Assembly: GCA_004431415.1 (NCBI GenBank)
Contig: QPMI01000115.1
Span: 62,001 to 126,000, forward strand
Direction of reading: 5' to 3'
DNA length: 64,000 nt
Origin: Cyanophora paradoxa CCMP329
Lineage: Eukaryota > Plantae > Glaucophyta
The position numbers and the translations under genes were made by a program. How positions within the stretch are numbered: position 1 is the stretch's first letter; every line of letters begins with the position of its first letter. A model generated the notes under the pieces. The model made no database searches and was not told the DNA's origin. It saw nothing but the letters and a program-made list of their open reading frames with translations. Shown one piece after another: positions 1 to 64,000 of the stretch.

Positions 1-17
1 TCGGAGCGCGCTGCCAC

Positions 18-3000
18 GTGTCGCACTGCGGCTTTTTAATGGGCCGCTCACACTGCGCGCCGTGGAGCCAACGATGCCATTCCCCGGTCAATAGTGCTAG
101 CTTTATGATCATTATAAATAATTCAGCACCGGTCTCATTCTTGCCTATGCGTGCAGGTTACCTGCCGAGCAGCCCGGATCTGTGCGAATTCTACCCAACC
201 AACTATGAGACTCTGGACTTGGGGCAGGATCTTTTTGCAATCTCGGTCATCAGTGCGGACTACCCCTACCCCGCCGGATTTGCATTATCGCCCAAGACGT
301 GCACGACTGCCGGTCGCGAATACATTCTGGTTGCTGGTGAGGGCAAGTTCTGGCTTGTTCCTGTAGACGTTCTTGCTTCCAGCAGCGCCACAAACCAGCA
401 AAAGACCGAATCAATGACTATTCTTCATGCCGACACTTCAAACTTGGAGATATTCTATGACACTCGCGGACCCCAGTTCCTTGCATTCGGAACATCAGAA
501 GTGGCTGTAGTGCAGGACTGCTCACTGGTTGTGGGCGTTCTGCGCCAGGATGGGCGAAGGGTGATTAGCAATACTCGCGCCGGCTGGGATGATTTTCCGG
601 ACATTTCTTGGAGTGTACTCTTTCTGGTTCATCTACCTGAGATCATTTCCCCCGGAACATACATAAACGTGCCTGTGGTGCACAAGAGGCGTGACGGCAG
701 TAACGTATCCGACATCATGCGCTTCATCACCATTGGTGACATTGGTGGCAGTGATGGCGGTCATGCAACCCTGACGGCATGGAATAAGCAGGATGGGCAG
801 CCCCCGACCCCCATTAAGTACTCCAAATTCACCGAGTGGACACGTGGCTTTGCGCGAGAGCCTGAACTTGTTCTCGTAGACATCACCAGATACTCACCCA
901 CTCCTGGAATGGTGCCCTTTGAATGCCTGATTTTGTTGATTTTCTGATTTTGTCACCGCTTTATAGGGGAACAATCGATTTGAATTCAAGGGCGGGATGG
1001 GAGTTCTCGCACTGCGCAACGGTCCTGGCCCAGATCTGACTAAAGGAGTCGAATTGTGCTATCGGCAGCAGCTTGTGTTTGTTCCTCTCCTGGAGGCAGC
1101 AGAAGACCCGTCGGCTTTCTGGTCAGTGGCGGAGCTGGGCTGCAACCCTGCATCTGATACCTATATGGGGAGGCGTTTCGATCTTCTTCGGCAGCGCCGA
1201 AAGGCGAATCATGCTCAAAGCTCAATGATTTCTAGGTTTTCACTGATCTTATTTGACAGATACTATTGCTTGCTGACGGCAGAACTGTTGCGGTCGGAAG
1301 TGACACAGGGGACATAATATTGCACGCAATTCTTAGCCCGTCTGACATTCCGCATAGGTCGGATATGGTGAGTCTACCATCTGTGGGTCTCTTTTCTCGT
1401 CTCATGTGTATTGACATGGCATTCGTTTGCAACAGAGTAAAATCAAAGCTGTTGAAGGGTCCATACAGTGTCTCGCAGCGGACACGAGCGGAGCACTCAT
1501 GATGATAACCGATGATAACGGCATTTTCGCTCACATTAAGCTCTCCAGCAGCGCACGGCGATTCGCTCCTGCCCGCCGAATCAAGGTTTGTCAACTTTGG
1601 CCATATAGCAATTCAAGTATGCCCTGGTTTCCAATATGTGCATGTTTCGAAATCGCCAGGGCCTCACGGTGTATGATGGACCTCTTGGGGGCACACTAAG
1701 TACTCTGAACTACATCGACGCTGCAAAAGCCGTAGAACGCACTGCTCCGAATACATACTACGAGGACCTCGGACCCAACAGTGGTGTATTTTTGACAAAG
1801 AACAATTCATGTCATTTTGTTCTTGTTGGACAGACGAAAGAATTGATCTAGGACGTTGACAGCGCTTCGAGCATTTTTAGTGTATTACAGCCAACTCAAA
1901 TTTTGTCCGGGAGTACGCTGGCGACAATGCAGCGCGTACTCAGCACGCAGCCAAGTCATCTGCTAGCCTCCGACTTGTGCCCCGATTGCAACAATCCTGA
2001 CTTCAATTTCCGCTGTACGTTGGCTTAATTGTATTCGAGATTCAAAACATTCCAAGCGCACTCCATACATTCTAAGCGCATGTCTGCAGGGTTCGGGGAG
2101 CACCCACAGAGCGGCGGGTTGCTTGCCCTGTCCGCTACAGGAGGGGCTTTGTTCACAAGTAGCGAAACTGGGGACGCACGATGTTCTCATGCAGCTTCTC
2201 TCAAAGCAACAAAAACATGGCTTGCAATCTTGCTGCACTAGCTTTTCTGCACCGGGTGTTTGTAAACGTTGCAATTGATTCTGACACCCGACACAGGTCG
2301 TGGCGAACGGGCTTGGACACAATGCCCTGGCCGCAAATAGTGGAACATTCGGGTGTCCGAGTGTCTACAAATATCAATTTTCGGCCTTTTGCAACTGGCG
2401 ACGTATGCGCCAACTGCTATGGTCCTTCAAAATTGTATGAATCGGTTACATCGTGCGGGGAAGTGCTTCCACGTTGCCATCGTGTTTCGAAAAGCCAACC
2501 ACTCAGACCGAAGGATGCAAACTTCTTTCCACACCCTTCCGAACCATTCGTTCCTATAGCATTTGCAAGCGGTTCATTTGACGAAACAGCACCCCATGGG
2601 TATGCCGCATTGGCGGGCATAATTTACGCTCTCGATGAAGAGGTACTCGAGCTCGTCGATTTTGATTAAATTTTGCGCATGCTAAGCTTAGTCATTGATC
2701 ATGGATTGCATCGCTTCGCAGGGCTTACCAAATGCTGTTCAGTCGTTTTCAATATTCAATCAATCTGATCATGACATCAGATCCAACTTCGACTTCATGA
2801 AGTCAGAGAGGATTGTACAATTTCCTTGGACACCTGAATTCTTCGACAATATACAGAAATGCCGAAGGGAGCTGTATGACAGCAACTTGCTCTTCAAAGA
2901 TCAGGACTTATTTAGCGAGTGTGCCCCATACAAGAGAAACGAATTCGATTATCGCCAAACTCTTCGTGACTCTCCAGAAGAAGCTTATTTCCATGCTTAC

Positions 3001-5200
3001 GGTGCATATAGGCGTTGCATCTCTTTCACATTGGTCATTCGGGGCACTTGCAGATATGCAGCACGCTGCTGGATTCAACCGGAATGCGTCCATCTGCTTC
3101 TTTTGTTTCAGCTTATTTGGAGTTGCGTCGGACAGAAACGTGAGCTGGAAGGACTTTGACTTCGATTTCGACGCTTCAGAAGAAATACATCGCCGTGCAA
3201 GCGAGGCATTTGACGTGAGGTAAAATCTATACCAACCATTCCGTGCCCGCGCGAACGTTGTACCGACCAAGATGTCAGTACCGTCCAAGGAGGCTATGCG
3301 GAGTTGTGGGAGCAAGTATTACTTGTCTCGGTAAATAGAACGGTAAGAGCACAGTTTGTAGGAGTCCGGATGAGGCTTGACATGGAAGCAGAATGCAGCC
3401 TGGAGGGTTTCGGATGTGCTGCGGATTTCAGGCATTGACATGGATTTAGGTATACGTTCTTGCCGGCGGTTGTTGTTTTGGGAAGCTCAAGGCCTACTTA
3501 TTGTGGACTTGTGAGCTCTTCCCTCCATTTCTACCGATGCGAGGCTCGCTAGCCTTTCTGACGTGGGCGTACAAAGGCGCGCAAGTGTGCTTGGTGTGGA
3601 AGTCAAAAGTGATGGCACATTCGGAAAGTTCATGCGCATGACAGCACCTATACAGCACACGAACTGTGCGTTGACAGTAAGCTTGTGCTAAAAAGCACTA
3701 AACACGCACAGTTGTTCCATTTTCGGAAGACCGCCTAGCATTCCCGGGGGGAGACCGCGGTGAACTGGCAAGCATTAATGAAGGAGCCAAGTTCTTCCAC
3801 TACTCGTTTACGGCTTTTACCGGCTACAAAGTGACCCGCGGAGGGTAAGCAGCGCTCCCGGATCCATGCTATTTGATTGCGACTGACATTCGATTCACAC
3901 AGGCCAGTTCTCGGTGCCGATCGTGAATTTTTCGGTACTTTCGACTTCAGTTTCTCATCTTATTGCAGAAGAGTGCTCGATTTACTTATCTTTGGATGGA
4001 TCAATACTTTGGACGGTAGACTCTGCCGCCGCCCGTGGATTTACATCCAAAGAAGCTTTTGAGAAATGGGATCAATCTTCGAATTCCGTTATTGAGCTTA
4101 CATTTGGCCAATATCCGCCTAGAGCCTCCAAGAGTGGTGCATCGGTGATATATTCCACAATTCGACCTTGTATTTAAGACGGCCGCTAGGACGATTTTTG
4201 GCAGTGTGGAAGACTTTGACGGAACTGGAGCTTTGGGATCTTGAGAACGGATCGGAAGCTAAACTAAGTACTTTTGCAAAAACTCTGTCAATCGACGAAG
4301 CATTTGTGGATGCGAATTCCGGTGCTCGTCTTCCAGCCATCCCCATTCCAAGTGATGACGGGTGCAAACGTTTCCGAATAATCAATACGGGTAAGATCTT
4401 GAAAACCGCCTTATACCTTGTCTTTTCAGGAACTTTATCAGTCTCCGTTACAAGCGAGAAGATCAGAGTTTTGCGATTCGAATTATAGTGCGCAATGTAG
4501 CTGCCTCCAAGATTTGCAACCTGAATATGCTCTTGATGACCACGGTTTTGTTGCAGGATCTCAGGCGCGAAACGCTAGTCGTGGAGGCATGCTCACGAGT
4601 CAGCCGAACTCTAGACGCTTCAGAACTTGAAAACACATATGGAAGCAGCAACTTGCGAAAGTCCAGTATTTCGAATATATGTAGCCGGCAGTTCTTAGAA
4701 GCGTCTCCCAGAAGATCTCAAGCAGTTCCTGCGGCGCCTATCATTCAGCTTTTCGCTACTTCGAGTACAGCGTTGCGAGCTCTTGTATACAGCACACACG
4801 CTGGCGACACTATGCCCAGTCTCGCAGAACTCAGATGCACCTCGAACGGCAGATCGTTTACCAAGCATGCGCCCATCATCTTTTCTGCGGAACCGTATTA
4901 TCGTGATATAACAAGCCCAACACGTATGGCGTTGCAGATCTGCGGTCGCCGATTGGATCGTTATCTTCCTCGGCTTGCACTGGCGCATTTTGATGTCACC
5001 GGTCTCGTGCCGAATGCCACGTGTCAATGTACGGCCACTGTTGAAAGCGATGCTGGCAGTTCGCCTAGCTCGACAGCCACTGCACATGTGCGACTTGCCA
5101 GTAGCGGGAGAAGCAATTTTTTGCGAGTATCATCAACGTTTGATTTTGGCTTATTTACCGATGGCTTCTGGCATATAAATCTCGGGAGCCTTCAAAAGAC
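18..5200 (+). CDS. Multi-exon coding region of unknown function; probably the N-terminal part of the CUB/Kelch gene (may be a separate gene; start may lie outside the window)
   Basis: Chain of + strand ORF pieces (18-947, 2181-2669, 2695-3223, 3914-4488, 4488-5471) separated by short GT..AG segments in a uniform, moderately GC block. No recognisable domain. Confidence 0.45.
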
Positions 5201-8200
5201 GGAATCGCACACTAAGATTGAGCAATTACCGCAGCCGTATGGCTCTTTTTGGGGCGACAGTCCACGCCCTGGCTACCCGACAGAGCTTCTTATTTACGAG
5301 TTCGATTATGGCATTCCTGCTCACTTTCCGACATGCCCCATCAAACGGCGCTACTGTGAGCTTGCCTATGAAAGCATGGAGAGCCTCCACACGTGCTGGC
5401 TTCCAGGCTCGCCCTCCGGATCCTGGGTCAACGTAACAATGGGAGGCATGTCACAAATATCGAGGCTGTGAGTCTTTGGAATTGATGATTGGATGAGTGG
5501 AAAACAAATTGATCATCCACTTCGCAGAAAAATTGAGAACGGATGGAATGCCTCGCGCATTGAGTTCGTTGTCACCGATATTACTTTTGCTTCAGACTCT
5601 GCAAACTTGACCCTCCGCATTGATGTGAGTCTAGGTTTCGTTTCGACTGTATTATATTCCCGGTCCCAACTACATTATCGCCACCTTCAGTTTGAGGGGA
5701 TGTACCCAACTGGCCTTCCAAGTTTCCGGGACGACGGGAAACATCGAGACCGCGTTCTTATCACAGGAAATTCCGCTCCAATTACAAAGGATCCTATTAT
5801 TTTTAAAACACACTTCAGCGCCTGGCAATCACCAAGGATGTTGAACTTTTTCACTGTAACCGCTAAGAGTTCGACTTGGATTTTCTGGCATGGCCAGAAC
5901 ATCTCTGACTTGTCCGGAATCGCAATTCAAGCCCGCTATAGAGTAGTCACACGTCAAACACATCGGAGGTTGCTCAAGGAATACCCGAAAATATCTAGTT
6001 CCGGTTGTCCTCTTTCAGCGCCCTGTTTCGCTTCTCGGAACTGGAGATGGCTAGAGGAGGGGCCAACGCTTCAAGATTTGAAGGTTGGGCTCACTCGACC
6101 CGAGCCTTGGTCAGCTAATTCATGGCTTTTGCAAATAAACATGTCTGATCTCACTGCAGGCACTTGGAAGCTCCGCTCGGTCAAAAAGTGCAAGTTGAAT
6201 TCGCGAGTTTCGATCTTCCCCCGGAGTATTTTGTCGAGGTAGGCATCCGTCAAGTGCAAAGAAGGTCGGGTAGAACGACTGAGCGTCAACAGGCTCGTGA
6301 TGGATTCTCGCATGAGTCTCCTGTGATACTCAGACTATCTGCTGCGGACGGGGCTGGCGTCCCTGTTACGTATACACCAGTATCAAACGTGACTATGAGC
6401 AACCGTGCCCGCATTAAGCTGTCATCTACCAGCTTCTCTCCAACTACACACTCCTGGATGGGATTTGTGGCGCGTTTCAGGGCCATGGGTGCGCCTTTCC
6501 AAGCGAATTGTTCAAGCAAATGTGCACGTCGAATTTGCAGCTGCAGCCTTACGCTTGCCCGTGCGCAGATCCATCTGAGGACGTAGTAGCTAACTGCACA
6601 TTGCAAGTCAAGTGCAACTTGGCGGCTAGCACGGCTTACATTAGCTTCGAAGGCGGGTCTGCAACCTCGATCACTATCCAATGGTACGAATCATTCCGTG
6701 CCCAAAGCGCACGTGCAACCTTTTCTCTTGATTTTCTTTGTCACTCTGATTCTCGCGAAATATTACACGAGCAGGCTTATCTCTGCGGAAAACGGATACG
6801 GAATTGAGATAAGCTTCCTCGTTTTTGACATATTGCGTGCAGAAGACATCGTTTACGTAAGCACCGCTAGCGCGGTTGAACACACAGCCCCTCACGCACT
6901 TTTGTGCTCTGCACAGCTGTACGATGGAAATTCGGCAAATGCATCTCTTGTGGTACAGCTTAGATTCTCAGAATACGGCCGCCAAGAAAATTTGCCATCA
7001 TACATCACAGGCAGGGAGGCCTTCATAGTGCTTGATCGAAGCCCGGTTTTTGAAGATGAACCCGAGGGTTTCAAAGTGCGGTTCAAAGCTGTGAACTTGA
7101 TGAACGGTGATTTTTCTGCAAATGGAACAACGCCCACACCATCGCCCTCCGCAAATTTGGGCTTGCGTATGCAGTTTGCTCATCAATATCAAACAACTAG
7201 CCAATTTAATTGATTCACTCTAATTTGCACATTTCAGCTTTGAATAGATTCTCCATCACTCCACTTGTCGCTGGCTTGAGCCGGAGAATGCAAGCAGCTG
7301 GAACATTCTTCCGCATCACCGGTGAAGGGCATTTGCTCGTGTCCGGCGGGGTCGATGACAGCTGGAACCATTTTAGAGACATCTGGACTGCGAACGTCGG
7401 TGCGTGGTCGCACATGTACGTGAGTTTGCTGATTGGCTTTGTCTTATATTTGCACGTTTATATAGATGCATCTCGTTCAAGGCTCGAGGCTCGCGCCATG
7501 GAAATATGGACTTACAGAATCGCGAAGATGCCATTCCGCGCCAGGGGTCATGCCTGCGACTGGGACCAAGGATCGTTTATCTATTGCGCGGGAGGTACTG
7601 ATGGCGCCGCGCTGCTCTCAAGTTTTTGGAGGCATCCTACGAGTCTGGACACGCACAATGAGCTGCAAAGAATGCCTAGTGGCCGGTATGGCCACTGCCT
7701 GACTGTGTACGACGACAGTGTCTGGGTGTGAATGCAATTATATTCTTTGATCACTTCGTATAACTAATTACTGCATCACAGGTTGCAGCGGGCTTCTTCT
7801 TGTCTTCCAAAGAAGACAGCATCACGATTGAGAAAACGGATGAACTCATTCGATTCTCACTTACAGACGTCATATGGAAGACCGAAATTGCTAACGGATC
7901 AGGCTCTCTAATGAGTCCTCGCGGATGGGTCGCCTGTGCTCGCATGGGTATGTATTGCATGCTTTCCTGAATCGAATGTGTGTGTTCAATCGATATCACT
8001 GAATCGAATGTTGTACACATTGAAGGGAGCAAGTGGTACATATCTGGAGGCACGGTGGATGCTTTGGCTGCAGAGAAATCGTACATTTTGTGCGTAAACC
8101 TGTACCTGTTCAAATCTCAGCATTTGCTGCATTTAACAACTGTCGCAGTGCCGTTGAATTGTCATCATCACTCGTTGGTTCTCGGGAGTACAGCCGGCTT

Positions 8201-9267
8201 GGTCATTTTGAAGACAAAGGGGTACCAATGTTACCTGGGGGCGTTTTAGGAGGCTGCAATTTATTCAACGTTCTTGTGCGAGGCAACAAAGAGAGCGCAT
8301 TTTCAGTGTTCGACATATCCGGCGGCTCTGTTTCCTCCAACTTTTCTACCGATTTTAGCTCCTTCAAACTTCAGCATGCTGCGTACGGGTCTGATCCGGA
8401 CAGCTGCACAATGTGCGCTCTGCATTCACTTCGAATTCACTACATTCGCTTACGTATTAATTATAACTTACGCCACCGCACAGATTCACTGCTACAGGCA
8501 ATGAAGGGGTCGCCGGGAGTTGGAGCAGAGCCAGCTCTGACATGTACATGCATGCGCTTCACCATGAAGTTCCAGGTGCAATATGTGTGCAGGCTGTAAC
8601 TAGCACTGTTGTATGGCCTGATCAATACTTTTCTAAGACATAGATATGTATCCACTTTGTGCTTCGTACAATCCATGCCACCTTAAAGGAACGACGACGC
8701 CCGCAACGTTTGAGGATGGTCCTGTTGGGCGGGACTATGTTGAAAACCTCCACCGGACATGGTAAGCATATGCATTTGCGAGCTGTCATCTTCATGCAGC
8801 ACTCATCTGATGGCACGATTAACTCCAGGATACTTAAAGTACCTGCGGGCTTTATCATCAGAATAGAATTCCTCTTATTTGACACGTGCGTGTTTGCTCT
8901 CTCGCTCACTTGCGAGTGCATAACCTGCACTCCTTCAGGGAAGAGGGCTATGACTTCGTGCAAGTAAGAAAAGAATCCTGTCGCGCGGATTTATGCATTT
9001 GTCTAGTGAGGTTCATTTGTCGTGTGCAGATCTATGACGGGCCGGACTTGAACGTCTTTCAAATTGCAAATCTAAGCGGAGAACTCGCTACACCTTTTGA
9101 GTTTACAAGCACCGGTCAATACGTTTATGTTCAGTTTTTAACCGGTGTGTTCGATTTCTATAAATAAGATTTTGACGAGTAGAACTCACTCTTTGAGAGC
9201 AGATATGTTGATCAACAGCCGTGGATTTGTTGCAAACTTCTCGGCTATATATGTTGCCAAGACATAG
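5200..9267 (+). CDS. CUB-domain + Kelch-repeat protein (attractin/MEGF8-like architecture), multi-exon
   Basis: CUB-like exons: WHLEAPLGQKVQVEFASFDL...GFVARF (~6160-6480); LISAENGYGIEISFLVFDI...LYDG...GFKVRF (~6775-7090); VPAGFIIRIEFLLFD..EEGYDFVQ|IYDGP..LSG..STGQYVYVQFLT|D...GFVANF ending at TAG 9265-9267. Kelch motifs: LLVSGGVD..DIW, RARGHAC..IYCAGGTDG, GRYGHCLTVYDDSVWV, WYISGG (~7320-8060). Confidence 0.75.
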
Positions 9268-9353
9268 AATATGCATTTGGTGCACGCTATTGTCTCAGAG
9301 ATGGTGTAAATCACCGGTACCGGTACTGACGCTAGATCTTCTCTCGGGCGATG

Positions 9354-9461
9354 GCGGGGGTGGGGGGGTGGGAGGGGAGGGGGGCGGGGGGGCGGGGGGG
9401 AGGGGGGGGCGGAGCGGGGAGGGGGGGGGGCGGAGCGGGGAGGGGGCCCGCGGGAGGGGGG
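9354..9461. repeat. G-rich homopolymer/low-complexity tract
   Basis: Runs of G with sparse A/C at the boundary between the AT-richer and GC-rich blocks. Confidence 0.85.
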
Positions 9462-9547
9462 GCCTGATGGGTCGCCGGGTCGCCTTGCAGCCATAGAATA
9501 TTGCGTAGTAACATAGCATAGTTATTTTTTGTCTTCTTCGGAACTGC

Positions 9548-9628
9548 TAGTGTATTAGGGACTGATGCCCCAAGTAGACAAACAGCTTAGTGTATTAGGG
9601 GACTGATGCCCCAAGTAGACAAACAGCT
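9548..9628 (+). repeat. Tandem direct repeat, 2 x 40/41 bp
   Basis: tagtgtattaggg(g)actgatgccccaagtagacaaacagct at 9548-9587 and 9588-9628; the copies differ by one G. Confidence 0.95.
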
Positions 9629-9815
9629 AATGCTACCTGCCTACCCTAGGCCTAAACCTACAAACACACTGCGAATCTAGCTTACTCCCCACTATAGGGT
9701 CTCCAGCTAGACGAACGCCAAGGGAATCTCCCTACGGCGAAGTTAACGACCGCAAGGTCGACGTCGCATCGCCATACAGGCGTCCCCGACGTCGACGCTC
9801 CCTGAGCCTCTCCAC

Positions 9816-12019
9816 ATGGCGCAGACTAGTACGCGCTGGGCCGCGCCTCCGCCTGCTGTGTCGCTCCGCCGACACTTTTCCAGATTCCCAGAATGTCCGC
9901 GCTCGGCGCCATCGATATCTGCCTCGTCATCCCGCACGCCGGTGCATGCCGCACGCCCGGCGAGTCGGACCGCGACTTATCGCCTCGCAAGCAGAATCTC
10001 AACAACGTCAACGCCAAAGCGCCGGCCTTCGCGCCTCGCAACCCGACCTCGTCGAAGAACTCCGTCTCTTCCGACGACATGCAGACCGACGACTCGCCGT
10101 CGGGACGGCCGACGGGCTCCTTCAACCCGGCCGCAGCTGCGGGCGCGCCGTCGGCGGCTCCGACCAACGTCGTCATCACAACACCAGTACCCAGTTTCAT
10201 AGCTTGACAACAAGGCCGCCGTCCAGGAGACACTGCAGACGCTCCGCTTGATCGACATCAAAGACGTCAATGGCGACCGGTATGCGTGCACGGCGCTCCG
10301 GCCGTCGTCGGTTCGTTTCCGTTCTGACTCTGACCAGGATTCACTTCTACTCCACCGTTCTCATTGCCGATGATGAGAACCCTACGCTCGCCTTCCACGG
10401 CATGCCGCCCATCAGTACGTCCCGCCGAGCCGCTTGCCTTCGCGTGCACTGCCGCGCGACACGCCGCATCCGCCACAGGTGCACGTGGCCGCAGCTCCAA
10501 GGAGACCGACAACCACTCGCGATCGCACGTCCGGCATGAAAGCCTCAAGGAGCTCGTCGCCTCCGTGACTCAGCAGGCCTTTGCGGCCGCGCGGATTCCT
10601 GAAATCCCGCCCGTAGATGAAGTCTTCGACGCCATCCTCGGCATCGGCTACTCCGCCTCGACGTTCGTGAATGACCGCAAGGAGCGGCTCAACGCGCGTC
10701 CCGTCCTCTTCGCCGCCCTCCCCCGCAAGGTGCGCGTAGCTACGTATACGTGCACGGGCCGAGCCCTATCTCCAAACTAACGCGCGCGGCCCGGCCGACG
10801 CAGTACGCGGACGTTCTCGTGGCGATGTCGAAGGATCTTCGCCTCTTCTACTGCGAGCACCCCGTCTGCGTCGTCAACGCGACGGCGACGCGGGAACAGG
10901 TGCTGCCGATTAGCGAGCTTCCCAAGAACGCTTTCGTCCTGCTGATGATGGCGCCCAAGGGCCGGCGCCCGTGGGGATCGTTGGTGCGCGCATCGCAATC
11001 ATGCGCGCACCTTGCCTGACGCACCTGCGCCCCAGGTCGCGCACTTCGTCCCTGCGGTCTGGAGAACATCCACCACTGGGAGGTGTACTACGTCTCGCCG
11101 TCCACGAAGGCGCCCTTCGCTCTTCGCCTCTGCCTCCCCGAGGCGGACTTCCTCCGCTATGCCAACGGCCCCTTAACTTTCTCGGCCCGCACCCGATGGG
11201 CAACGCCCGGCCCCAAAGCGACCGACATCCGCTTCCGCCTCATGGCCGAACCAACCGGCGAGTTGCTCGGCAAGATCTGCTTCTCGGTGCGCCCCGCGGG
11301 GCGCCGCAGGCCACGTGCACTCGCCCCGCTGGGACCGCCGCGCGCACACTCACCCGCGCCAGGCGGGCTGCATCATGGACGACCCGTACGGCCACCCCTG
11401 GACGAACGACTGCCCCAAGGAGCGCGCGGAGTTCATCAAGTCCACCGCCGCCCACGCGGCAGCCAAGGCGGTGCGCGCCTGCGGCGCGCCCGCGGGATCC
11501 CCCGTGGCGAAGGCGGCCACCGATGCGGCCCGTGCGGCCGCCGAGCGCTCGGCCAGCGCCACCTTCCAGCATGCAGGACGACCTCGCGCGCACGCGCACC
11601 GCCGTCAACGCCGACGACGACGGCGGCGGCGACGAAGACGACAACGTCTCCGTCAGCACGACGGCCAGCGCCGTCCGCCGCTTCAGCCTTTTCGAGATGC
11701 AGCGGCCGGTGACCTAACGACACCAGTGCCGCCGCCCGCAGATCCGATCCGTCGCATCGAGCGCCGTGCGGCCGAGCGCACCGCGGCCGCTGCCGCCGCC
11801 GCGATCAGCGACGTCCCCGCCGCCGCGTCTCCCGGCTTTCAGGAGGCCGTACGCCAGGCCATCCTTTCCGTGGGGTCGCCCGCCGCGACCGCCGTGGCCA
11901 TGCCGCCGTCTGCCCCGCGCCAGCAGCACTTCCGGGAGAGCAAGCGCACGCTGGCCCTGAAGGCTGCGGACGAGGCCGCCCGCAAGGCCGTTAAGCGGCT
12001 CGCCCAGCAGCAGGCGTAG
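9816..12019 (+). CDS. Intron-containing retrotransposon ORF1/gag-like protein with a CCHC knuckle-like motif (putative)
   Basis: Spliced reading gives ...GKICFS|AGCIMDDPYGHPWTNDCPKE (C-x4-C-x6-H-x5-C), followed by an Ala-rich, Arg-rich basic tail ending KRLAQQQA* at 12019. Exons are separated by GT..AG introns. No RT ORF follows. Confidence 0.45.
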
Positions 12020-12360
12020 ACCAGAACTTTTTCTAGGCCCGCAACCTCTGCGGCCAGTCCTAAAGCAGCCCGTTTTCTCTTTCTTTTTTCTTTCCTTTCA
12101 TGAGCCCGCTGCCTTCTTTCGCCTCTGCCACCTCTCACTTTCTCAACGATTAGCCTGTCAGTCATCTTTGGGTCCCGGCCCTTAGCCTCATTCGACAGAC
12201 TATGTAGCGAAATTTGTTTCTCGCGGGGCTGCACCCCCTTCCTAGAACAATTAGTTCTCTTGTGTGGGCGCAGCCCCACTGCTTTCACGAAGGCTTTTTG
12301 AGATTTTTTGCCTTCGGCCCCGCAATTTAGACTAGAGCTTAGATAGGCCGAAGCCTGGAT

Positions 12361-12503
12361 GGGGGGGTGGGGGGGGGGGCGGGGGGAGGGGCGGGGGAAG
12401 GGGGGGGAGGGGGGTGTAGGGGGGGGGCAGGGGGGGGAGGGGGGGTGGGGGGGAGGGGGGGAGGGGGGGATGGGGGGGGGAGGGGGGGGGAGGGGGGCGG
12501 GGC
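12361..12503. repeat. G-rich homopolymer tract
   Basis: About 140 nt of nearly pure G. Confidence 0.9.
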
Positions 12504-12786
12504 TAGGAAGATGGTGCCCACATAGGTAAGGACGCGCCCGCTCAGGACCCCGCGGCGGCGACGGGAGTGGGAGGAGGTCAAGCTGGCGTAGACCCGAACG
12601 TGGCGTCGGCAGGGCCCAGGGCCCGTAAGGCCGAGGTTTAGGAGCTTCGGCTCCCCACGTTCGGCCAGCGACGACCTGCTCCCGGAGCCCCGCCGCACCC
12701 GTGGACTTGGGCGGCGCGATTCAAGACCCAGCGTTCGAGCCTGAACCTACCCTCTCATCTATTCCTCCCAACCTCTTCTCTCGACC

Positions 12787-13050
12787 GGCCATGTTTTAGA
12801 ACCAGCAAGACGGCATCTAGGACCGTGTAGCTCAGCATGCCCACGCCTCCTACTTGCGGACCGGCGCATAATATGTGCTGGGGGTGACCTGACGGCTACA
12901 GCTTCAGCATCAGCTCGACTACGACAATAAGCTGTGGAACCGAGTTCGCCCTTTTTCCTCAATGTAGCTTGGCTTCCCAGTATCCGGTAGGCGCGGAGCG
13001 GGGGACTGCTGTCATGTGTGTACGAATGGAGCAGACTTTCCAAAAAAACC
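12787..13050 (+). repeat. Dispersed diverged direct repeat, copy 1 (~260 bp)
   Basis: Aligns with 14606-14865, e.g. ggaccggcgcataatatgtgctgggggtgac vs ggaccggtgcatattatgttctggaggtgac, and tcccagtatccggtaggcg...gtgtgtacga...actttccaaaaaa in both. Confidence 0.85.
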
Positions 13051-14605
13051 CTACCCCCTGAGGCCTACTCTTGAACGCAGCCGTTGGGGGGGTGGGGATG
13101 GGGGTGGAGAGCTGGGGCCGGAGAGTTTATTGGGGCGGAGCCCCGGAGGGTTTATTGTGCACCGCCTCTGCGGGTTTATTGTGCGCCGCCGGGCGCAGGG
13201 CCCCCGGAGGGGGTGGGGGGCCGGGGGAGGGGGGGGGGGGGGGGCCTGCGGCCAGCTGCAGGTCCCGCCCTGCAGGCTGCCAGCGGCGTGGCAACCTGCA
13301 CCTGCGCGAGCGGGAACAGGCCTGGCGCGTGCAGGCAGGCCACGCCCGAGGGGCCGGAGACGGGTACGAGAAAATTTCCCACCGCGTCGGCGCGCGGCTG
13401 GCTGCGGCCCGTCCATGGCGCCGCCGCTGTCGCTCAGCGTGACCAGCGTGAGGTAGGCGGCTGGCGCGCCGAGCGGCGGCGCGAAATGGGTGTCGAGTTG
13501 GCGTTCTCGGCGGCGGGCCTCGTTGCCGGCCATTCCGTAGGAGATTCAGGAGCGCGCGCGTTAGGGGATTGCTTCTATGTTGTCTCCGGCGCGGCGAGGA
13601 GCGCCGCGGGAGCGGCCGCGGCGACGTCGGCTGGCCGCAAAGTCGGCCGGCTTTCGCGCAAAGCCCACGCCGCCACGCGCCGCAGCGTTAGTGAACGCGC
13701 GGCAGCCTTGGCGTGGCACACTGGCGCGGCGACGTGTTCCGTCAACACGCGGACGGCGCCCGGCCCCCGCTCCCTTGCTTGGCGCTGGAGCTCATCGGCG
13801 CTTTCTCATTTCGTTCCGCTCCTCATCTCCTCGCAGTCGAGTCGCTAGATGGCGGGTCTTTTCCACATGCAGGGAAGCTCAGGTCTTTCCGTCGACCTTT
13901 GCTTGTCAGGCGTAGTGCCTTTCTTGCCCTCCGCTATACGTGGGTCTTCCCTAGGGCGGACTTCCATGTCTGGAGGGTGTTTGCGCGCTCTGTTTGCCTT
14001 CATCGGTCTGCGTAGGGCGCTGGGCTTTTTCTGCAGGTGTATCTTTCGGCCTCTCGCCCCATTTGTAGATATAGGACGTAGATAGAATTTCTCATCACTT
14101 AGACAGAGCACAGCACTCGACGGTCCTCAGTGTTATCTAGTCGGAGAGATAAATTGGGCGATGTGAAACTCCTAGTAGTTGTTGTTGTGTGCTAATGCAA
14201 ATCCTCTCCACGCCCGAGGGGCCTGCTCCCCTCCCGAGCGCGGCGTCAGCCCGGCGCGCGCGGGCGGGGAGTGCAAATGCATACTTCGGGCTCAGGGTCT
14301 GTAGCCCAGTGGGGAGAGGCCGAAGATGAGGAGGGACTGGATGAGGTCGCCGCGGTGGAACAAGGGATGGTACCACGGGGAACAGAGAAGGGGGTACGGG
14401 GCTCGGCGGAGGTGGCGGTGGCGGGCTAGGGGGTGTAGGCAGAGGGGACGTTGGTCTAGGGGCGGGAGTGCCTCGGGGTGGAGCTGGCGGGCGCGGGTGG
14501 AGAACTCAAATGGGGGCGGTGGTGCGGGGGCCGGGGGCAGCGCCGACAACGGCGGGGGGGGCCGGCGGCGGGGGGCGCGGGGCTGGCGAGGAGGTGTCCT
14601 CCCAC

Positions 14606-14865
14606 GGCCACGCTTTCCGAGACATCAAGCGGGCATCTCGGACTGTGCAGCTCACCGTGCCAGGCTCACTGCTAGAGGACCGGTGCATATTATGTTCTGG
14701 AGGTGACTCTGTAGACTACAGCTAAAGCACCAGCTCGACACGACTAGTAGCTGTAGCACTCTTGTCATCTATCTCCTTCTGCAGTCAGCATCCCAGTATC
14801 CGGTAGGCGAGGAGCGCGGGACTGTTGTCAAGTGTGTACGATTGCAGCATACTTTCCAAAAAACC
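14606..14865 (+). repeat. Dispersed diverged direct repeat, copy 2 (~260 bp)
   Basis: See copy 1; same orientation, many substitutions and indels. Confidence 0.85.
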
Positions 14866-15099
14866 GCCGCCCGGCCCTCCACGGCCAGCTCCGAACTGCT
14901 TACGTAATTACCCCGGGGCGCTGTATCCCCCCGGCCCCGGTAGGACCCCCCGCCGGCGTTCTCCGCCCCCTCTCCGGCGCCTTCCCCCCCGTTACCGGCG
15001 CCCTCGAGGCCTGCGCGGGGTATAAATCAGTCTCGCGTCTTATACGACGTCTCTCATAAATGGAAAACGGGGCGCCTCCGGATCTGAACACGTGGTCGG

Positions 15100-18000
15100 C
15101 CAGCTGTGCCAGGTCTCGAGCCTTCAGAAGCCCCCGGCGCTGGTTAAAAACAACGCTCCGTCAGGCCCGGTGGGTACAACAACCCAGCGGAGGGGGGGAG
15201 GGCGGTACCTTGAGGGCGACGAGGGCGGCGCGGGGCGCGCGGGCGCCGACGGCGCTGCAGAGGGCGCCGCGGAGGGCCCACAGAGGCGTCTCGCCCTCCA
15301 TCGCCTGCGGGGGTACCGGCCGTTCAGGGCGCGCGCGCGGCTGGAATCCGACCCGGCCCCGAGCTCGAGCCGCTACTCCCCCCCCCCTCCTCATCCCCCC
15401 CCCGGCCTTCGTGCGCACCTCTGCGGAGGCGCGGAGGACGCAGGCGCCGGCGCGATCGCACTCTGCCAGGATCTGCGCGAGGGCGCCCCCGCTGAGAAGG
15501 CGCGGGGGGGCAGCAGGACGGCGGAAGGGCGGTCGGGGTGGGGGTGTGTGGGGGGGAGGGGGGGGTTGGGGTTGGGGTTGGGGGGTTGGGGGGGGGGGGG
15601 TTGGGTTGGGGGGGGGGGGGGGGGAAGGGCGCGGGCGGGCGAGGCGGGCAAGGATGCGATAGGAGACTGGAGGGAGGGTGCTATCGCTAAGGCGCGCTCG
15701 CGACGGCTTTAGATGGAGAGGGTTCTACAGGGGTACAGAGCTTCGGGAGGCGACAGCTCTAAATATAGATGAAGAAGAGCTCCGGGGGTCCTCAAGATGG
15801 GGCGGGGCGGGGCGGGGCGGGGCTGGGGCGGGCCTCCTGGGCGAGGAGGCTCTTGCCGTATCCGGCCTCGCCCTCGAAGACGAGCGTCGCCCCGGCCCCG
15901 GCCCCCGCCCCGGCCCCCGCCGCCGCAGCCAGCCGCGCCCGCACGGCCTCCACCTCCCCCTCCCTGAGGCGGGTTAGCGGGGCCGCGTGCGCCAAGTTAG
16001 CGGGGCGGGGCGGGGCGGGGCGGGCATGGGGCGGGTGTATGTATGAGAGAGTCAAGTTTGTGTTACTTGCGTCTAAGGGAGGGAGGGTGGCGGGCGGGCG
16101 GGCGGGGGCGGGGCTCACCGGCCGAAGCAGGGGGCGAGGTGCCGGCGGGGCGCCAGCGAGGCCAGGAGCTCCCTCGCCCCCGCCTCGGAGAGGGGCGCCG
16201 GCGCCGCCGAGACGCGCCGCAGCGAGCGCGCCCCCTCCTGCCCCCGCGTACGGCGTAAGCAGGGCGCCAACGAAGAGGGCAGGGAGGGAGGGACTAAGCG
16301 GGGCGAGTGAGGGAGTGCGCTGAGCAGGGCCGCCCTCTAAGACAAGTCAACTAACGTCAAACGCCGCCATGAGATAACGAAGCCGGCCTCCGCCCTCTAA
16401 CTAACCAGGGCTGCCCCTTAAGATAAGTAGCTTTAAAGCCACCGTTAGATAGCCTATAAGAACCGCGCGAAGCCGGCCTCCGCCCTTTAACTAACGGGCG
16501 CACCGTGTCGGGGCCGGGAACGGGGCGGAAGACGGGGATGGGCTCCGGGAATCCCTTGGCCGCCACCGGCGGCATCGCCCGCAGCGTGAACGCCTGCGCG
16601 CCGCCTCAGCCTCGGTTCCTTGGGGGGTAGGGGGAGGGCGGGGGGGTACGGCGCGGTTGACGCGGACGCCGACGGCGGAGGCGACGGCGCCGTCTGCGAG
16701 CACCAGCTGCCGCCCCGCCGCCTCCTGCCCGGGCGAAAGAAGGGTACGGCGTGTCAGAGGCGGAGCGCTGGCTGGACGGGTTGCGCGCTGGGGGCAGGGG
16801 AGGGGGAGGGGCGAGCCTTGTCGGGCCCGCCGGCAGCAGCAGCAGCTGCTGCGGCCTCCTCCAGCGTGCGCCGGGCCGAGGACATGAGGCGCGCCTGAAG
16901 GGGGCCAGCCGTCAGCTCCGCGGGGTACGCCGCGCCGTGTATTGGGGGGGGGGGGTACTCACCGCGACGATCACGCTGTCCCCGATCAGGGCGTACCTGA
17001 GAGGAGTGGGGGGGAGTGGAGGGAGGGAGGGGGTGGGGGAGTAGGGGTCAGATCAGATTGGGCGGGGTTGGAGGGATGCGGGGTACGGGCCCCGAGCGCA
17101 CTCTTTCCGGCAGGGCGCCCCGTAGGGTCCGATGAACGTTCGCCCGGAGGCGACGCCGCACGCGAAAGGGGCCCCGCTGGATTTGAACCACTTCTCCAGC
17201 GCCAGCGCGGCCGGATCGCCCGCTCCGCGTCTGGGGGTACAGGAATCGGAAGTAGAGGGGGTACGGGAAAAGCGAGGTGGGTGTACCGTCCTCGTGGGCC
17301 GCGCCGGGTACGCCAAAGCCCAACAGGGCCGAAGCACCCTGCGGAGGATGGGATCGAGGGTGTACAGGGCGACAGAGCTCCAGGTGGGGGTACGCGCCTT
17401 GTCGTCCACGAAGAGCTTGTTCACGGCACCCCCGAAGTCCGCCGCGGCACGGTACACGGAACGCACCACCTGGGGGTAGAGGATTAAGGGAGCGGCAGGG
17501 ATGCGGCTGAAGGGGGGTACGAGCCTGCCCGAAGCGGGAGGCGTACGAGTCCTCCCCCCCTCCGTCCTCGTTTCCCCCGGCGCGCCGGGCGGCCCGCCCG
17601 GGCTTCAGGTCGAGCTCCGGGAACGAAGCTACGCGGGGCGGGGTGCGTCAAAGATGCGGAAAGGGGGCGGGGAGGGGAAGAACGATGGGGGTACCGAAGA
17701 CGATGACGGTGTTTCGGATGTCGCCGGACCAGTAGGAGGACTTGTGGCGGAGGGCGCCGGAGGGGGCGAGGGCGGCGAGGGCGGGCCCGCCGCAGGCGGC
17801 GGCGGCCTCGGCGCCGGCGGTGTGCGCTTTCGGGAGGCTCGCTCCGCAGGCGCAGCGGGCGTCCAGGCTCGGGAGGGACAGCGGCGAGTGCGGGGGCGGG
17901 CCGGGCGAGGCCGCGGCCAGGCGGCGGAAGCCCGGCGGGGCGGGGTGGCCCGGCGAGCCCCGCGCAGGCTCGGACTGGAAAGAGGCTCCCAGGAGCGCGG

Positions 18001-19085
18001 CCGCCTCCGGCGAGAGAACGATGTCCGTGCCGGCGGAGGCGTTAAGCGCGTCGCACGCCTGCGCCGAAAGAATTAGATCCGGGGCGGCACGGTGGCTTGG
18101 AATCGGAATTTGATCTGGCGGACCTGGCGGACGGCGTCTCCGACGTAGACGAGCTGCGCGGCGGCCTCGTCCGCGCGCAGGAGCAGCACCCGCAGCTCGC
18201 CGGCCCCTGGATCGAATCGCGGATCAAATTCGAGGGCGAGTCGGGGCGGGGCGGGGCGGGCGGACCGATGCCGGTGTGTGCGGTGAGGACGTGCCCGCGC
18301 CGCTCGAAGGCGATGGCGCGCACGGCGAGGGCGACGTCCAGCGCACGAGCCGCCGCCTGCTCCGGCGGGCCGTCCTTCGCCGCCGGCACGAAGCACAGCA
18401 GCGCGTCGCCTGCGCCCGGAGCGTGAGAGACGGCGCCGGCGGAGGCGGAGGAGGCGGAGGAGGCGGCGGCGCACCTGCGAAGAGGAGGACTTCGGCGTCC
18501 CTCTCGTGGAGGGCGCGCAGCAGCAGCCGGAAGTACTGCGCGCGCCCGCGGCTCGACTCCCGCGGAGCGGGCGGGGCTCGGGCGGGCGCCGCGCATGCGC
18601 ACCTCGCCCAGCGTGCTCGTCAGCTTCTCGCAGGCGGAGACGCCGCCGCCGCCGTGCGTGAAGCTCCTGGCCAGCGCGGAGAAGCCCGTGATGTCAAGGA
18701 ACACTACCGCGCCGTGCATCGAGGACGCCGAGACTCTGTGCTTCTGCAGCTGCTGGACCTGCTCGCTGACAGCCGGGAGACCCAACAGACGCGCCGGCAG
18801 GTACTGCAGGATCTCCCCGGGGCTAACCGACGCAGGGGCGGTCGCGGGATGCGTAAACGAGCTCGGCGCACTCGGCAAGTCGGGAATTAGCCCCAGGCCC
18901 GCAAGACCCAGACCGCCGGCCGGGTCCGCGAGCGGGTCCGCGTCATCCCCAAGCTTGAACCCCGAGCGGGACGGGCCTGGCGGGCTGCGGCGCGGCCGCG
19001 AGGCCTCGGAACTAGAATCCGCCTGCATTCGTATCTCTCCTGGCGGCTGCGCGTCGTCAACGCCAGGCTCGCCGTCGGCCGCCAT
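15100..19085 (-). CDS. ADCY10: Soluble adenylyl cyclase-like (ADCY10/sAC-type) protein: two class III cyclase domains + P-loop NTPase; 3' end uncertain or truncated
   Basis: C1: GAVVFLDITGFSAL..., EVLLFA|GDALLCF, HTGIG, YVGDAVRQ. C2: GGAVNKLFVDDK|GASALLGFGVPGAAHED, CGVASGRTFIGPYGAPCRKE|YALIGDSVIVA|ARLM. Walker A: LVFEGEAGYGKSLL (~15845-15885). Confidence 0.85.
16330..16496 (+). repeat. Two diverged tandem ~80-88 bp units inside a probable intron of the cyclase gene
   Basis: aagccggcctccgccct(c/t)taactaac at ~16380 and ~16470, each preceded by a c..gccc.tAAGA.AAGT-type segment. Confidence 0.7.
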
Positions 19086-19428
19086 TGCTCCGACTTCGGA
19101 GCTGCTCCGCGCGCGCCAGCTGTTAGCTGCTGGGTTCAGTTAGACGCTGGGAGCGTGCTCTAGATCTGCTGGGCGCTGCTGCTGGACGCCCGCGAGCGGC
19201 CTGACCCCGCCAACCTTGCCGAGCCGGATTTCGATTCGCGGACCCAGCTCGATGGGGAGCTCGTCATCACGTACCCCCCTTGCCCCTTCTCCCCCACCGA
19301 CCTCATGCTGCTGCAGCTAGTGTCTGCTCGATTCCAGCGCCAGCAGCACCGGCAGCGTTAGCTGTACTACTCGAGCACGCCCATCGCTTTGCGCACATTT
19401 GGGAATCCAAGCCCAGCGGCGCACAGGC
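19086..19428. promoter_or_regulatory. Probable bidirectional promoter region between the cyclase (-) and WD40-RING (+) genes
   Basis: Divergent start codons at 19085 (-) and 19429 (+), about 340 bp apart. Positional inference only. Confidence 0.45.
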
Positions 19429-22139
19429 ATGACCGTGTGCCGCATCACCTCGGTGTACGAGGGCCCTGTGATGGCCCTCGACATCAGCCGCGTGCGTGCC
19501 GCGACGCGCCGCCCTGTCAGCCCGCTCGCCAGCGCAACCCGCGTACGGGGCGAGAAAGCGGCTCTGTAGCACCCCCTTAGAGTAATCGAGCACAGGGAGC
19601 GCGCCACTGAGACCCCCCGCGCCGCGCATGCGCAGGACGGGAGGCGCGTCGCCTCCTGCGGCGCCTCGGGGCCCGACGTCTACGAGATCCGCCTGGCGAC
19701 CTGGTCATCGCCCTTCGTGGGCGATCCGGCGTCCGGGAGCTCGCTGGGCAACGAGCCCGTCCACGCGCTCCGCTTCCTGGACCCGCAGGACAGGAGGCTC
19801 GCCGGGTGGAAGGCCGGCGCCTGGGCCAACGAGAGCGCCGCCTGCCAGGTGCCCGCGCGCACCGCCTCGCCCGCCCGCGATCGGCGCCTCGCCCGCCCGC
19901 GGCCGCGCCGGCGCGGAGCTGACCCGGCCCGACCGGCGCTGGCGCCGCAGGTGGACGTGTCGCAGCAGGGCGCCCTGCGCGCCGTGATCCACCTTCCCAC
20001 GCCCCGCTTCGGCGTCCCCGCCCGCGCCTTCGATTGCTCCCGGGTACTACTCCCCCGATCCTCCCGCCGCGCCCAGGATCGGCCGAGCCGCCCACGCCCA
20101 CGGGCCCGGCGCGTGCGCCCGCGCGCAGGACGGGCGGCTCTCGTTTGTAGGGGACCAGGACGGCATGGTCTCCGTCTGGATGACGGGCAGCATGACCGTC
20201 TCCCACCGCATGAAGGGTGAGAACGAGGGCGAGGGCGAGACCCTCGGCGCCGCCGCTTCCGAGACTCTAAGCGCCGCGCCCCGCCCTGCGCCCCGCGCAG
20301 GCCACTTTGGGGAGGTCCTGGCCGTCTGCGTCTCCCCGGTGCGGCCCTGCGTTCGATCCGAGTTCGCGTGCAATCGAATTCGAATTTGATCCGCTGGGGG
20401 CAGGACGGGGCGGCGGCGGCCTCGGGCGGCCAGGACGCTTCCCTCCGCCTATGGGATCTGCAGGCGCGTACCTAGATTCGAATTCGATCCGATTCGAATT
20501 CGATCCCAATTTGATCCGAGGGCGGCGCGGCTCGTTCGCGACATGCAGGGGCGGCGGCAGCGCGCCTCGGCGATGGGCTTCGGGGGCCCCGTGCACTCCG
20601 TCTCCTACGCGGCGAACGGCGGCCTCCTCGCCTCCGGCGGCGCCGACCGCGTTGTCCGCGTCCACGACGCCAGCTCGGGGGTACGAGGATTTCTTGCTTT
20701 TTCATGTACCCTCCCTCATGCAATTCCTCTCAGGCTGCTAGGAGGCAGCTGGAGGGGCACACGGACAGGGTCCTCGCCGTCGCGGCCTCCCAGGCGCGCC
20801 TGTACCCCGGCTCCCTCTCGATCCCCCTCCCACTTACCTCTGGGTACGCAACAGGACGGGGTGCACATCGCGTCGGGGTCCGAGGACGGCACCGTGCGGG
20901 TCTGGGACACCCGGTCAGTCCCGACCCCCTGCGGATCGCCGTACCCCGGACCCGATCCCGAAACGGCGTACGCCCTGCAGGATGGGTCCCGCGCTGCACA
21001 TCTTCTCCGACGCGCAGTCGGCCGTGACGTCAGTCGCCATGTCCTCGGTGATCTCGTACCCCCCGCCCGCGTCATCCCCCTATCGCCTGACGCCGGTACC
21101 CCCTCCCCAGGACGGCCAGACGATCGCGTGCGGGGCGGAGGATGGACGTGTTCTGCTCTGGTGCGCCCCGCCCTCGCTTACATCGACCTACCCCCCTGAC
21201 CCCCCCCCCCCCCCCAGGTGCCGCGGCCCGTGCTGTTCGAGCCCGAACGCGAGCGCGCACGCCCACACCGCCGGCTGCGTACCCGTCCCGCGCCGGGCCC
21301 CCCGCCCCACCACCACCAACCCCCCCTCCTCGTCGTCCCTCGCTTCGTCTACCCCCTCCGCCTCCTCCGCGGTGCATACCCCCCTCTCCGCTTCGCTTGT
21401 ACGCTCTGAAGGCCGCGCAGCCCTGTCCTGTACCCCCCCGGGCCCCTCTGGTCGCCTGGTCCGCGGCGTCGGCCCCGCCCTCTCCTCCCGGCCCCTCCTC
21501 CGCGCCCGCCGCGCCCCCCTTCCCCCCCTCCGAACCCGCCCCCGAGCGCGCCGCGGTCTTCGAGGTGCGCGTACCCCTCCCCTCCCTGCGAAAGAAACGC
21601 GGTACCCCTCCGAACCGCCGCCCCAACAGAGGGCGTTGGCGGCGATCGCCGAAATGGATCGCGCGGCGGCGACAGCGGAGCAGCGCGCGGCGGACGCGGA
21701 GCGGCGGGCGGCGGAGGCGGAGGCGCGGGCGGCGCGGCTCGCGGAGGGGAGGGACGAGGAGGCCGCCGCGCTGAGGCGAAGGCTGGAGGAGCTCGAGGGG
21801 CAGCTCGAGGGGGCGGAGAGGCTGGACGGGGGGTACCTGAAAGGCCTCAGCGAGGCGCAGCTGGACGCGCTCGCGGAGCGGCTGCACGCGGCGATCCGCC
21901 GCGTCGAGGCGGAGAGGCGGGAGGCCATCCGTCGGGAGGCGGCCGCGGCGGCCGCGCAGCGGACCTTCGACTGCTGCCTGTGCCTGGAGCGGAGGCCGCT
22001 GGGGGAGCGGCGGGCGCTGCACCCGTGCGGGCACGTCGTGTGCGGGGGGGCGGACTGCGGGCCCCGCCTGATCGCAGAGCGGCGGCCCTGCCCCCAGTGC
22101 CGCGCCGTCCTCACGGGCATCTCTCCCATCTTCGAGTAG
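19429..22139 (+). CDS. WD40-repeat + coiled-coil + C-terminal C3HC4 RING protein (putative E3 ubiquitin ligase)
   Basis: WD repeats: GHFGEVLAVCVSP..LRLWDL; SVSYAANGGLLASGGADRVVRVHD; LEGHTDRVLAV..IASGSEDGTVRVWD; IACGAEDGRVLLW. Heptad A/E/R coiled coil. RING: CCLCLE..LHPCGHVVCGGADC..PCPQCR, stop at 22139. Confidence 0.88.
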
Positions 22140-22592
22140 CCAGGGGCCGCGCGCCGGCCGGGGCCCGCCCGGGGCCCGCTCGGCGCCATCCCCTCGCCAA
22201 CTATCCCACCGCCGGCCCCCCGCCGCCTGATTCCACGCCCTCCTCCCCCCATCCCCCTTACCCGGCTCGCCCTTCCCCCCCCCCCCCCCGGCCGGGCCCC
22301 CTCTATCTCCCCCCCCCCCCCCTCCTGTTATCCCCACGCCGTCCGCTGGCCCTCTCTCTTCTCTTGCACACTTGAAAAATTGAGCTCGAGTGAGTCGACG
22401 TCAGGTGTGTGCGAATTCATACAACTGCAGTTCCAAATTAGAAGTTAGCTGTGCTAGCTGTGATTGTGCCATGCATATGATGGTCCGGACGATGCGAGCC
22501 GCTGGAAACCGCGGCGCGTGGGGAGGTGGGCCATTGCAACCCCCCCTGCTTTTTTGCCGGGGGGGTACGTCTCCACGACGATCTTCGTCGGT

Positions 22593-23929
22593 CGAGCGAT
22601 GCATGCGCAGCCCTTAGCAGCTGCAGCTGCGGGCGAGCGATACGCGAAGCGGGCGCGACTCACAGACGACCCCGAGCCGCCTCCAGGTGCGGGCGATGCA
22701 GCGCGGGGTCGGGGATCGATCGGTGGCCATGGGCGCGCGAGAGCGGTGCACGGGGGCGGCGAGTTTCAAACGGGCGAGCGATAGTGACCGGTGACATCGC
22801 TTCTCGACAGATGACTGGCGCGCGGTCTTCGCGGCGTCGGCGGTCGTCCCCGTCAGCGCCGAGGGCGTTCGCGCGTTCACGGAGCCCTCAGCCCTCGCCC
22901 GCGGCGAAGAACTGCTCGCAGCCGCAGCAGAAGCGTGGAGCGAAGCCGGCAGCGCATATGCATCGGGTGCTCTGCGGCTCACGATCCATGGCCAGCGCGA
23001 GTCAGCGTCGACGCCGGCGGCCACGGCCGTCAGCTGTGTGCGGACGCTGCAGCTGCGGATCGCGGCGCACTTCGGAGGCGGCGCAGAAGAAGCTCAGAGC
23101 GACGAAGCATGCGCACTCGTTCAGGCGTCTCTGACGGTGCGCCTCGAGCTTTGCCCGCGGTATACCTAACGCGGCGGCTGCGTTCGATGTACTCACAGCC
23201 AGCGCCGCCCGCGCCGGAGCAGGAGAGCGAGGCGGGCGGGAGCCGAGCGCTAGTGTGCACCGCGGTCACGTGCACGGGCGCGGCGTGTCGGGAGTCGCTC
23301 GGCCTCTGCCCGCACGCGGCCGCCTGCCTCCTCCGCCTCGCTGCCGCGCCCTCCCTCCCCGACCTCCTCGACGTCGACGATCAGGTGCCGGTGCTTTCGA
23401 CTTGTACTTCCTCACGCTTCCCTAGAGGCTTAACCGCACCGCCACTGCGTACCCTCAGCCTGACAGCATCCCGGAATCCCCCCCCCCCCCCCCCCCCCCC
23501 CCCGCTAAATACGGATAGACAAATAAGCTTCCTTTTAACGAGATAGGTCCTACTCAGCACTCTGCGCACAGTTTCTCGACCACCATTATTCATTTTATTC
23601 ATTTCAGCTAAAGGCACTTCACATAAATTATGCCTGCCACTCAGCTCCCTGCACATGCCCCCCCCCCCCCCCCGCCCCCCCTCCCCTCCGCCCCCCCCCT
23701 CCCCGCCCTCCCCCACCCCTCCCCCCAAAGAGAGAAATAGGCTTACCTATAGTGAGATAGGCCTTCTCCGAGCTGCTCCGGATCCTTCGGACCCTCTTCT
23801 CCCCACCACCATGTACCCGCGTACCTCCCCGCTTGCCCCCCCACCCCCCACCCCCCCCCCCCCCCCCCCGCCCACTGCGAATCCTCAGCCCATGCATATG
23901 CATGGTCTTCCCAACCTCGCCCCCGACCA

Positions 23930-23960
<31 letters not shown>

Positions 23961-26900
23961 GCATCCAGAGCTCGAGTCAGCATCCAGCTCACAATATCTC
24001 TAGTCAACGCTGCCTCGTGATCAACTTCTAATTACCAAATTAATGCCTCCCGCAGGCGCATGCGTCGCCTCCTCCATGTGCGGAGGGCGCGAATGCTAAC
24101 CAGCTCGGCGAGGGGCTGGCGGAGCGGGCCGTCGCGGCGGGCCTCGAAGCCTTCCGCCGCTCGCGCTCGCCGATGTGGCGCTGCGCTCACGCGGACTGCA
24201 AGGAAGACAGGCGCCTCCCAGGCGACTTCCGCGAGGTGCTGCAGACGACTCAGCCGCACTTTGCAGCGTTGGACTATCACGGATGCGAGATCTGCCTGCA
24301 CCCGATCGAGGGGGCGCCCCAGTCCCAGGAGCCTCTTTTCTACTCGCGCACTTGCGGACACCAGCTGTTCCTCGAAGATAAGATCGCCGACGGTGGCGAC
24401 CCCGCCTGCTTCAACGCGTGCGTTCTCGCTTCTGATTTTGATCGTGAGTCTGCTTGTCATAAGCTTCTTACCCCTCTGCAGGGTCTTCAACCGACTCCGC
24501 GCGTTCTCTGAGCAGCTGCGCGCGGCGGGCCAGCTCTTGCCGGCGGCGGGCGTCCTCCTGCGGCTGGCGGCGTCGTTGGCGGAGTTTAAAGGAGACGAGA
24601 GGCTCCTCTGGCGGTACGAGCTCAGCGGCGCCGACACGAAGCTCGTCAACAGCAGGGAATTTCAGCAGCGCCGGCCTCAGGCGAACGCTTGCGCGGACCA
24701 CGCTGCCGAGTGCCTGTCCAGCCTCTGTGTGAGCCCCTTCTGTTTCTATCTAACTATGAGTTCGCGCCTTCAGCTCACACGCGTACGTTGAGCAGCTTAT
24801 CGCCATCGACGAGCGCGTGAGCGCCCAGCAGCGAACCCTCCTGGCCACGGCGGCGCTGGAGATCGTGGACAGCTTCGGGCTTCGGCGGGACATCGTCGAT
24901 GCGGCCGATTCCGAGTTGCGTTTCGCGGACGATCCTTCCCTGTGCGATCTAAATGGTAGCTCTCACTGGGGCGACGGCGTCCGGACCGTCGTCCTGCGCC
25001 AAGCGGCCCGCACTGTCGTCCGCGCAGCGCGCATGGTCTGCGCTTCGGAACGCTTTTCTTGTCACGTTGTTTCGTCTAAAATCCGACCTGGGCAGACTCG
25101 CACCACCTGGGACCACCCGGCCCTCCGCGCCGCGCTCGCCGAGCCCTCTCCCTCCGCCAGCCTCGAGCTGCTTCGCCTGGAGCTCCCCCTCGATCTCAAG
25201 ATGCGCTGCCGCTACCTGCTTGAGCGCGGTGAGAAGTTTTGCTGGGTATTAGATTACAAGCTCACATGGACATCAGGCCGAGCACAAGAGCACCTAAACC
25301 TGTCTCGGGCCGGCGTCTTCTTTGAAACTCTGGTGCGCGGGCGCGCGCTCGCGATCGGTACACGCACTTGTCTGCTGAAATCGAACTTTGGTGTCAGGTT
25401 GGCCGCCCCGGGGACGCTGGAGCTGTCGCTGCCGTCCTCGAGCTCGTCGACAAGCACCTCCCGCTCCTCTTTGACGCCGACAGGCCGAATTTGGCCATCG
25501 TCGGCGGCAGCGGCTTGTTATGCGATCGCGAGTGCACACAGCTTGCAAGCTCTACTGCTGGACTCCACAGCCCCCTTTGCACTCGGCGGCGGTGTCGCTC
25601 GGTCTGGCAAAGCAGCGGTCGACTCCGGATCCCCTTGGAAGGCTCCGATTGGAGACAGCGCCAGAGGGTTGTCATGATTCTCGACTCGGCAATCAACATT
25701 GCAAAGACTGTCGAGGCTCTGCAGCAGCAGCTCGCAGCAGCGGGCGACCATCTCAGCGTGCTCTGGCTCAGCCTGGCGCTCATCACCCTCGGTCGCGATG
25801 AAATTCCTGACATTTACCTCTCGAGTCCGAAGGAGGTCAATCTCGTCCAGCTCCTGATCCGTTCCGGCCTCGCCCTCCGTTCGACTTCGAGCTCGCCCAC
25901 GTCGCCGCCGCCGCCGTCCCCCGAGCGCGAGTCGGCGGAGGCGCTGCGGGTGGCGGGGCTCCCGCTGGCGGACGCGTTCGCCGCCTGCGCCCAGCGGCCC
26001 GACGTCGCCCTCGAGGCGGCCCTCGTTCGCCTCGCCAGGACGGGATCGCTGCCGTACAAGTACTTTCATCAGGACTGCTATGTATTGCTTTCGGCAAGCC
26101 TCAGGATCGATGGCAAGGCGGAATCCCCGGCGCCGCAATTCTGGTGCACGCCTCTGCAGGAGGCTGGCCTCGGTGCATTATCGACAAGGTGCTTTACTTT
26201 CGATTGCAATTGCACTTCACATGACACCTGCTTACCTTTGTCTTTTTTATATCATTGCGCCAGATTCTTCCTGCACAATGCCAACCTTGCCACTGCTTGC
26301 TCGATGTCCGGTCGCTACGACAGAGATGGCCCTGAACCACACGACAGCTACCTCAGCAGGATCGGCGATGCGCTTTTCGGCCCCTTCTCAGCCGAGCCGG
26401 CAGCTATGGCCAGCCCGGCCCACGTCCTCGATGTCGCCGTGTCGCTTCTTGCGGCGCGGCGGGGAGCAGCGCTCAGCGTGCTCGGCGAGTGTCAGCCGGC
26501 TCTGCCCCAGCAGTACGAGACGCTGTTGCTGTCGTGCGCGCTTCGCCTGGACGCCCTGGATCGATTCGACGACGCGCTGCGGCTCGTCTCTGCCCTGCTG
26601 GAGATGGCCTCGGAAAGCAGCGACGCAGGGGCCGACGCCCGCAGGAAGCTCTGCCTCGATCTTCTCGTCAAAACGGACATTTTTAACGGGCCCCCGTTTA
26701 AAAGACTGTTATCGATATTCGATGATTTCGACCGGCTTTCCGCTCGCGACAACAGACCAGCACTCGTGCGCTATTCACGTTCATGCTCACTTTCAGCTTT
26801 CGATCGTCACTAACTATAACATCTCATGATCAACTATAACTGTTCATGATCATCGTCACAATCCAGGTCGGAGCTGTGGGGCTGGATGCCATCCGTGCAT

Positions 26901-29778
26901 TTCTGGACAGCAAAGCAGCCGCGTGGGCGTTCTCGAATGCGGACAACACATTCTCTCTTCAATTCGTGAATTGCGTTTTGCGGTCGCATCTTGCTGGGCA
27001 CGGCGGCTCGACCCTGTGCGAAAATTCCACAGTTTTCGGAGATGCGAGCCAGGAGCGGCGGCTCACAACAGAGGCTGTAGAGGCCCTCTTAGACGTCAGC
27101 CGCCAACAGGAGGGCGAGAGCACCGATTCCGTGCCCGGATACCTTGCGCGTGTCGTCCTGCAGCAGATGTCAAAGGTCGGCCGCACGCTCAGCTTGCCGT
27201 GCGAGGAAGACCAAGTCGACCTCATCCTCCGATACTCCGTTCTGCTCGACCAGAACGGAGACGTGGAGGGCGCCGCCGGCCTGGCCTTCTCCGCCATAAT
27301 ACGCTGTAGCGAATGGCCGCACTTCACGTATGCAGTGCGTGGCCAAGTTGATGAACGGCGTCTTCTCTGCTTTTCCGCATTTCCTCGCAGCTAATTTTAA
27401 CGCGTACGTGCGTTTCCGCGCAGCTTCGCCACCTCGACATCGCGGCCCCGCGCCTGGCAGAGCTCTGGGGCGTCTCCTCAGGCGGCGTGGGCTTCGCAAC
27501 ATTGCGGCGCCGTCTCTTCGGGCGCTTTCTGGATCGCTTCACGGATCTTCAGACGCCCTGCCAGCCCCGCGATCGCATCCCGGAGCCATGGGCTCTCAGC
27601 AAATCATTCGCGGAGAAGGTCGTCGGCATGGGGCGGGTGGACCCGCCCCTCGTCGACTACTTCCTCGCGGCGAAGATCGGCGTCGCTGCCTTCGCCAACT
27701 GCAGCGTTCGATTGCGAGCCCGCAACGAGCCCGAGTGGCACTCCTCCTTCGACCTCGGCTGCCCCCCCCTGTGGCGGCGGGTCCTCGGAGAGCTGGACGT
27801 CATCCTCCGTTCCGAAGATGCCGGTCCGTTCCCTTCGATCGCGCTTCCGTTTCTGACATCGATCTGCGGCGCGCGCAGTGGCGGAGGAGGACCGGGCCGA
27901 CGCTCTGCGGCTGGCAGAGCTCGTGTGGGACGCCTGCCCCTGCGTCCAGGCCGTCTGGGTCATGCAGAGCGCCCTTGCTTCCGGCGACGACGACAGCGAA
28001 GATCGCTACGAGAGCTGGCTGAAGGTGCTAACGAACGTTGCCTAATCTATCTTCGAGCCTTAAGTTGAGAGAATGTACCATGCAGTCGATTCTCAAGAAA
28101 CTCAATCAGAACGTCCACTTGATCTTTGCCGGCGGTGCGCTCTTTAATCGTGATTCGCCGTCATTTAAATGCATTTTTTCGTGTCCTGCGCCTTTGTCTG
28201 ACGGATCGGGGCCAGAGCTGCCCTCGGAATGCCAGCCGCGGTGCAACCTGCGCGTGTCAGGCGAGGCCGCTTTCACGGCCCGATTGGTCCTCGCCGCCGG
28301 AGCGCTTCTCTTCGCCACGTAACTCACATCCCGGCTCAAGAAACACATCGTTTTGCGATGATTTGAAGCTTATCACGAACACAGCGAGGTGACTGACTCG
28401 GAGGGGCGCGCCCGGGTCGAGGCTGCGCTCGGGTTGGACGCGTCCTCGAGCCCGGCCGGCGGTGTGTCCTCGTTGATGCTGCTTGCGCGCTGGTGCAAGC
28501 TTGCGCACGCGGCCTACTTCGAATTTGCAGGCGACATGCCTCCCTTGTTGTATGCATTATTTGTTGGCAGCCATCGATATCGATGGGCTTCGAATTCGCC
28601 CGGCCCACCTAAAATTCTCTCCAGCGACCCTGATCATGACGATCTGGCGGGGGATCTGGCGTTCGTCTGGCACGGCTCCGCGGACATGGACGGGCCCGTC
28701 AAAGTCCTTCAGCTCTACATGTTCTACATTACTGCCGTTGCCGGGCCTGAATCCGAATTCGAAGCTAGGCGCTTTGGACCGGGGCCCGGACCTGCCCCTG
28801 GCGACGGTGCACATGCGTCCGAGGACCGCTACACCGTCGAGCAGCTGGCGGCCCTCGGCAGGAGGATCCTCTCGCACCAGCGAGAGGCGATAGAGGGCGA
28901 GTACTGCGAGGACCCGGGCTGCCGCCTCTGCCGGGGCGCCGGCTGGTGGCCCTGGCGCTGCGCGCGGGGGAACCTGGTCCTCTTCTCCCCGGAGCTCCTC
29001 GGAGACCCGATGGCCCGCCTGACCACGGACATCGCGCTCCACTTCCCCTGGGTGCCTGGCCCTTGGCCCTAAGACCACCCCCGCTTTGACTGAGACCGCG
29101 AGATTATAAGCACCATCTAGAGCTAGAGCTTCTTGGATCTTTATATGTATGGCTATCGCTCACATCAGCTTTTTAACGTCTCACCTCGCGTTCTCTACGT
29201 GCAGGGGGAGGACGAGAGGGCCGAGATGGCCCACAGGATGGGTGTGGCCTACGCGATCGCGAAAGCTACGGCGGTCGCCGAAGCAGTGCGCGCCCGCGGC
29301 GCCGGCGGCATGCCCGAGAGCGAGCGGGAGGCGCTCGTGCAGTCGGCCCGCAAGGCGCGGTCGTTTTTCATAATTACATTTAACGTCCGACGGTCGGGAA
29401 ACGCCGCATATTTGAACCGCCCGCCCGCTCGCAGGCGTACATCGCCGCCCGGATCGTGACGCAGGAGCTTAAGCTGGTGTTTCCCGCCCTCACCCGACCC
29501 GAATTCCGCAGCGAGCACTCTTTCGAGGTCCGAGTCGTCCCTGCCCTCCGGTGCGCTTCCCCTTCCACTCGATACCTCGATTTAAATTCAAACTTGTGTC
29601 CGGATCCTTCATTGACCGACTTCTCACTTCTCCGTGCGAACGCGCGGCGGGGCGCAGGAGGCTCGAGATCTTCTCGTCGTTCCTCCCGGCGGATCCGGCC
29701 GCGCCGGCGCCCACCGTCGACATCGACGCACCCGCAGCTGCAGCGCCCGCTGCGCTTGGCTCTGGAGGAGCGCCCTAG
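22593..29778 (+). repeat. Left arm of a ~7.2 kb inverted gene duplication
   Basis: Reverse-complement similarity to 41618-48597, from cgagcgATGca(..)gcccttagc through ..ggaggagcgcccTAG. Confidence 0.95.
22599..29778 (+). CDS. Large unknown protein with an N-terminal SWIM-like Zn finger and long helical body, copy A (multi-exon; may be more than one gene)
   Basis: ATG at 22599 (..ERYAKRARL.., NLS-like). SWIM-like VTCTGAACRESLGLCPHAAACLL at ~23265-23333. Long Leu/Ala-rich helical ORFs (24817-25677, 25368-26813, 26846-27394, 28389-29072). Reading frames are conserved in the inverted copy. Confidence 0.7.
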
Positions 29779-31900
29779 GCCCCAGGCCGTAGTTATTATA
29801 TATCACGTATACGAGAACTGCAGACGTAAATGTAGAAAGAGCCGAACAAATACATATGCATAGCAGCTGTGCCATGCCTAGGGAGCTCGCGGCCAGCGCT
29901 CTTTTTCTCACGAGGGGCGGAGGGCGCGGAGGCTTTGAGGGAGCGGACCCGGAGCAGCTCCGATCGCGAGCCGGGGGTGTTGGGGGCGAACTGCTCGCTT
30001 TAATCCTGATCGATAGATGTGGTTCCCTCAGATGCATATGTTGACGGTATCTCTAGCTCTAGCTCTTCTTCGTGTCGACGACTCGATGTCTGTCTAGATC
30101 TTGCATGCAAGCTTAAGCCTCCAGCTGTACATGAACATGTAAATCCATATGTCTAGTCTAGCCTTTACTACCAAGGGTACGGTAATGCAACCTGGCATGC
30201 GCAGCTGGTACATGCACATGCATACCGCGTAAGCGCTTCCGACAATTGCAAGACAATGCAAGTTCTAGTTCAAGGTTCATTGACAATTGCAAACCGGACC
30301 CGGGAGGCGGACCGGAGTCACCGACTCACCGGACGTCACCGGAGGCTCCGGAGCCCGAGCCTCGAGCTCCCTGGCCCCTGGCCATGGGCCGTGGGCCGTG
30401 GCCCTCCGAGTCGGGCTCCGACTCCCTCAGATCGCGATTCGCGATTCGCGAGTCCCGACTCCCGAGCCTCCGAGGCTCCGACTGTCGGACGTCGACTTGG
30501 GCCGTGGTCCGAGGAAATTCGGAAATTCCGGGGGAAATCGAAGATCCTGCAATTTGGCTGCAAAAAAAGGCGTTCGAACTTCGACTTCGACTTCATGCAA
30601 TCACTCCGTCACGTTGACGTCAGACGTCGACATCGTCGCCAACTTACGTACGTCACGTACAGTACGCGTACGTATACACTGTGACTCAGTGACAGTATAC
30701 GTAGTCTAGGCAGTACTAGTGTACAGTAACTTCAGGGTAAGCCTAGCGTAACAGCCACCTACTGGTACTACTTAGTACTTAGTAGCTTCCATAGCCTAAT
30801 AAGCCTGTATATACTATGCTAGGCCGTCGGGCAGCCCGGGCTAGCCTACTACCTACTACTAGTAGTAGGCTACTACCGGGCCTACTAGGCTACTTACCGG
30901 CCCGGCGGCTGCCAGGCTCAGCCTGGCAGCGGCTCAGTGTGCCAGGCACTGCCAGCAGGCGGCTCACTGAGTCAGCCGCGGGCCGCGGCCCGCGGCTGCG
31001 CATGCGCCGGCTGGCCGCGGCCGTTAGCGACCGTCGGACGCGCCGACTCGGCGTCGAGTCGGCGACGCCTATTTATTAGTATAGCTAGCTAGCGTGACGT
31101 CGCGGCGCTTCGCGCAGATTGCCAAGTTGCAAGATCGCGTCGTCATCGCGACTCTCGGCGAATTCGAGAGCTTGTCGAACTTCGGAACTGAGCGCTCGCC
31201 GAGTGGCGATCGGCCGGCCCGGCGGTCTGCATGGTGGCCCGCGCGCGGATTACGTATCCTTCTCAACGCCGCGCGCGCGCGGCCCGGCGGCGGGCCGGCG
31301 GCTTCGACTCGGCGATGCTCAGGCGCGCCGCGCAGCATTGCCGCTGAGCATTGCGCGCATGCGCGCATTGCAGATTGCAGCTTTATGGCTGCGCATGCAA
31401 TTTGAGCTTCTGATCGCATCGCCGAGTCAATTTCGCGAGATCGAGAACTAGAGCTCATCAAGCGCCGCGGCAGAGAAGCTTGCCAAGCTGAAATTCGGAA
31501 GCTGGACGTCGACAGCCTGGCCTGGCAGCTGCAGGTAGCCTGCAGCTGGGCGCTGTGCAGGAAGCCTCAAGGCCTGTGCAAGTGACAGTAGGGCTATAGC
31601 TAGCTATAGCGTATACGTAAACTTCGTGCGCGCAACCTTCAGCTGCAGCGAGCTCGAATGGAGGATCTAGGGAAAGGCAGGGCAATAGACGAGGAAGCGC
31701 CGTCTCCGCAGAACCGCTCGCCTCAACCTGCTCCCAATTGCAAGTCCACGTTACGCGGCCGCCGGGCGTCTGGAGCCGGCTCGGGATCCGACTCCCGATC
31801 AGGTCCGTTACTTGCAATATTAATGCCGCGCGCGTGCCCGGGGCCGCGCATGCCTTGGCCTGTAGGCATCGCTAGCTGCGCCAGGTTCATCATCGCACTC

Positions 31901-34900
31901 ATGAGCACGCATGTCCATCCACTTGCCCCTTCGTCGCCAGTGGTGGAATCGACGTCCGGCCAGCGCTTCCTCTCGCTCTTCGAGTCCCTTCGCTTCAGCC
32001 CGCGCGAAGAGGTGTGCACGCGTACGCGTCGCGTCTGCCTCTCGTCCGATCATTCACATTTGCGCAGGCTCTATTTGGGCTTCTTTACAGGTGCGAATAG
32101 AATAATCATAATCTAAATCTCGCGTTCGCGCGCGCGCGCGATCTTGTTCTGAGAAAGGGTTTCGCGATGAATTAGCATGGTTGAAAAGACATGCAGGCGC
32201 TTCGGAGAGCTCGAGCCTGCAAGATATAGATCCGGACGACGCGGAGGAGTTGGAGGCGGCGAAGGTGCCGGCGTCCTATGTTCGATTTGATATCCCTAAA
32301 AGCTTACTGTCGCTGACGGCGGATCCGTGCACGTGGCCAGGCTCGAACCCGAAGAAACAAGCTCCTCCTATTTGCAAGCTTTTCCATAATCGGTATTTTA
32401 TCCGTCCTTAAGCTTATTGGACGGCTGCAATATCGAATTACCTTGTAATTGATTCCGGTCCACCGATCGCGATGCGCAACAGAGGCAGCTCAGCTAATCG
32501 CCATCGTGATTTCCCCCGCGACGTGGCCCGACGAGATCATGGGCTGGATCAGCCGCGTCACTGCTCTATCCAGGGTCAGCGAAACACTCTAGCTTCAATG
32601 CTCTCATTCCAGCTTGTTTGAACGACAATATCAAATTAATAGTGATGAAACTAAAATCCGCGCGCAGCTGGTGTTTAGGAACAGCCGGGCTTTCACTGCG
32701 CTTTACTGGGCCTCCGGCGCCTGCGTCGCCGCCATATTCTCCTTGATAGCATACGTTCTCTACACGCTCGCACAGGTATATAATTGTCTCTTAATTCTCC
32801 AAGCTTCAATTTATCTTTCCCGCGGCCGCCTTCTTAATTTACCTGTGCTGCGCAGCGGAAGTACAGGGCGGGCCCCATGCGCCTGCTGCGCTTTCTTGTC
32901 AAGATTGTTCTCCTTCGCGTCTACATTTCGATCCTCCAGCTATTCTTTCGACCCTTTGACTGCGCTAGCCTCTCCGGCACCGACATCGCTTGCTGGACGC
33001 AAGCGTGGGTTCGTGACATTTAAGCGGGCCGAGCTCGCCAATCTATCTCCATAGTTGTTCAATGGCTGAATTCAAAAACAGATACCCTATTTTTCGGGCT
33101 CGGTTCTTTTCCTCGGCTTCACGATTCCATTCGTCTTAATTTTCTCTCTCTTGTTCCACGGTGCAAACTCTTCTGATTTCGAGCCTTGTTTTTAACGTAG
33201 TTGGATTCACGCTTGAACGATCAGATGCCAATCCGAACTCCCCCGATTTTGACGGCAAGAGCTCTGGTACCGGCGACTTTCTTTCGACGCTAGTTCAGAC
33301 CGTTCTCGCAATTTCAGCGACATTCCTCGGGTATAAATACATATATATGCGCTCGAATATGTGCGAAGGTCGAAGCTCGATACAAAGGCCTCCGCAGTTC
33401 GACGGAATTAGAGCAGTCTGGGCTCTGCATGATGGTTTTTGTTTTTGTGGGCGGTCTCGCTGCCTATGTTTCAATTGTACAGGTGAGCCAGTCGATTTCG
33501 AGTCAGCATTGTCACGATCGCCGATCGCGAGTCGAGTTTGCTGTCTGCTAACGTAGCCTTTTCGCATTTTCGACCCTTATCAGCCTTATTTCAAGCCCCA
33601 GAGGTGAGAATTCATTTTACTGCAGCCGGTCGTGATTCGGCTCTAAATCTGATCTAATACAAATGTGCACCCAGCAACGATCTCAGAGCAGGCCTTTATT
33701 CTCTCGTATCCTGCTTTGCTCTTTGGACTTTTGTCCTTTCGTTCTTAGAAGGATTGGTGCGCTTGCCGTCCCACTCAGAACAATAATGTTGCCTATCGCT
33801 ATTTCAAAGTTTCGACCTCACGATTACAGACTGCTATTATTTTTGGATGCATCGGGATCGCCCTTTGCCCCGCATTCTTTTACATCGGCTTCCTCGTCAC
33901 CCGTGCGTCGCACTCACTCGAGATTTGGAATATGTGTATATTTGCAATTGGTTGAACTTGAACACACAAACCCTCGCGTGTGCAGGCAAGAGACGCCAAT
34001 TGCTGATAGCGTTCCACGATCTCTGGTCGTCGCGAGAGATGGAGTACTTGGAGAATATAACTTCGCAAAACCCGGAGGCACTGCGGACTCCGTCGAGCTC
34101 GACGCACATGAATCGGGATGCGCCTCCCACTCTGAAGTTCAAGAGCCCGTTCTACTTCAAGTGCGGTGCGTAAATACAGCTTGTTTTATATTCGCAATAT
34201 ACGCTGGAAGCACACGTCTGCGTTATAATCGAAACGATCGAGCCTTGCAACTGCAGACGTACAAATCGCGGCCGGGTGCTTTGCCTCCAACGCATCCGCC
34301 GCGTCACTGGATCGGGCGGAGCTCATCTTTCAGCGGGTGCGCGTTCTCAGCAGCTCCCTGGTATTTAAAGACATTTCCATTTTAGGGTTTAGAGATATCG
34401 ATTGCGTCGTCTCGTCGAAGAAGAAGCTGAAGTCCGATTCGTTTTCGCAGGGGTGCGAGCAGTTCAAACACGCGGCCGACATCCACATTGTATTCGCTAG
34501 CTTCCTCCTCGCTCACTCGTGCGCTCCTTAAAGCTTGCAATTGCGCCTACCTGCTTATTTCTGAACTAAGACCAAATCTGCGATTCAAATATATTAGGAG
34601 GAAATCGAAAACGGCGGTGAAGCTGCTTAAGCGGGCCCTCCAGCTCAGCCCCAACATTCAGCTTCGGTTCCGGCTGGCATGCATTCGCCGGAACGCCGAG
34701 CAACGCTCGCACGGGAGCGACCTTGGCTCGTCGAATGGGAAAGTGGTGCGCGCGCACGGTAACGTGCAGAAATCCTGCAGCTGTGAGCAGATATCTTTTG
34801 ATAACTAGTTGCAATTGCCCCGCTGTGCAGAACTTCATCAACATGCTCCAGTTCAAGGGCCTCCACAACGAGGCGCTGAAGTCGGCGAACGCCACGCTAC

Positions 34901-37900
34901 GAATGCTGAGGCGGTTCTGGCGGCAGCTCGCGTCGGCTCGCAGCCTTAATTCGGCGCTCCTTGCGTGCGCATGCGCGCCTTCGAAGCAAGATTTCTGACC
35001 TTTTTTGAAAAGAGCTCATTTGATGATGTAATCTGCAGCGAGGTGCCCGCGAGGCTCGAAGAAATCATGAAATCAAAGGAGGTCCGCAGCGCTGAGCTAT
35101 AAATGTTGTTTTCCTAGATTGATATGGCGCCTTCGAATTCTTGAAAGCTAATTATAAAGGGATTTCAATTCGCAGCGGGCGGAGGCGCTTTTTGCGCAGC
35201 TTGTACAGAGCTACCCCAACTCAAAACAGCTGTGCGCATGCGCTGTAGCGGACAATATTAATAGCACTTATATAATAATCACAGTATGATGTTCCGCAAT
35301 CGAATTTTCCGCTGATGAATTCGTCAGGAGGATCGCTTATGCTCAGTTTCTGGAACAAGTCGCAAACCAGCCGGATCAAGCTGCCATACACATGCTGAAG
35401 GCAGAAGAAATAAGTGAGTGAGACGCTGAGCGGCTGGTCTTCGAACGTTTGCGCGTATTAGTTCAGCTGATGAGCCACGGCAGGCGAGAGGGAGCGGAGA
35501 GCAGCGCTAGGGGAAAACGGGACCGACGGCGATGACGCGCAGAGCGTGATCGATGACCAGAGTAGCTATTACGAAGGGGAGGAAGACCGCGACAATGCGA
35601 TCGAGAAATCCGAGGCACGCGTACGCGCGCAATCGCTTCAGCGCGCGCCCTGTTAAATTCAGAAGCTCAACTTCAATATGAATTGCAGGATCCGGAGCTT
35701 GATCGCGAGCAAATACAAGACTTGGAGGCTGCTGTTGACCTAGGCGCCGATGTGGGCCCGCGGGAAAGAGTGACCCGCAAGCATTCGAGCTCGCTGCTTG
35801 CGATCGGATCCTCGAGTTCGACGCACGTCCACAGCCCCGAGCGCGCTGCGATACGCTCGTTCCCGGTCTCTCCTGGCCATGGTGCCGCGACTTCGAGCTC
35901 AGTCACAGCTCGGAGAACAGCAGGTCTGAAAATTCGAAGTGTACGTTCGACTTTTGCATGCCCCCTTTACTTGCAAATTGAAGCTTCGACGATACGTTCT
36001 TCAACGTTCACATAATTATAACCGCGTGCAATGCATTCGCAGAATGGAAAGGAGGCGCTTGTGCTGATGCGGCGCGGCGTGGTTTTCGGCCTTGCAACAA
36101 TCGCCGTGCTCTGCATTGCCTCTTTCCTGGTTATGAAGGTGACTTTTTATTACCCATTTGGGTTTACATGGTTTGCGACATTAATCTGAATTTGAATCTT
36201 CCGCATTATATAGTTTCTTCTTGAAGATTTTCGCGCGAATTTGGAGCTCAATCGCGGCGCCGCTCGCACCCGTCGAATGCTCATGGTAAGCCGTTGAGCG
36301 TTGCGACATCACTGATTCTTGAAAACGCCTTGAATTTCCTCTGGGGACGCCACTGAGTCGACTGAAACGTCGCTCTGTTCGAATTCTACAGGACGCGATC
36401 TTCCACGCGCGGACGCTGCAGCTTGCCGGCGCGAAAAACGACACACAGTCGCTCGCGAGGGCAGTCCGCAGCCTCACGGGCTCGTGCACTCAATTTCTGC
36501 AGAACGTCCAGGGGCTCGTGCTCGGGTCGGGCGAGGCTGGCCTCCCCAAGGTCTAGATCTTCGTCTCATGTGGCATGCCAAATCTGTAAAAGAGATCGTC
36601 TAACTTTGGTTTTACACAGAAAGCGCCGAGGTTGCTGGAGCTCTGGACGCAGACGGGGCTCGTGCAGCTGGAGGTGTACCTCGCTGGACAGACGATCAAG
36701 CGGCCCAGTAACATATTCGACGGCAGCCGCGAGCTCGCGACCGCTTGCGCGTGCGTCAGTCTGGCAGGCTAGGGCTAGCGCTCTGTCAACTGTGACTCTG
36801 TTCGAGAGACACACTATGATATGACCATCAGATTTAATTCAGGCTTTCGAGAGAAATCTGACGCGTGATTCTCAGTCAGGTGGCGGCGTTGCCTGCAAAA
36901 GAACTTTCCATTGCGGACGACTCCCCCCCTTTCCGGTTCCTGATGCGCAATCCCTTCAAATTCATCGAAGCTCTCGCGTACGTCACCCCTCGCTGGACAT
37001 AGAACCTCGAATTAACTTGGAATTCTGCTCTGAATTTTCGAAGGCCTGTGGCGCTGGAGTTCCAGACCGAGGTCGTTCGCCTTGTCTTCAACAGCACGCT
37101 CATACTCAGCGGGCTCCTCGGAGCCCTCCTTCTCGTCATCCTGCTACTCATTGTCTTCGTTTTGCGTCCGGTAATTATATGTGTACATACAAGCTCAAGC
37201 TTCATGTAGTTTGTTAACATGGGTTGCCACTGGCACAGACGTTCCGCAAAGTAGCTGACAGTCAGCAGGGTGTGGTGAACATTCTCTCAGGTGCCCATGG
37301 GCATGGATAGCCACGCTGATTGTCGAATCGCCATCGCTAACGTTCAGCCTTCTACCCTCTTTCACGATCAGGCATTCCTAGACACGGTGAGCGAATTCGA
37401 ACGCATGTAATTTATTCGAACCAGCTGCTGTAGTATTATTTATAATGTCGTCCACTGCCACAGTTCTGCGGGCTGTCGCCCGGCACTACGCAATGGCGTC
37501 AAAGCTGCAAGACAAGATCGGCAGCACGGTGCGCATGCGCCCCGCATCCGGACCCCTTATATTGTTGGGCGTCGACGCGAACAAATACATTTATCCCTTC
37601 GTAACATTATTGATATTGATTTTCCTCCAGGGAGCGGATACCGACATGGAGGCGTTCGATGAATCGGATGACGAACGGGACTACAGCAACGACGGAAACG
37701 GCGGGCAGAGCCGCTTGCAGCTGCTATCGGCCACGGGCGATCCAGCATCGGCAGGAGCTGGGGTTGGCATAGGCGATGGTAGCGGCTCCACCGTGGATCG
37801 AGTAGAATTCCCAGCTGCAGCCGATCAGGAAATACTGGAAGACTACGCAGAGTGCTGGGTTCCGCTGCCTGGGCAAGCTGGCCATGGAGACTCCCAGCTG

Positions 37901-40900
37901 CAGGCGGCAGATCCGGAGCAATCCGAGGATGTGGAGCCGGCGCCGCCTGTACAGATGCAGGGGCGGTCGGCTGCAATCGCCTCTAGATCTACAGCTAGCG
38001 CTTCCAAGCCCGCAGAATCCGTGGCTGGTGAGATGGACGTTCGGCGGGCTCAAGGGCATGATGCACATGTCGAATTGCCCGATTTGAAACCTCTCCAGAG
38101 CGCCCAGTCCACGTTGCATTTGCAGCTTCCGCGTCAGCGCATCAGAACACGGACTAGTAATTCATCCGCGACCAAAATCAGCACACAGAACCAGAATCTG
38201 AAGTTCACTCTTCCCGGTAGCAAGACGACGACAAGCCCAAACCCGGTCACTCTCCAACACAACGGGCGCCCGAATCTCCGTACCCACTCTCTAGACGCGC
38301 GCCAAGCCGTCCAACTTGGCTCTGATTACAAGGCCTCGCGGTCGGTCAGCCTTGACGCGCTCCAGTCTACCTCGCCAGCGCTAGCACTAGCAGGTTCGAT
38401 GCCCGAAATATATCGTTCAAATTTAAATTCGTTCGAGATTGCGCGCTGCGTTCTTAATCAAGCCTTTGATTTGCAGAGGACCGAGATGGCGACCGCGACA
38501 TCGTCATCGCCATTTCGTCCTCTTCGAATTGCTTGCTACGAGAATCGGAGGCAAAGACGGCTAGCGCTGCAGATTCTAGTTCTGCGCCCGGATCGTTTCC
38601 GTTCTTTCTAACGTTGCAAGAACCGCAAGACGCCGGCCTGGCGGCTCTGCCGGGTAAAAGCAGTCGACTTTGTCACGCGGCGGGGCCCAGCCCGTACGTG
38701 TGGCGACCCTCGCTGGTTTTTCCACGGAACGGCGTTGATCGTGAGAGCGATGCCAGCGGGCTTGAGCTCGCCGCCGCTGAAGACCAGCTCAATTCTAAGG
38801 ACGGCGATCTCGAGACGGGCTCTTCGGGAGGGAGCGGCCTTTGTCTGCAGCCGGCGCCGCATGCGCAGCCACGATATCGATTTGCCGCTCAAGACGACGC
38901 GGAGGCGCAGGCCCCCCCGAGCCGCGGCATTCTTCGGCGCTCATACGAGCGCGTTCCCGCACATGCGAGACACGGAAGCAATGGCGAGGACTCAGAGCCC
39001 AGGTGGGCTTACTCCAAGACCGCCCCCTTGAACGTCCGGCAGAGTGCGTCCACCGAAACTCGAATTTCGCGAGCCTGCAGCTGATATATGTGGTCTTCAG
39101 CAGGTGATAAACCGGCAACCGGAAACGTTAAGCTGCAAGACCAGCAGAAGGTCGGCAATAGCAAAGCCGGTGCAAGGCCCGGGCGGCCACAGGCGCACGA
39201 CGGGGTGCTTGCCCGCCTTACCCGCAAGTACCTCTTGAGGTATATCCATATGCTCGTTCGCGTCATGTAATATTATTCCGCTTACACCTTTTGAATGTTC
39301 GAATTCTCGCCAGCTTCTCCCTTGTGGCAGTCTTCGTCGCGGGATCCTTTTCCACCGCTTTGATCGTTCTCAACCTGTGCAAGAGCTTCCCCGCTGAGTC
39401 GAACTGGGGATCCATCCGGCGAATGCGGTCCCGCGAGCTGGCCTTCCTCGTAAGAATATTAATCGCCTTCTTCTATTCTGGAAAAGCATATCTAAGCTTA
39501 AGTACAACATTACCGCAATGCAATGCAAATTGTAAACAAAAGAACCCGTTTCAGCGCCTCTGATGCTACATTACTTTGGTTTCAGGCGCGCGAGCTTTAC
39601 ATCGTCCCTTCGTCCGTCGTTTTGCCGCGCGACGACCTCTTCCGCCTCCTCAGCGATGTTCTCGTGCGCCCCTTGTAATCTAGTTTCATAAATTCGCACG
39701 CTTCTCTTTCACAAGCCTCATAATCACGATCAAAGCTTCCCATATATGTGCTGGCTCGATCCGCTTCCCTGAGGCTTAATCATTCATTCATTGATCATCG
39801 CTGCAGGGCGAGGTTCAATGGATCCACAACTCGATCCGTTTTGGGAACGGCTCTCTGAACCTTCCTGGGTCCGTCTGGTTCTTTTATAGATCTCGAATTT
39901 ATAAAACTCGTGCTAAAGGCTACTCATACTCGATCAGGAACGACCGCCGGTACCCCGCTGCCAACAGCCTCATGTGTGAGTCCTTTTGCGTCGTTCAGGG
40001 GGACAGATCATCTTTCGGATGTATCAACCGATCGATTTGAATTAATATTGCCACCGACGCCGAGCAGACTACCCCACGTGCCTGCGGGACGACGGCGCTT
40101 GCGACAAGTACACCGCGGGGGAGAAAGCCATTATGTACTCTGGACTGGCGAGCATGTTTGCGCACTTCATTGAGCGCGTGATGGCCGTGTCTTTGGTGCG
40201 TCGTCAAATTAAAGAGCGTTCACGTTTCTCTTATTTCAAATGCATTTCGCGGACATGTACAGGAGCAGCAGTGCACGTACGCCGGCGGCTGCGCGACGGC
40301 CTCCTCGCCCGTCGACTTCTCTGCGTCGAAGGAGATCGCGGCGGTCCTGAACATAATGCCCACCCTCGACACCGGAATGAAGGTATGCGCGGGCCCGCCA
40401 GCTCTTACACAAATGATTTATTATAATTATATAAATACATACACAAACTGCGCCCCGTCGACGTCTTGACAATCGATATATCGTTAATCTATATACATAT
40501 ATTGCAGAACGATCACGCCAGTACTAGCGCTGTACCGTAGCACACGCATATATGTCCGCCTCGATCATGACGGTTGTCCCGGCCCGCGAGCAGCTCGCCA
40601 ACGACTACACGGTGGAGGAGGCGGACTCGCTGGTCAGCCTGGGCGTCCTCGTCCAGGGCGTCCTCCTCGCCGCCGACATCCTCGTCCTCTTCGGCCTCTA
40701 CTGTGCGTTCTATATATTACCGTTAGAATTCAATTCGTTTTCTTTGCATAATCTCGCTTAAGCTTATATAAGGAGAATCGCAGTCGCGGTCTTCAGTCCC
40801 CTCATCAAACGACTCCAAATCGAGAGCAACCGAGCGACACAGGTGCTACTAGAATATGCGTTTCGTGTAAACGCAATTGCGGTAACATAAAGGCTGGCTG

Positions 40901-40995
40901 CTGCGCAGATTCTTTCCATGCTGCCCGTGAAGCAAGTGTCTGAGCTGCCGTTCCTTCGCTCCTACTTCGTCTCGCAGACATTCTCTGCAAGCTGA
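31901..40995 (+). CDS. TmcB/TmcC (tiny macrocysts)-family multi-pass membrane protein with TPR-like region, many introns
   Basis: N-terminal TM cluster (32.5-34.2 kb). Family-like helical block LLKRALQLSPNIQLRF..AEQR..MLRRFWRQL..AEALFAQLVQSYPNSKQL..AYAQFLEQVANQPDQA. Internal TM pairs. C-terminus FSPLIKRLQIESNRATQ|ILSMLPVKQVSELPFLRSYF..* (TGA 40993-40995). Confidence 0.8.
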
Positions 40996-41617
40996 AAATG
41001 TAAATATGAAACATGTACAGAATAATTCTTGACCCGAGCCCTTAATTCAGCGTGATCGTTAGCATTGCATTTCTGGTGGCACGTGCACATTGCGTACGCC
41101 GGCGCCTTGGACTCCGGGAGCTCGAGCTCGAGGGGGCCGGGCAAATATATGTAGTTGCCGGATCCGCGCCTTCCCCGTCGACGTCGTGCCTCTCCGGATC
41201 CCAGTCCAAGTCAAGGGCACGGTCTGGCTGCCTGCTGCCTCCCTGCGTATTTCAAGTACTAGTCTTCCTATGTCGACGTCTTTCCCCAGGGTCTCCCTCC
41301 TTTAATTTCTCCCGGGTCCCGGATTCCTCGACCGTCGACGTCGACGTCGGACTGACGGCGTGGGGCTGGCCCTCGGAATCCGAAAGCTGAACTATATAGA
41401 AGGGCGCCCCCGCCCGCGAGGGCGCCCGGCGCGGCCCTCGGGCTCTCGCCCCAGCTCTGACCTGACCAGGGTGCTAAACGTGAAATGAATATATAACTTT
41501 GTAGCTACAAAAGGATTCAGGGCTAGGCTCCGGAACCAGGCACAGGGGGCTCTGCACAGGAGTAAATTCAAATTGAGTGCTGAGCGGATGGCGTTATCGT
41601 CCTAAGCGGATTCCGGT

Positions 41618-44600
41618 CTAGGGCGCTCCTCCGGGGCCAGGCGTTGCAGCTGCAGGTGCGTCGACCTCGGCCGCGGGCGCCGGCGCCGGAGACCCGCCAG
41701 CCTCGCGATCTGCCGGATGCTCTGGAAGGAACGACGAGAAGATCTCGAGGTTCCTGCACCGGCGCCGCGCCAATTTGAATGCAAATCCAGGCATCCAGTG
41801 GGCGCGTGAGCGTACCGAAAAGCAGGAATGACGTGGATCTCGAAGGAGTTCAGATTTTGAAAGACATGCGTGGCGAGGACGGGAAACGCGTTTTCGAGCT
41901 CCTGCATCGCGGTCCGGGTGGCGATGTATGTCTGCGGGCGAATTTGGTTCGGTTCGACAGAACACTGTGCGCACGCGTGCGGTATATATACGACTTCTTT
42001 GATTTGTGATTGCTTTGTCGATTTTTAATTTTACTACCTACGGGGGGTTCGCCCTTCCGTATTCTCTCAAAAAACAATATCGATATCGAAAATAGTTTTG
42101 CAATCAAAGAAACGCACTTTGCGGGCCGACTGCACGAGCGCCTCCCGCTCGCTCTCGGGCATGCCGCCGGCGCCGCGGGCGCGCACTGCCTCGGCGACCG
42201 CCGTCGCTTTCGCGATCGCGTACGCCGCGCTCGTCATGTGAAGGAGAACGGCCCGCTGGATTACCCCCTGCGCGCCTATCGTGAGTTGCTGCTAGGCCTT
42301 GGCCTAGGCCCAGATGGGCCGAGCCCAGCAAATTGCGGTCACCCAGGGGAAGCAGAGCGCGACGCCGATCGTCAGACGAGCGATGGAGTCGCCGAAGAGT
42401 GCCGGCGAGAAGAGGGTCCGGTCCCCGCAGCGACACGCGCCCCGGCAAAGGTGGCATTCGAGCTCGAGCTCCGAGCAGTACTCTTCGTCGTGCGAGGGGA
42501 TCGCTTCGGCAAGTGCCTCCAGCTGCTCGACGCTGTACCCGTCCTCCAGCGCCCCCCGGCCAGGGTCGGGGCCGATCTCGAACCGCTGGCGCATCGCGAG
42601 CTGGACGTAGTGCACGAGACAGCTAACGGGTCCTTCCATGTCCGCAGAACCGTGCCAAATCCGCGATTCAGGATCGTCCTCGTCGCTGGAGAGAAATACG
42701 TTCCGTCAGCTGCCGCCGAAGCCCCAAAACAAAAGTATGCATGATTCAATATAAATTAACGCGGACAATGGAGGGGGCACGTCGTCGTCAAACTTGGCGA
42801 AGGCGGCGAGCTCGCACCAGCGCGCGAGCAGCATCAGCACGGAGGCGAGGCCGGCCGGGTTCGAGGACGTGTCCAGCCCCAGCGCCGCCTCAACCCGGGC
42901 GCGCCCCTCCCAGCCGTCCTCGCCTTCGCTGCGCTCGAAGCTGACAAAAGAGTAGATTTTTGATACAGGTATACATCTGAACTGCGACGTACCTGGACAG
43001 GAGGAGAGCACCGGCAGCGAGGAGCAAGCGGGGGGTGAGCCGGATCTCGTCGGATCCTCGGAAATCCGGCTGGGGCGAACTTCCATCGAGCTTCGGCAAC
43101 TCTGGTCTCCAACGCGCCGTCAGACAAATTGAAGTCCAAAACACGAATAGTCGATCGTAATTTGAGTTCTAGGTCTAGGTCTAGAAGCCTAGTGCAGCGG
43201 ACCTCCAGCAAAGATCAAGTGGATATTTTGCTTGAAAGCAACCAGATTCGTCTGAATGGCATGCATATGGTTTGCATTAATGTCACACTGGGGATCCAAT
43301 CATAAGATCACGTAGGCATCAGCCACAGCACCTTCAGCCAGCTCTCGTAGCGATCTTCGCTGTCGTCGTCGCCGGAAGCGAGGGCGCTCTGCATGACCCA
43401 GACGGCCTGGACGCAGGGGCAGGCGTCCCACACGAGCTCTGCCAGCCGCAGCGCGTCCGCCCGCTCCTCCTCCGCCACTGCGCGCGCCGCACATCGGACA
43501 CGGGAGCTGCAGGAGTGATCGAAGGGAACGGACCGGCATCTTCGGAACGAAGGATGACGTCCAACTCTCCGAGGACCCGCCGCCACAGGGGCGGGCAGCC
43601 GAGGTCGAGGTTGCATTCGCTGGAGGAGTAAAATCGCGACAGGCTGCGGGCTTGGGACCGAACGCTGGCGAAGGCGGCGACGCCGATCTTTGCTGCCAGA
43701 AAATAGTCGACGAGGGGCGGGTCCACCCGCCCCATGCCAACGACCTTCTCCGCAAATGATTTGCTGAGAGCCCACGGGTCCGGGAAGAGATTGTGAGGCC
43801 GGCGGGGCGTTTGGAGATCGTTCAAGCGATCCAGAAAGCGCCCGAAGAGGCGGCGCCGCAATGTTGCGAAACCTACACCGTCCGAGGGGACGCCCCAGAG
43901 CTCCGCCAGACGCGGGGCCGCGTGGTCCAGGTGGCGAAGCTGCGCGCCAAGAAGGCAAAATTGTAAAGGTAGCGGCCACGGAGAAATGACGTCGTTCATT
44001 GGACATAATCACGTGCACGCACCGCATACGTGAAGTGCGGCCATTCTCTACAGCATAAAATGGCGGAGAAGGCGAGGCCGGCGGCGCTCTCCACGTCCCC
44101 GTTCTGGTCGAGCAGAACGGAGTATCGGAGGATGAGGTCGACTTGGTATTTGTCGCACGGAGTGTTGAGCGTGCGGCCGACCTTTGACAGCTGCTGCAGG
44201 ACGACGCGCGCAAGCGATCCGGGCACGGCGTGTGCGCTCTCGCCCTCAGGCTGGCGGCTGACGTCTAAGAGGGCCTCCACGGCCTCTGTGAGCCGCCGCT
44301 CCTTGCTCGCATCTCCAAAAACTGTGCAATTTTCGCACAGGGTCGAGCCGCCGTGCCCAGCAAGATGTGACCGCAAAATGCAATTCACGAATTGAAGCGA
44401 GAATGTGTTGTCCGCATTCGAGAATGCCCACGCGGCTGCTTTGCTGTTCAGAAATGTACGGATGGCATCCAGCCCCACAGCTCCGATCTGGATTCGAGAA
44501 GTTATAATTTGTGAAGATTGCGATCGAAAGCTGAAGCTGAGAGTGAGCGTGAACGGAATAGCGCGCACGATTGCTGGTCTGTTGTCGCGTGCGAACCGCT

Positions 44601-47600
44601 CGCCAAAGCATCTCAGTCTTCTGAACGAGGGCCCGGAGAATATGTCCGTTTTGACGAGAAGATCGAGGCAGAGCTTTCTGCGGGCGTCGGCCCCTGCGTC
44701 GCTGCTTTCCGAGGCCATTTCCAGCAGGGCAGTGACGAGCCGCAGCGCGTCGTCGAAACGATCCAGGGCGTCCAGGCGAAGAGCGCACGACAGCAACAGC
44801 GTCTCGTACTGCTGGGGTAACGCGGGCTGACACTCGCCGAGAACGCTGAGCGCTGTTCCCCGCCGAGCCGCAAGAAGCGACGTGGCGACATCGAGGACGT
44901 GGGCCGGGCTGGCCATAGCTGCTGGCTCGGCTGAGAGGGGGCCGAAAAGCGCATCGCCGATCCTGCTGAGGTAGCTGTCGTGTGGCTCAGGGTCATCGCT
45001 TTCGTAGTGCCCCGACATAGAAAAAGCAGTGTCAAGGTTGACATTGCGGAGGAAGAATCTGGCGCAATGATATAAAAAAGACAAAGGTAAGCAGGTATCA
45101 TGTGAAGTGCAATTGCAATCGAAAGTAAAGCACCTTGTCGATAATGCACCAAGGCCAGCTTCCTGGAGAGGCGAACACCAGAGTTGCGGAGTTCGAGGTT
45201 CCGCCTTGCCATCGACCCTAGCCGAAATCGACTTGTAGCGGTCCATATCAAAGTACGGCAGCGATCCCGTCCTGGCGAGGCGAACGAGGGCCGCCTCGAG
45301 GGCGACGTCGGGCCGCTGGGCGCAGGCGGCGAAGGCCTCCGCCAGCGGGAGCCCCGCCACCCGCAGCGCCTCCGCCGACTCGCGCTCGGCCGGGGATGGC
45401 GGCGGCGGCGGCGAACTCGAAGTCGAACGGAGGGCGAGGCCGGAACGGATCACCAGCTGGACCAGCTCGACCTCCTCCGGACCCGAGAGTCGGATGCGAG
45501 AGATTTCATCGCGATCGAGGGTGATGAGCGCCAGGCTGAGCCAGAGCACGCTGAGATGGTCGCCCGCTGCTGCAAGCTGCTGCTGCAGTGCCTCGACGGT
45601 CTTTGCCACGTCAATTACCGAGTCGTGAAGGACGACAACCCACTGACGCTGTTTCCAATCCTCGCCTCTGAAGAGGAGTCGACCGCTGCTCTGCCAGACC
45701 GAACGACACCGCCGCCGAGTGCAAAGGGGGCTGTGGAGACGAGCAGTCGAGCTTGAAAGCTGAGTGCACTCGCACGCCCAGTCGCTGCTGCTGACGACGA
45801 CGGCCGATCTCGGCGCAAAGCACGTGGCGTCGGCATCAAAGAGGAGCGGGAGGTGCTTGTCCACGAGCTCGAGGACGGCAGCAACAGCTTCGGCGTCCCT
45901 GCGGCGGCTAGCCTGACACCACCGTTCGATTTCAGCAGACAAATGCGTGTACCGATCGCGAGCGCGCGCCAGCGCACCAGCTCTTGCACTGAAGCCACGA
46001 GAGTGCTGGCGACGCCTCCGGCCCGAGACAGGTTCAGGCGCTCTTGAGCTCGACCTGATTTCCAAGAGAGGTTATAATGAATACTGTACTTTAATGCCCA
46101 GAAAGAACTCTCCAGCTCACCACGCTCGAGCAGGTAGCGGCAGCGCATCTCGAGATCAAGGGGAAGCTCCAGGCGAAGCAGCTCGAGGCTGGCGGAGGGA
46201 GAGGGCTCGGCGAGCGCGGCGCGGAGGGCCGGGTGGTCCCAGGTGGTGCGAGTCTGCTCAGGCCGGATTTTAGACGAAATAACGTGACGAGATTAAGAAA
46301 AGCGTTCCAAAGCACAGACCATGCGCGCTGCGCGGACGAGGGTGCGGGCCGCTTGGCGCAGGACGACGTGGACGCCGTCGCTCCAGTGAGAGCTACCATT
46401 TAGATCGCACAGGTAAGGATCGTCCGCGAAACGGGACTCGGAATCGACCGCATCGACGATGTCCCGCCGAAGCCCGAAGCTGTCCACGATCTCCAGCGCT
46501 GCCGCGGCCAGGAGGGTTCGCTGCTGGGCGCTCACGCGCTCGTCGATGGCGATAAGCTGATCAACGTACGCGTGTGAGCTGAAGGTGCGGACACGCGTAC
46601 ATAGCTTAGCAGAAACGGAAGGCGCGCACACAGAGGCTGGACAGGCACTCGGCAGCGTGGTCCGCGCAAGCGTTCGCCTGAGGCCGGCGCTGCTGAAATT
46701 CCCTGCTGTCGACGAGCTTCTTGTCGGCGCTGTTGAGCTCGTACCGCCAGAGGAGCGTCTCGTCTCCCTTGAACTCTGCCAGCGATGCTGCCAGCCGCAG
46801 GAGGACGCCCGCCGCTGGCAAGAGCTGGCCCGCCGCGCGCAGCTGCTCAGAGAACGCGCGGAGTCGGTTGAAGAGCCTGCAGAGGGGTGAGAAGCTTATG
46901 AAGAGCAGACTCACGATCGAAATCAGACGCAAGAACGCACGCGTTGAAGCAGGCGGGGTCGCCGCCGTCGGCGGTCTTATCTTTAGGGAACAGCTGGTGT
47001 CCGCAAGTGCGCGAGTAGAAAAGAGGCTCCTGGGACTGGGGCGCCCCCTTAATCGGGTACAGGCGGATCTCGTATCCGTCATCACCAAACCCCGAAGCGT
47101 GCGGACGAGTCGTCCTCATCACCTTACGGAAGTCGCCTGGGAAGCGCTTGTCGTCGTCGTCGGCGCAGTCCGCTTGAGCGCAGCGCCACATCGGCGCGCG
47201 CGAGCGGCGGAAGGCTTCGAGGCCCGCCGCAATGGCACGCGACGCCAGCCCCTCGCCGAGCTGGTTCGCCCTCTCCGGATCCGCCGGCGGTGGCGGAGAA
47301 GCGCTTGGCTGCGCAAGGGGGGAAGAGATTGAAGAAGCGTTGATTAAAGTAGAAACTGAGGGCTGGATGCTAGCGCGAGGGAACTGGGGATAACTCTACT
47401 CTTATATGAATACAACGGCAAGCTCTGCGATGGCAAGTATAAATCTGTGTACATGTGTACATGTGCGCCTATGTGCGTCTGCGTGTGGTCGCGGCGGGGG
47501 GGGGGGGCGAAGGTGGGGACTCTCATAAGGCCTATATCGCTGGATGGTGGGGACATTCAGAAGTATAGAGGAGGGTTTGCGGGGGGGGCGCGGAGGGAAG

Positions 47601-47692
47601 GCCATTCATGGGCGGAGGGTTCGCAGCGGCGATGATTAGAAAGCGGGTGAATGCATGATGAGCCGTGGGGGTACGTATGGTGAGCGAGGGAG

Positions 47693-47725
<33 letters not shown>

Positions 47726-48590
47726 CCAAGCAGCCTATATACATAGCTAGAGCGACGCCTTAACGAGGACTAGCCAAGAGCGTGCTTTGGGAAGGGGAAA
47801 ACGCGAGAAGAGTGGTGTACCTGATCATCGAGCCCTCGGAGGTCGGGGAGGGAGGGCGAGGCGGCGAGGCGGAGGAGGCAGGCGGCGGCGTGCGGGCAGA
47901 GGCCGAGCGACTCCCGACACGCCGCGCCCGTGCACGTGACCGCGGTGCACGCGCGGCTCCCGCCCGCCTCGCTCTCCTGCTCCGGCGCGGGCGGCGCTGG
48001 CTGTGAGTACATCGAACGCAGCCGCCGCGTTACGTATACCGCGGGCAAAGCTCGAGGCGCACCGTCAGAGACGCCTGAACGAGTGCTTCGTCGCTCTGAG
48101 CTTCTTCTGCGCCGCCTCCGAAGTGCGCCGCGATCCGCAGCGTCCGCTCACAACTGACGGCCGCGGCCGCCGCGGCCGGCGTCGACGCGGACTCGCGCTG
48201 GATCGTGAGCCGCAGAGCGCCCGATGCGCTGCCGGCTTCGCTCGACGCTTCTGCTGCGGCTGCGAGCAGTTCTTCGCCGCGGGCGAGGGCTGCGGGCTCC
48301 GTGAACGCGCGAACGCCCTCGGCGCTGATATCGATCATGACGTCGACGGGGACGACCGCCGACGCCGCGAAGACCGCGCGCCAGTCAACTGTCGGGAAGC
48401 GATGTCAGCGGTCGATCACTATCGCTCGCTCGTTTGAAGCACGCCGCCCCCGTGCACCGCTCTCGCGCGCCCACCGATCGATCCCCGACCCGGCCCGCGC
48501 TGCATCGCGCGCACCTGGAGGCGGCTCGGGGTCGTCCTCGAGTCGCGCCCGCTTCGCGGATCGCTCGCCCGCTGAAGCTAAGGGCTGCAT
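41618..48590 (-). CDS. Large unknown SWIM-like-finger protein, copy B (paralogue of 22599-29778)
   Basis: MQPLASAGERSAKRARLEDDPEPPP.. start at 48590. Identical SWIM-like motif CTAVTCTGAACRESLGLCPHAAACLL. The 689-aa ORF 43996-46065 parallels copy A. Ends ..PGGAP* at 41618. Confidence 0.7.
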
Positions 48591-48597
48591 CGCTCGA
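41618..48597 (-). repeat. Right arm of the ~7 kb inverted gene duplication
   Basis: Reverse-complement match to 22593-29778. Confidence 0.95.
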
Positions 48598-48616
48598 AGA
48601 CCGCCCTGACGGCGTA

Positions 48617-48649
<33 letters not shown>

Positions 48650-49137
48650 ATATCGATATCGACATCCGCCGTCCCCGCCCTCCCATCGATATCGCAGCCG
48701 CAGGCGCCGGCCGCGGCCGGCCGGCCCCGGGCCGCGCCTCCGAGCTCGAATTCGGACTACGGAGAGCGCCGGGTCGCGCCGGACTACTCGGACTACTCGC
48801 GGCCGGAGCCCCTGATCATGACGGCAGCCCCCGCGGCCGTGGTCTCGAGCTCTACGCACAGCTACGAATGCGCACAGCTACGAATCGAATGACAAAAGAG
48901 TCGCCGAAGTTCTACTAGGACACACAGCCTTCACTGAACTAGAAGAAAGACACAAATGCACGCAATATACTAACAACACCATCAAAACTCGGCAGGGCGC
49001 CCTAGGCCTGCCCATGCTGGCCTCGAGACTCCAATAGGAAACTAAACTAATCAACGCAACACGCATACAGTACAAAGGGCACCGAGCGGGCCTGGGGCCG
49101 GAGCCGAGCGCGCTGGGGCGGGGCGTGGCGGCCCCGG

Positions 49138-52100
49138 TCAGCGCCAGCAGCAGCGGATGACGTCGGCCATGTCGCCGAGCACAGTGCCGCCGGCGAGGGG
49201 CCCGCGCCCGGAGCCTGCGCGAGGCGCGCCGGCGTCAGCGGGGCGGTCGCGGGGGGAGAGCGGCGCAGCCAGCCGGGCGGGCGGGCGGCCGCGCCCTCGG
49301 CTAGACGAAGGGGCAGAGGACGCCTCCGAACTTGCCATCGGCGAGGCCCGAGAGCGCCGTCCGCTCGACCTCCTCGGTGCACAGGTTCGCCGTCCGCCTG
49401 TCCACCGGTACCCCGCCGTCAGCCACGGATGGACGGGATGGATCGCAGGCGGGGCGGCTAGATGCGCCGAGGCGCTTTCGGATTGAGGGGTCAGAGGGGC
49501 GCACCGCGCGTCGGCGCAGTCGAAGACGACGCGCGCGGTGCACTCGACGAGAGGCGCGCTGACGGCCAGCCGCCCCGCGCCCTCCGCGCCCGCCCGCCAT
49601 CCCTCCTCCGACGCCAGCGCCTCCCGCAGAAGCCGCGAGTCCACTGGGCGAGAAGGAAGTAAGAAGAGCGACGAGAGATCGGACGAGGAGAACGAAGGGA
49701 TCGCTGTACCCATGACGGTCGCCAGGATGGCGTTCGATTTGTCCACGGCGGAGCGAAGGGAGGAGGCGCCTCGCATCTGGGTACTGCGTCGGCGGCATGC
49801 GAGGGGGGGGGGATCAGGGGTACGCGTGCACCCCCTCCTGGATGCTTCCGAGGCGCGCCTCCTGCGGGAAACGGACGCCGGCTCGGCGGGGGTACGCGGG
49901 CTTCGGGCGTGTTCAGGGGGGTACGCACGTCGAGGCGGGATACGATGTCTCCGAGGAGAGCTGCGAGGCGGCCCTCCTGCTCCCTAACCGCCCGGAGATC
50001 CTCCTGCGGGGGGTACAGGCGTCAGGGGCGGGGTACGCGTGGATTGGGCGCGGGAAGCAGGGGACTCGCCTCGTGGGAGCAGCAGGGGCGGTCAAGGGCG
50101 GGGGCGGGGCCGGCCGATGCGCCGGAGCCCCGGGGCGCGGCGGGGGACGGAGCGCCCTCGCTCCCGGCGTCCGACGCCGGAGGCGGGGAGCGGACACGGG
50201 CGGGGTCCGGCGTGCGCGCCGGGGCCGCCGAGGCGAGGGCCAGCTGCAGGGCCGGCGGGTCCTCGCCCCCTCCCAGCGCCGTCACAGTGAGCATCGGGCT
50301 CGGCGGCGCGGGGCTGCGGCCCCCCGGCGAGCGCAGGGATCCCGAGGAGCCGCCGTGTACCCCCAGGGTCTCCATGGAGGCGGGGCGGGCGGCGGCCGGC
50401 CGCAGGGGCGGACTGGCGGGATCCAGGTTCCCGGACGACGAGATCCGCCGGGGGACGGCGGGGGTACTGGTCCCCGATGCCTCCGAGGGGGTACGCATCC
50501 CCGCGATGCTCATGTCCGAGGGCGGGCCCGGCGCCGAGGGCGACGGCAGGACCGCCAGGCTCTGCGGGCGGGGGAAGCGGCGGGTCTGGGTACAGAACTC
50601 GGAGGGGAAGGGGGTTGATGGGTGGGGGGTACGCGCACGTGGGCGCGGAAGTCGCGCGGTCCTTCTCCGTCGATGATGTTCGCGAGGCTCTGCGGGGTAC
50701 GAGTTCGGCGCCGGGCAGCGGAACCGAAAAGGGCCTCGCGCGGGTTCGAACCCGGGAGCGCATGGCGACGGTGGCGTCCAGCGCGCTGATGGGGCGGATG
50801 ACGTTGCGGGGGTGTACCCCCCCGAAGGTGCACGAGGAGAGGCGCCGCTGGAGGACGACGAAGGGGGGAGGGGCGCCGCGCTGCGTGGGGGGCGCGGGGC
50901 CCGAGCTGCCGCCGGTGCTCCCGTCGTCCGAGGTGGAGGGGATGGAGGGCAGGGGGGGTAGGGGCGACGCGGATAGGTCGCCGGCGAGGCGGCGCCCGAG
51001 CGACAGGGCCGCCTCCTCGGCCGACGCCAGCTCCGACTGGGGGGTACGGGATCGGATCGCGCGTGGGAGACGACGGTGGGAGTGGGCAGATGGCAGGGGT
51101 ACGCACGTCTTCGGAGGCGATGGGGGAGAGGTTGACGGGGAGGGGATCGGATCGGAGGCTGTGGGGTACGGGAGTGTTAAAAGGGGTAGGGCGCAATGAA
51201 AGACTGTGGGGGATTGTTGGTTGCACCGCTCGAGTCGCGGGGAGGGGGGGACGTCGGGCTTCAGTGGGGGCTTGGAGGCCCGGGGGGGTACCGCTTCCCC
51301 TGTTGTGCACGGTCTCAGTGGCCTGGTACGGGATGGGGAGGGCGGAGGGCGGGTGACCTGTCAGCTGCTCGATCTTCCCCCGCAGCGCGGTGTTCTCGGC
51401 CTGGGGTGGATGGTCAGCAGCCAGTCGGCCGGTTCCAGGCGTGTTTCGAACAAGATCCAGGGCGGCTCCGCGAGGCGGGGCGAACCTTCAGGACGGCGAT
51501 GTCTCGCGAGGCGGCGGCGAGCAGCGCCCGCAGCTCCGCCGGGCTCATCTGAGGGCTCATATGAGCCGGGCGGGCGAGAGCGGCGGAGGCGGCGGGCGGG
51601 CGGGCGGAAGAGCGCACCTCCAGGTTGACGCGCGGCGAGTTGCGCATCTTCTTGGCGCGCTGCGGGGCCGGTGAGAGGAGCGGCCGGCGCGCGCCGCTCG
51701 GGGCGGGGCGGGGCGGGGCGGGCCTGGCCGAAGCGGAGCGTGGAGACCGTCTCGGCCTGGTAGGCGGCGGCCGGCGTGGCCGTCAGCACCAGCGCCGTCC
51801 GCGCGTTCCCCCCCAGCGACTCCTGCAGCAGCCTGCCGCCCCGGCGCGCGTCGGCGGCCGGCGGCGCGAGGGCGGCGCGGGGGCGCACCGCGTGAGCTTC
51901 GAGTCGCGGTACGGCACGTGCGTGCTCCGCCCGTCCGTCAGCGCGTTGATCACCATCCCCTGCGCCGCCCGCCGCCTCGGCCGCCGGCGGGGGCGGGGGC
52001 GGGGCGGGGGGGCGGGGCGGACGAGGGCGGAGAGGGACTTGTTGTTGATCTTGAGCTCCTCGAGCTGCTGGCCCTCGACGTCCGAGTCGCGGATCTTCTC

Positions 52101-53565
52101 GGAGCCGGCGAGGTCCACCAGGCACAGCTTCCCCGTCGTCGCCCGCCCGTCCCCCGCCGACTGCCGCTTCACCGTCACGATGAACACCGCGTGCGACCGG
52201 CTGCTCTCCGCGTTCGCCCGTGTCGCCGCCACCGCCCGCTGCGCGTTCCCCGCCTGCGCGCGCCCCTCAGCCCCGCCCCGCGCCCCGCCGCCCGCGCCGG
52301 GCGCCGCGGACCGCCAGCAGGTCCAGCATCTCGTCCGGGCTCGCCACGTACTGCGCCGTTGCGCCCCGACCCTGCCCCGCCCCGTCGGCCCCCGCCCCCC
52401 GCCCCGGACCCCGCCCCGCGCACCAGATCCCGTGCTCCTTGCTCTCGTGGATCGGCTGCGCCGGCGTCAGACGCAGCGGCGGCGGGGCGGGGCGGGCGGG
52501 GCGGGCGGGGCGCACGAGGTTCTCGCGCGAGCCGCTCGGGTCGAGCAGGTCGCGCACCTGCGCGCCCCGTCAGGCCCGCCGCCCGCCGCCCGTCCCGCCG
52601 GCCCCGCCCGCGCGCCCGCTCGAGGTAGATCTCCAGGTACGAGCACCGGATCGTGAACTCCGCGTCCGCCGCCGCCGCCGCGATCCCCACGAACAGGCTC
52701 TGCCCCCGCCCCTCAGCCGCCGCGCCGCCCGCGCCGCCCCGCCGGCCCCGCGCACCTCCGCCACCCGCGGGATCACGCCCCGCAGCCGCTCGTCGTCGAT
52801 CTCCCCCACCATCGTGTACGTCTTCCCCTGCCCCGCCCGTCAGGCGCGCCCGCCCGCCCCGGCCCAGGTATCTCCCGCGGGCCCGCACCGTGCCCGTCTG
52901 GCCGTACGAGAAGATCGTCCCTGCGCGCCGCCCGCGTCGGCCAGGCTCGCCGGCATTCGGACGGGGCGCGCGCGCGGGCCGCACCGTTGTAGCCCTGGAG
53001 CACCGCCTGCACGATCGGCTCCGCCGCGACTGTGTAGACCCGCTCCTACGCGGCGGCTCAGCGGCTGCGGCGCGGGCGGCCCGCGGGCGGCGCGCGCCTG
53101 CGTCGCGTCCATCGGGAGCACGGCGTCGAAGCCGAAGGACGGCGCCCCCGTCACGTGCACCGACCTCCCATCCGCGTCGTGCTCAAGACAGCTGGTGTAT
53201 CTGCGGTTGGGCGCTCAGCGACACGTGGATCGATTCAAATCCCACAGGCCCTGGATCGGTGCGCACCCGTTCTGTGTCTCGACCTGGGAGAAGGGCCTTA
53301 TTCGGAGCACAACCTTCACAGCGTCGTTTTGCTTGTGGCCGTGGTGGCTTGAATCGCCCACAGAGGCGCGGCTACCGCTATGCCTCGGCGAGCTGGCCCC
53401 GCTGTCGCTGTTCACAGGGGACGCGATGGACCTAGCGGAGTTGCCGCTTCCGGAATTTAAGGAGCTCACGCTCCCCGAGCGGCCCACCGCGGCGCTGTTC
53501 TGGGTGCGCGTAACGGGATTCGCCGGCTGCCTCCCGCGGCCGCGCGCCGCTCCCGTTGGCGGCAT
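49138..53565 (-). CDS. KHC: Kinesin-1 (heavy chain)-like motor protein, copy A, multi-exon
   Basis: VKVVLRIRPFS; GTIFSYGQTGT|GKTYTM; SYLEIYLE; NAESSRSHAVF; LVDLAGSEK; NKSLSAL|GMVINALTDGRSTHVPYRDSKLTR|LLQESLGGNART; ETVSTLRFGQ|RAKKMRN. 3' end approximate. Confidence 0.9.
51625..53177 (-). repeat. Left arm of a near-identical inverted repeat (kinesin motor exons + introns)
   Basis: Reverse complement of 54140-55702, including intron sequences. Confidence 0.95.
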
Positions 53566-53848
53566 CCTGCTGACAAGGCGAGGGGTGCTGCTGCGGCTGA
53601 GCTGGCCTCGATCAAGAGGGATTGATTGTTGGACGGGTACAGAAGCATTGAGGCTTCAGCAGCCAGCTCCGAGCGCAGCGGCTCATGATCAGAGGCTAAC
53701 CAAGGCGCCAGCGTTCGGCGCCCTTCCTGCTGCTACGCCAGGGCGATCGCCCGCGCAAGCGTTCCGAGGCTCCAATCGGCGCCTCGGCCATCCTGGTGAT
53801 CCTAGGAGTTCCCAGCGCCGCGCGAGCGCGTACGCAATCCCATCGAGC

Positions 53849-56800
53849 ATGCCGACTCCGGGGGAACGTAAAGCCGCGCTGGGCGCCCGCTCAGCCAGCT
53901 CGAAGAGCAACGCGTCGATCGACAGCACCTCCCGCAGCCAGCGGGCCCTCTCTCTGCCTACGAGCGCATCGATAGCAGACAATCCGAATGTGCGGGTGCT
54001 TTTGCGCGTTCGGCCCTTCTCGCCCGCCGAGGTTCAGAGCGGGTGAGCCGAAAAGCACAACCGCTCGTGCGAACTGCGCGGCCGGCCCTCCGAGCTCACC
54101 AATCCGATCGCGCGAAGGAGCTCCTCGTGCTTCGACTGCGACGCGGACGGGAGGACGGTGCACGTGACGGGGGCGCCGTCCTTCGGCTTCGACGCCGTGC
54201 TCCCGATGGACGCGACGCAGGCGCGCGCCGCCCGCGGGCCGCCCGCGCCGCAGCCGCTGAGCCGCCGCGTAGGAGCGGGTCTACACAGTCGCGGCGGAGC
54301 CGATCGTGCAGGCGGTGCTCCAGGGCTACAACGGTGCGGCCCGCGCGCGCGCGCCGGGTCCGAATGCCAGCGAGCCTGGCCGACGCGGGCGGCGCGCAGG
54401 GACGATCTTCTCGTACGGGCAGACGGGCACGGTGCGGGCAGGCCGGGGATACCTGCGCCGCGGCGGGCGGGCGCGTTTGACGGGCGGGGCAGGGGAAGAC
54501 GTACACGATGGTGGGGGAGATCGACGACGAGCGGCTGCGGGGCGTGATCCCGCGGGTGGCGGAGGTGCGCGGGGCCGGCGGGGCGGCGCGGGCGGCGCGG
54601 CGGCTGAGGGGCGGGGGCAGAGCCTGTTCGTGGGGATCGCGGCGGCGGCGGCGGACGCGGAGTTCACGATCCGGTGCTCGTACCTGGAGATCTACCTCGA
54701 GCGGGCGCGCGGGGCGGGGCCGGCGGGGCGGGCGGCGGGCGGCGGGCGGCGGGGCCTGACGGGGCGCGCAGGTGCGCGACCTGCTCGACCCGAGCGGCTC
54801 GCGCGAGAACCTCGTGCGCCCCGCCCCGCCCGCCCCGCCCCGCGCCGCCGCCGCGTCCAACGCCGGCGCAGCCGATCCACGAGAGCAAGGAGCACGGGAT
54901 CTGGTGCGCGGGGGGCGGGACACGGGACCGGGGTGGGGGCGGGGGCCGACGGGGCGGGGCAGGGTCGGGGGCGCGACGGCGCAGTACGTGGCGAGCCCGG
55001 ACGAGATGCTGGACCTGCTGGCGGTCCGCGGCGCCCGGCCCGCGAGGCGGGGCGCGGGGCGGTGCTGAGGGGCGCGCGCAGGCGGGGAACGCGCAGCGGG
55101 CGGTGGCGGCGACGCGGGCGAACGCGGAGAGCAGCCGGTCGCACGCGGTGTTCATCGTGACGGTGAAGCGGCAGTCGGCGGGGGACGGGCGGGCGACGAC
55201 GGGGAAGCTGTGCCTGGTGGACCTCGCCGGCTCCGAGAAGATCCGCGACTCGGACGTCGAGGGCCAGCAGCTCGAGGAGCTCAAGATCAACAACAAGTCC
55301 CTCTCCGCCCTCGTCCGCCCCCCCCGGCCCCGCCCGCGGCCCCTGCTGGGGGCCGAGGCGGCTGGCGGCGCAGGGTATGGTGATCAACGCGCTGACGGAC
55401 GGGCGGAGCACGCACGTGCCGTACCGCGACTCGAAGCTCACGCGGTGCGCCCGCGCGCCGCCCCCGCGCCGCCGGCACTGAAGCGCGCCGCGGCCGCAGG
55501 CTGCTGCAAGAGTCGCTGGGGGGGAACGCGCGGACGGCGCTGGTGCTGACGGCCACGCCGGCCGCCGCCTACCAGGCCGAGACGGTCTCCACGCTCCGCT
55601 TCGGCCAGGCCCGCCCCGCCCCGCCCCGAGCGGCGCGCGCCGGCCGCTCCTCTCACCCGCCCCGCAGCGCGCGAAGAAGATGCGCAACTCGCCGCGCGTC
55701 AACGCCGAGCAGAGCGCCGCCGAACTTCGGGTCCTCCTCGCAGGCGCCCGCAGCGACGTCGCGACTCTGAAGGTATATATCTCTTCCGCTGAAGTTTCAC
55801 TGAAAGATTTTCGAGTTGCGCACCCTGACGCGTCTCGCCCAGGCCGAGAATGCCGCCCTTCGAGCTAGGATCGAGCAGCTGACGGGTACGCCGATCCTCC
55901 CTTCCCGGACCTTCTGGTTCCCCTCTGATCGGGCCCCGTCGCAGGCGAGGCGCCCCCTCCGCCGCCGGCGGCGCCTTCCCTCCACCCCTCCGAGGACCTC
56001 GACGACGTACCCCCGCTCCGCTCCTCCCTCCCCTCCAGCTACTCGACCCTCTCCGAGGTCCGTGCCCTTGAGATGAATCTTCGGCTTTCGGATTCGAACC
56101 CGGAACCGCAGGCGCCAAGCGACGGGGACGCGCCCCGGGCTGACGACGAGGCGACGGCGCGGGCGCTCGCTGTGGGGCGGAGCCTCGCTGCGGATCTGTC
56201 CCCCGTACCCCCGCCCGTAGAGACCGGTACCCCCGCCGCCTCCCCGGGGCCCGAGGCCCCCCCCTCCCCCGAGGCCCCGTCGCCCTACCCCCCGGAGACT
56301 CCGACCCCGGCCCCAGCGGCCCCCCACCGGATCGTTTCCTTCAGGGGGGACGCCCCCCGCTCCTTCGCGGGCGTAGCCCCCCGCAACGTCGTACGCCCCA
56401 TCAGCGCCCTCGACGCGAGCGTCCGGCTCGCGAGCATCGCGTCCATCGCGCGGGTTCGAATCCCCGCGGGGTCCCTTATCCGCGTCCCCTGAATCTCGTA
56501 CCCCCCAGGGCGATTGCGTCGTGTGCGCCTGCGGGCGTAAGCTCGCCCTACCCCCCGGCACGCCCGCCGCGCCGGCGCCGGCGGCCCCGCCTTCCACCCC
56601 CGCCTCCGCCTCCGCCTCCGCCTCCGCTCTTAGCCGCCCGGCCTCCCTCGTGATCGACCCCGCCCCCTCCCCCCCCTCCTCCCTCTCCTCCCGCCGGCGC
56701 TCCCTCTCGCCCCCCCGCTCCCCCTGTATCGCCCGGGGCCCCTCCCCGGTCCACAAGCCCCTCCAGGGCGGCTCCACCCTACCCCCGCCCCGCTTCGTGC

Positions 56801-58350
56801 TGGGGGGTACCGACGGCGACGCCCTCGAGCGGGTCGGCGACTCGGTACTCGTCCCCGAGTCTCCCACCCATTGCCGGAGGGCCTTCCTCTCGAGCGCCGC
56901 CCGCGTCGCGTCCCCTTCCCCTACCCGCGCCCCCAAGGTAGCTCGTACCCCCATCACCTCGAGGTCCAGCTCATATGAGCGCGTCCCTTCCCCCTCCCCG
57001 GGTTCAAGGGCGACCTGCGGGCCGTCATGGAGCAGGAGCGGAAGCTCGCGGCGCTGCTCGACGGCTTCGTCGCGCGGTTGGACGTGCGCGTACCCCCCTC
57101 GTCCTCCTTCCCCCCCGCGCCCCGTGACCCGTACCCCCGGCGCGGCAGAGCGCGAGCATACGGAGGCTGCAGGCGACGGTCCGCGCTGCCGTTTGGCCTC
57201 CTTTGGTCTTAGGTTCTAGATCTTACAAGGAAATACTTCACGAGCGCTTTTATCATCTTAAAGGAAAAATCACTCGAATCTAATTCAAACTAATTCGAAC
57301 TTACAGGATTCCCACATCAGATGTCTAAATTAACTACTTGAACTAAAGCCCATTCCTCCGCCATCAGATGCGCGATGCGCCATTCCGGAGCATCGTCGAC
57401 AGGTCCAACGCCCTCCTCTCCGCCGTCATGGGTCCGCGCACCCCCCTTTTCCCCCTCTACCCCCTTTCACCCTCCAGCGCTCCGGATCCGCGAATCTACC
57501 CCCCATCTCCCCCCCCCCCCCCCTCCCCCCCCCTTCGACCCCATCCCGCCCCCCCGGCGGCGGCCTGCTGACGGGCGGGGCGGGGGCAGCGGAGTCGCGG
57601 GACATCGGGGAGCGGATGCGGGCCGAGGCCCGAGCCGCCGAGCCGCCAGCTGCAGCTCCAGGCGACCGCTCCCCCGGCCCGGGTACGGGTACTCCATCGC
57701 GATCGCCATCGCGGGTCCCGCCCCCTCTGCAGCAGCTGACCGCGGGACGCCCGCGGGCGGCCGGGGCGCAGGGGCGGCCTCGGCGGCCCGGCGGCCCCGG
57801 CGGCGGCCTCGGCGGCGCCGGCCCCGGCGCCGCTGCTGGTGTCGGAGCGGCTGATGGACGTCGCTGCCCGCCTTCTCTTCGACTGCGCCGACGCCCGGTG
57901 CGGCCCTCTAGATCTAGATCTATATCTCCGATCCAAGTCCTCAGTCCTAAGCTGCCCTACAATTCTGGCGGAGGCCTAAGCCTAATCTTAAGCTTACGTG
58001 TCCCGAATTCGAAGCACTGTTCTCAAGCCAATCTAATCTGCATCCAATTGCCACGCCTTTCCGTGCCGATTCATTCCGAAGCTTAGGAGGGCTCGATTTC
58101 GCATCTCTTCGAGTTCCAAAACAGTACTTAGATCCTCTCGAGCGTCTAAATTTGCATTCAACGCCACGCTATGGCCACGCCTTGCTTTTGTACATGTGTG
58201 TAGCCAGCTTGTAGCCTTAAGCTTGCTGCTGACATGCCGGCGGGGCCTCGCCGGGGCGCAGGCGGACGGTGAACGCGCACACGGAGGATGCGGTGCGGCG
58301 GACGGCCGAGAAGCTGGAGGCGTGGGAGGCCCAGCACAGGGCCCCCTGAG
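53849..58350 (+). CDS. KHC: Kinesin-1 (heavy chain)-like motor protein, copy B, multi-exon
   Basis: MPTPGERK..NVRVLLRVRPFS start at 53849; same motor motifs as copy A. Tail exons FRSIVDRSNALLSAVMG, ARLLFDCADA and RRTVNAHTED are homologous to copy A. 3' end approximate. Confidence 0.9.
54140..55702 (+). repeat. Right arm of the near-identical kinesin inverted repeat
   Basis: See left arm; about 960 bp spacer containing both 5' ends. Confidence 0.95.
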
Positions 58351-59151
58351 GGGAGCCTCGGAGGGCCGGGTGGGGTCATCGCTAGAGGCTAGCTCTAGCC
58401 TGTGAGATTCCTTTAGCTATACATGTGCATGCACCCTTCGATCATGATCATGATCATCATCTGATAATCATTACTAAATAAGCTTATCGGAGGGCCGGAA
58501 GGGGGGGGAGGAGGAGGGAGGGGGGGGGGGGGGGCGGGGAGGATCGCGCTCCGCGCACAGCGGCGCCCCGGCGGCCGATGCAACGCTAGCGGCCCATGGG
58601 CCAGCCTGGCCATATGGCGGCGGCGCGGTAGCTTCCCAGCAGGCCCTGAGGCCCAGGGGTGGCGGCTGCGCATGCAGCTCGACTGCAGTTCGCGATCGAC
58701 AAGTCTTGAAGCAGGAGAGGCTGCGGCCGAATCACTGAGTATGCGTACCGTAGTACTGCAGTCTGCAGCTGATGAGCACGACCGCCGCAGTGCACGCGCA
58801 GTCGACTGCAACTTAACTTGGGAATTCGAAGCTGCCGACGAAGGTGAAATTAGACTAGCTAGCAGCTGCAGCTGCAGCTCCCGAGCCCGTGCTTGCCCAG
58901 TTCGAATTCGGATGTGTGGTCTCAGAGTGTCCGATATAATTATCTCTGATCTCTGAATCTCTCTAGACTCTGAGATCTAGAAGGATTGTGAATTCGAAGT
59001 AATTATATAAACTTGAATTCGCAACGCAGGCGGCCACTACTAGGCTACCTCGACGAGCACATCAGCAGCTAGGAAGTAGCTAGCACTGCGGCGTGGCGTG
59101 TGACGGCGGTCGGACCAAGAGGGGACCAGATCGATATCACGGAACTCGGGC

Positions 59152-60690
59152 CTAGAAGCGGGTGGGGTAGCCGTAGGGGTTGGCGGCGGCGGCCGGGGCG
59201 GAGGAGCCGGCGACGGGGCCGCCGAGGAAGGCGTAGAGGGCGAACACGTCGGCGAGGATCTCGAGGACGAAGGAGGAGAGGAGGAAGCCCGGGGCGGAGA
59301 GGAGCGTTCCTCCGGCCTCGTGGCGGCGAACGTAGTCCCCGAAGACCCACGCCACCGCGACCTGGCGAGGGCGTGGGCGGGGAGGGGAGGGGAGGGGAGG
59401 GAGGGGGGTACGGGCGCACGACGGCGGCGATGAGGGTGACGAAGATGCGGCGGAGGGTCGCCTGGTCGGCGCGCCAGCACCCGGCGGCGAAGGCCGCGTT
59501 GAAGGCGAGGAAGACGGCGGCCGACAGGCGCTTGAACAGCACCGTGGGCTGCACCGAATTAGATCCCAGCGCAGATCTAATCTAAATCCAATCGCGGACG
59601 GACCGCGAACGTGTAGAGAGGCTCGGAGGGGGTACCGACGAAGGCGGGGGCGGCCCAGCGCATGAACTCGACCGGCCAGAGGATGCCGGCCACCATGACG
59701 AGCATCCACATGCCCGGCTTCACCATCAGGAACACGACCTGAGCCCCCGGCTCAGACTCACGTGATATCCAGAGAGACGGGAGGGGGGTACGGCGCACGG
59801 TGAAGAAGTCCCAGGGGCGCGGGGCGGGGGCCTGGGGCTGCACGGGGGCCTGCCCCGCCCAGTAGCGCCACCCGAAGAAGCCGGAGAGGAGCGAAGTGAC
59901 GACGTGGGCAGCGAGGAACAGAGCCGGCCCTGCGGGTTGCGGGCCGCGGGGTCAGGGGCGCCGGCGCCGGCGATCCGATGATCGCGGGTCGGAGAGTTCA
60001 AGCGCAGGCACCGAAGGCGAACGGCGGGTTGTACTTGGAGTGGAATGAGCCGAAGAAGATGATGATCATGAGGCCCGTTCCGGTGCAGACGCCGCCCAGA
60101 AGAATGCCCGCCGTCTGCAGCATGCGCAGCCGGGGGGCGCCGGCGCCGGCGCGGCGCCGCGACATCGGTCAGTACAAGTGCTGTCTCTGGGCAGGCTTAA
60201 GCGGCGGGCGGGACGGGCAAGCGGCTGGAGCGCACGCGGCCGTCGCCGGCGCTGACGGCGCGGCGAAGAGCGAAGTCGAAGAGGGCGGCGATGGCCACAA
60301 CTGCGCGCGCGGGAGGCGGCGTACGTGTCGATCGGCGGCCGGCGCCGGCGCCGGCGCGGCCGTGGGGGAGATCTAGAGGCCTAGGCGCAGCTATAGCTAT
60401 AGGCCTGGGCCTGGGCCTATGCGCCAGGGGGCCGATCGATATCGCGAACGCACGCCCGAGACCGTAGAGCTGGACGTGGAGCTCGTTCACTGCTCGGCCG
60501 CGCCCGGCAGTCAGTGGGAGGCCCGCGGCCATGAGGTCTCGAAAGCTTTAATACAAGCGGCGCCGGCTGCGGCTGCCGGGCGGTTGCAAGGGGCACGTAT
60601 ACGCCGCCGGGCCGCTCAGCGAGCTGTTTCGTGCTAAAGGCGAGGATCGGACGTCGACGCACGGGGATCGCCAAGGTAGGTCTTCTCATC
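59152..60690 (-). CDS. Multi-pass membrane protein of unknown function, multi-exon
   Basis: Hydrophobic exons VVAIAALFDFAL, GILLGGVCTGTGLMIIIFFGSF, VVFLMVKPGMWMLVMVAGILWP, LSAAVFLAFNAAF, FLLSSFVLEILADVFALYAFL; ends NPYGYPTRF* at 59152. Start uncertain. Confidence 0.65.
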
Positions 60691-61203
60691 GAAGCCACTC
60701 AAAAGGAAATTCTCGGCCCAGTAGGGCGCCAGGACGAACCACGCTCCCAGAGCATAGAACCTGCGATTTCGAAGTCGTACAGGTCAGCGGCGACCCGGCC
60801 CGGTCGGCGCTAGACTCTGAGAGACTGATCGGACTCGCGGCCGCGGAGGTTCCAGATAACCGTCGCGCCCGGCGGCCGATCCGGCTGCCTCGAAAGCGGC
60901 CCTAACGAACCCGATCGGGGCAAGAAACAGGAAGTAGACGTCGAAGAGAGCCATCGCTGAGGCCGATCAAAATTCTGATCAGGCTGTGGGGGTACAGCAC
61001 CGCTTTCAAAGTGGGTACAACGTGCGGCGTCACAACTTCCGAAAAGCTTGCGATTGCAGCACATCAAGCCACCGACGACGCCAGAAGAGCATATCGATAT
61101 CTAATCCGACTCATCGGGCGTCCCAACTGGCCCGCGCTCGGCCGCGGCCTCCCCGTGCAGGCGGGCAAATGCACGCGTAGCTTCTTGAAGCACATCCACA
61201 AGA

Positions 61204-63576
61204 ATGCAGCGACCCCGCGTACCGGTTCTCCTGGTGCTAGCGCTGGCGGTGGCGTCATGGCCAGCAGCGTTGGGGCAGATCATCCCGTTCAGCCCAGCGC
61301 CGAACGTCACCCGTGTGCTGGGCTCCGCGGACGGCTCCTTGCCGGTCGACCAGCCAGGCGTCGGTGCGTCGCAGAGGCGCAAGCCCTGAGCTCCATCCAA
61401 GTTGCCCTGTCCCGCCCGGATCCGCGACGCGCGCGCCAGCCCGTGACGCCGGCGCTGTTGCGTGCGCAGGGACGGCCACGCGCTCAACCAACGTCTACGT
61501 GCGGCCCGAGCCTCTCCCTGAAGCTTTGGAAGCTCGAGCTTGCGCTCACTCTTAACTTGGGCCCCTCTCGCCCCGCCCGGCCCCGCGTGCGCAGGCGGCG
61601 CGCTTCTGCTGGCTCGATCGCTCGCTCTACTACGTCAACGTGCGTCCCGCCGCCGCGCCGCGCGCCCGCGCGCCCCGCGACCCGCTCCGACCCTTCCGCA
61701 GCACTGGGAGAGCGCCCTGCGGAAGCTGACGACGCACCCGGAGCACAGGATGAGCCTGCTCGCCGACCTCAGGCCGGTCTACAGTCTGCACCAGGCCGAG
61801 GCCATCGACCTCGACGACCAGTGCACCGCGTGCGCGCCCGCCGGCGCCGGCCCTATTCCGCCCCCCCGCCCCGCCCCGCCCCGTCCCGTCCCGCCCCGCC
61901 CTGTCCCGTGCGGATAGAGTTGCCCTGCCCCGCCCCGGCACGCCTCGCCCCGTCCCGCCCCGCCCCGCCCCGCCCCGCCCCGCCCCGCCCCGCCCGCACC
62001 GCGAGCTCGCGCTCACTTTCGGACGGGGGCGCTGCGCAGGTACATCCTAATGGCGGGGGGACACGTCCTGAAGGTCCCCCGGGGGGGCTCCCCGCAGGTT
62101 CTGGCGGCCCCGGCCCCCCCGCCCGCCCCGCCCCGCCCCCCGCCCTTTCGAAGGCAACGAGCCGCCGCCCGCCGGCCCGCCCCGGCAGGTCCTTGTGGAC
62201 CTCACCGGCGTATGCACGTCCTTCGGCGGCGGCATCGCACTCGACACGAGGCGGCAGCAGCTGTGCGCCCCGCCCCGCACGCCCGCACGCCCACCCGCCG
62301 GGCCGGCTCCCTGCCCTGCAGCTGACGCGACGGGGCGAGCGAGCGCAGCTGGGTGCTGTGCAGCTCCGGCATCCTTCGCGTGACGATCTCCACGGGGGCC
62401 AACCAGGTGCTCTCCCCCTTCTCCTTCCCCCCTCCCCCCTCCCCCTCCCCCCCCCCCCCCCCCGGTTCGAGCTCGAGGGGCGCAGCTCGTGTACTCGGGC
62501 TCGACGATGACCTCCAGCGGCATCTTCTACGACCGCGCCGCCGACCGCATGTGGCTCGCCGTGCGCCCGCCCCGCTGTACCCCCCTCCCTCCCCCCCCCC
62601 ACAACGTTTCGATCCATTGATGACGCTTTCGGCTCGTTAGAACGGGTGGGCCATGTACATACAGTACTTCGAGGATCTGGGGGCCCCGAGCCCGGTCTTA
62701 TCTCCTTTTGTCTGCGGGCGCGCTTTTCCCCTTCGTTCTCCCCGGCCCCTGGCTCAGCCGCTCCTCTTAAGTCGTTCCCCCCCCTGCGCGCAGGCCGGGT
62801 GCCAAGGGCTGGGCCGACGGGCCCTGCCTCACGGCGATGGTCAACACCCCCCGTGTGCGTCCCCTGCCGTACCCCTCCAGAGCTTAGTCCCTCTAGATCT
62901 CAAGCCCCGGCTAACGAGCTGTTCCGGATCCTGTGCAGTCGGGTCAGATCGTGCGGTGGCCCGGGGGCGGCTGGTACTTCTGGGCCGAGTACTCTAACCA
63001 CGTCGTCCGGGGCATGAACCTCGCGGTGAAAAAAAGAATTAAGCCACGAAACAGCCTTCGCATCTGTTCTTATTTCCGCTGTCTGCGCAGACGAACGAAG
63101 TCGTCACCGTCGCCGGCTGCGGCACGGCCACCGACAGCGAGGGCGGTGCGCACAGCAGCCTCTCCCGCTCGCGGGACAGCAGGCCGCAACCCTCTGAATC
63201 ACTGACGTGTACCCCCAGTCGGCACGTCGGCGTGCATCTCGTACCCCCTCGGCGTCGCCTGGGACTCCTCGAAAGGCGAGCGGCCCGCCCTCTTTCCTTA
63301 CGCCAGCCACTTCTGACTACTCCGCCCCGCGCCGCCTCCCCTCCAGGCCACCTCTACGTCACTACCGAGAGCGGGCGAGCCCTGCGCACCCTCCCCCTCC
63401 TCCTGCGAGTCCCGGTCCTCCTCACCGCTGAGGCTGACGCGGGCGGGGGTACGCCTTGTTTTCGGCGCAGGATCTACCGGATCGGGACGGGCAGGGCGCT
63501 CCGGCCCTACTCCGCGGTGGAGATGAAGGGCGGCGCCCTCTCCGTCACCGGCGGCGGCGCCTTCGTCGTCGCCTGA
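61204..63576 (+). CDS. Secreted NHL/beta-propeller-like protein, multi-exon
   Basis: Signal peptide MQRPRVPVLLVLALAVASWPAALG. Propeller-like exons GGIALDTRRQQL|WVLC, GIFYDRAADRMWLA, YFWAEYSNHVVRGMNLA|TNEVVTVAGCG, YPLGVAWDS..LYVT; stop at 63576. Confidence 0.65.
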
Positions 63577-64000
63577 GCCTTCGGGCCGGCTTCGACTTCG
63601 GGTTTTCTGGTGTACGTGTACAGATGCGAGCACGTGTGCTGTATTCGGCCTTCGCAGCGTCGCCTAAGCCAGCCCCGAGGCCCCGAGGCCCCTCCGGACC
63701 TGCTGCTCCGCCCCATCTGCCTCTTGCCGCAGTGCTTCGCTCTCGCCCGATCCGGATCTGTCGCCCACACAGCTATGATAGTTCCATGTACAGCTGCGAT
63801 TAATGTACCTAGCTAACGTCACTGTTTACATTTAAATAGGCTTCCGGGACGCACGCGAGCGCGCATGGCCGACGCACTGACCGCAGCCACCGTCGCCAAG
63901 GGTGCCGGCCCTGCGCCCGCGCCTGCGAACCTCGGCCCCGCTCGGCCCGGCTGCGCCTCTTCTAAGCGGGGAGCCCGGGCTTCGAATTCGGGCCCCCGCA

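Follow-up and report, generated by a model that had tools for sequence, protein, structure and literature searches.

Interlocus (non-allelic) gene conversion is known from the arms of human Y-chromosome palindromes and from duplicated globin or opsin genes. A gene pair with comparable properties lies in a 64,000-nt stretch of Cyanophora paradoxa DNA, which was analysed at its full length and is referred to here as the window. The two members, copies A and B, are intact, spliced 20-exon genes encoding 1689 and 1662 aa, respectively. As in described inverted pairs under interlocus conversion, they are inverted within about 12-26 kb, their short-tract mosaic of identity ignores exon/intron borders, and their silent divergence is strongly heterogeneous, with one end of the duplicate having apparently escaped homogenisation. 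Unlike in the known converted pairs, in which one long arm is homogenised, the A/B tracts are short (about 60-130 nt) and seemingly of many ages, the gene family is uncharacterised, and we infer gene conversion as the homogenising process from the pattern in a single genome.

The inverted duplicate is confined to the transcription units (A, 22559-29780; B, 48623-41620), which are arranged convergently (tail-to-tail) and separated by 11.8 kb:

22599-29778, + strand: copy A gene, 20 exons, 1689 aa, published as tig00000451_g968 (P0009)
41618-48590, - strand: copy B gene, 20 exons, 1662 aa, published as tig00000451_g969 (P0001)
22599-22686, 22811-23136, 23223-23384, 24056-24417, 24482-24728, + strand: copy A exons 1-5
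24796-25035, 25096-25228, 25277-25332, 25398-26188, 26264-26765, + strand: copy A exons 6-10
26867-27334, 27424-27823, 27879-28024, 28086-28134, 28216-28318, + strand: copy A exons 11-15
28385-28549, 28625-29051, 29205-29354, 29435-29550, 29658-29778, + strand: copy A exons 16-20
29779-41617, no strand: spacer between the convergent copies, of lower G+C (50-60%), free of annotated genes (g968 is followed directly by g969) and of Pfam matches in its ORFs

The model of copy A equals P0009 except for an alternative exon-4 acceptor and the exon 2/3 junction, where exon 2 may end at 23159 and exon 3 start at 23228 (published: 23136 and 23223). Its reading frame is open across all exons, and ten GT..AG joints were found in RNA-like contigs, with three RNA-like runs represented; the donor of intron 18 is GC, not GT. 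When the 19 introns of A are projected onto copy B, every boundary falls on GT or AG, and residues 232-1662 of the projected model are identical to P0001, so that the published copy B is short by the 231 N-terminal residues and corrected full-length models are now available for two genes of an uncharacterised, Cyanophora-only family. B-type contigs occur in RNA-like runs, including exon 10 in the same runs that show A splicing, and the DNA run contains both A-type and B-type contigs, at comparable single-copy depth (~54 and 65 at 26540-26603). Both copies are intact and transcribed, and the spliced state was demonstrated for copy A.

A and B belong to a multigene family of at least 7 genes, whose products are all-alpha repeat proteins of roughly 1700 aa that are rich in Cys/His in their N-terminal region and carry the invariant motif ERADALRLAELVW..CPCVQA. 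They are mutual closest relatives in every segment (3' part, 58-64% against 38-45% to other paralogues). That the family was undescribed, as a preliminary description made from the sequence had supposed, was borne out by the lack of any Pfam domain or PDB relative and by homologues found only in Cyanophora paradoxa. Pfam analysis of six paralogues (P0001-P0006) returned no family except a fused Harbinger DDE_Tnp_4 tail in P0002, and a PDB sequence search with the family profile gave no match. A SWIM/ZSWIM membership had also been proposed. The relevant Cys/His motif lies in the following segment:

23223-23384, + strand (B, 47976-47821, or 47971-47821 with the alternative junction): exon 3, Cys/His motif

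This motif is SWIM-like, yet non-canonical (C-x4-C-x4-C-x7-C-P-H followed by AAACLLRL), and is conserved in paralogue P0004. A regular-expression scan of the three forward frames of both copies found no CxCxnCxH, and hmmscan at E<=10 matched no family, Pfam SWIM (PF04434) included, in exons 2-4 of copy A or exon 3 of copy B; the membership is not supported. The language-model neighbour of exon 3 (score 0.88), a cluster with SWIM in 20% of its members, is a lead only. ZSWIM8 is a cullin-RING substrate receptor of the ZSWIM4-8 family. The general layout of this family is shared by A and B, in which a Cys/His motif close to the N-terminus precedes over 1000 aa of predicted alpha-helical repeats, and the CPH-AAACLLRL segment is similar to the C-x-H helix of SWIM. 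A and B differ in lacking the canonical motif, a Pfam SWIM or ZSWIM C-terminal match and a PDB sequence match. A structural match to ZSWIM8 (9rwz_M; Z 7.4, 134 residues, rmsd 5.2) was tied with dozens of unrelated helical repeats and was obtained with a low-confidence model (mean pLDDT 54.7). The all-alpha prediction and generic solenoid matches likewise recall TPR-like alpha-solenoid scaffolds (INTS8, INTS10, ZIP4/SPO22), the nearest language-model clusters at 0.85-0.89, all below the score counted as evidence; unlike in these scaffolds, no Pfam TPR match was obtained, and the analogy extends only to architecture. With a KRARL-type basic motif at the N-terminus ahead of the predicted alpha-solenoid, the protein may serve as a nuclear scaffold or adaptor.

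The preliminary description had presented A and B as an inverted pair that is nearly identical over long helical stretches. Windows of 100 nt with 96-99% identity do exist, but others fall to 50-70%, and the pair is a mosaic. Intron divergence spans 1.3% to saturation, with Jukes-Cantor (JC) values of 0.013 and 0.015 for introns 9 and 2, 0.06-0.10 for introns 1, 4, 6 and 8, 0.2-0.28 for introns 5, 7, 10 and 12, and 0.45-1.04 for introns 3, 11 and 13-19. Divergence at the 2091 silent sites is clustered along the gene (permutation p<0.0005) and also within the 5' part alone, a signature of gene-conversion tracts of different ages. The gene accordingly divides into two parts:

22599-28024, + strand (B, 43332-48590, - strand): 5' two-thirds of A, exons 1-13, partly homogenised, with patchy silent divergence of 0-45%
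28025-29778, + strand (B, 41618-43331, - strand): 3' third of A, exons 14-20, old and largely unconverted divergence

The 5' part has dS 0.17 and dN 0.06, with a scaffold omega of 0.36, whereas the 3' third has dS 0.63, dN 0.29, omega 0.46 and intron K 0.45-1.04, apart from one converted island at 29246-29353 that is 97% identical; omega for the whole gene is 0.47. The argument that exons diverge faster than introns, on which the proposal of diversifying selection had been built, did not survive: in the 5' 5.4 kb, introns mismatch at 13.9% and four-fold sites at 13.5%, so that exons do not outrun introns in general. In the 3' part the corresponding values are 44.6% and 35.8%, and individual introns fall both below and above the divergence of their flanks. 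Neither is the scaffold near-frozen, as many fully conserved protein stretches show dS 0.3-0.46, and windows with dS 0.31-0.46 and dN 0 exist. The heterogeneous silent divergence, the tracts at 23113-23245 and 26172-26272 that span intron and exon, and the equal intron and synonymous divergence, by which identity in the 5' part is explicable without selection, are all as expected of gene conversion.

The 75-nt intron 9, whose conservation had first drawn attention (A, 26189-26263; B, 45133-45059), is a genuine GT..AG intron with its joint present in three RNA-like runs, and differs between the copies only at 26225. It lies within a larger tract:

26172-26272, + strand: near-identical tract, 101 nt with one difference (26225), enclosing intron 9 (26189-26263)

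Divergence resumes on either side of this tract: the upstream 48 nt hold 12 differences and the downstream 64 nt hold 14, many being synonymous changes. As synonymous sites beside the intron have also diverged, the exonic sequence at this point is old, not freshly rewritten, and we read the tract, from its sequence, as a probable short and recent conversion event.

The six variable coding patches of the preliminary description are located as follows:

26055-26117, + strand (B, 45205-45255, - strand): patch 1, exon 9, dS 0.36, dN 0.27, predicted mostly coil
24251-24301, + strand (B, 47057-47107, - strand): patch 2, exon 4, dS 0.27, dN 0.41, predicted coil, pLDDT 26-29
25229-25276, + strand (B, 46055-46120, - strand, 66 nt): patch 3, intron 7, EKFCWVLDYKLTWT, with GTGAGA..CAG ends
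25479-25526, + strand (B, 45772-45831, - strand): patch 4, exon 9, dS 0.53, dN 0.52, predicted helix end and loop
27697-27750, + strand (B, 43607-43666, - strand): patch 5, exon 12, exonic, dS 0.35, dN 0.48
26703-26744, + strand (B, 44590-44619, - strand): patch 6, exon 10, exonic, dS 0.48, dN 0.70 (10 codons)

Five of the six (1, 2, 4, 5 and 6) are exonic with in-frame indels, inside RNA-covered pieces and inside both P0001 and P0009. Patch 3 proved to be intronic: both protein models skip EKFCWVLDYKLTWT, no paralogue has it, and an RNA contig stops at 25229, the start of intron 7. Consensus errors are excluded by contigs of a 2024 DNA run and of 2019/2020 RNA-like runs, which span the exonic patches with zero differences. 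The exonic patches fall at predicted helix ends and loops of the all-alpha protein, as had been anticipated; together with four further low-identity blocks, their residues are predicted as helix in 37% of cases against 64% overall, with pLDDT of 26-69, mostly under 55. Pooled, the patches have dS 0.38 (twice that of the scaffold), dN 0.44 and an omega of 1.15 (bootstrap 0.67-2.10), exceeding 1 in 72% of replicates (75 patch codons, two sequences). These are pairwise Nei-Gojobori estimates for patches that were originally picked for amino-acid divergence. Omega was thus about 1 with an interval including 1, not significantly above it, and fits neutral drift; at a subset of patch sites it may nonetheless exceed 1.

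We consider it likely that an old inverted duplication, ongoing short-tract gene conversion, and constrained helices with relaxed loops together account for these observations. One member of the Cyanophora-only family would have been duplicated tail-to-tail, and conversion would have copied over the 5' two-thirds bit by bit in repeated short tracts, regardless of exon or intron, so that the tracts now differ in age, with silent divergence ranging from about 1% to above 40%. The 3' third would mostly have escaped conversion and may show the true age of the duplication, its silent sites being near saturation. On top of this mosaic, purifying selection would preserve the helices even in places where synonymous sites differ, while loop segments would evolve about neutrally and gather in-frame indels. 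The indel-rich heterology probably also blocks later conversion, which may be why the loops look hypervariable. What resembled a frozen scaffold interrupted by hypervariable patches is then probably a conversion mosaic combined with loosely constrained loops, and the dN/dS estimates do not demonstrate diversifying selection. Mosaic conversion between inverted paralogues can thus mimic conserved introns next to fast exons, a pattern usually read as positive selection. Such a pattern is to be expected often in scans of GC-rich protist genomes, and a second inverted pair with homogenised parts is already present in the same 64,000-nt window. If it holds genome-wide, Cyanophora would be a glaucophyte in which the tract length and GC bias of conversion could conveniently be measured.

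The reading originally offered, in which the loops of a polymorphic family of intracellular receptors or defence proteins serve as recognition surfaces under diversifying selection, the conserved introns mark young copies and the patches were adaptively rewritten, now appears unlikely. It draws on the exonic position of the patches, on the frame kept through indels and on the predicted loops, and introns 8 and 9 are indeed more conserved than their flanking exons. Moreover, variability also peaks at the patch positions in the other paralogues (identity 0.23 among five other paralogues against 0.46 elsewhere; 2/2000 random block sets were as low), the family is lineage-restricted and expanded, and the point estimate of omega exceeds 1, with single patches reaching 1.5. 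Yet the interval spans 1 even though the patches had been chosen for amino-acid divergence, objectively chosen low-identity blocks gave 0.95, the exons beside intron 9 are old, introns show no overall excess of conservation and in part exceed their flanks in divergence, and one patch is intronic. One DNA run yielded no strain polymorphism, the sole 'variants' being copy B contigs placed on copy A. Like plant NLR/LRR genes and allorecognition loci, the family has expanded in one lineage, its paralogues are clustered, its variable segments recur at set positions, and neighbouring copies apparently undergo conversion, but unlike them it lacks a nucleotide-binding, LRR or other recognised sensor domain (Pfam returned neither NB-ARC, NACHT, LRR or TIR nor another immune-type domain for the six paralogues), and its omega is not above 1. 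It is improbable, though modelled on some immune gene clusters, that these genes form a glaucophyte-specific recognition family whose predicted alpha-solenoid bears at least five fixed-position loops, diversified in every paralogue and shuffled by short-tract conversion between neighbouring inverted copies; in such a family, introns 2, 8 and 9 could be preferred conversion start sites or regulatory elements.

Selection on the near-identical introns themselves (2, 9 and perhaps 8), as carriers of splicing regulators or small RNAs, is still harder to credit. Two of the four longest near-identical tracts (>=90 nt, at most one difference) exactly enclose introns (random placement, p about 0.025), the intron 9 tract ends 10-17 nt from the splice sites, and intron 8 is likewise an island of conservation. 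Against such elements, an Rfam scan of the whole window gave no family match, the predicted fold of intron 9 was not better than that of shuffled sequence (z 0.28), the remaining short introns diverge freely, and near-identical tracts of comparable length also lie wholly within exons. The intron-enclosing tracts and the intron 8 island also weigh against the conversion reading, as purely random placement of conversion tracts does not predict them. That one copy is a decaying pseudogene, or that the pair is an assembly artefact of two haplotypes or a collapsed repeat with the patches arising from decay or error, is very improbable and largely refuted. The patch omega of about 1 and the GC donor of intron 18 would suit decay, but both frames are open over about 5 kb, the remaining splice sites are intact and the overall omega is well below 1; the single-copy DNA depth of both contig types, their presence in RNA-like runs and the published annotation of both genes likewise speak against this reading.

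Intron 3 is among the most diverged introns:

23385-24055, + strand: intron 3, 671 nt in A and 512 nt in B, a low-complexity poly-Pro/Gly-coding-like repeat

Here the copies mismatch at 54% and have diverged beyond alignment. RNA depth was nil at 23400-23999 except for a trace (0.84) in one run at 23600-23799, and one contig placed from 24053 carries 94 further upstream letters that are unplaced.

Two inverted paralogues of one gene family lie in the window, and comparison of the strands delimits their repeat units as follows.

Copy A repeat unit: approximately 22559–29780, + strand, inverted duplication
Copy B repeat unit: approximately 48623–41620, − strand, inverted duplication

Similarity extends from about 40 nt upstream of the start codons to the stop codons. 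The two genes are convergent and separated by 11.8 kb of lower G+C content, with only short ORFs, no annotated gene and, in a Pfam search of these ORFs, no match. Copy A corresponds to tig00000451_g968 (database protein P0009) and copy B to g969 (P0001), neighbours in the published annotation order. Ten GT..AG joints of A, including that of a 75-nt intron, were found in contigs of three RNA-like runs (23000–28999), and its other introns were deduced from the reading frame, splice signals and A/B comparison. When transferred to B, all 19 intron borders of A fall on GT and AG, and the B protein thus projected agrees with P0001 across all 1431 residues, with 231 extra N-terminal residues. Both reading frames are open end to end (1689 aa in A, 1662 aa in B), and the presence of B-type contigs in the RNA-like runs indicates that B is transcribed as well. 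The joined spliced models were used for codon alignment, and single exons or database proteins as search queries.

The A model matches published P0009 except at the exon 2/3 junction and the exon-4 acceptor. At the former, an alternative junction (23160–23227) was dropped for the more canonical published pair GTGCGC..CAG (23137–23222), a choice that does not materially alter the statistics because A and B do not differ in the eight affected codons. At the latter, P0009 uses a later acceptor, and this published isoform (.t2) lacks the first 49 residues of exon 4 (24056–24202), the conserved MWRC motif included; as an RNA-like contig spans our exon 4 continuously from 24053, alternative acceptor use may occur in A. 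The donor of intron 18 is GC in A (AAG|GCGCGG; 29355–29434), where the published model splices nevertheless and an in-frame GT donor alternative exists at 29385, vs a canonical GTGCGT donor in B (42117–41932). Intron 3 (23385–24055) consists of 671 nt of low-complexity, C/G-rich sequence resembling a poly-Pro or poly-Gly coding region; its summed word depth of ∼45,000 at 23600–23799 in the DNA run, together with many false joints, marks it as a genome-wide simple repeat.

Silent sites (four-fold and intronic, n = 2091) that differ between A and B are strongly clustered (permutation p < 0.0005), within the 5' part alone as well.

Silent divergence between A and B along the gene
5' end: 2–5%
Middle: 5–20%
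Around 27343–27690: 33–43%
27690–27839: 8%
3' third: mostly 45–65%
Island 29167–29357: 12%

Judged from the aligned sequences, this profile is the putative trace of gene-conversion tracts of different ages upon an old duplication. Even in the 3' third, A and B are still mutual closest relatives, with an identity of 58–64% vs 38–45% to other paralogues. The preliminary description had taken exons to outpace their adjacent introns, a hallmark of diversifying selection. This did not hold up, as the mismatch in the 5' 5.4 kb was 13.9% in pooled introns vs 13.5% at four-fold sites, and in the 3' third 44.6% vs 35.8%. Single introns diverge by as little as 0.013 (intron 9) and 0.015 (intron 2), by 0.06–0.28 or by 0.45–1.04, and they deviate both ways: introns 8 and 9 show less divergence than their own flanks but introns 5, 10 and 11 show more, and thus the supposed hallmark hangs on selected introns.

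The 75-nt intron with a single A/B difference (intron 9) was borne out, being spliced in RNA-like contigs, and it lies within a near-identical tract (26172–26272) that comprises the intron and 10–17 nt on each side. The 48 nt upstream of this tract hold 12 differences and the 64 nt downstream hold 14, many at third codon positions, among them three synonymous changes within the conserved PLQEAGLGALST codons, which indicates that the neighbouring exons are old and not recently rewritten. The simplest reading of the sequence is a candidate recent, short conversion tract of ∼100 nt; an Rfam search of the window gave no match, and intron 9 folded no better than shuffled sequence. Four A/B tracts of at least 90 nt contain at most one difference, and two of them (23113–23245 and 26172–26272) exactly enclose introns 2 and 9 (p about 0.025 under random placement). 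Intron 8 (25333–25397) forms a conserved island amid diverged exons. For these three introns, chance placement of short conversion tracts is the only explanation we can offer.

Of the six segments previously described as hypervariable coding patches, five proved to be exonic, with the frame kept through indels: patches 1 (26055–26117), 2 (24251–24301), 4 (25479–25526), 5 (27697–27750) and 6 (26703–26744). Patch 3 is intron 7 (25229–25276, 48 nt in A and 66 nt in B, with ends GTGAGA..CAG); it is skipped by both published models and found in no paralogue, and an RNA contig ends at 25229. The exonic patches are not consensus errors, since independent DNA and RNA-like contigs span them with zero differences. 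All apparent strain variants among the read contigs match either copy B or, at 27916–27931, a third paralogue, and thus represent cross-placed contigs rather than polymorphism. At the latter place (27880–27963), RNA-like contigs carry four letters foreign to both A and B (27916, 27922, 27925 and 27931), and continue into sequence encoding RDVLTADGD (read by eye) as in the family protein P0002. A paralogue ∼45–50% identical as protein is therefore at least 95% identical in DNA over the invariant motif ERADALRLAELVW..CPCVQA.

In the five other paralogues, patch columns had an identity of 0.23 vs 0.46 elsewhere, one-sided gaps were commoner, and only two of 2000 random block sets were as low in identity. 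The patches are the least constrained loops of the family. Pairwise Nei–Gojobori estimates for A vs B were as follows.

Substitution rates between A and B
Whole gene: dS 0.26, dN 0.12, omega 0.47
5' scaffold: dS 0.17, dN 0.06, omega 0.36
3' third: dS 0.63, dN 0.29, omega 0.46
Five exonic patches pooled (75 codons): dS 0.38, dN 0.44, omega 1.15 (bootstrap 0.67–2.10)
Objectively defined low-identity blocks (168 codons): dS 0.35, dN 0.34, omega 0.95

Nothing measured here supports diversifying selection on the loops, as had been proposed: the patches had been picked for their amino-acid divergence, yet omega is near 1 in them as in the objective blocks, which at low power argues for neutral drift rather than positive selection. 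Nor is the scaffold near-frozen, as several windows combine a dN of 0 with a dS of 0.31–0.46, indicating ordinary purifying selection. We therefore favour conversion upon relaxed loops, in which an old inverted duplication would have been in part homogenised by repeated short-tract gene conversion, the helices would be kept by purifying selection, and the loops would be near-neutral and indel-prone and would probably resist conversion too. A second inverted pair in the window (51605–53179 and 54139–55722, ∼1 kb apart) is 79–99% complementary in blocks, has homogenised parts and is probably another case of conversion between inverted paralogues; mosaic homogenisation thus probably characterises the genome and not specifically the A/B gene family.

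An AlphaFold2 model of P0001 (residues 1–1200, six-sequence alignment) was all-alpha with a mean pLDDT of 54.7, usable for secondary structure only. In it, 37% of the residues in variable segments (four more low-identity blocks in addition to the five exonic patches; pLDDT 26–69, mostly <55) were helical vs 64% overall. Foldseek and VIA-align searches with this low-confidence model yielded only generic alpha-solenoids (TM about 0.1 and Z no higher than 9.8, which for helical repeats lies beneath the noise level), ZSWIM8 among them with a Z of 7.4, likewise within noise. Database relatives were confined to EukProt C. paradoxa models on tig000... contigs: phmmer with a 689-aa piece of B against 1.84 billion representatives gave six true matches, all from Cyanophora, and a further search added P0009, bringing the family to at least seven genes.

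The SWIM content suggested in the preliminary description was not recovered, since the CxCxnCxH signature is absent from A and B, and Pfam scans, run on raw ORFs, individual exons and every paralogue, identified no family except a DDE_Tnp_4 tail on P0002. This tail, on another contig (residues 1670–1736; first 69 positions of the Harbinger-type domain, E 6e-8), probably stems from an adjacent transposon that the gene predictor joined to the gene. Exon 3 encodes a non-canonical Cys/His motif ending CPH-AAACLLRL, conserved in paralogue P0004, which at the sequence level appears only to resemble SWIM; the AlphaFold2 model of the P0004 N-terminal 215 aa covering this SWIM-like region (pLDDT 38.6) was unusable as a fold test. 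ESM Atlas neighbours, with scores <0.9 and hence leads only, were, for the N-terminus, a cluster partly annotated SWIM and, for the body, TPR-like scaffolds including INTS8, INTS10 and ZIP4. The family profile matched nothing in the PDB by sequence at E ≤1, and a literature search on Cyanophora with SWIM or gene conversion gave no relevant result.

Upstream of A, outside the duplication, lies a gene (20982–22139, +) that ends in a coiled coil and a RING finger of the C3HC4 type (Pfam, E about 1e-3, short of the cut-off). The G+C content is 48–56% at 1–10000 and 32000–42000 vs 61–76% in the gene-bearing parts.
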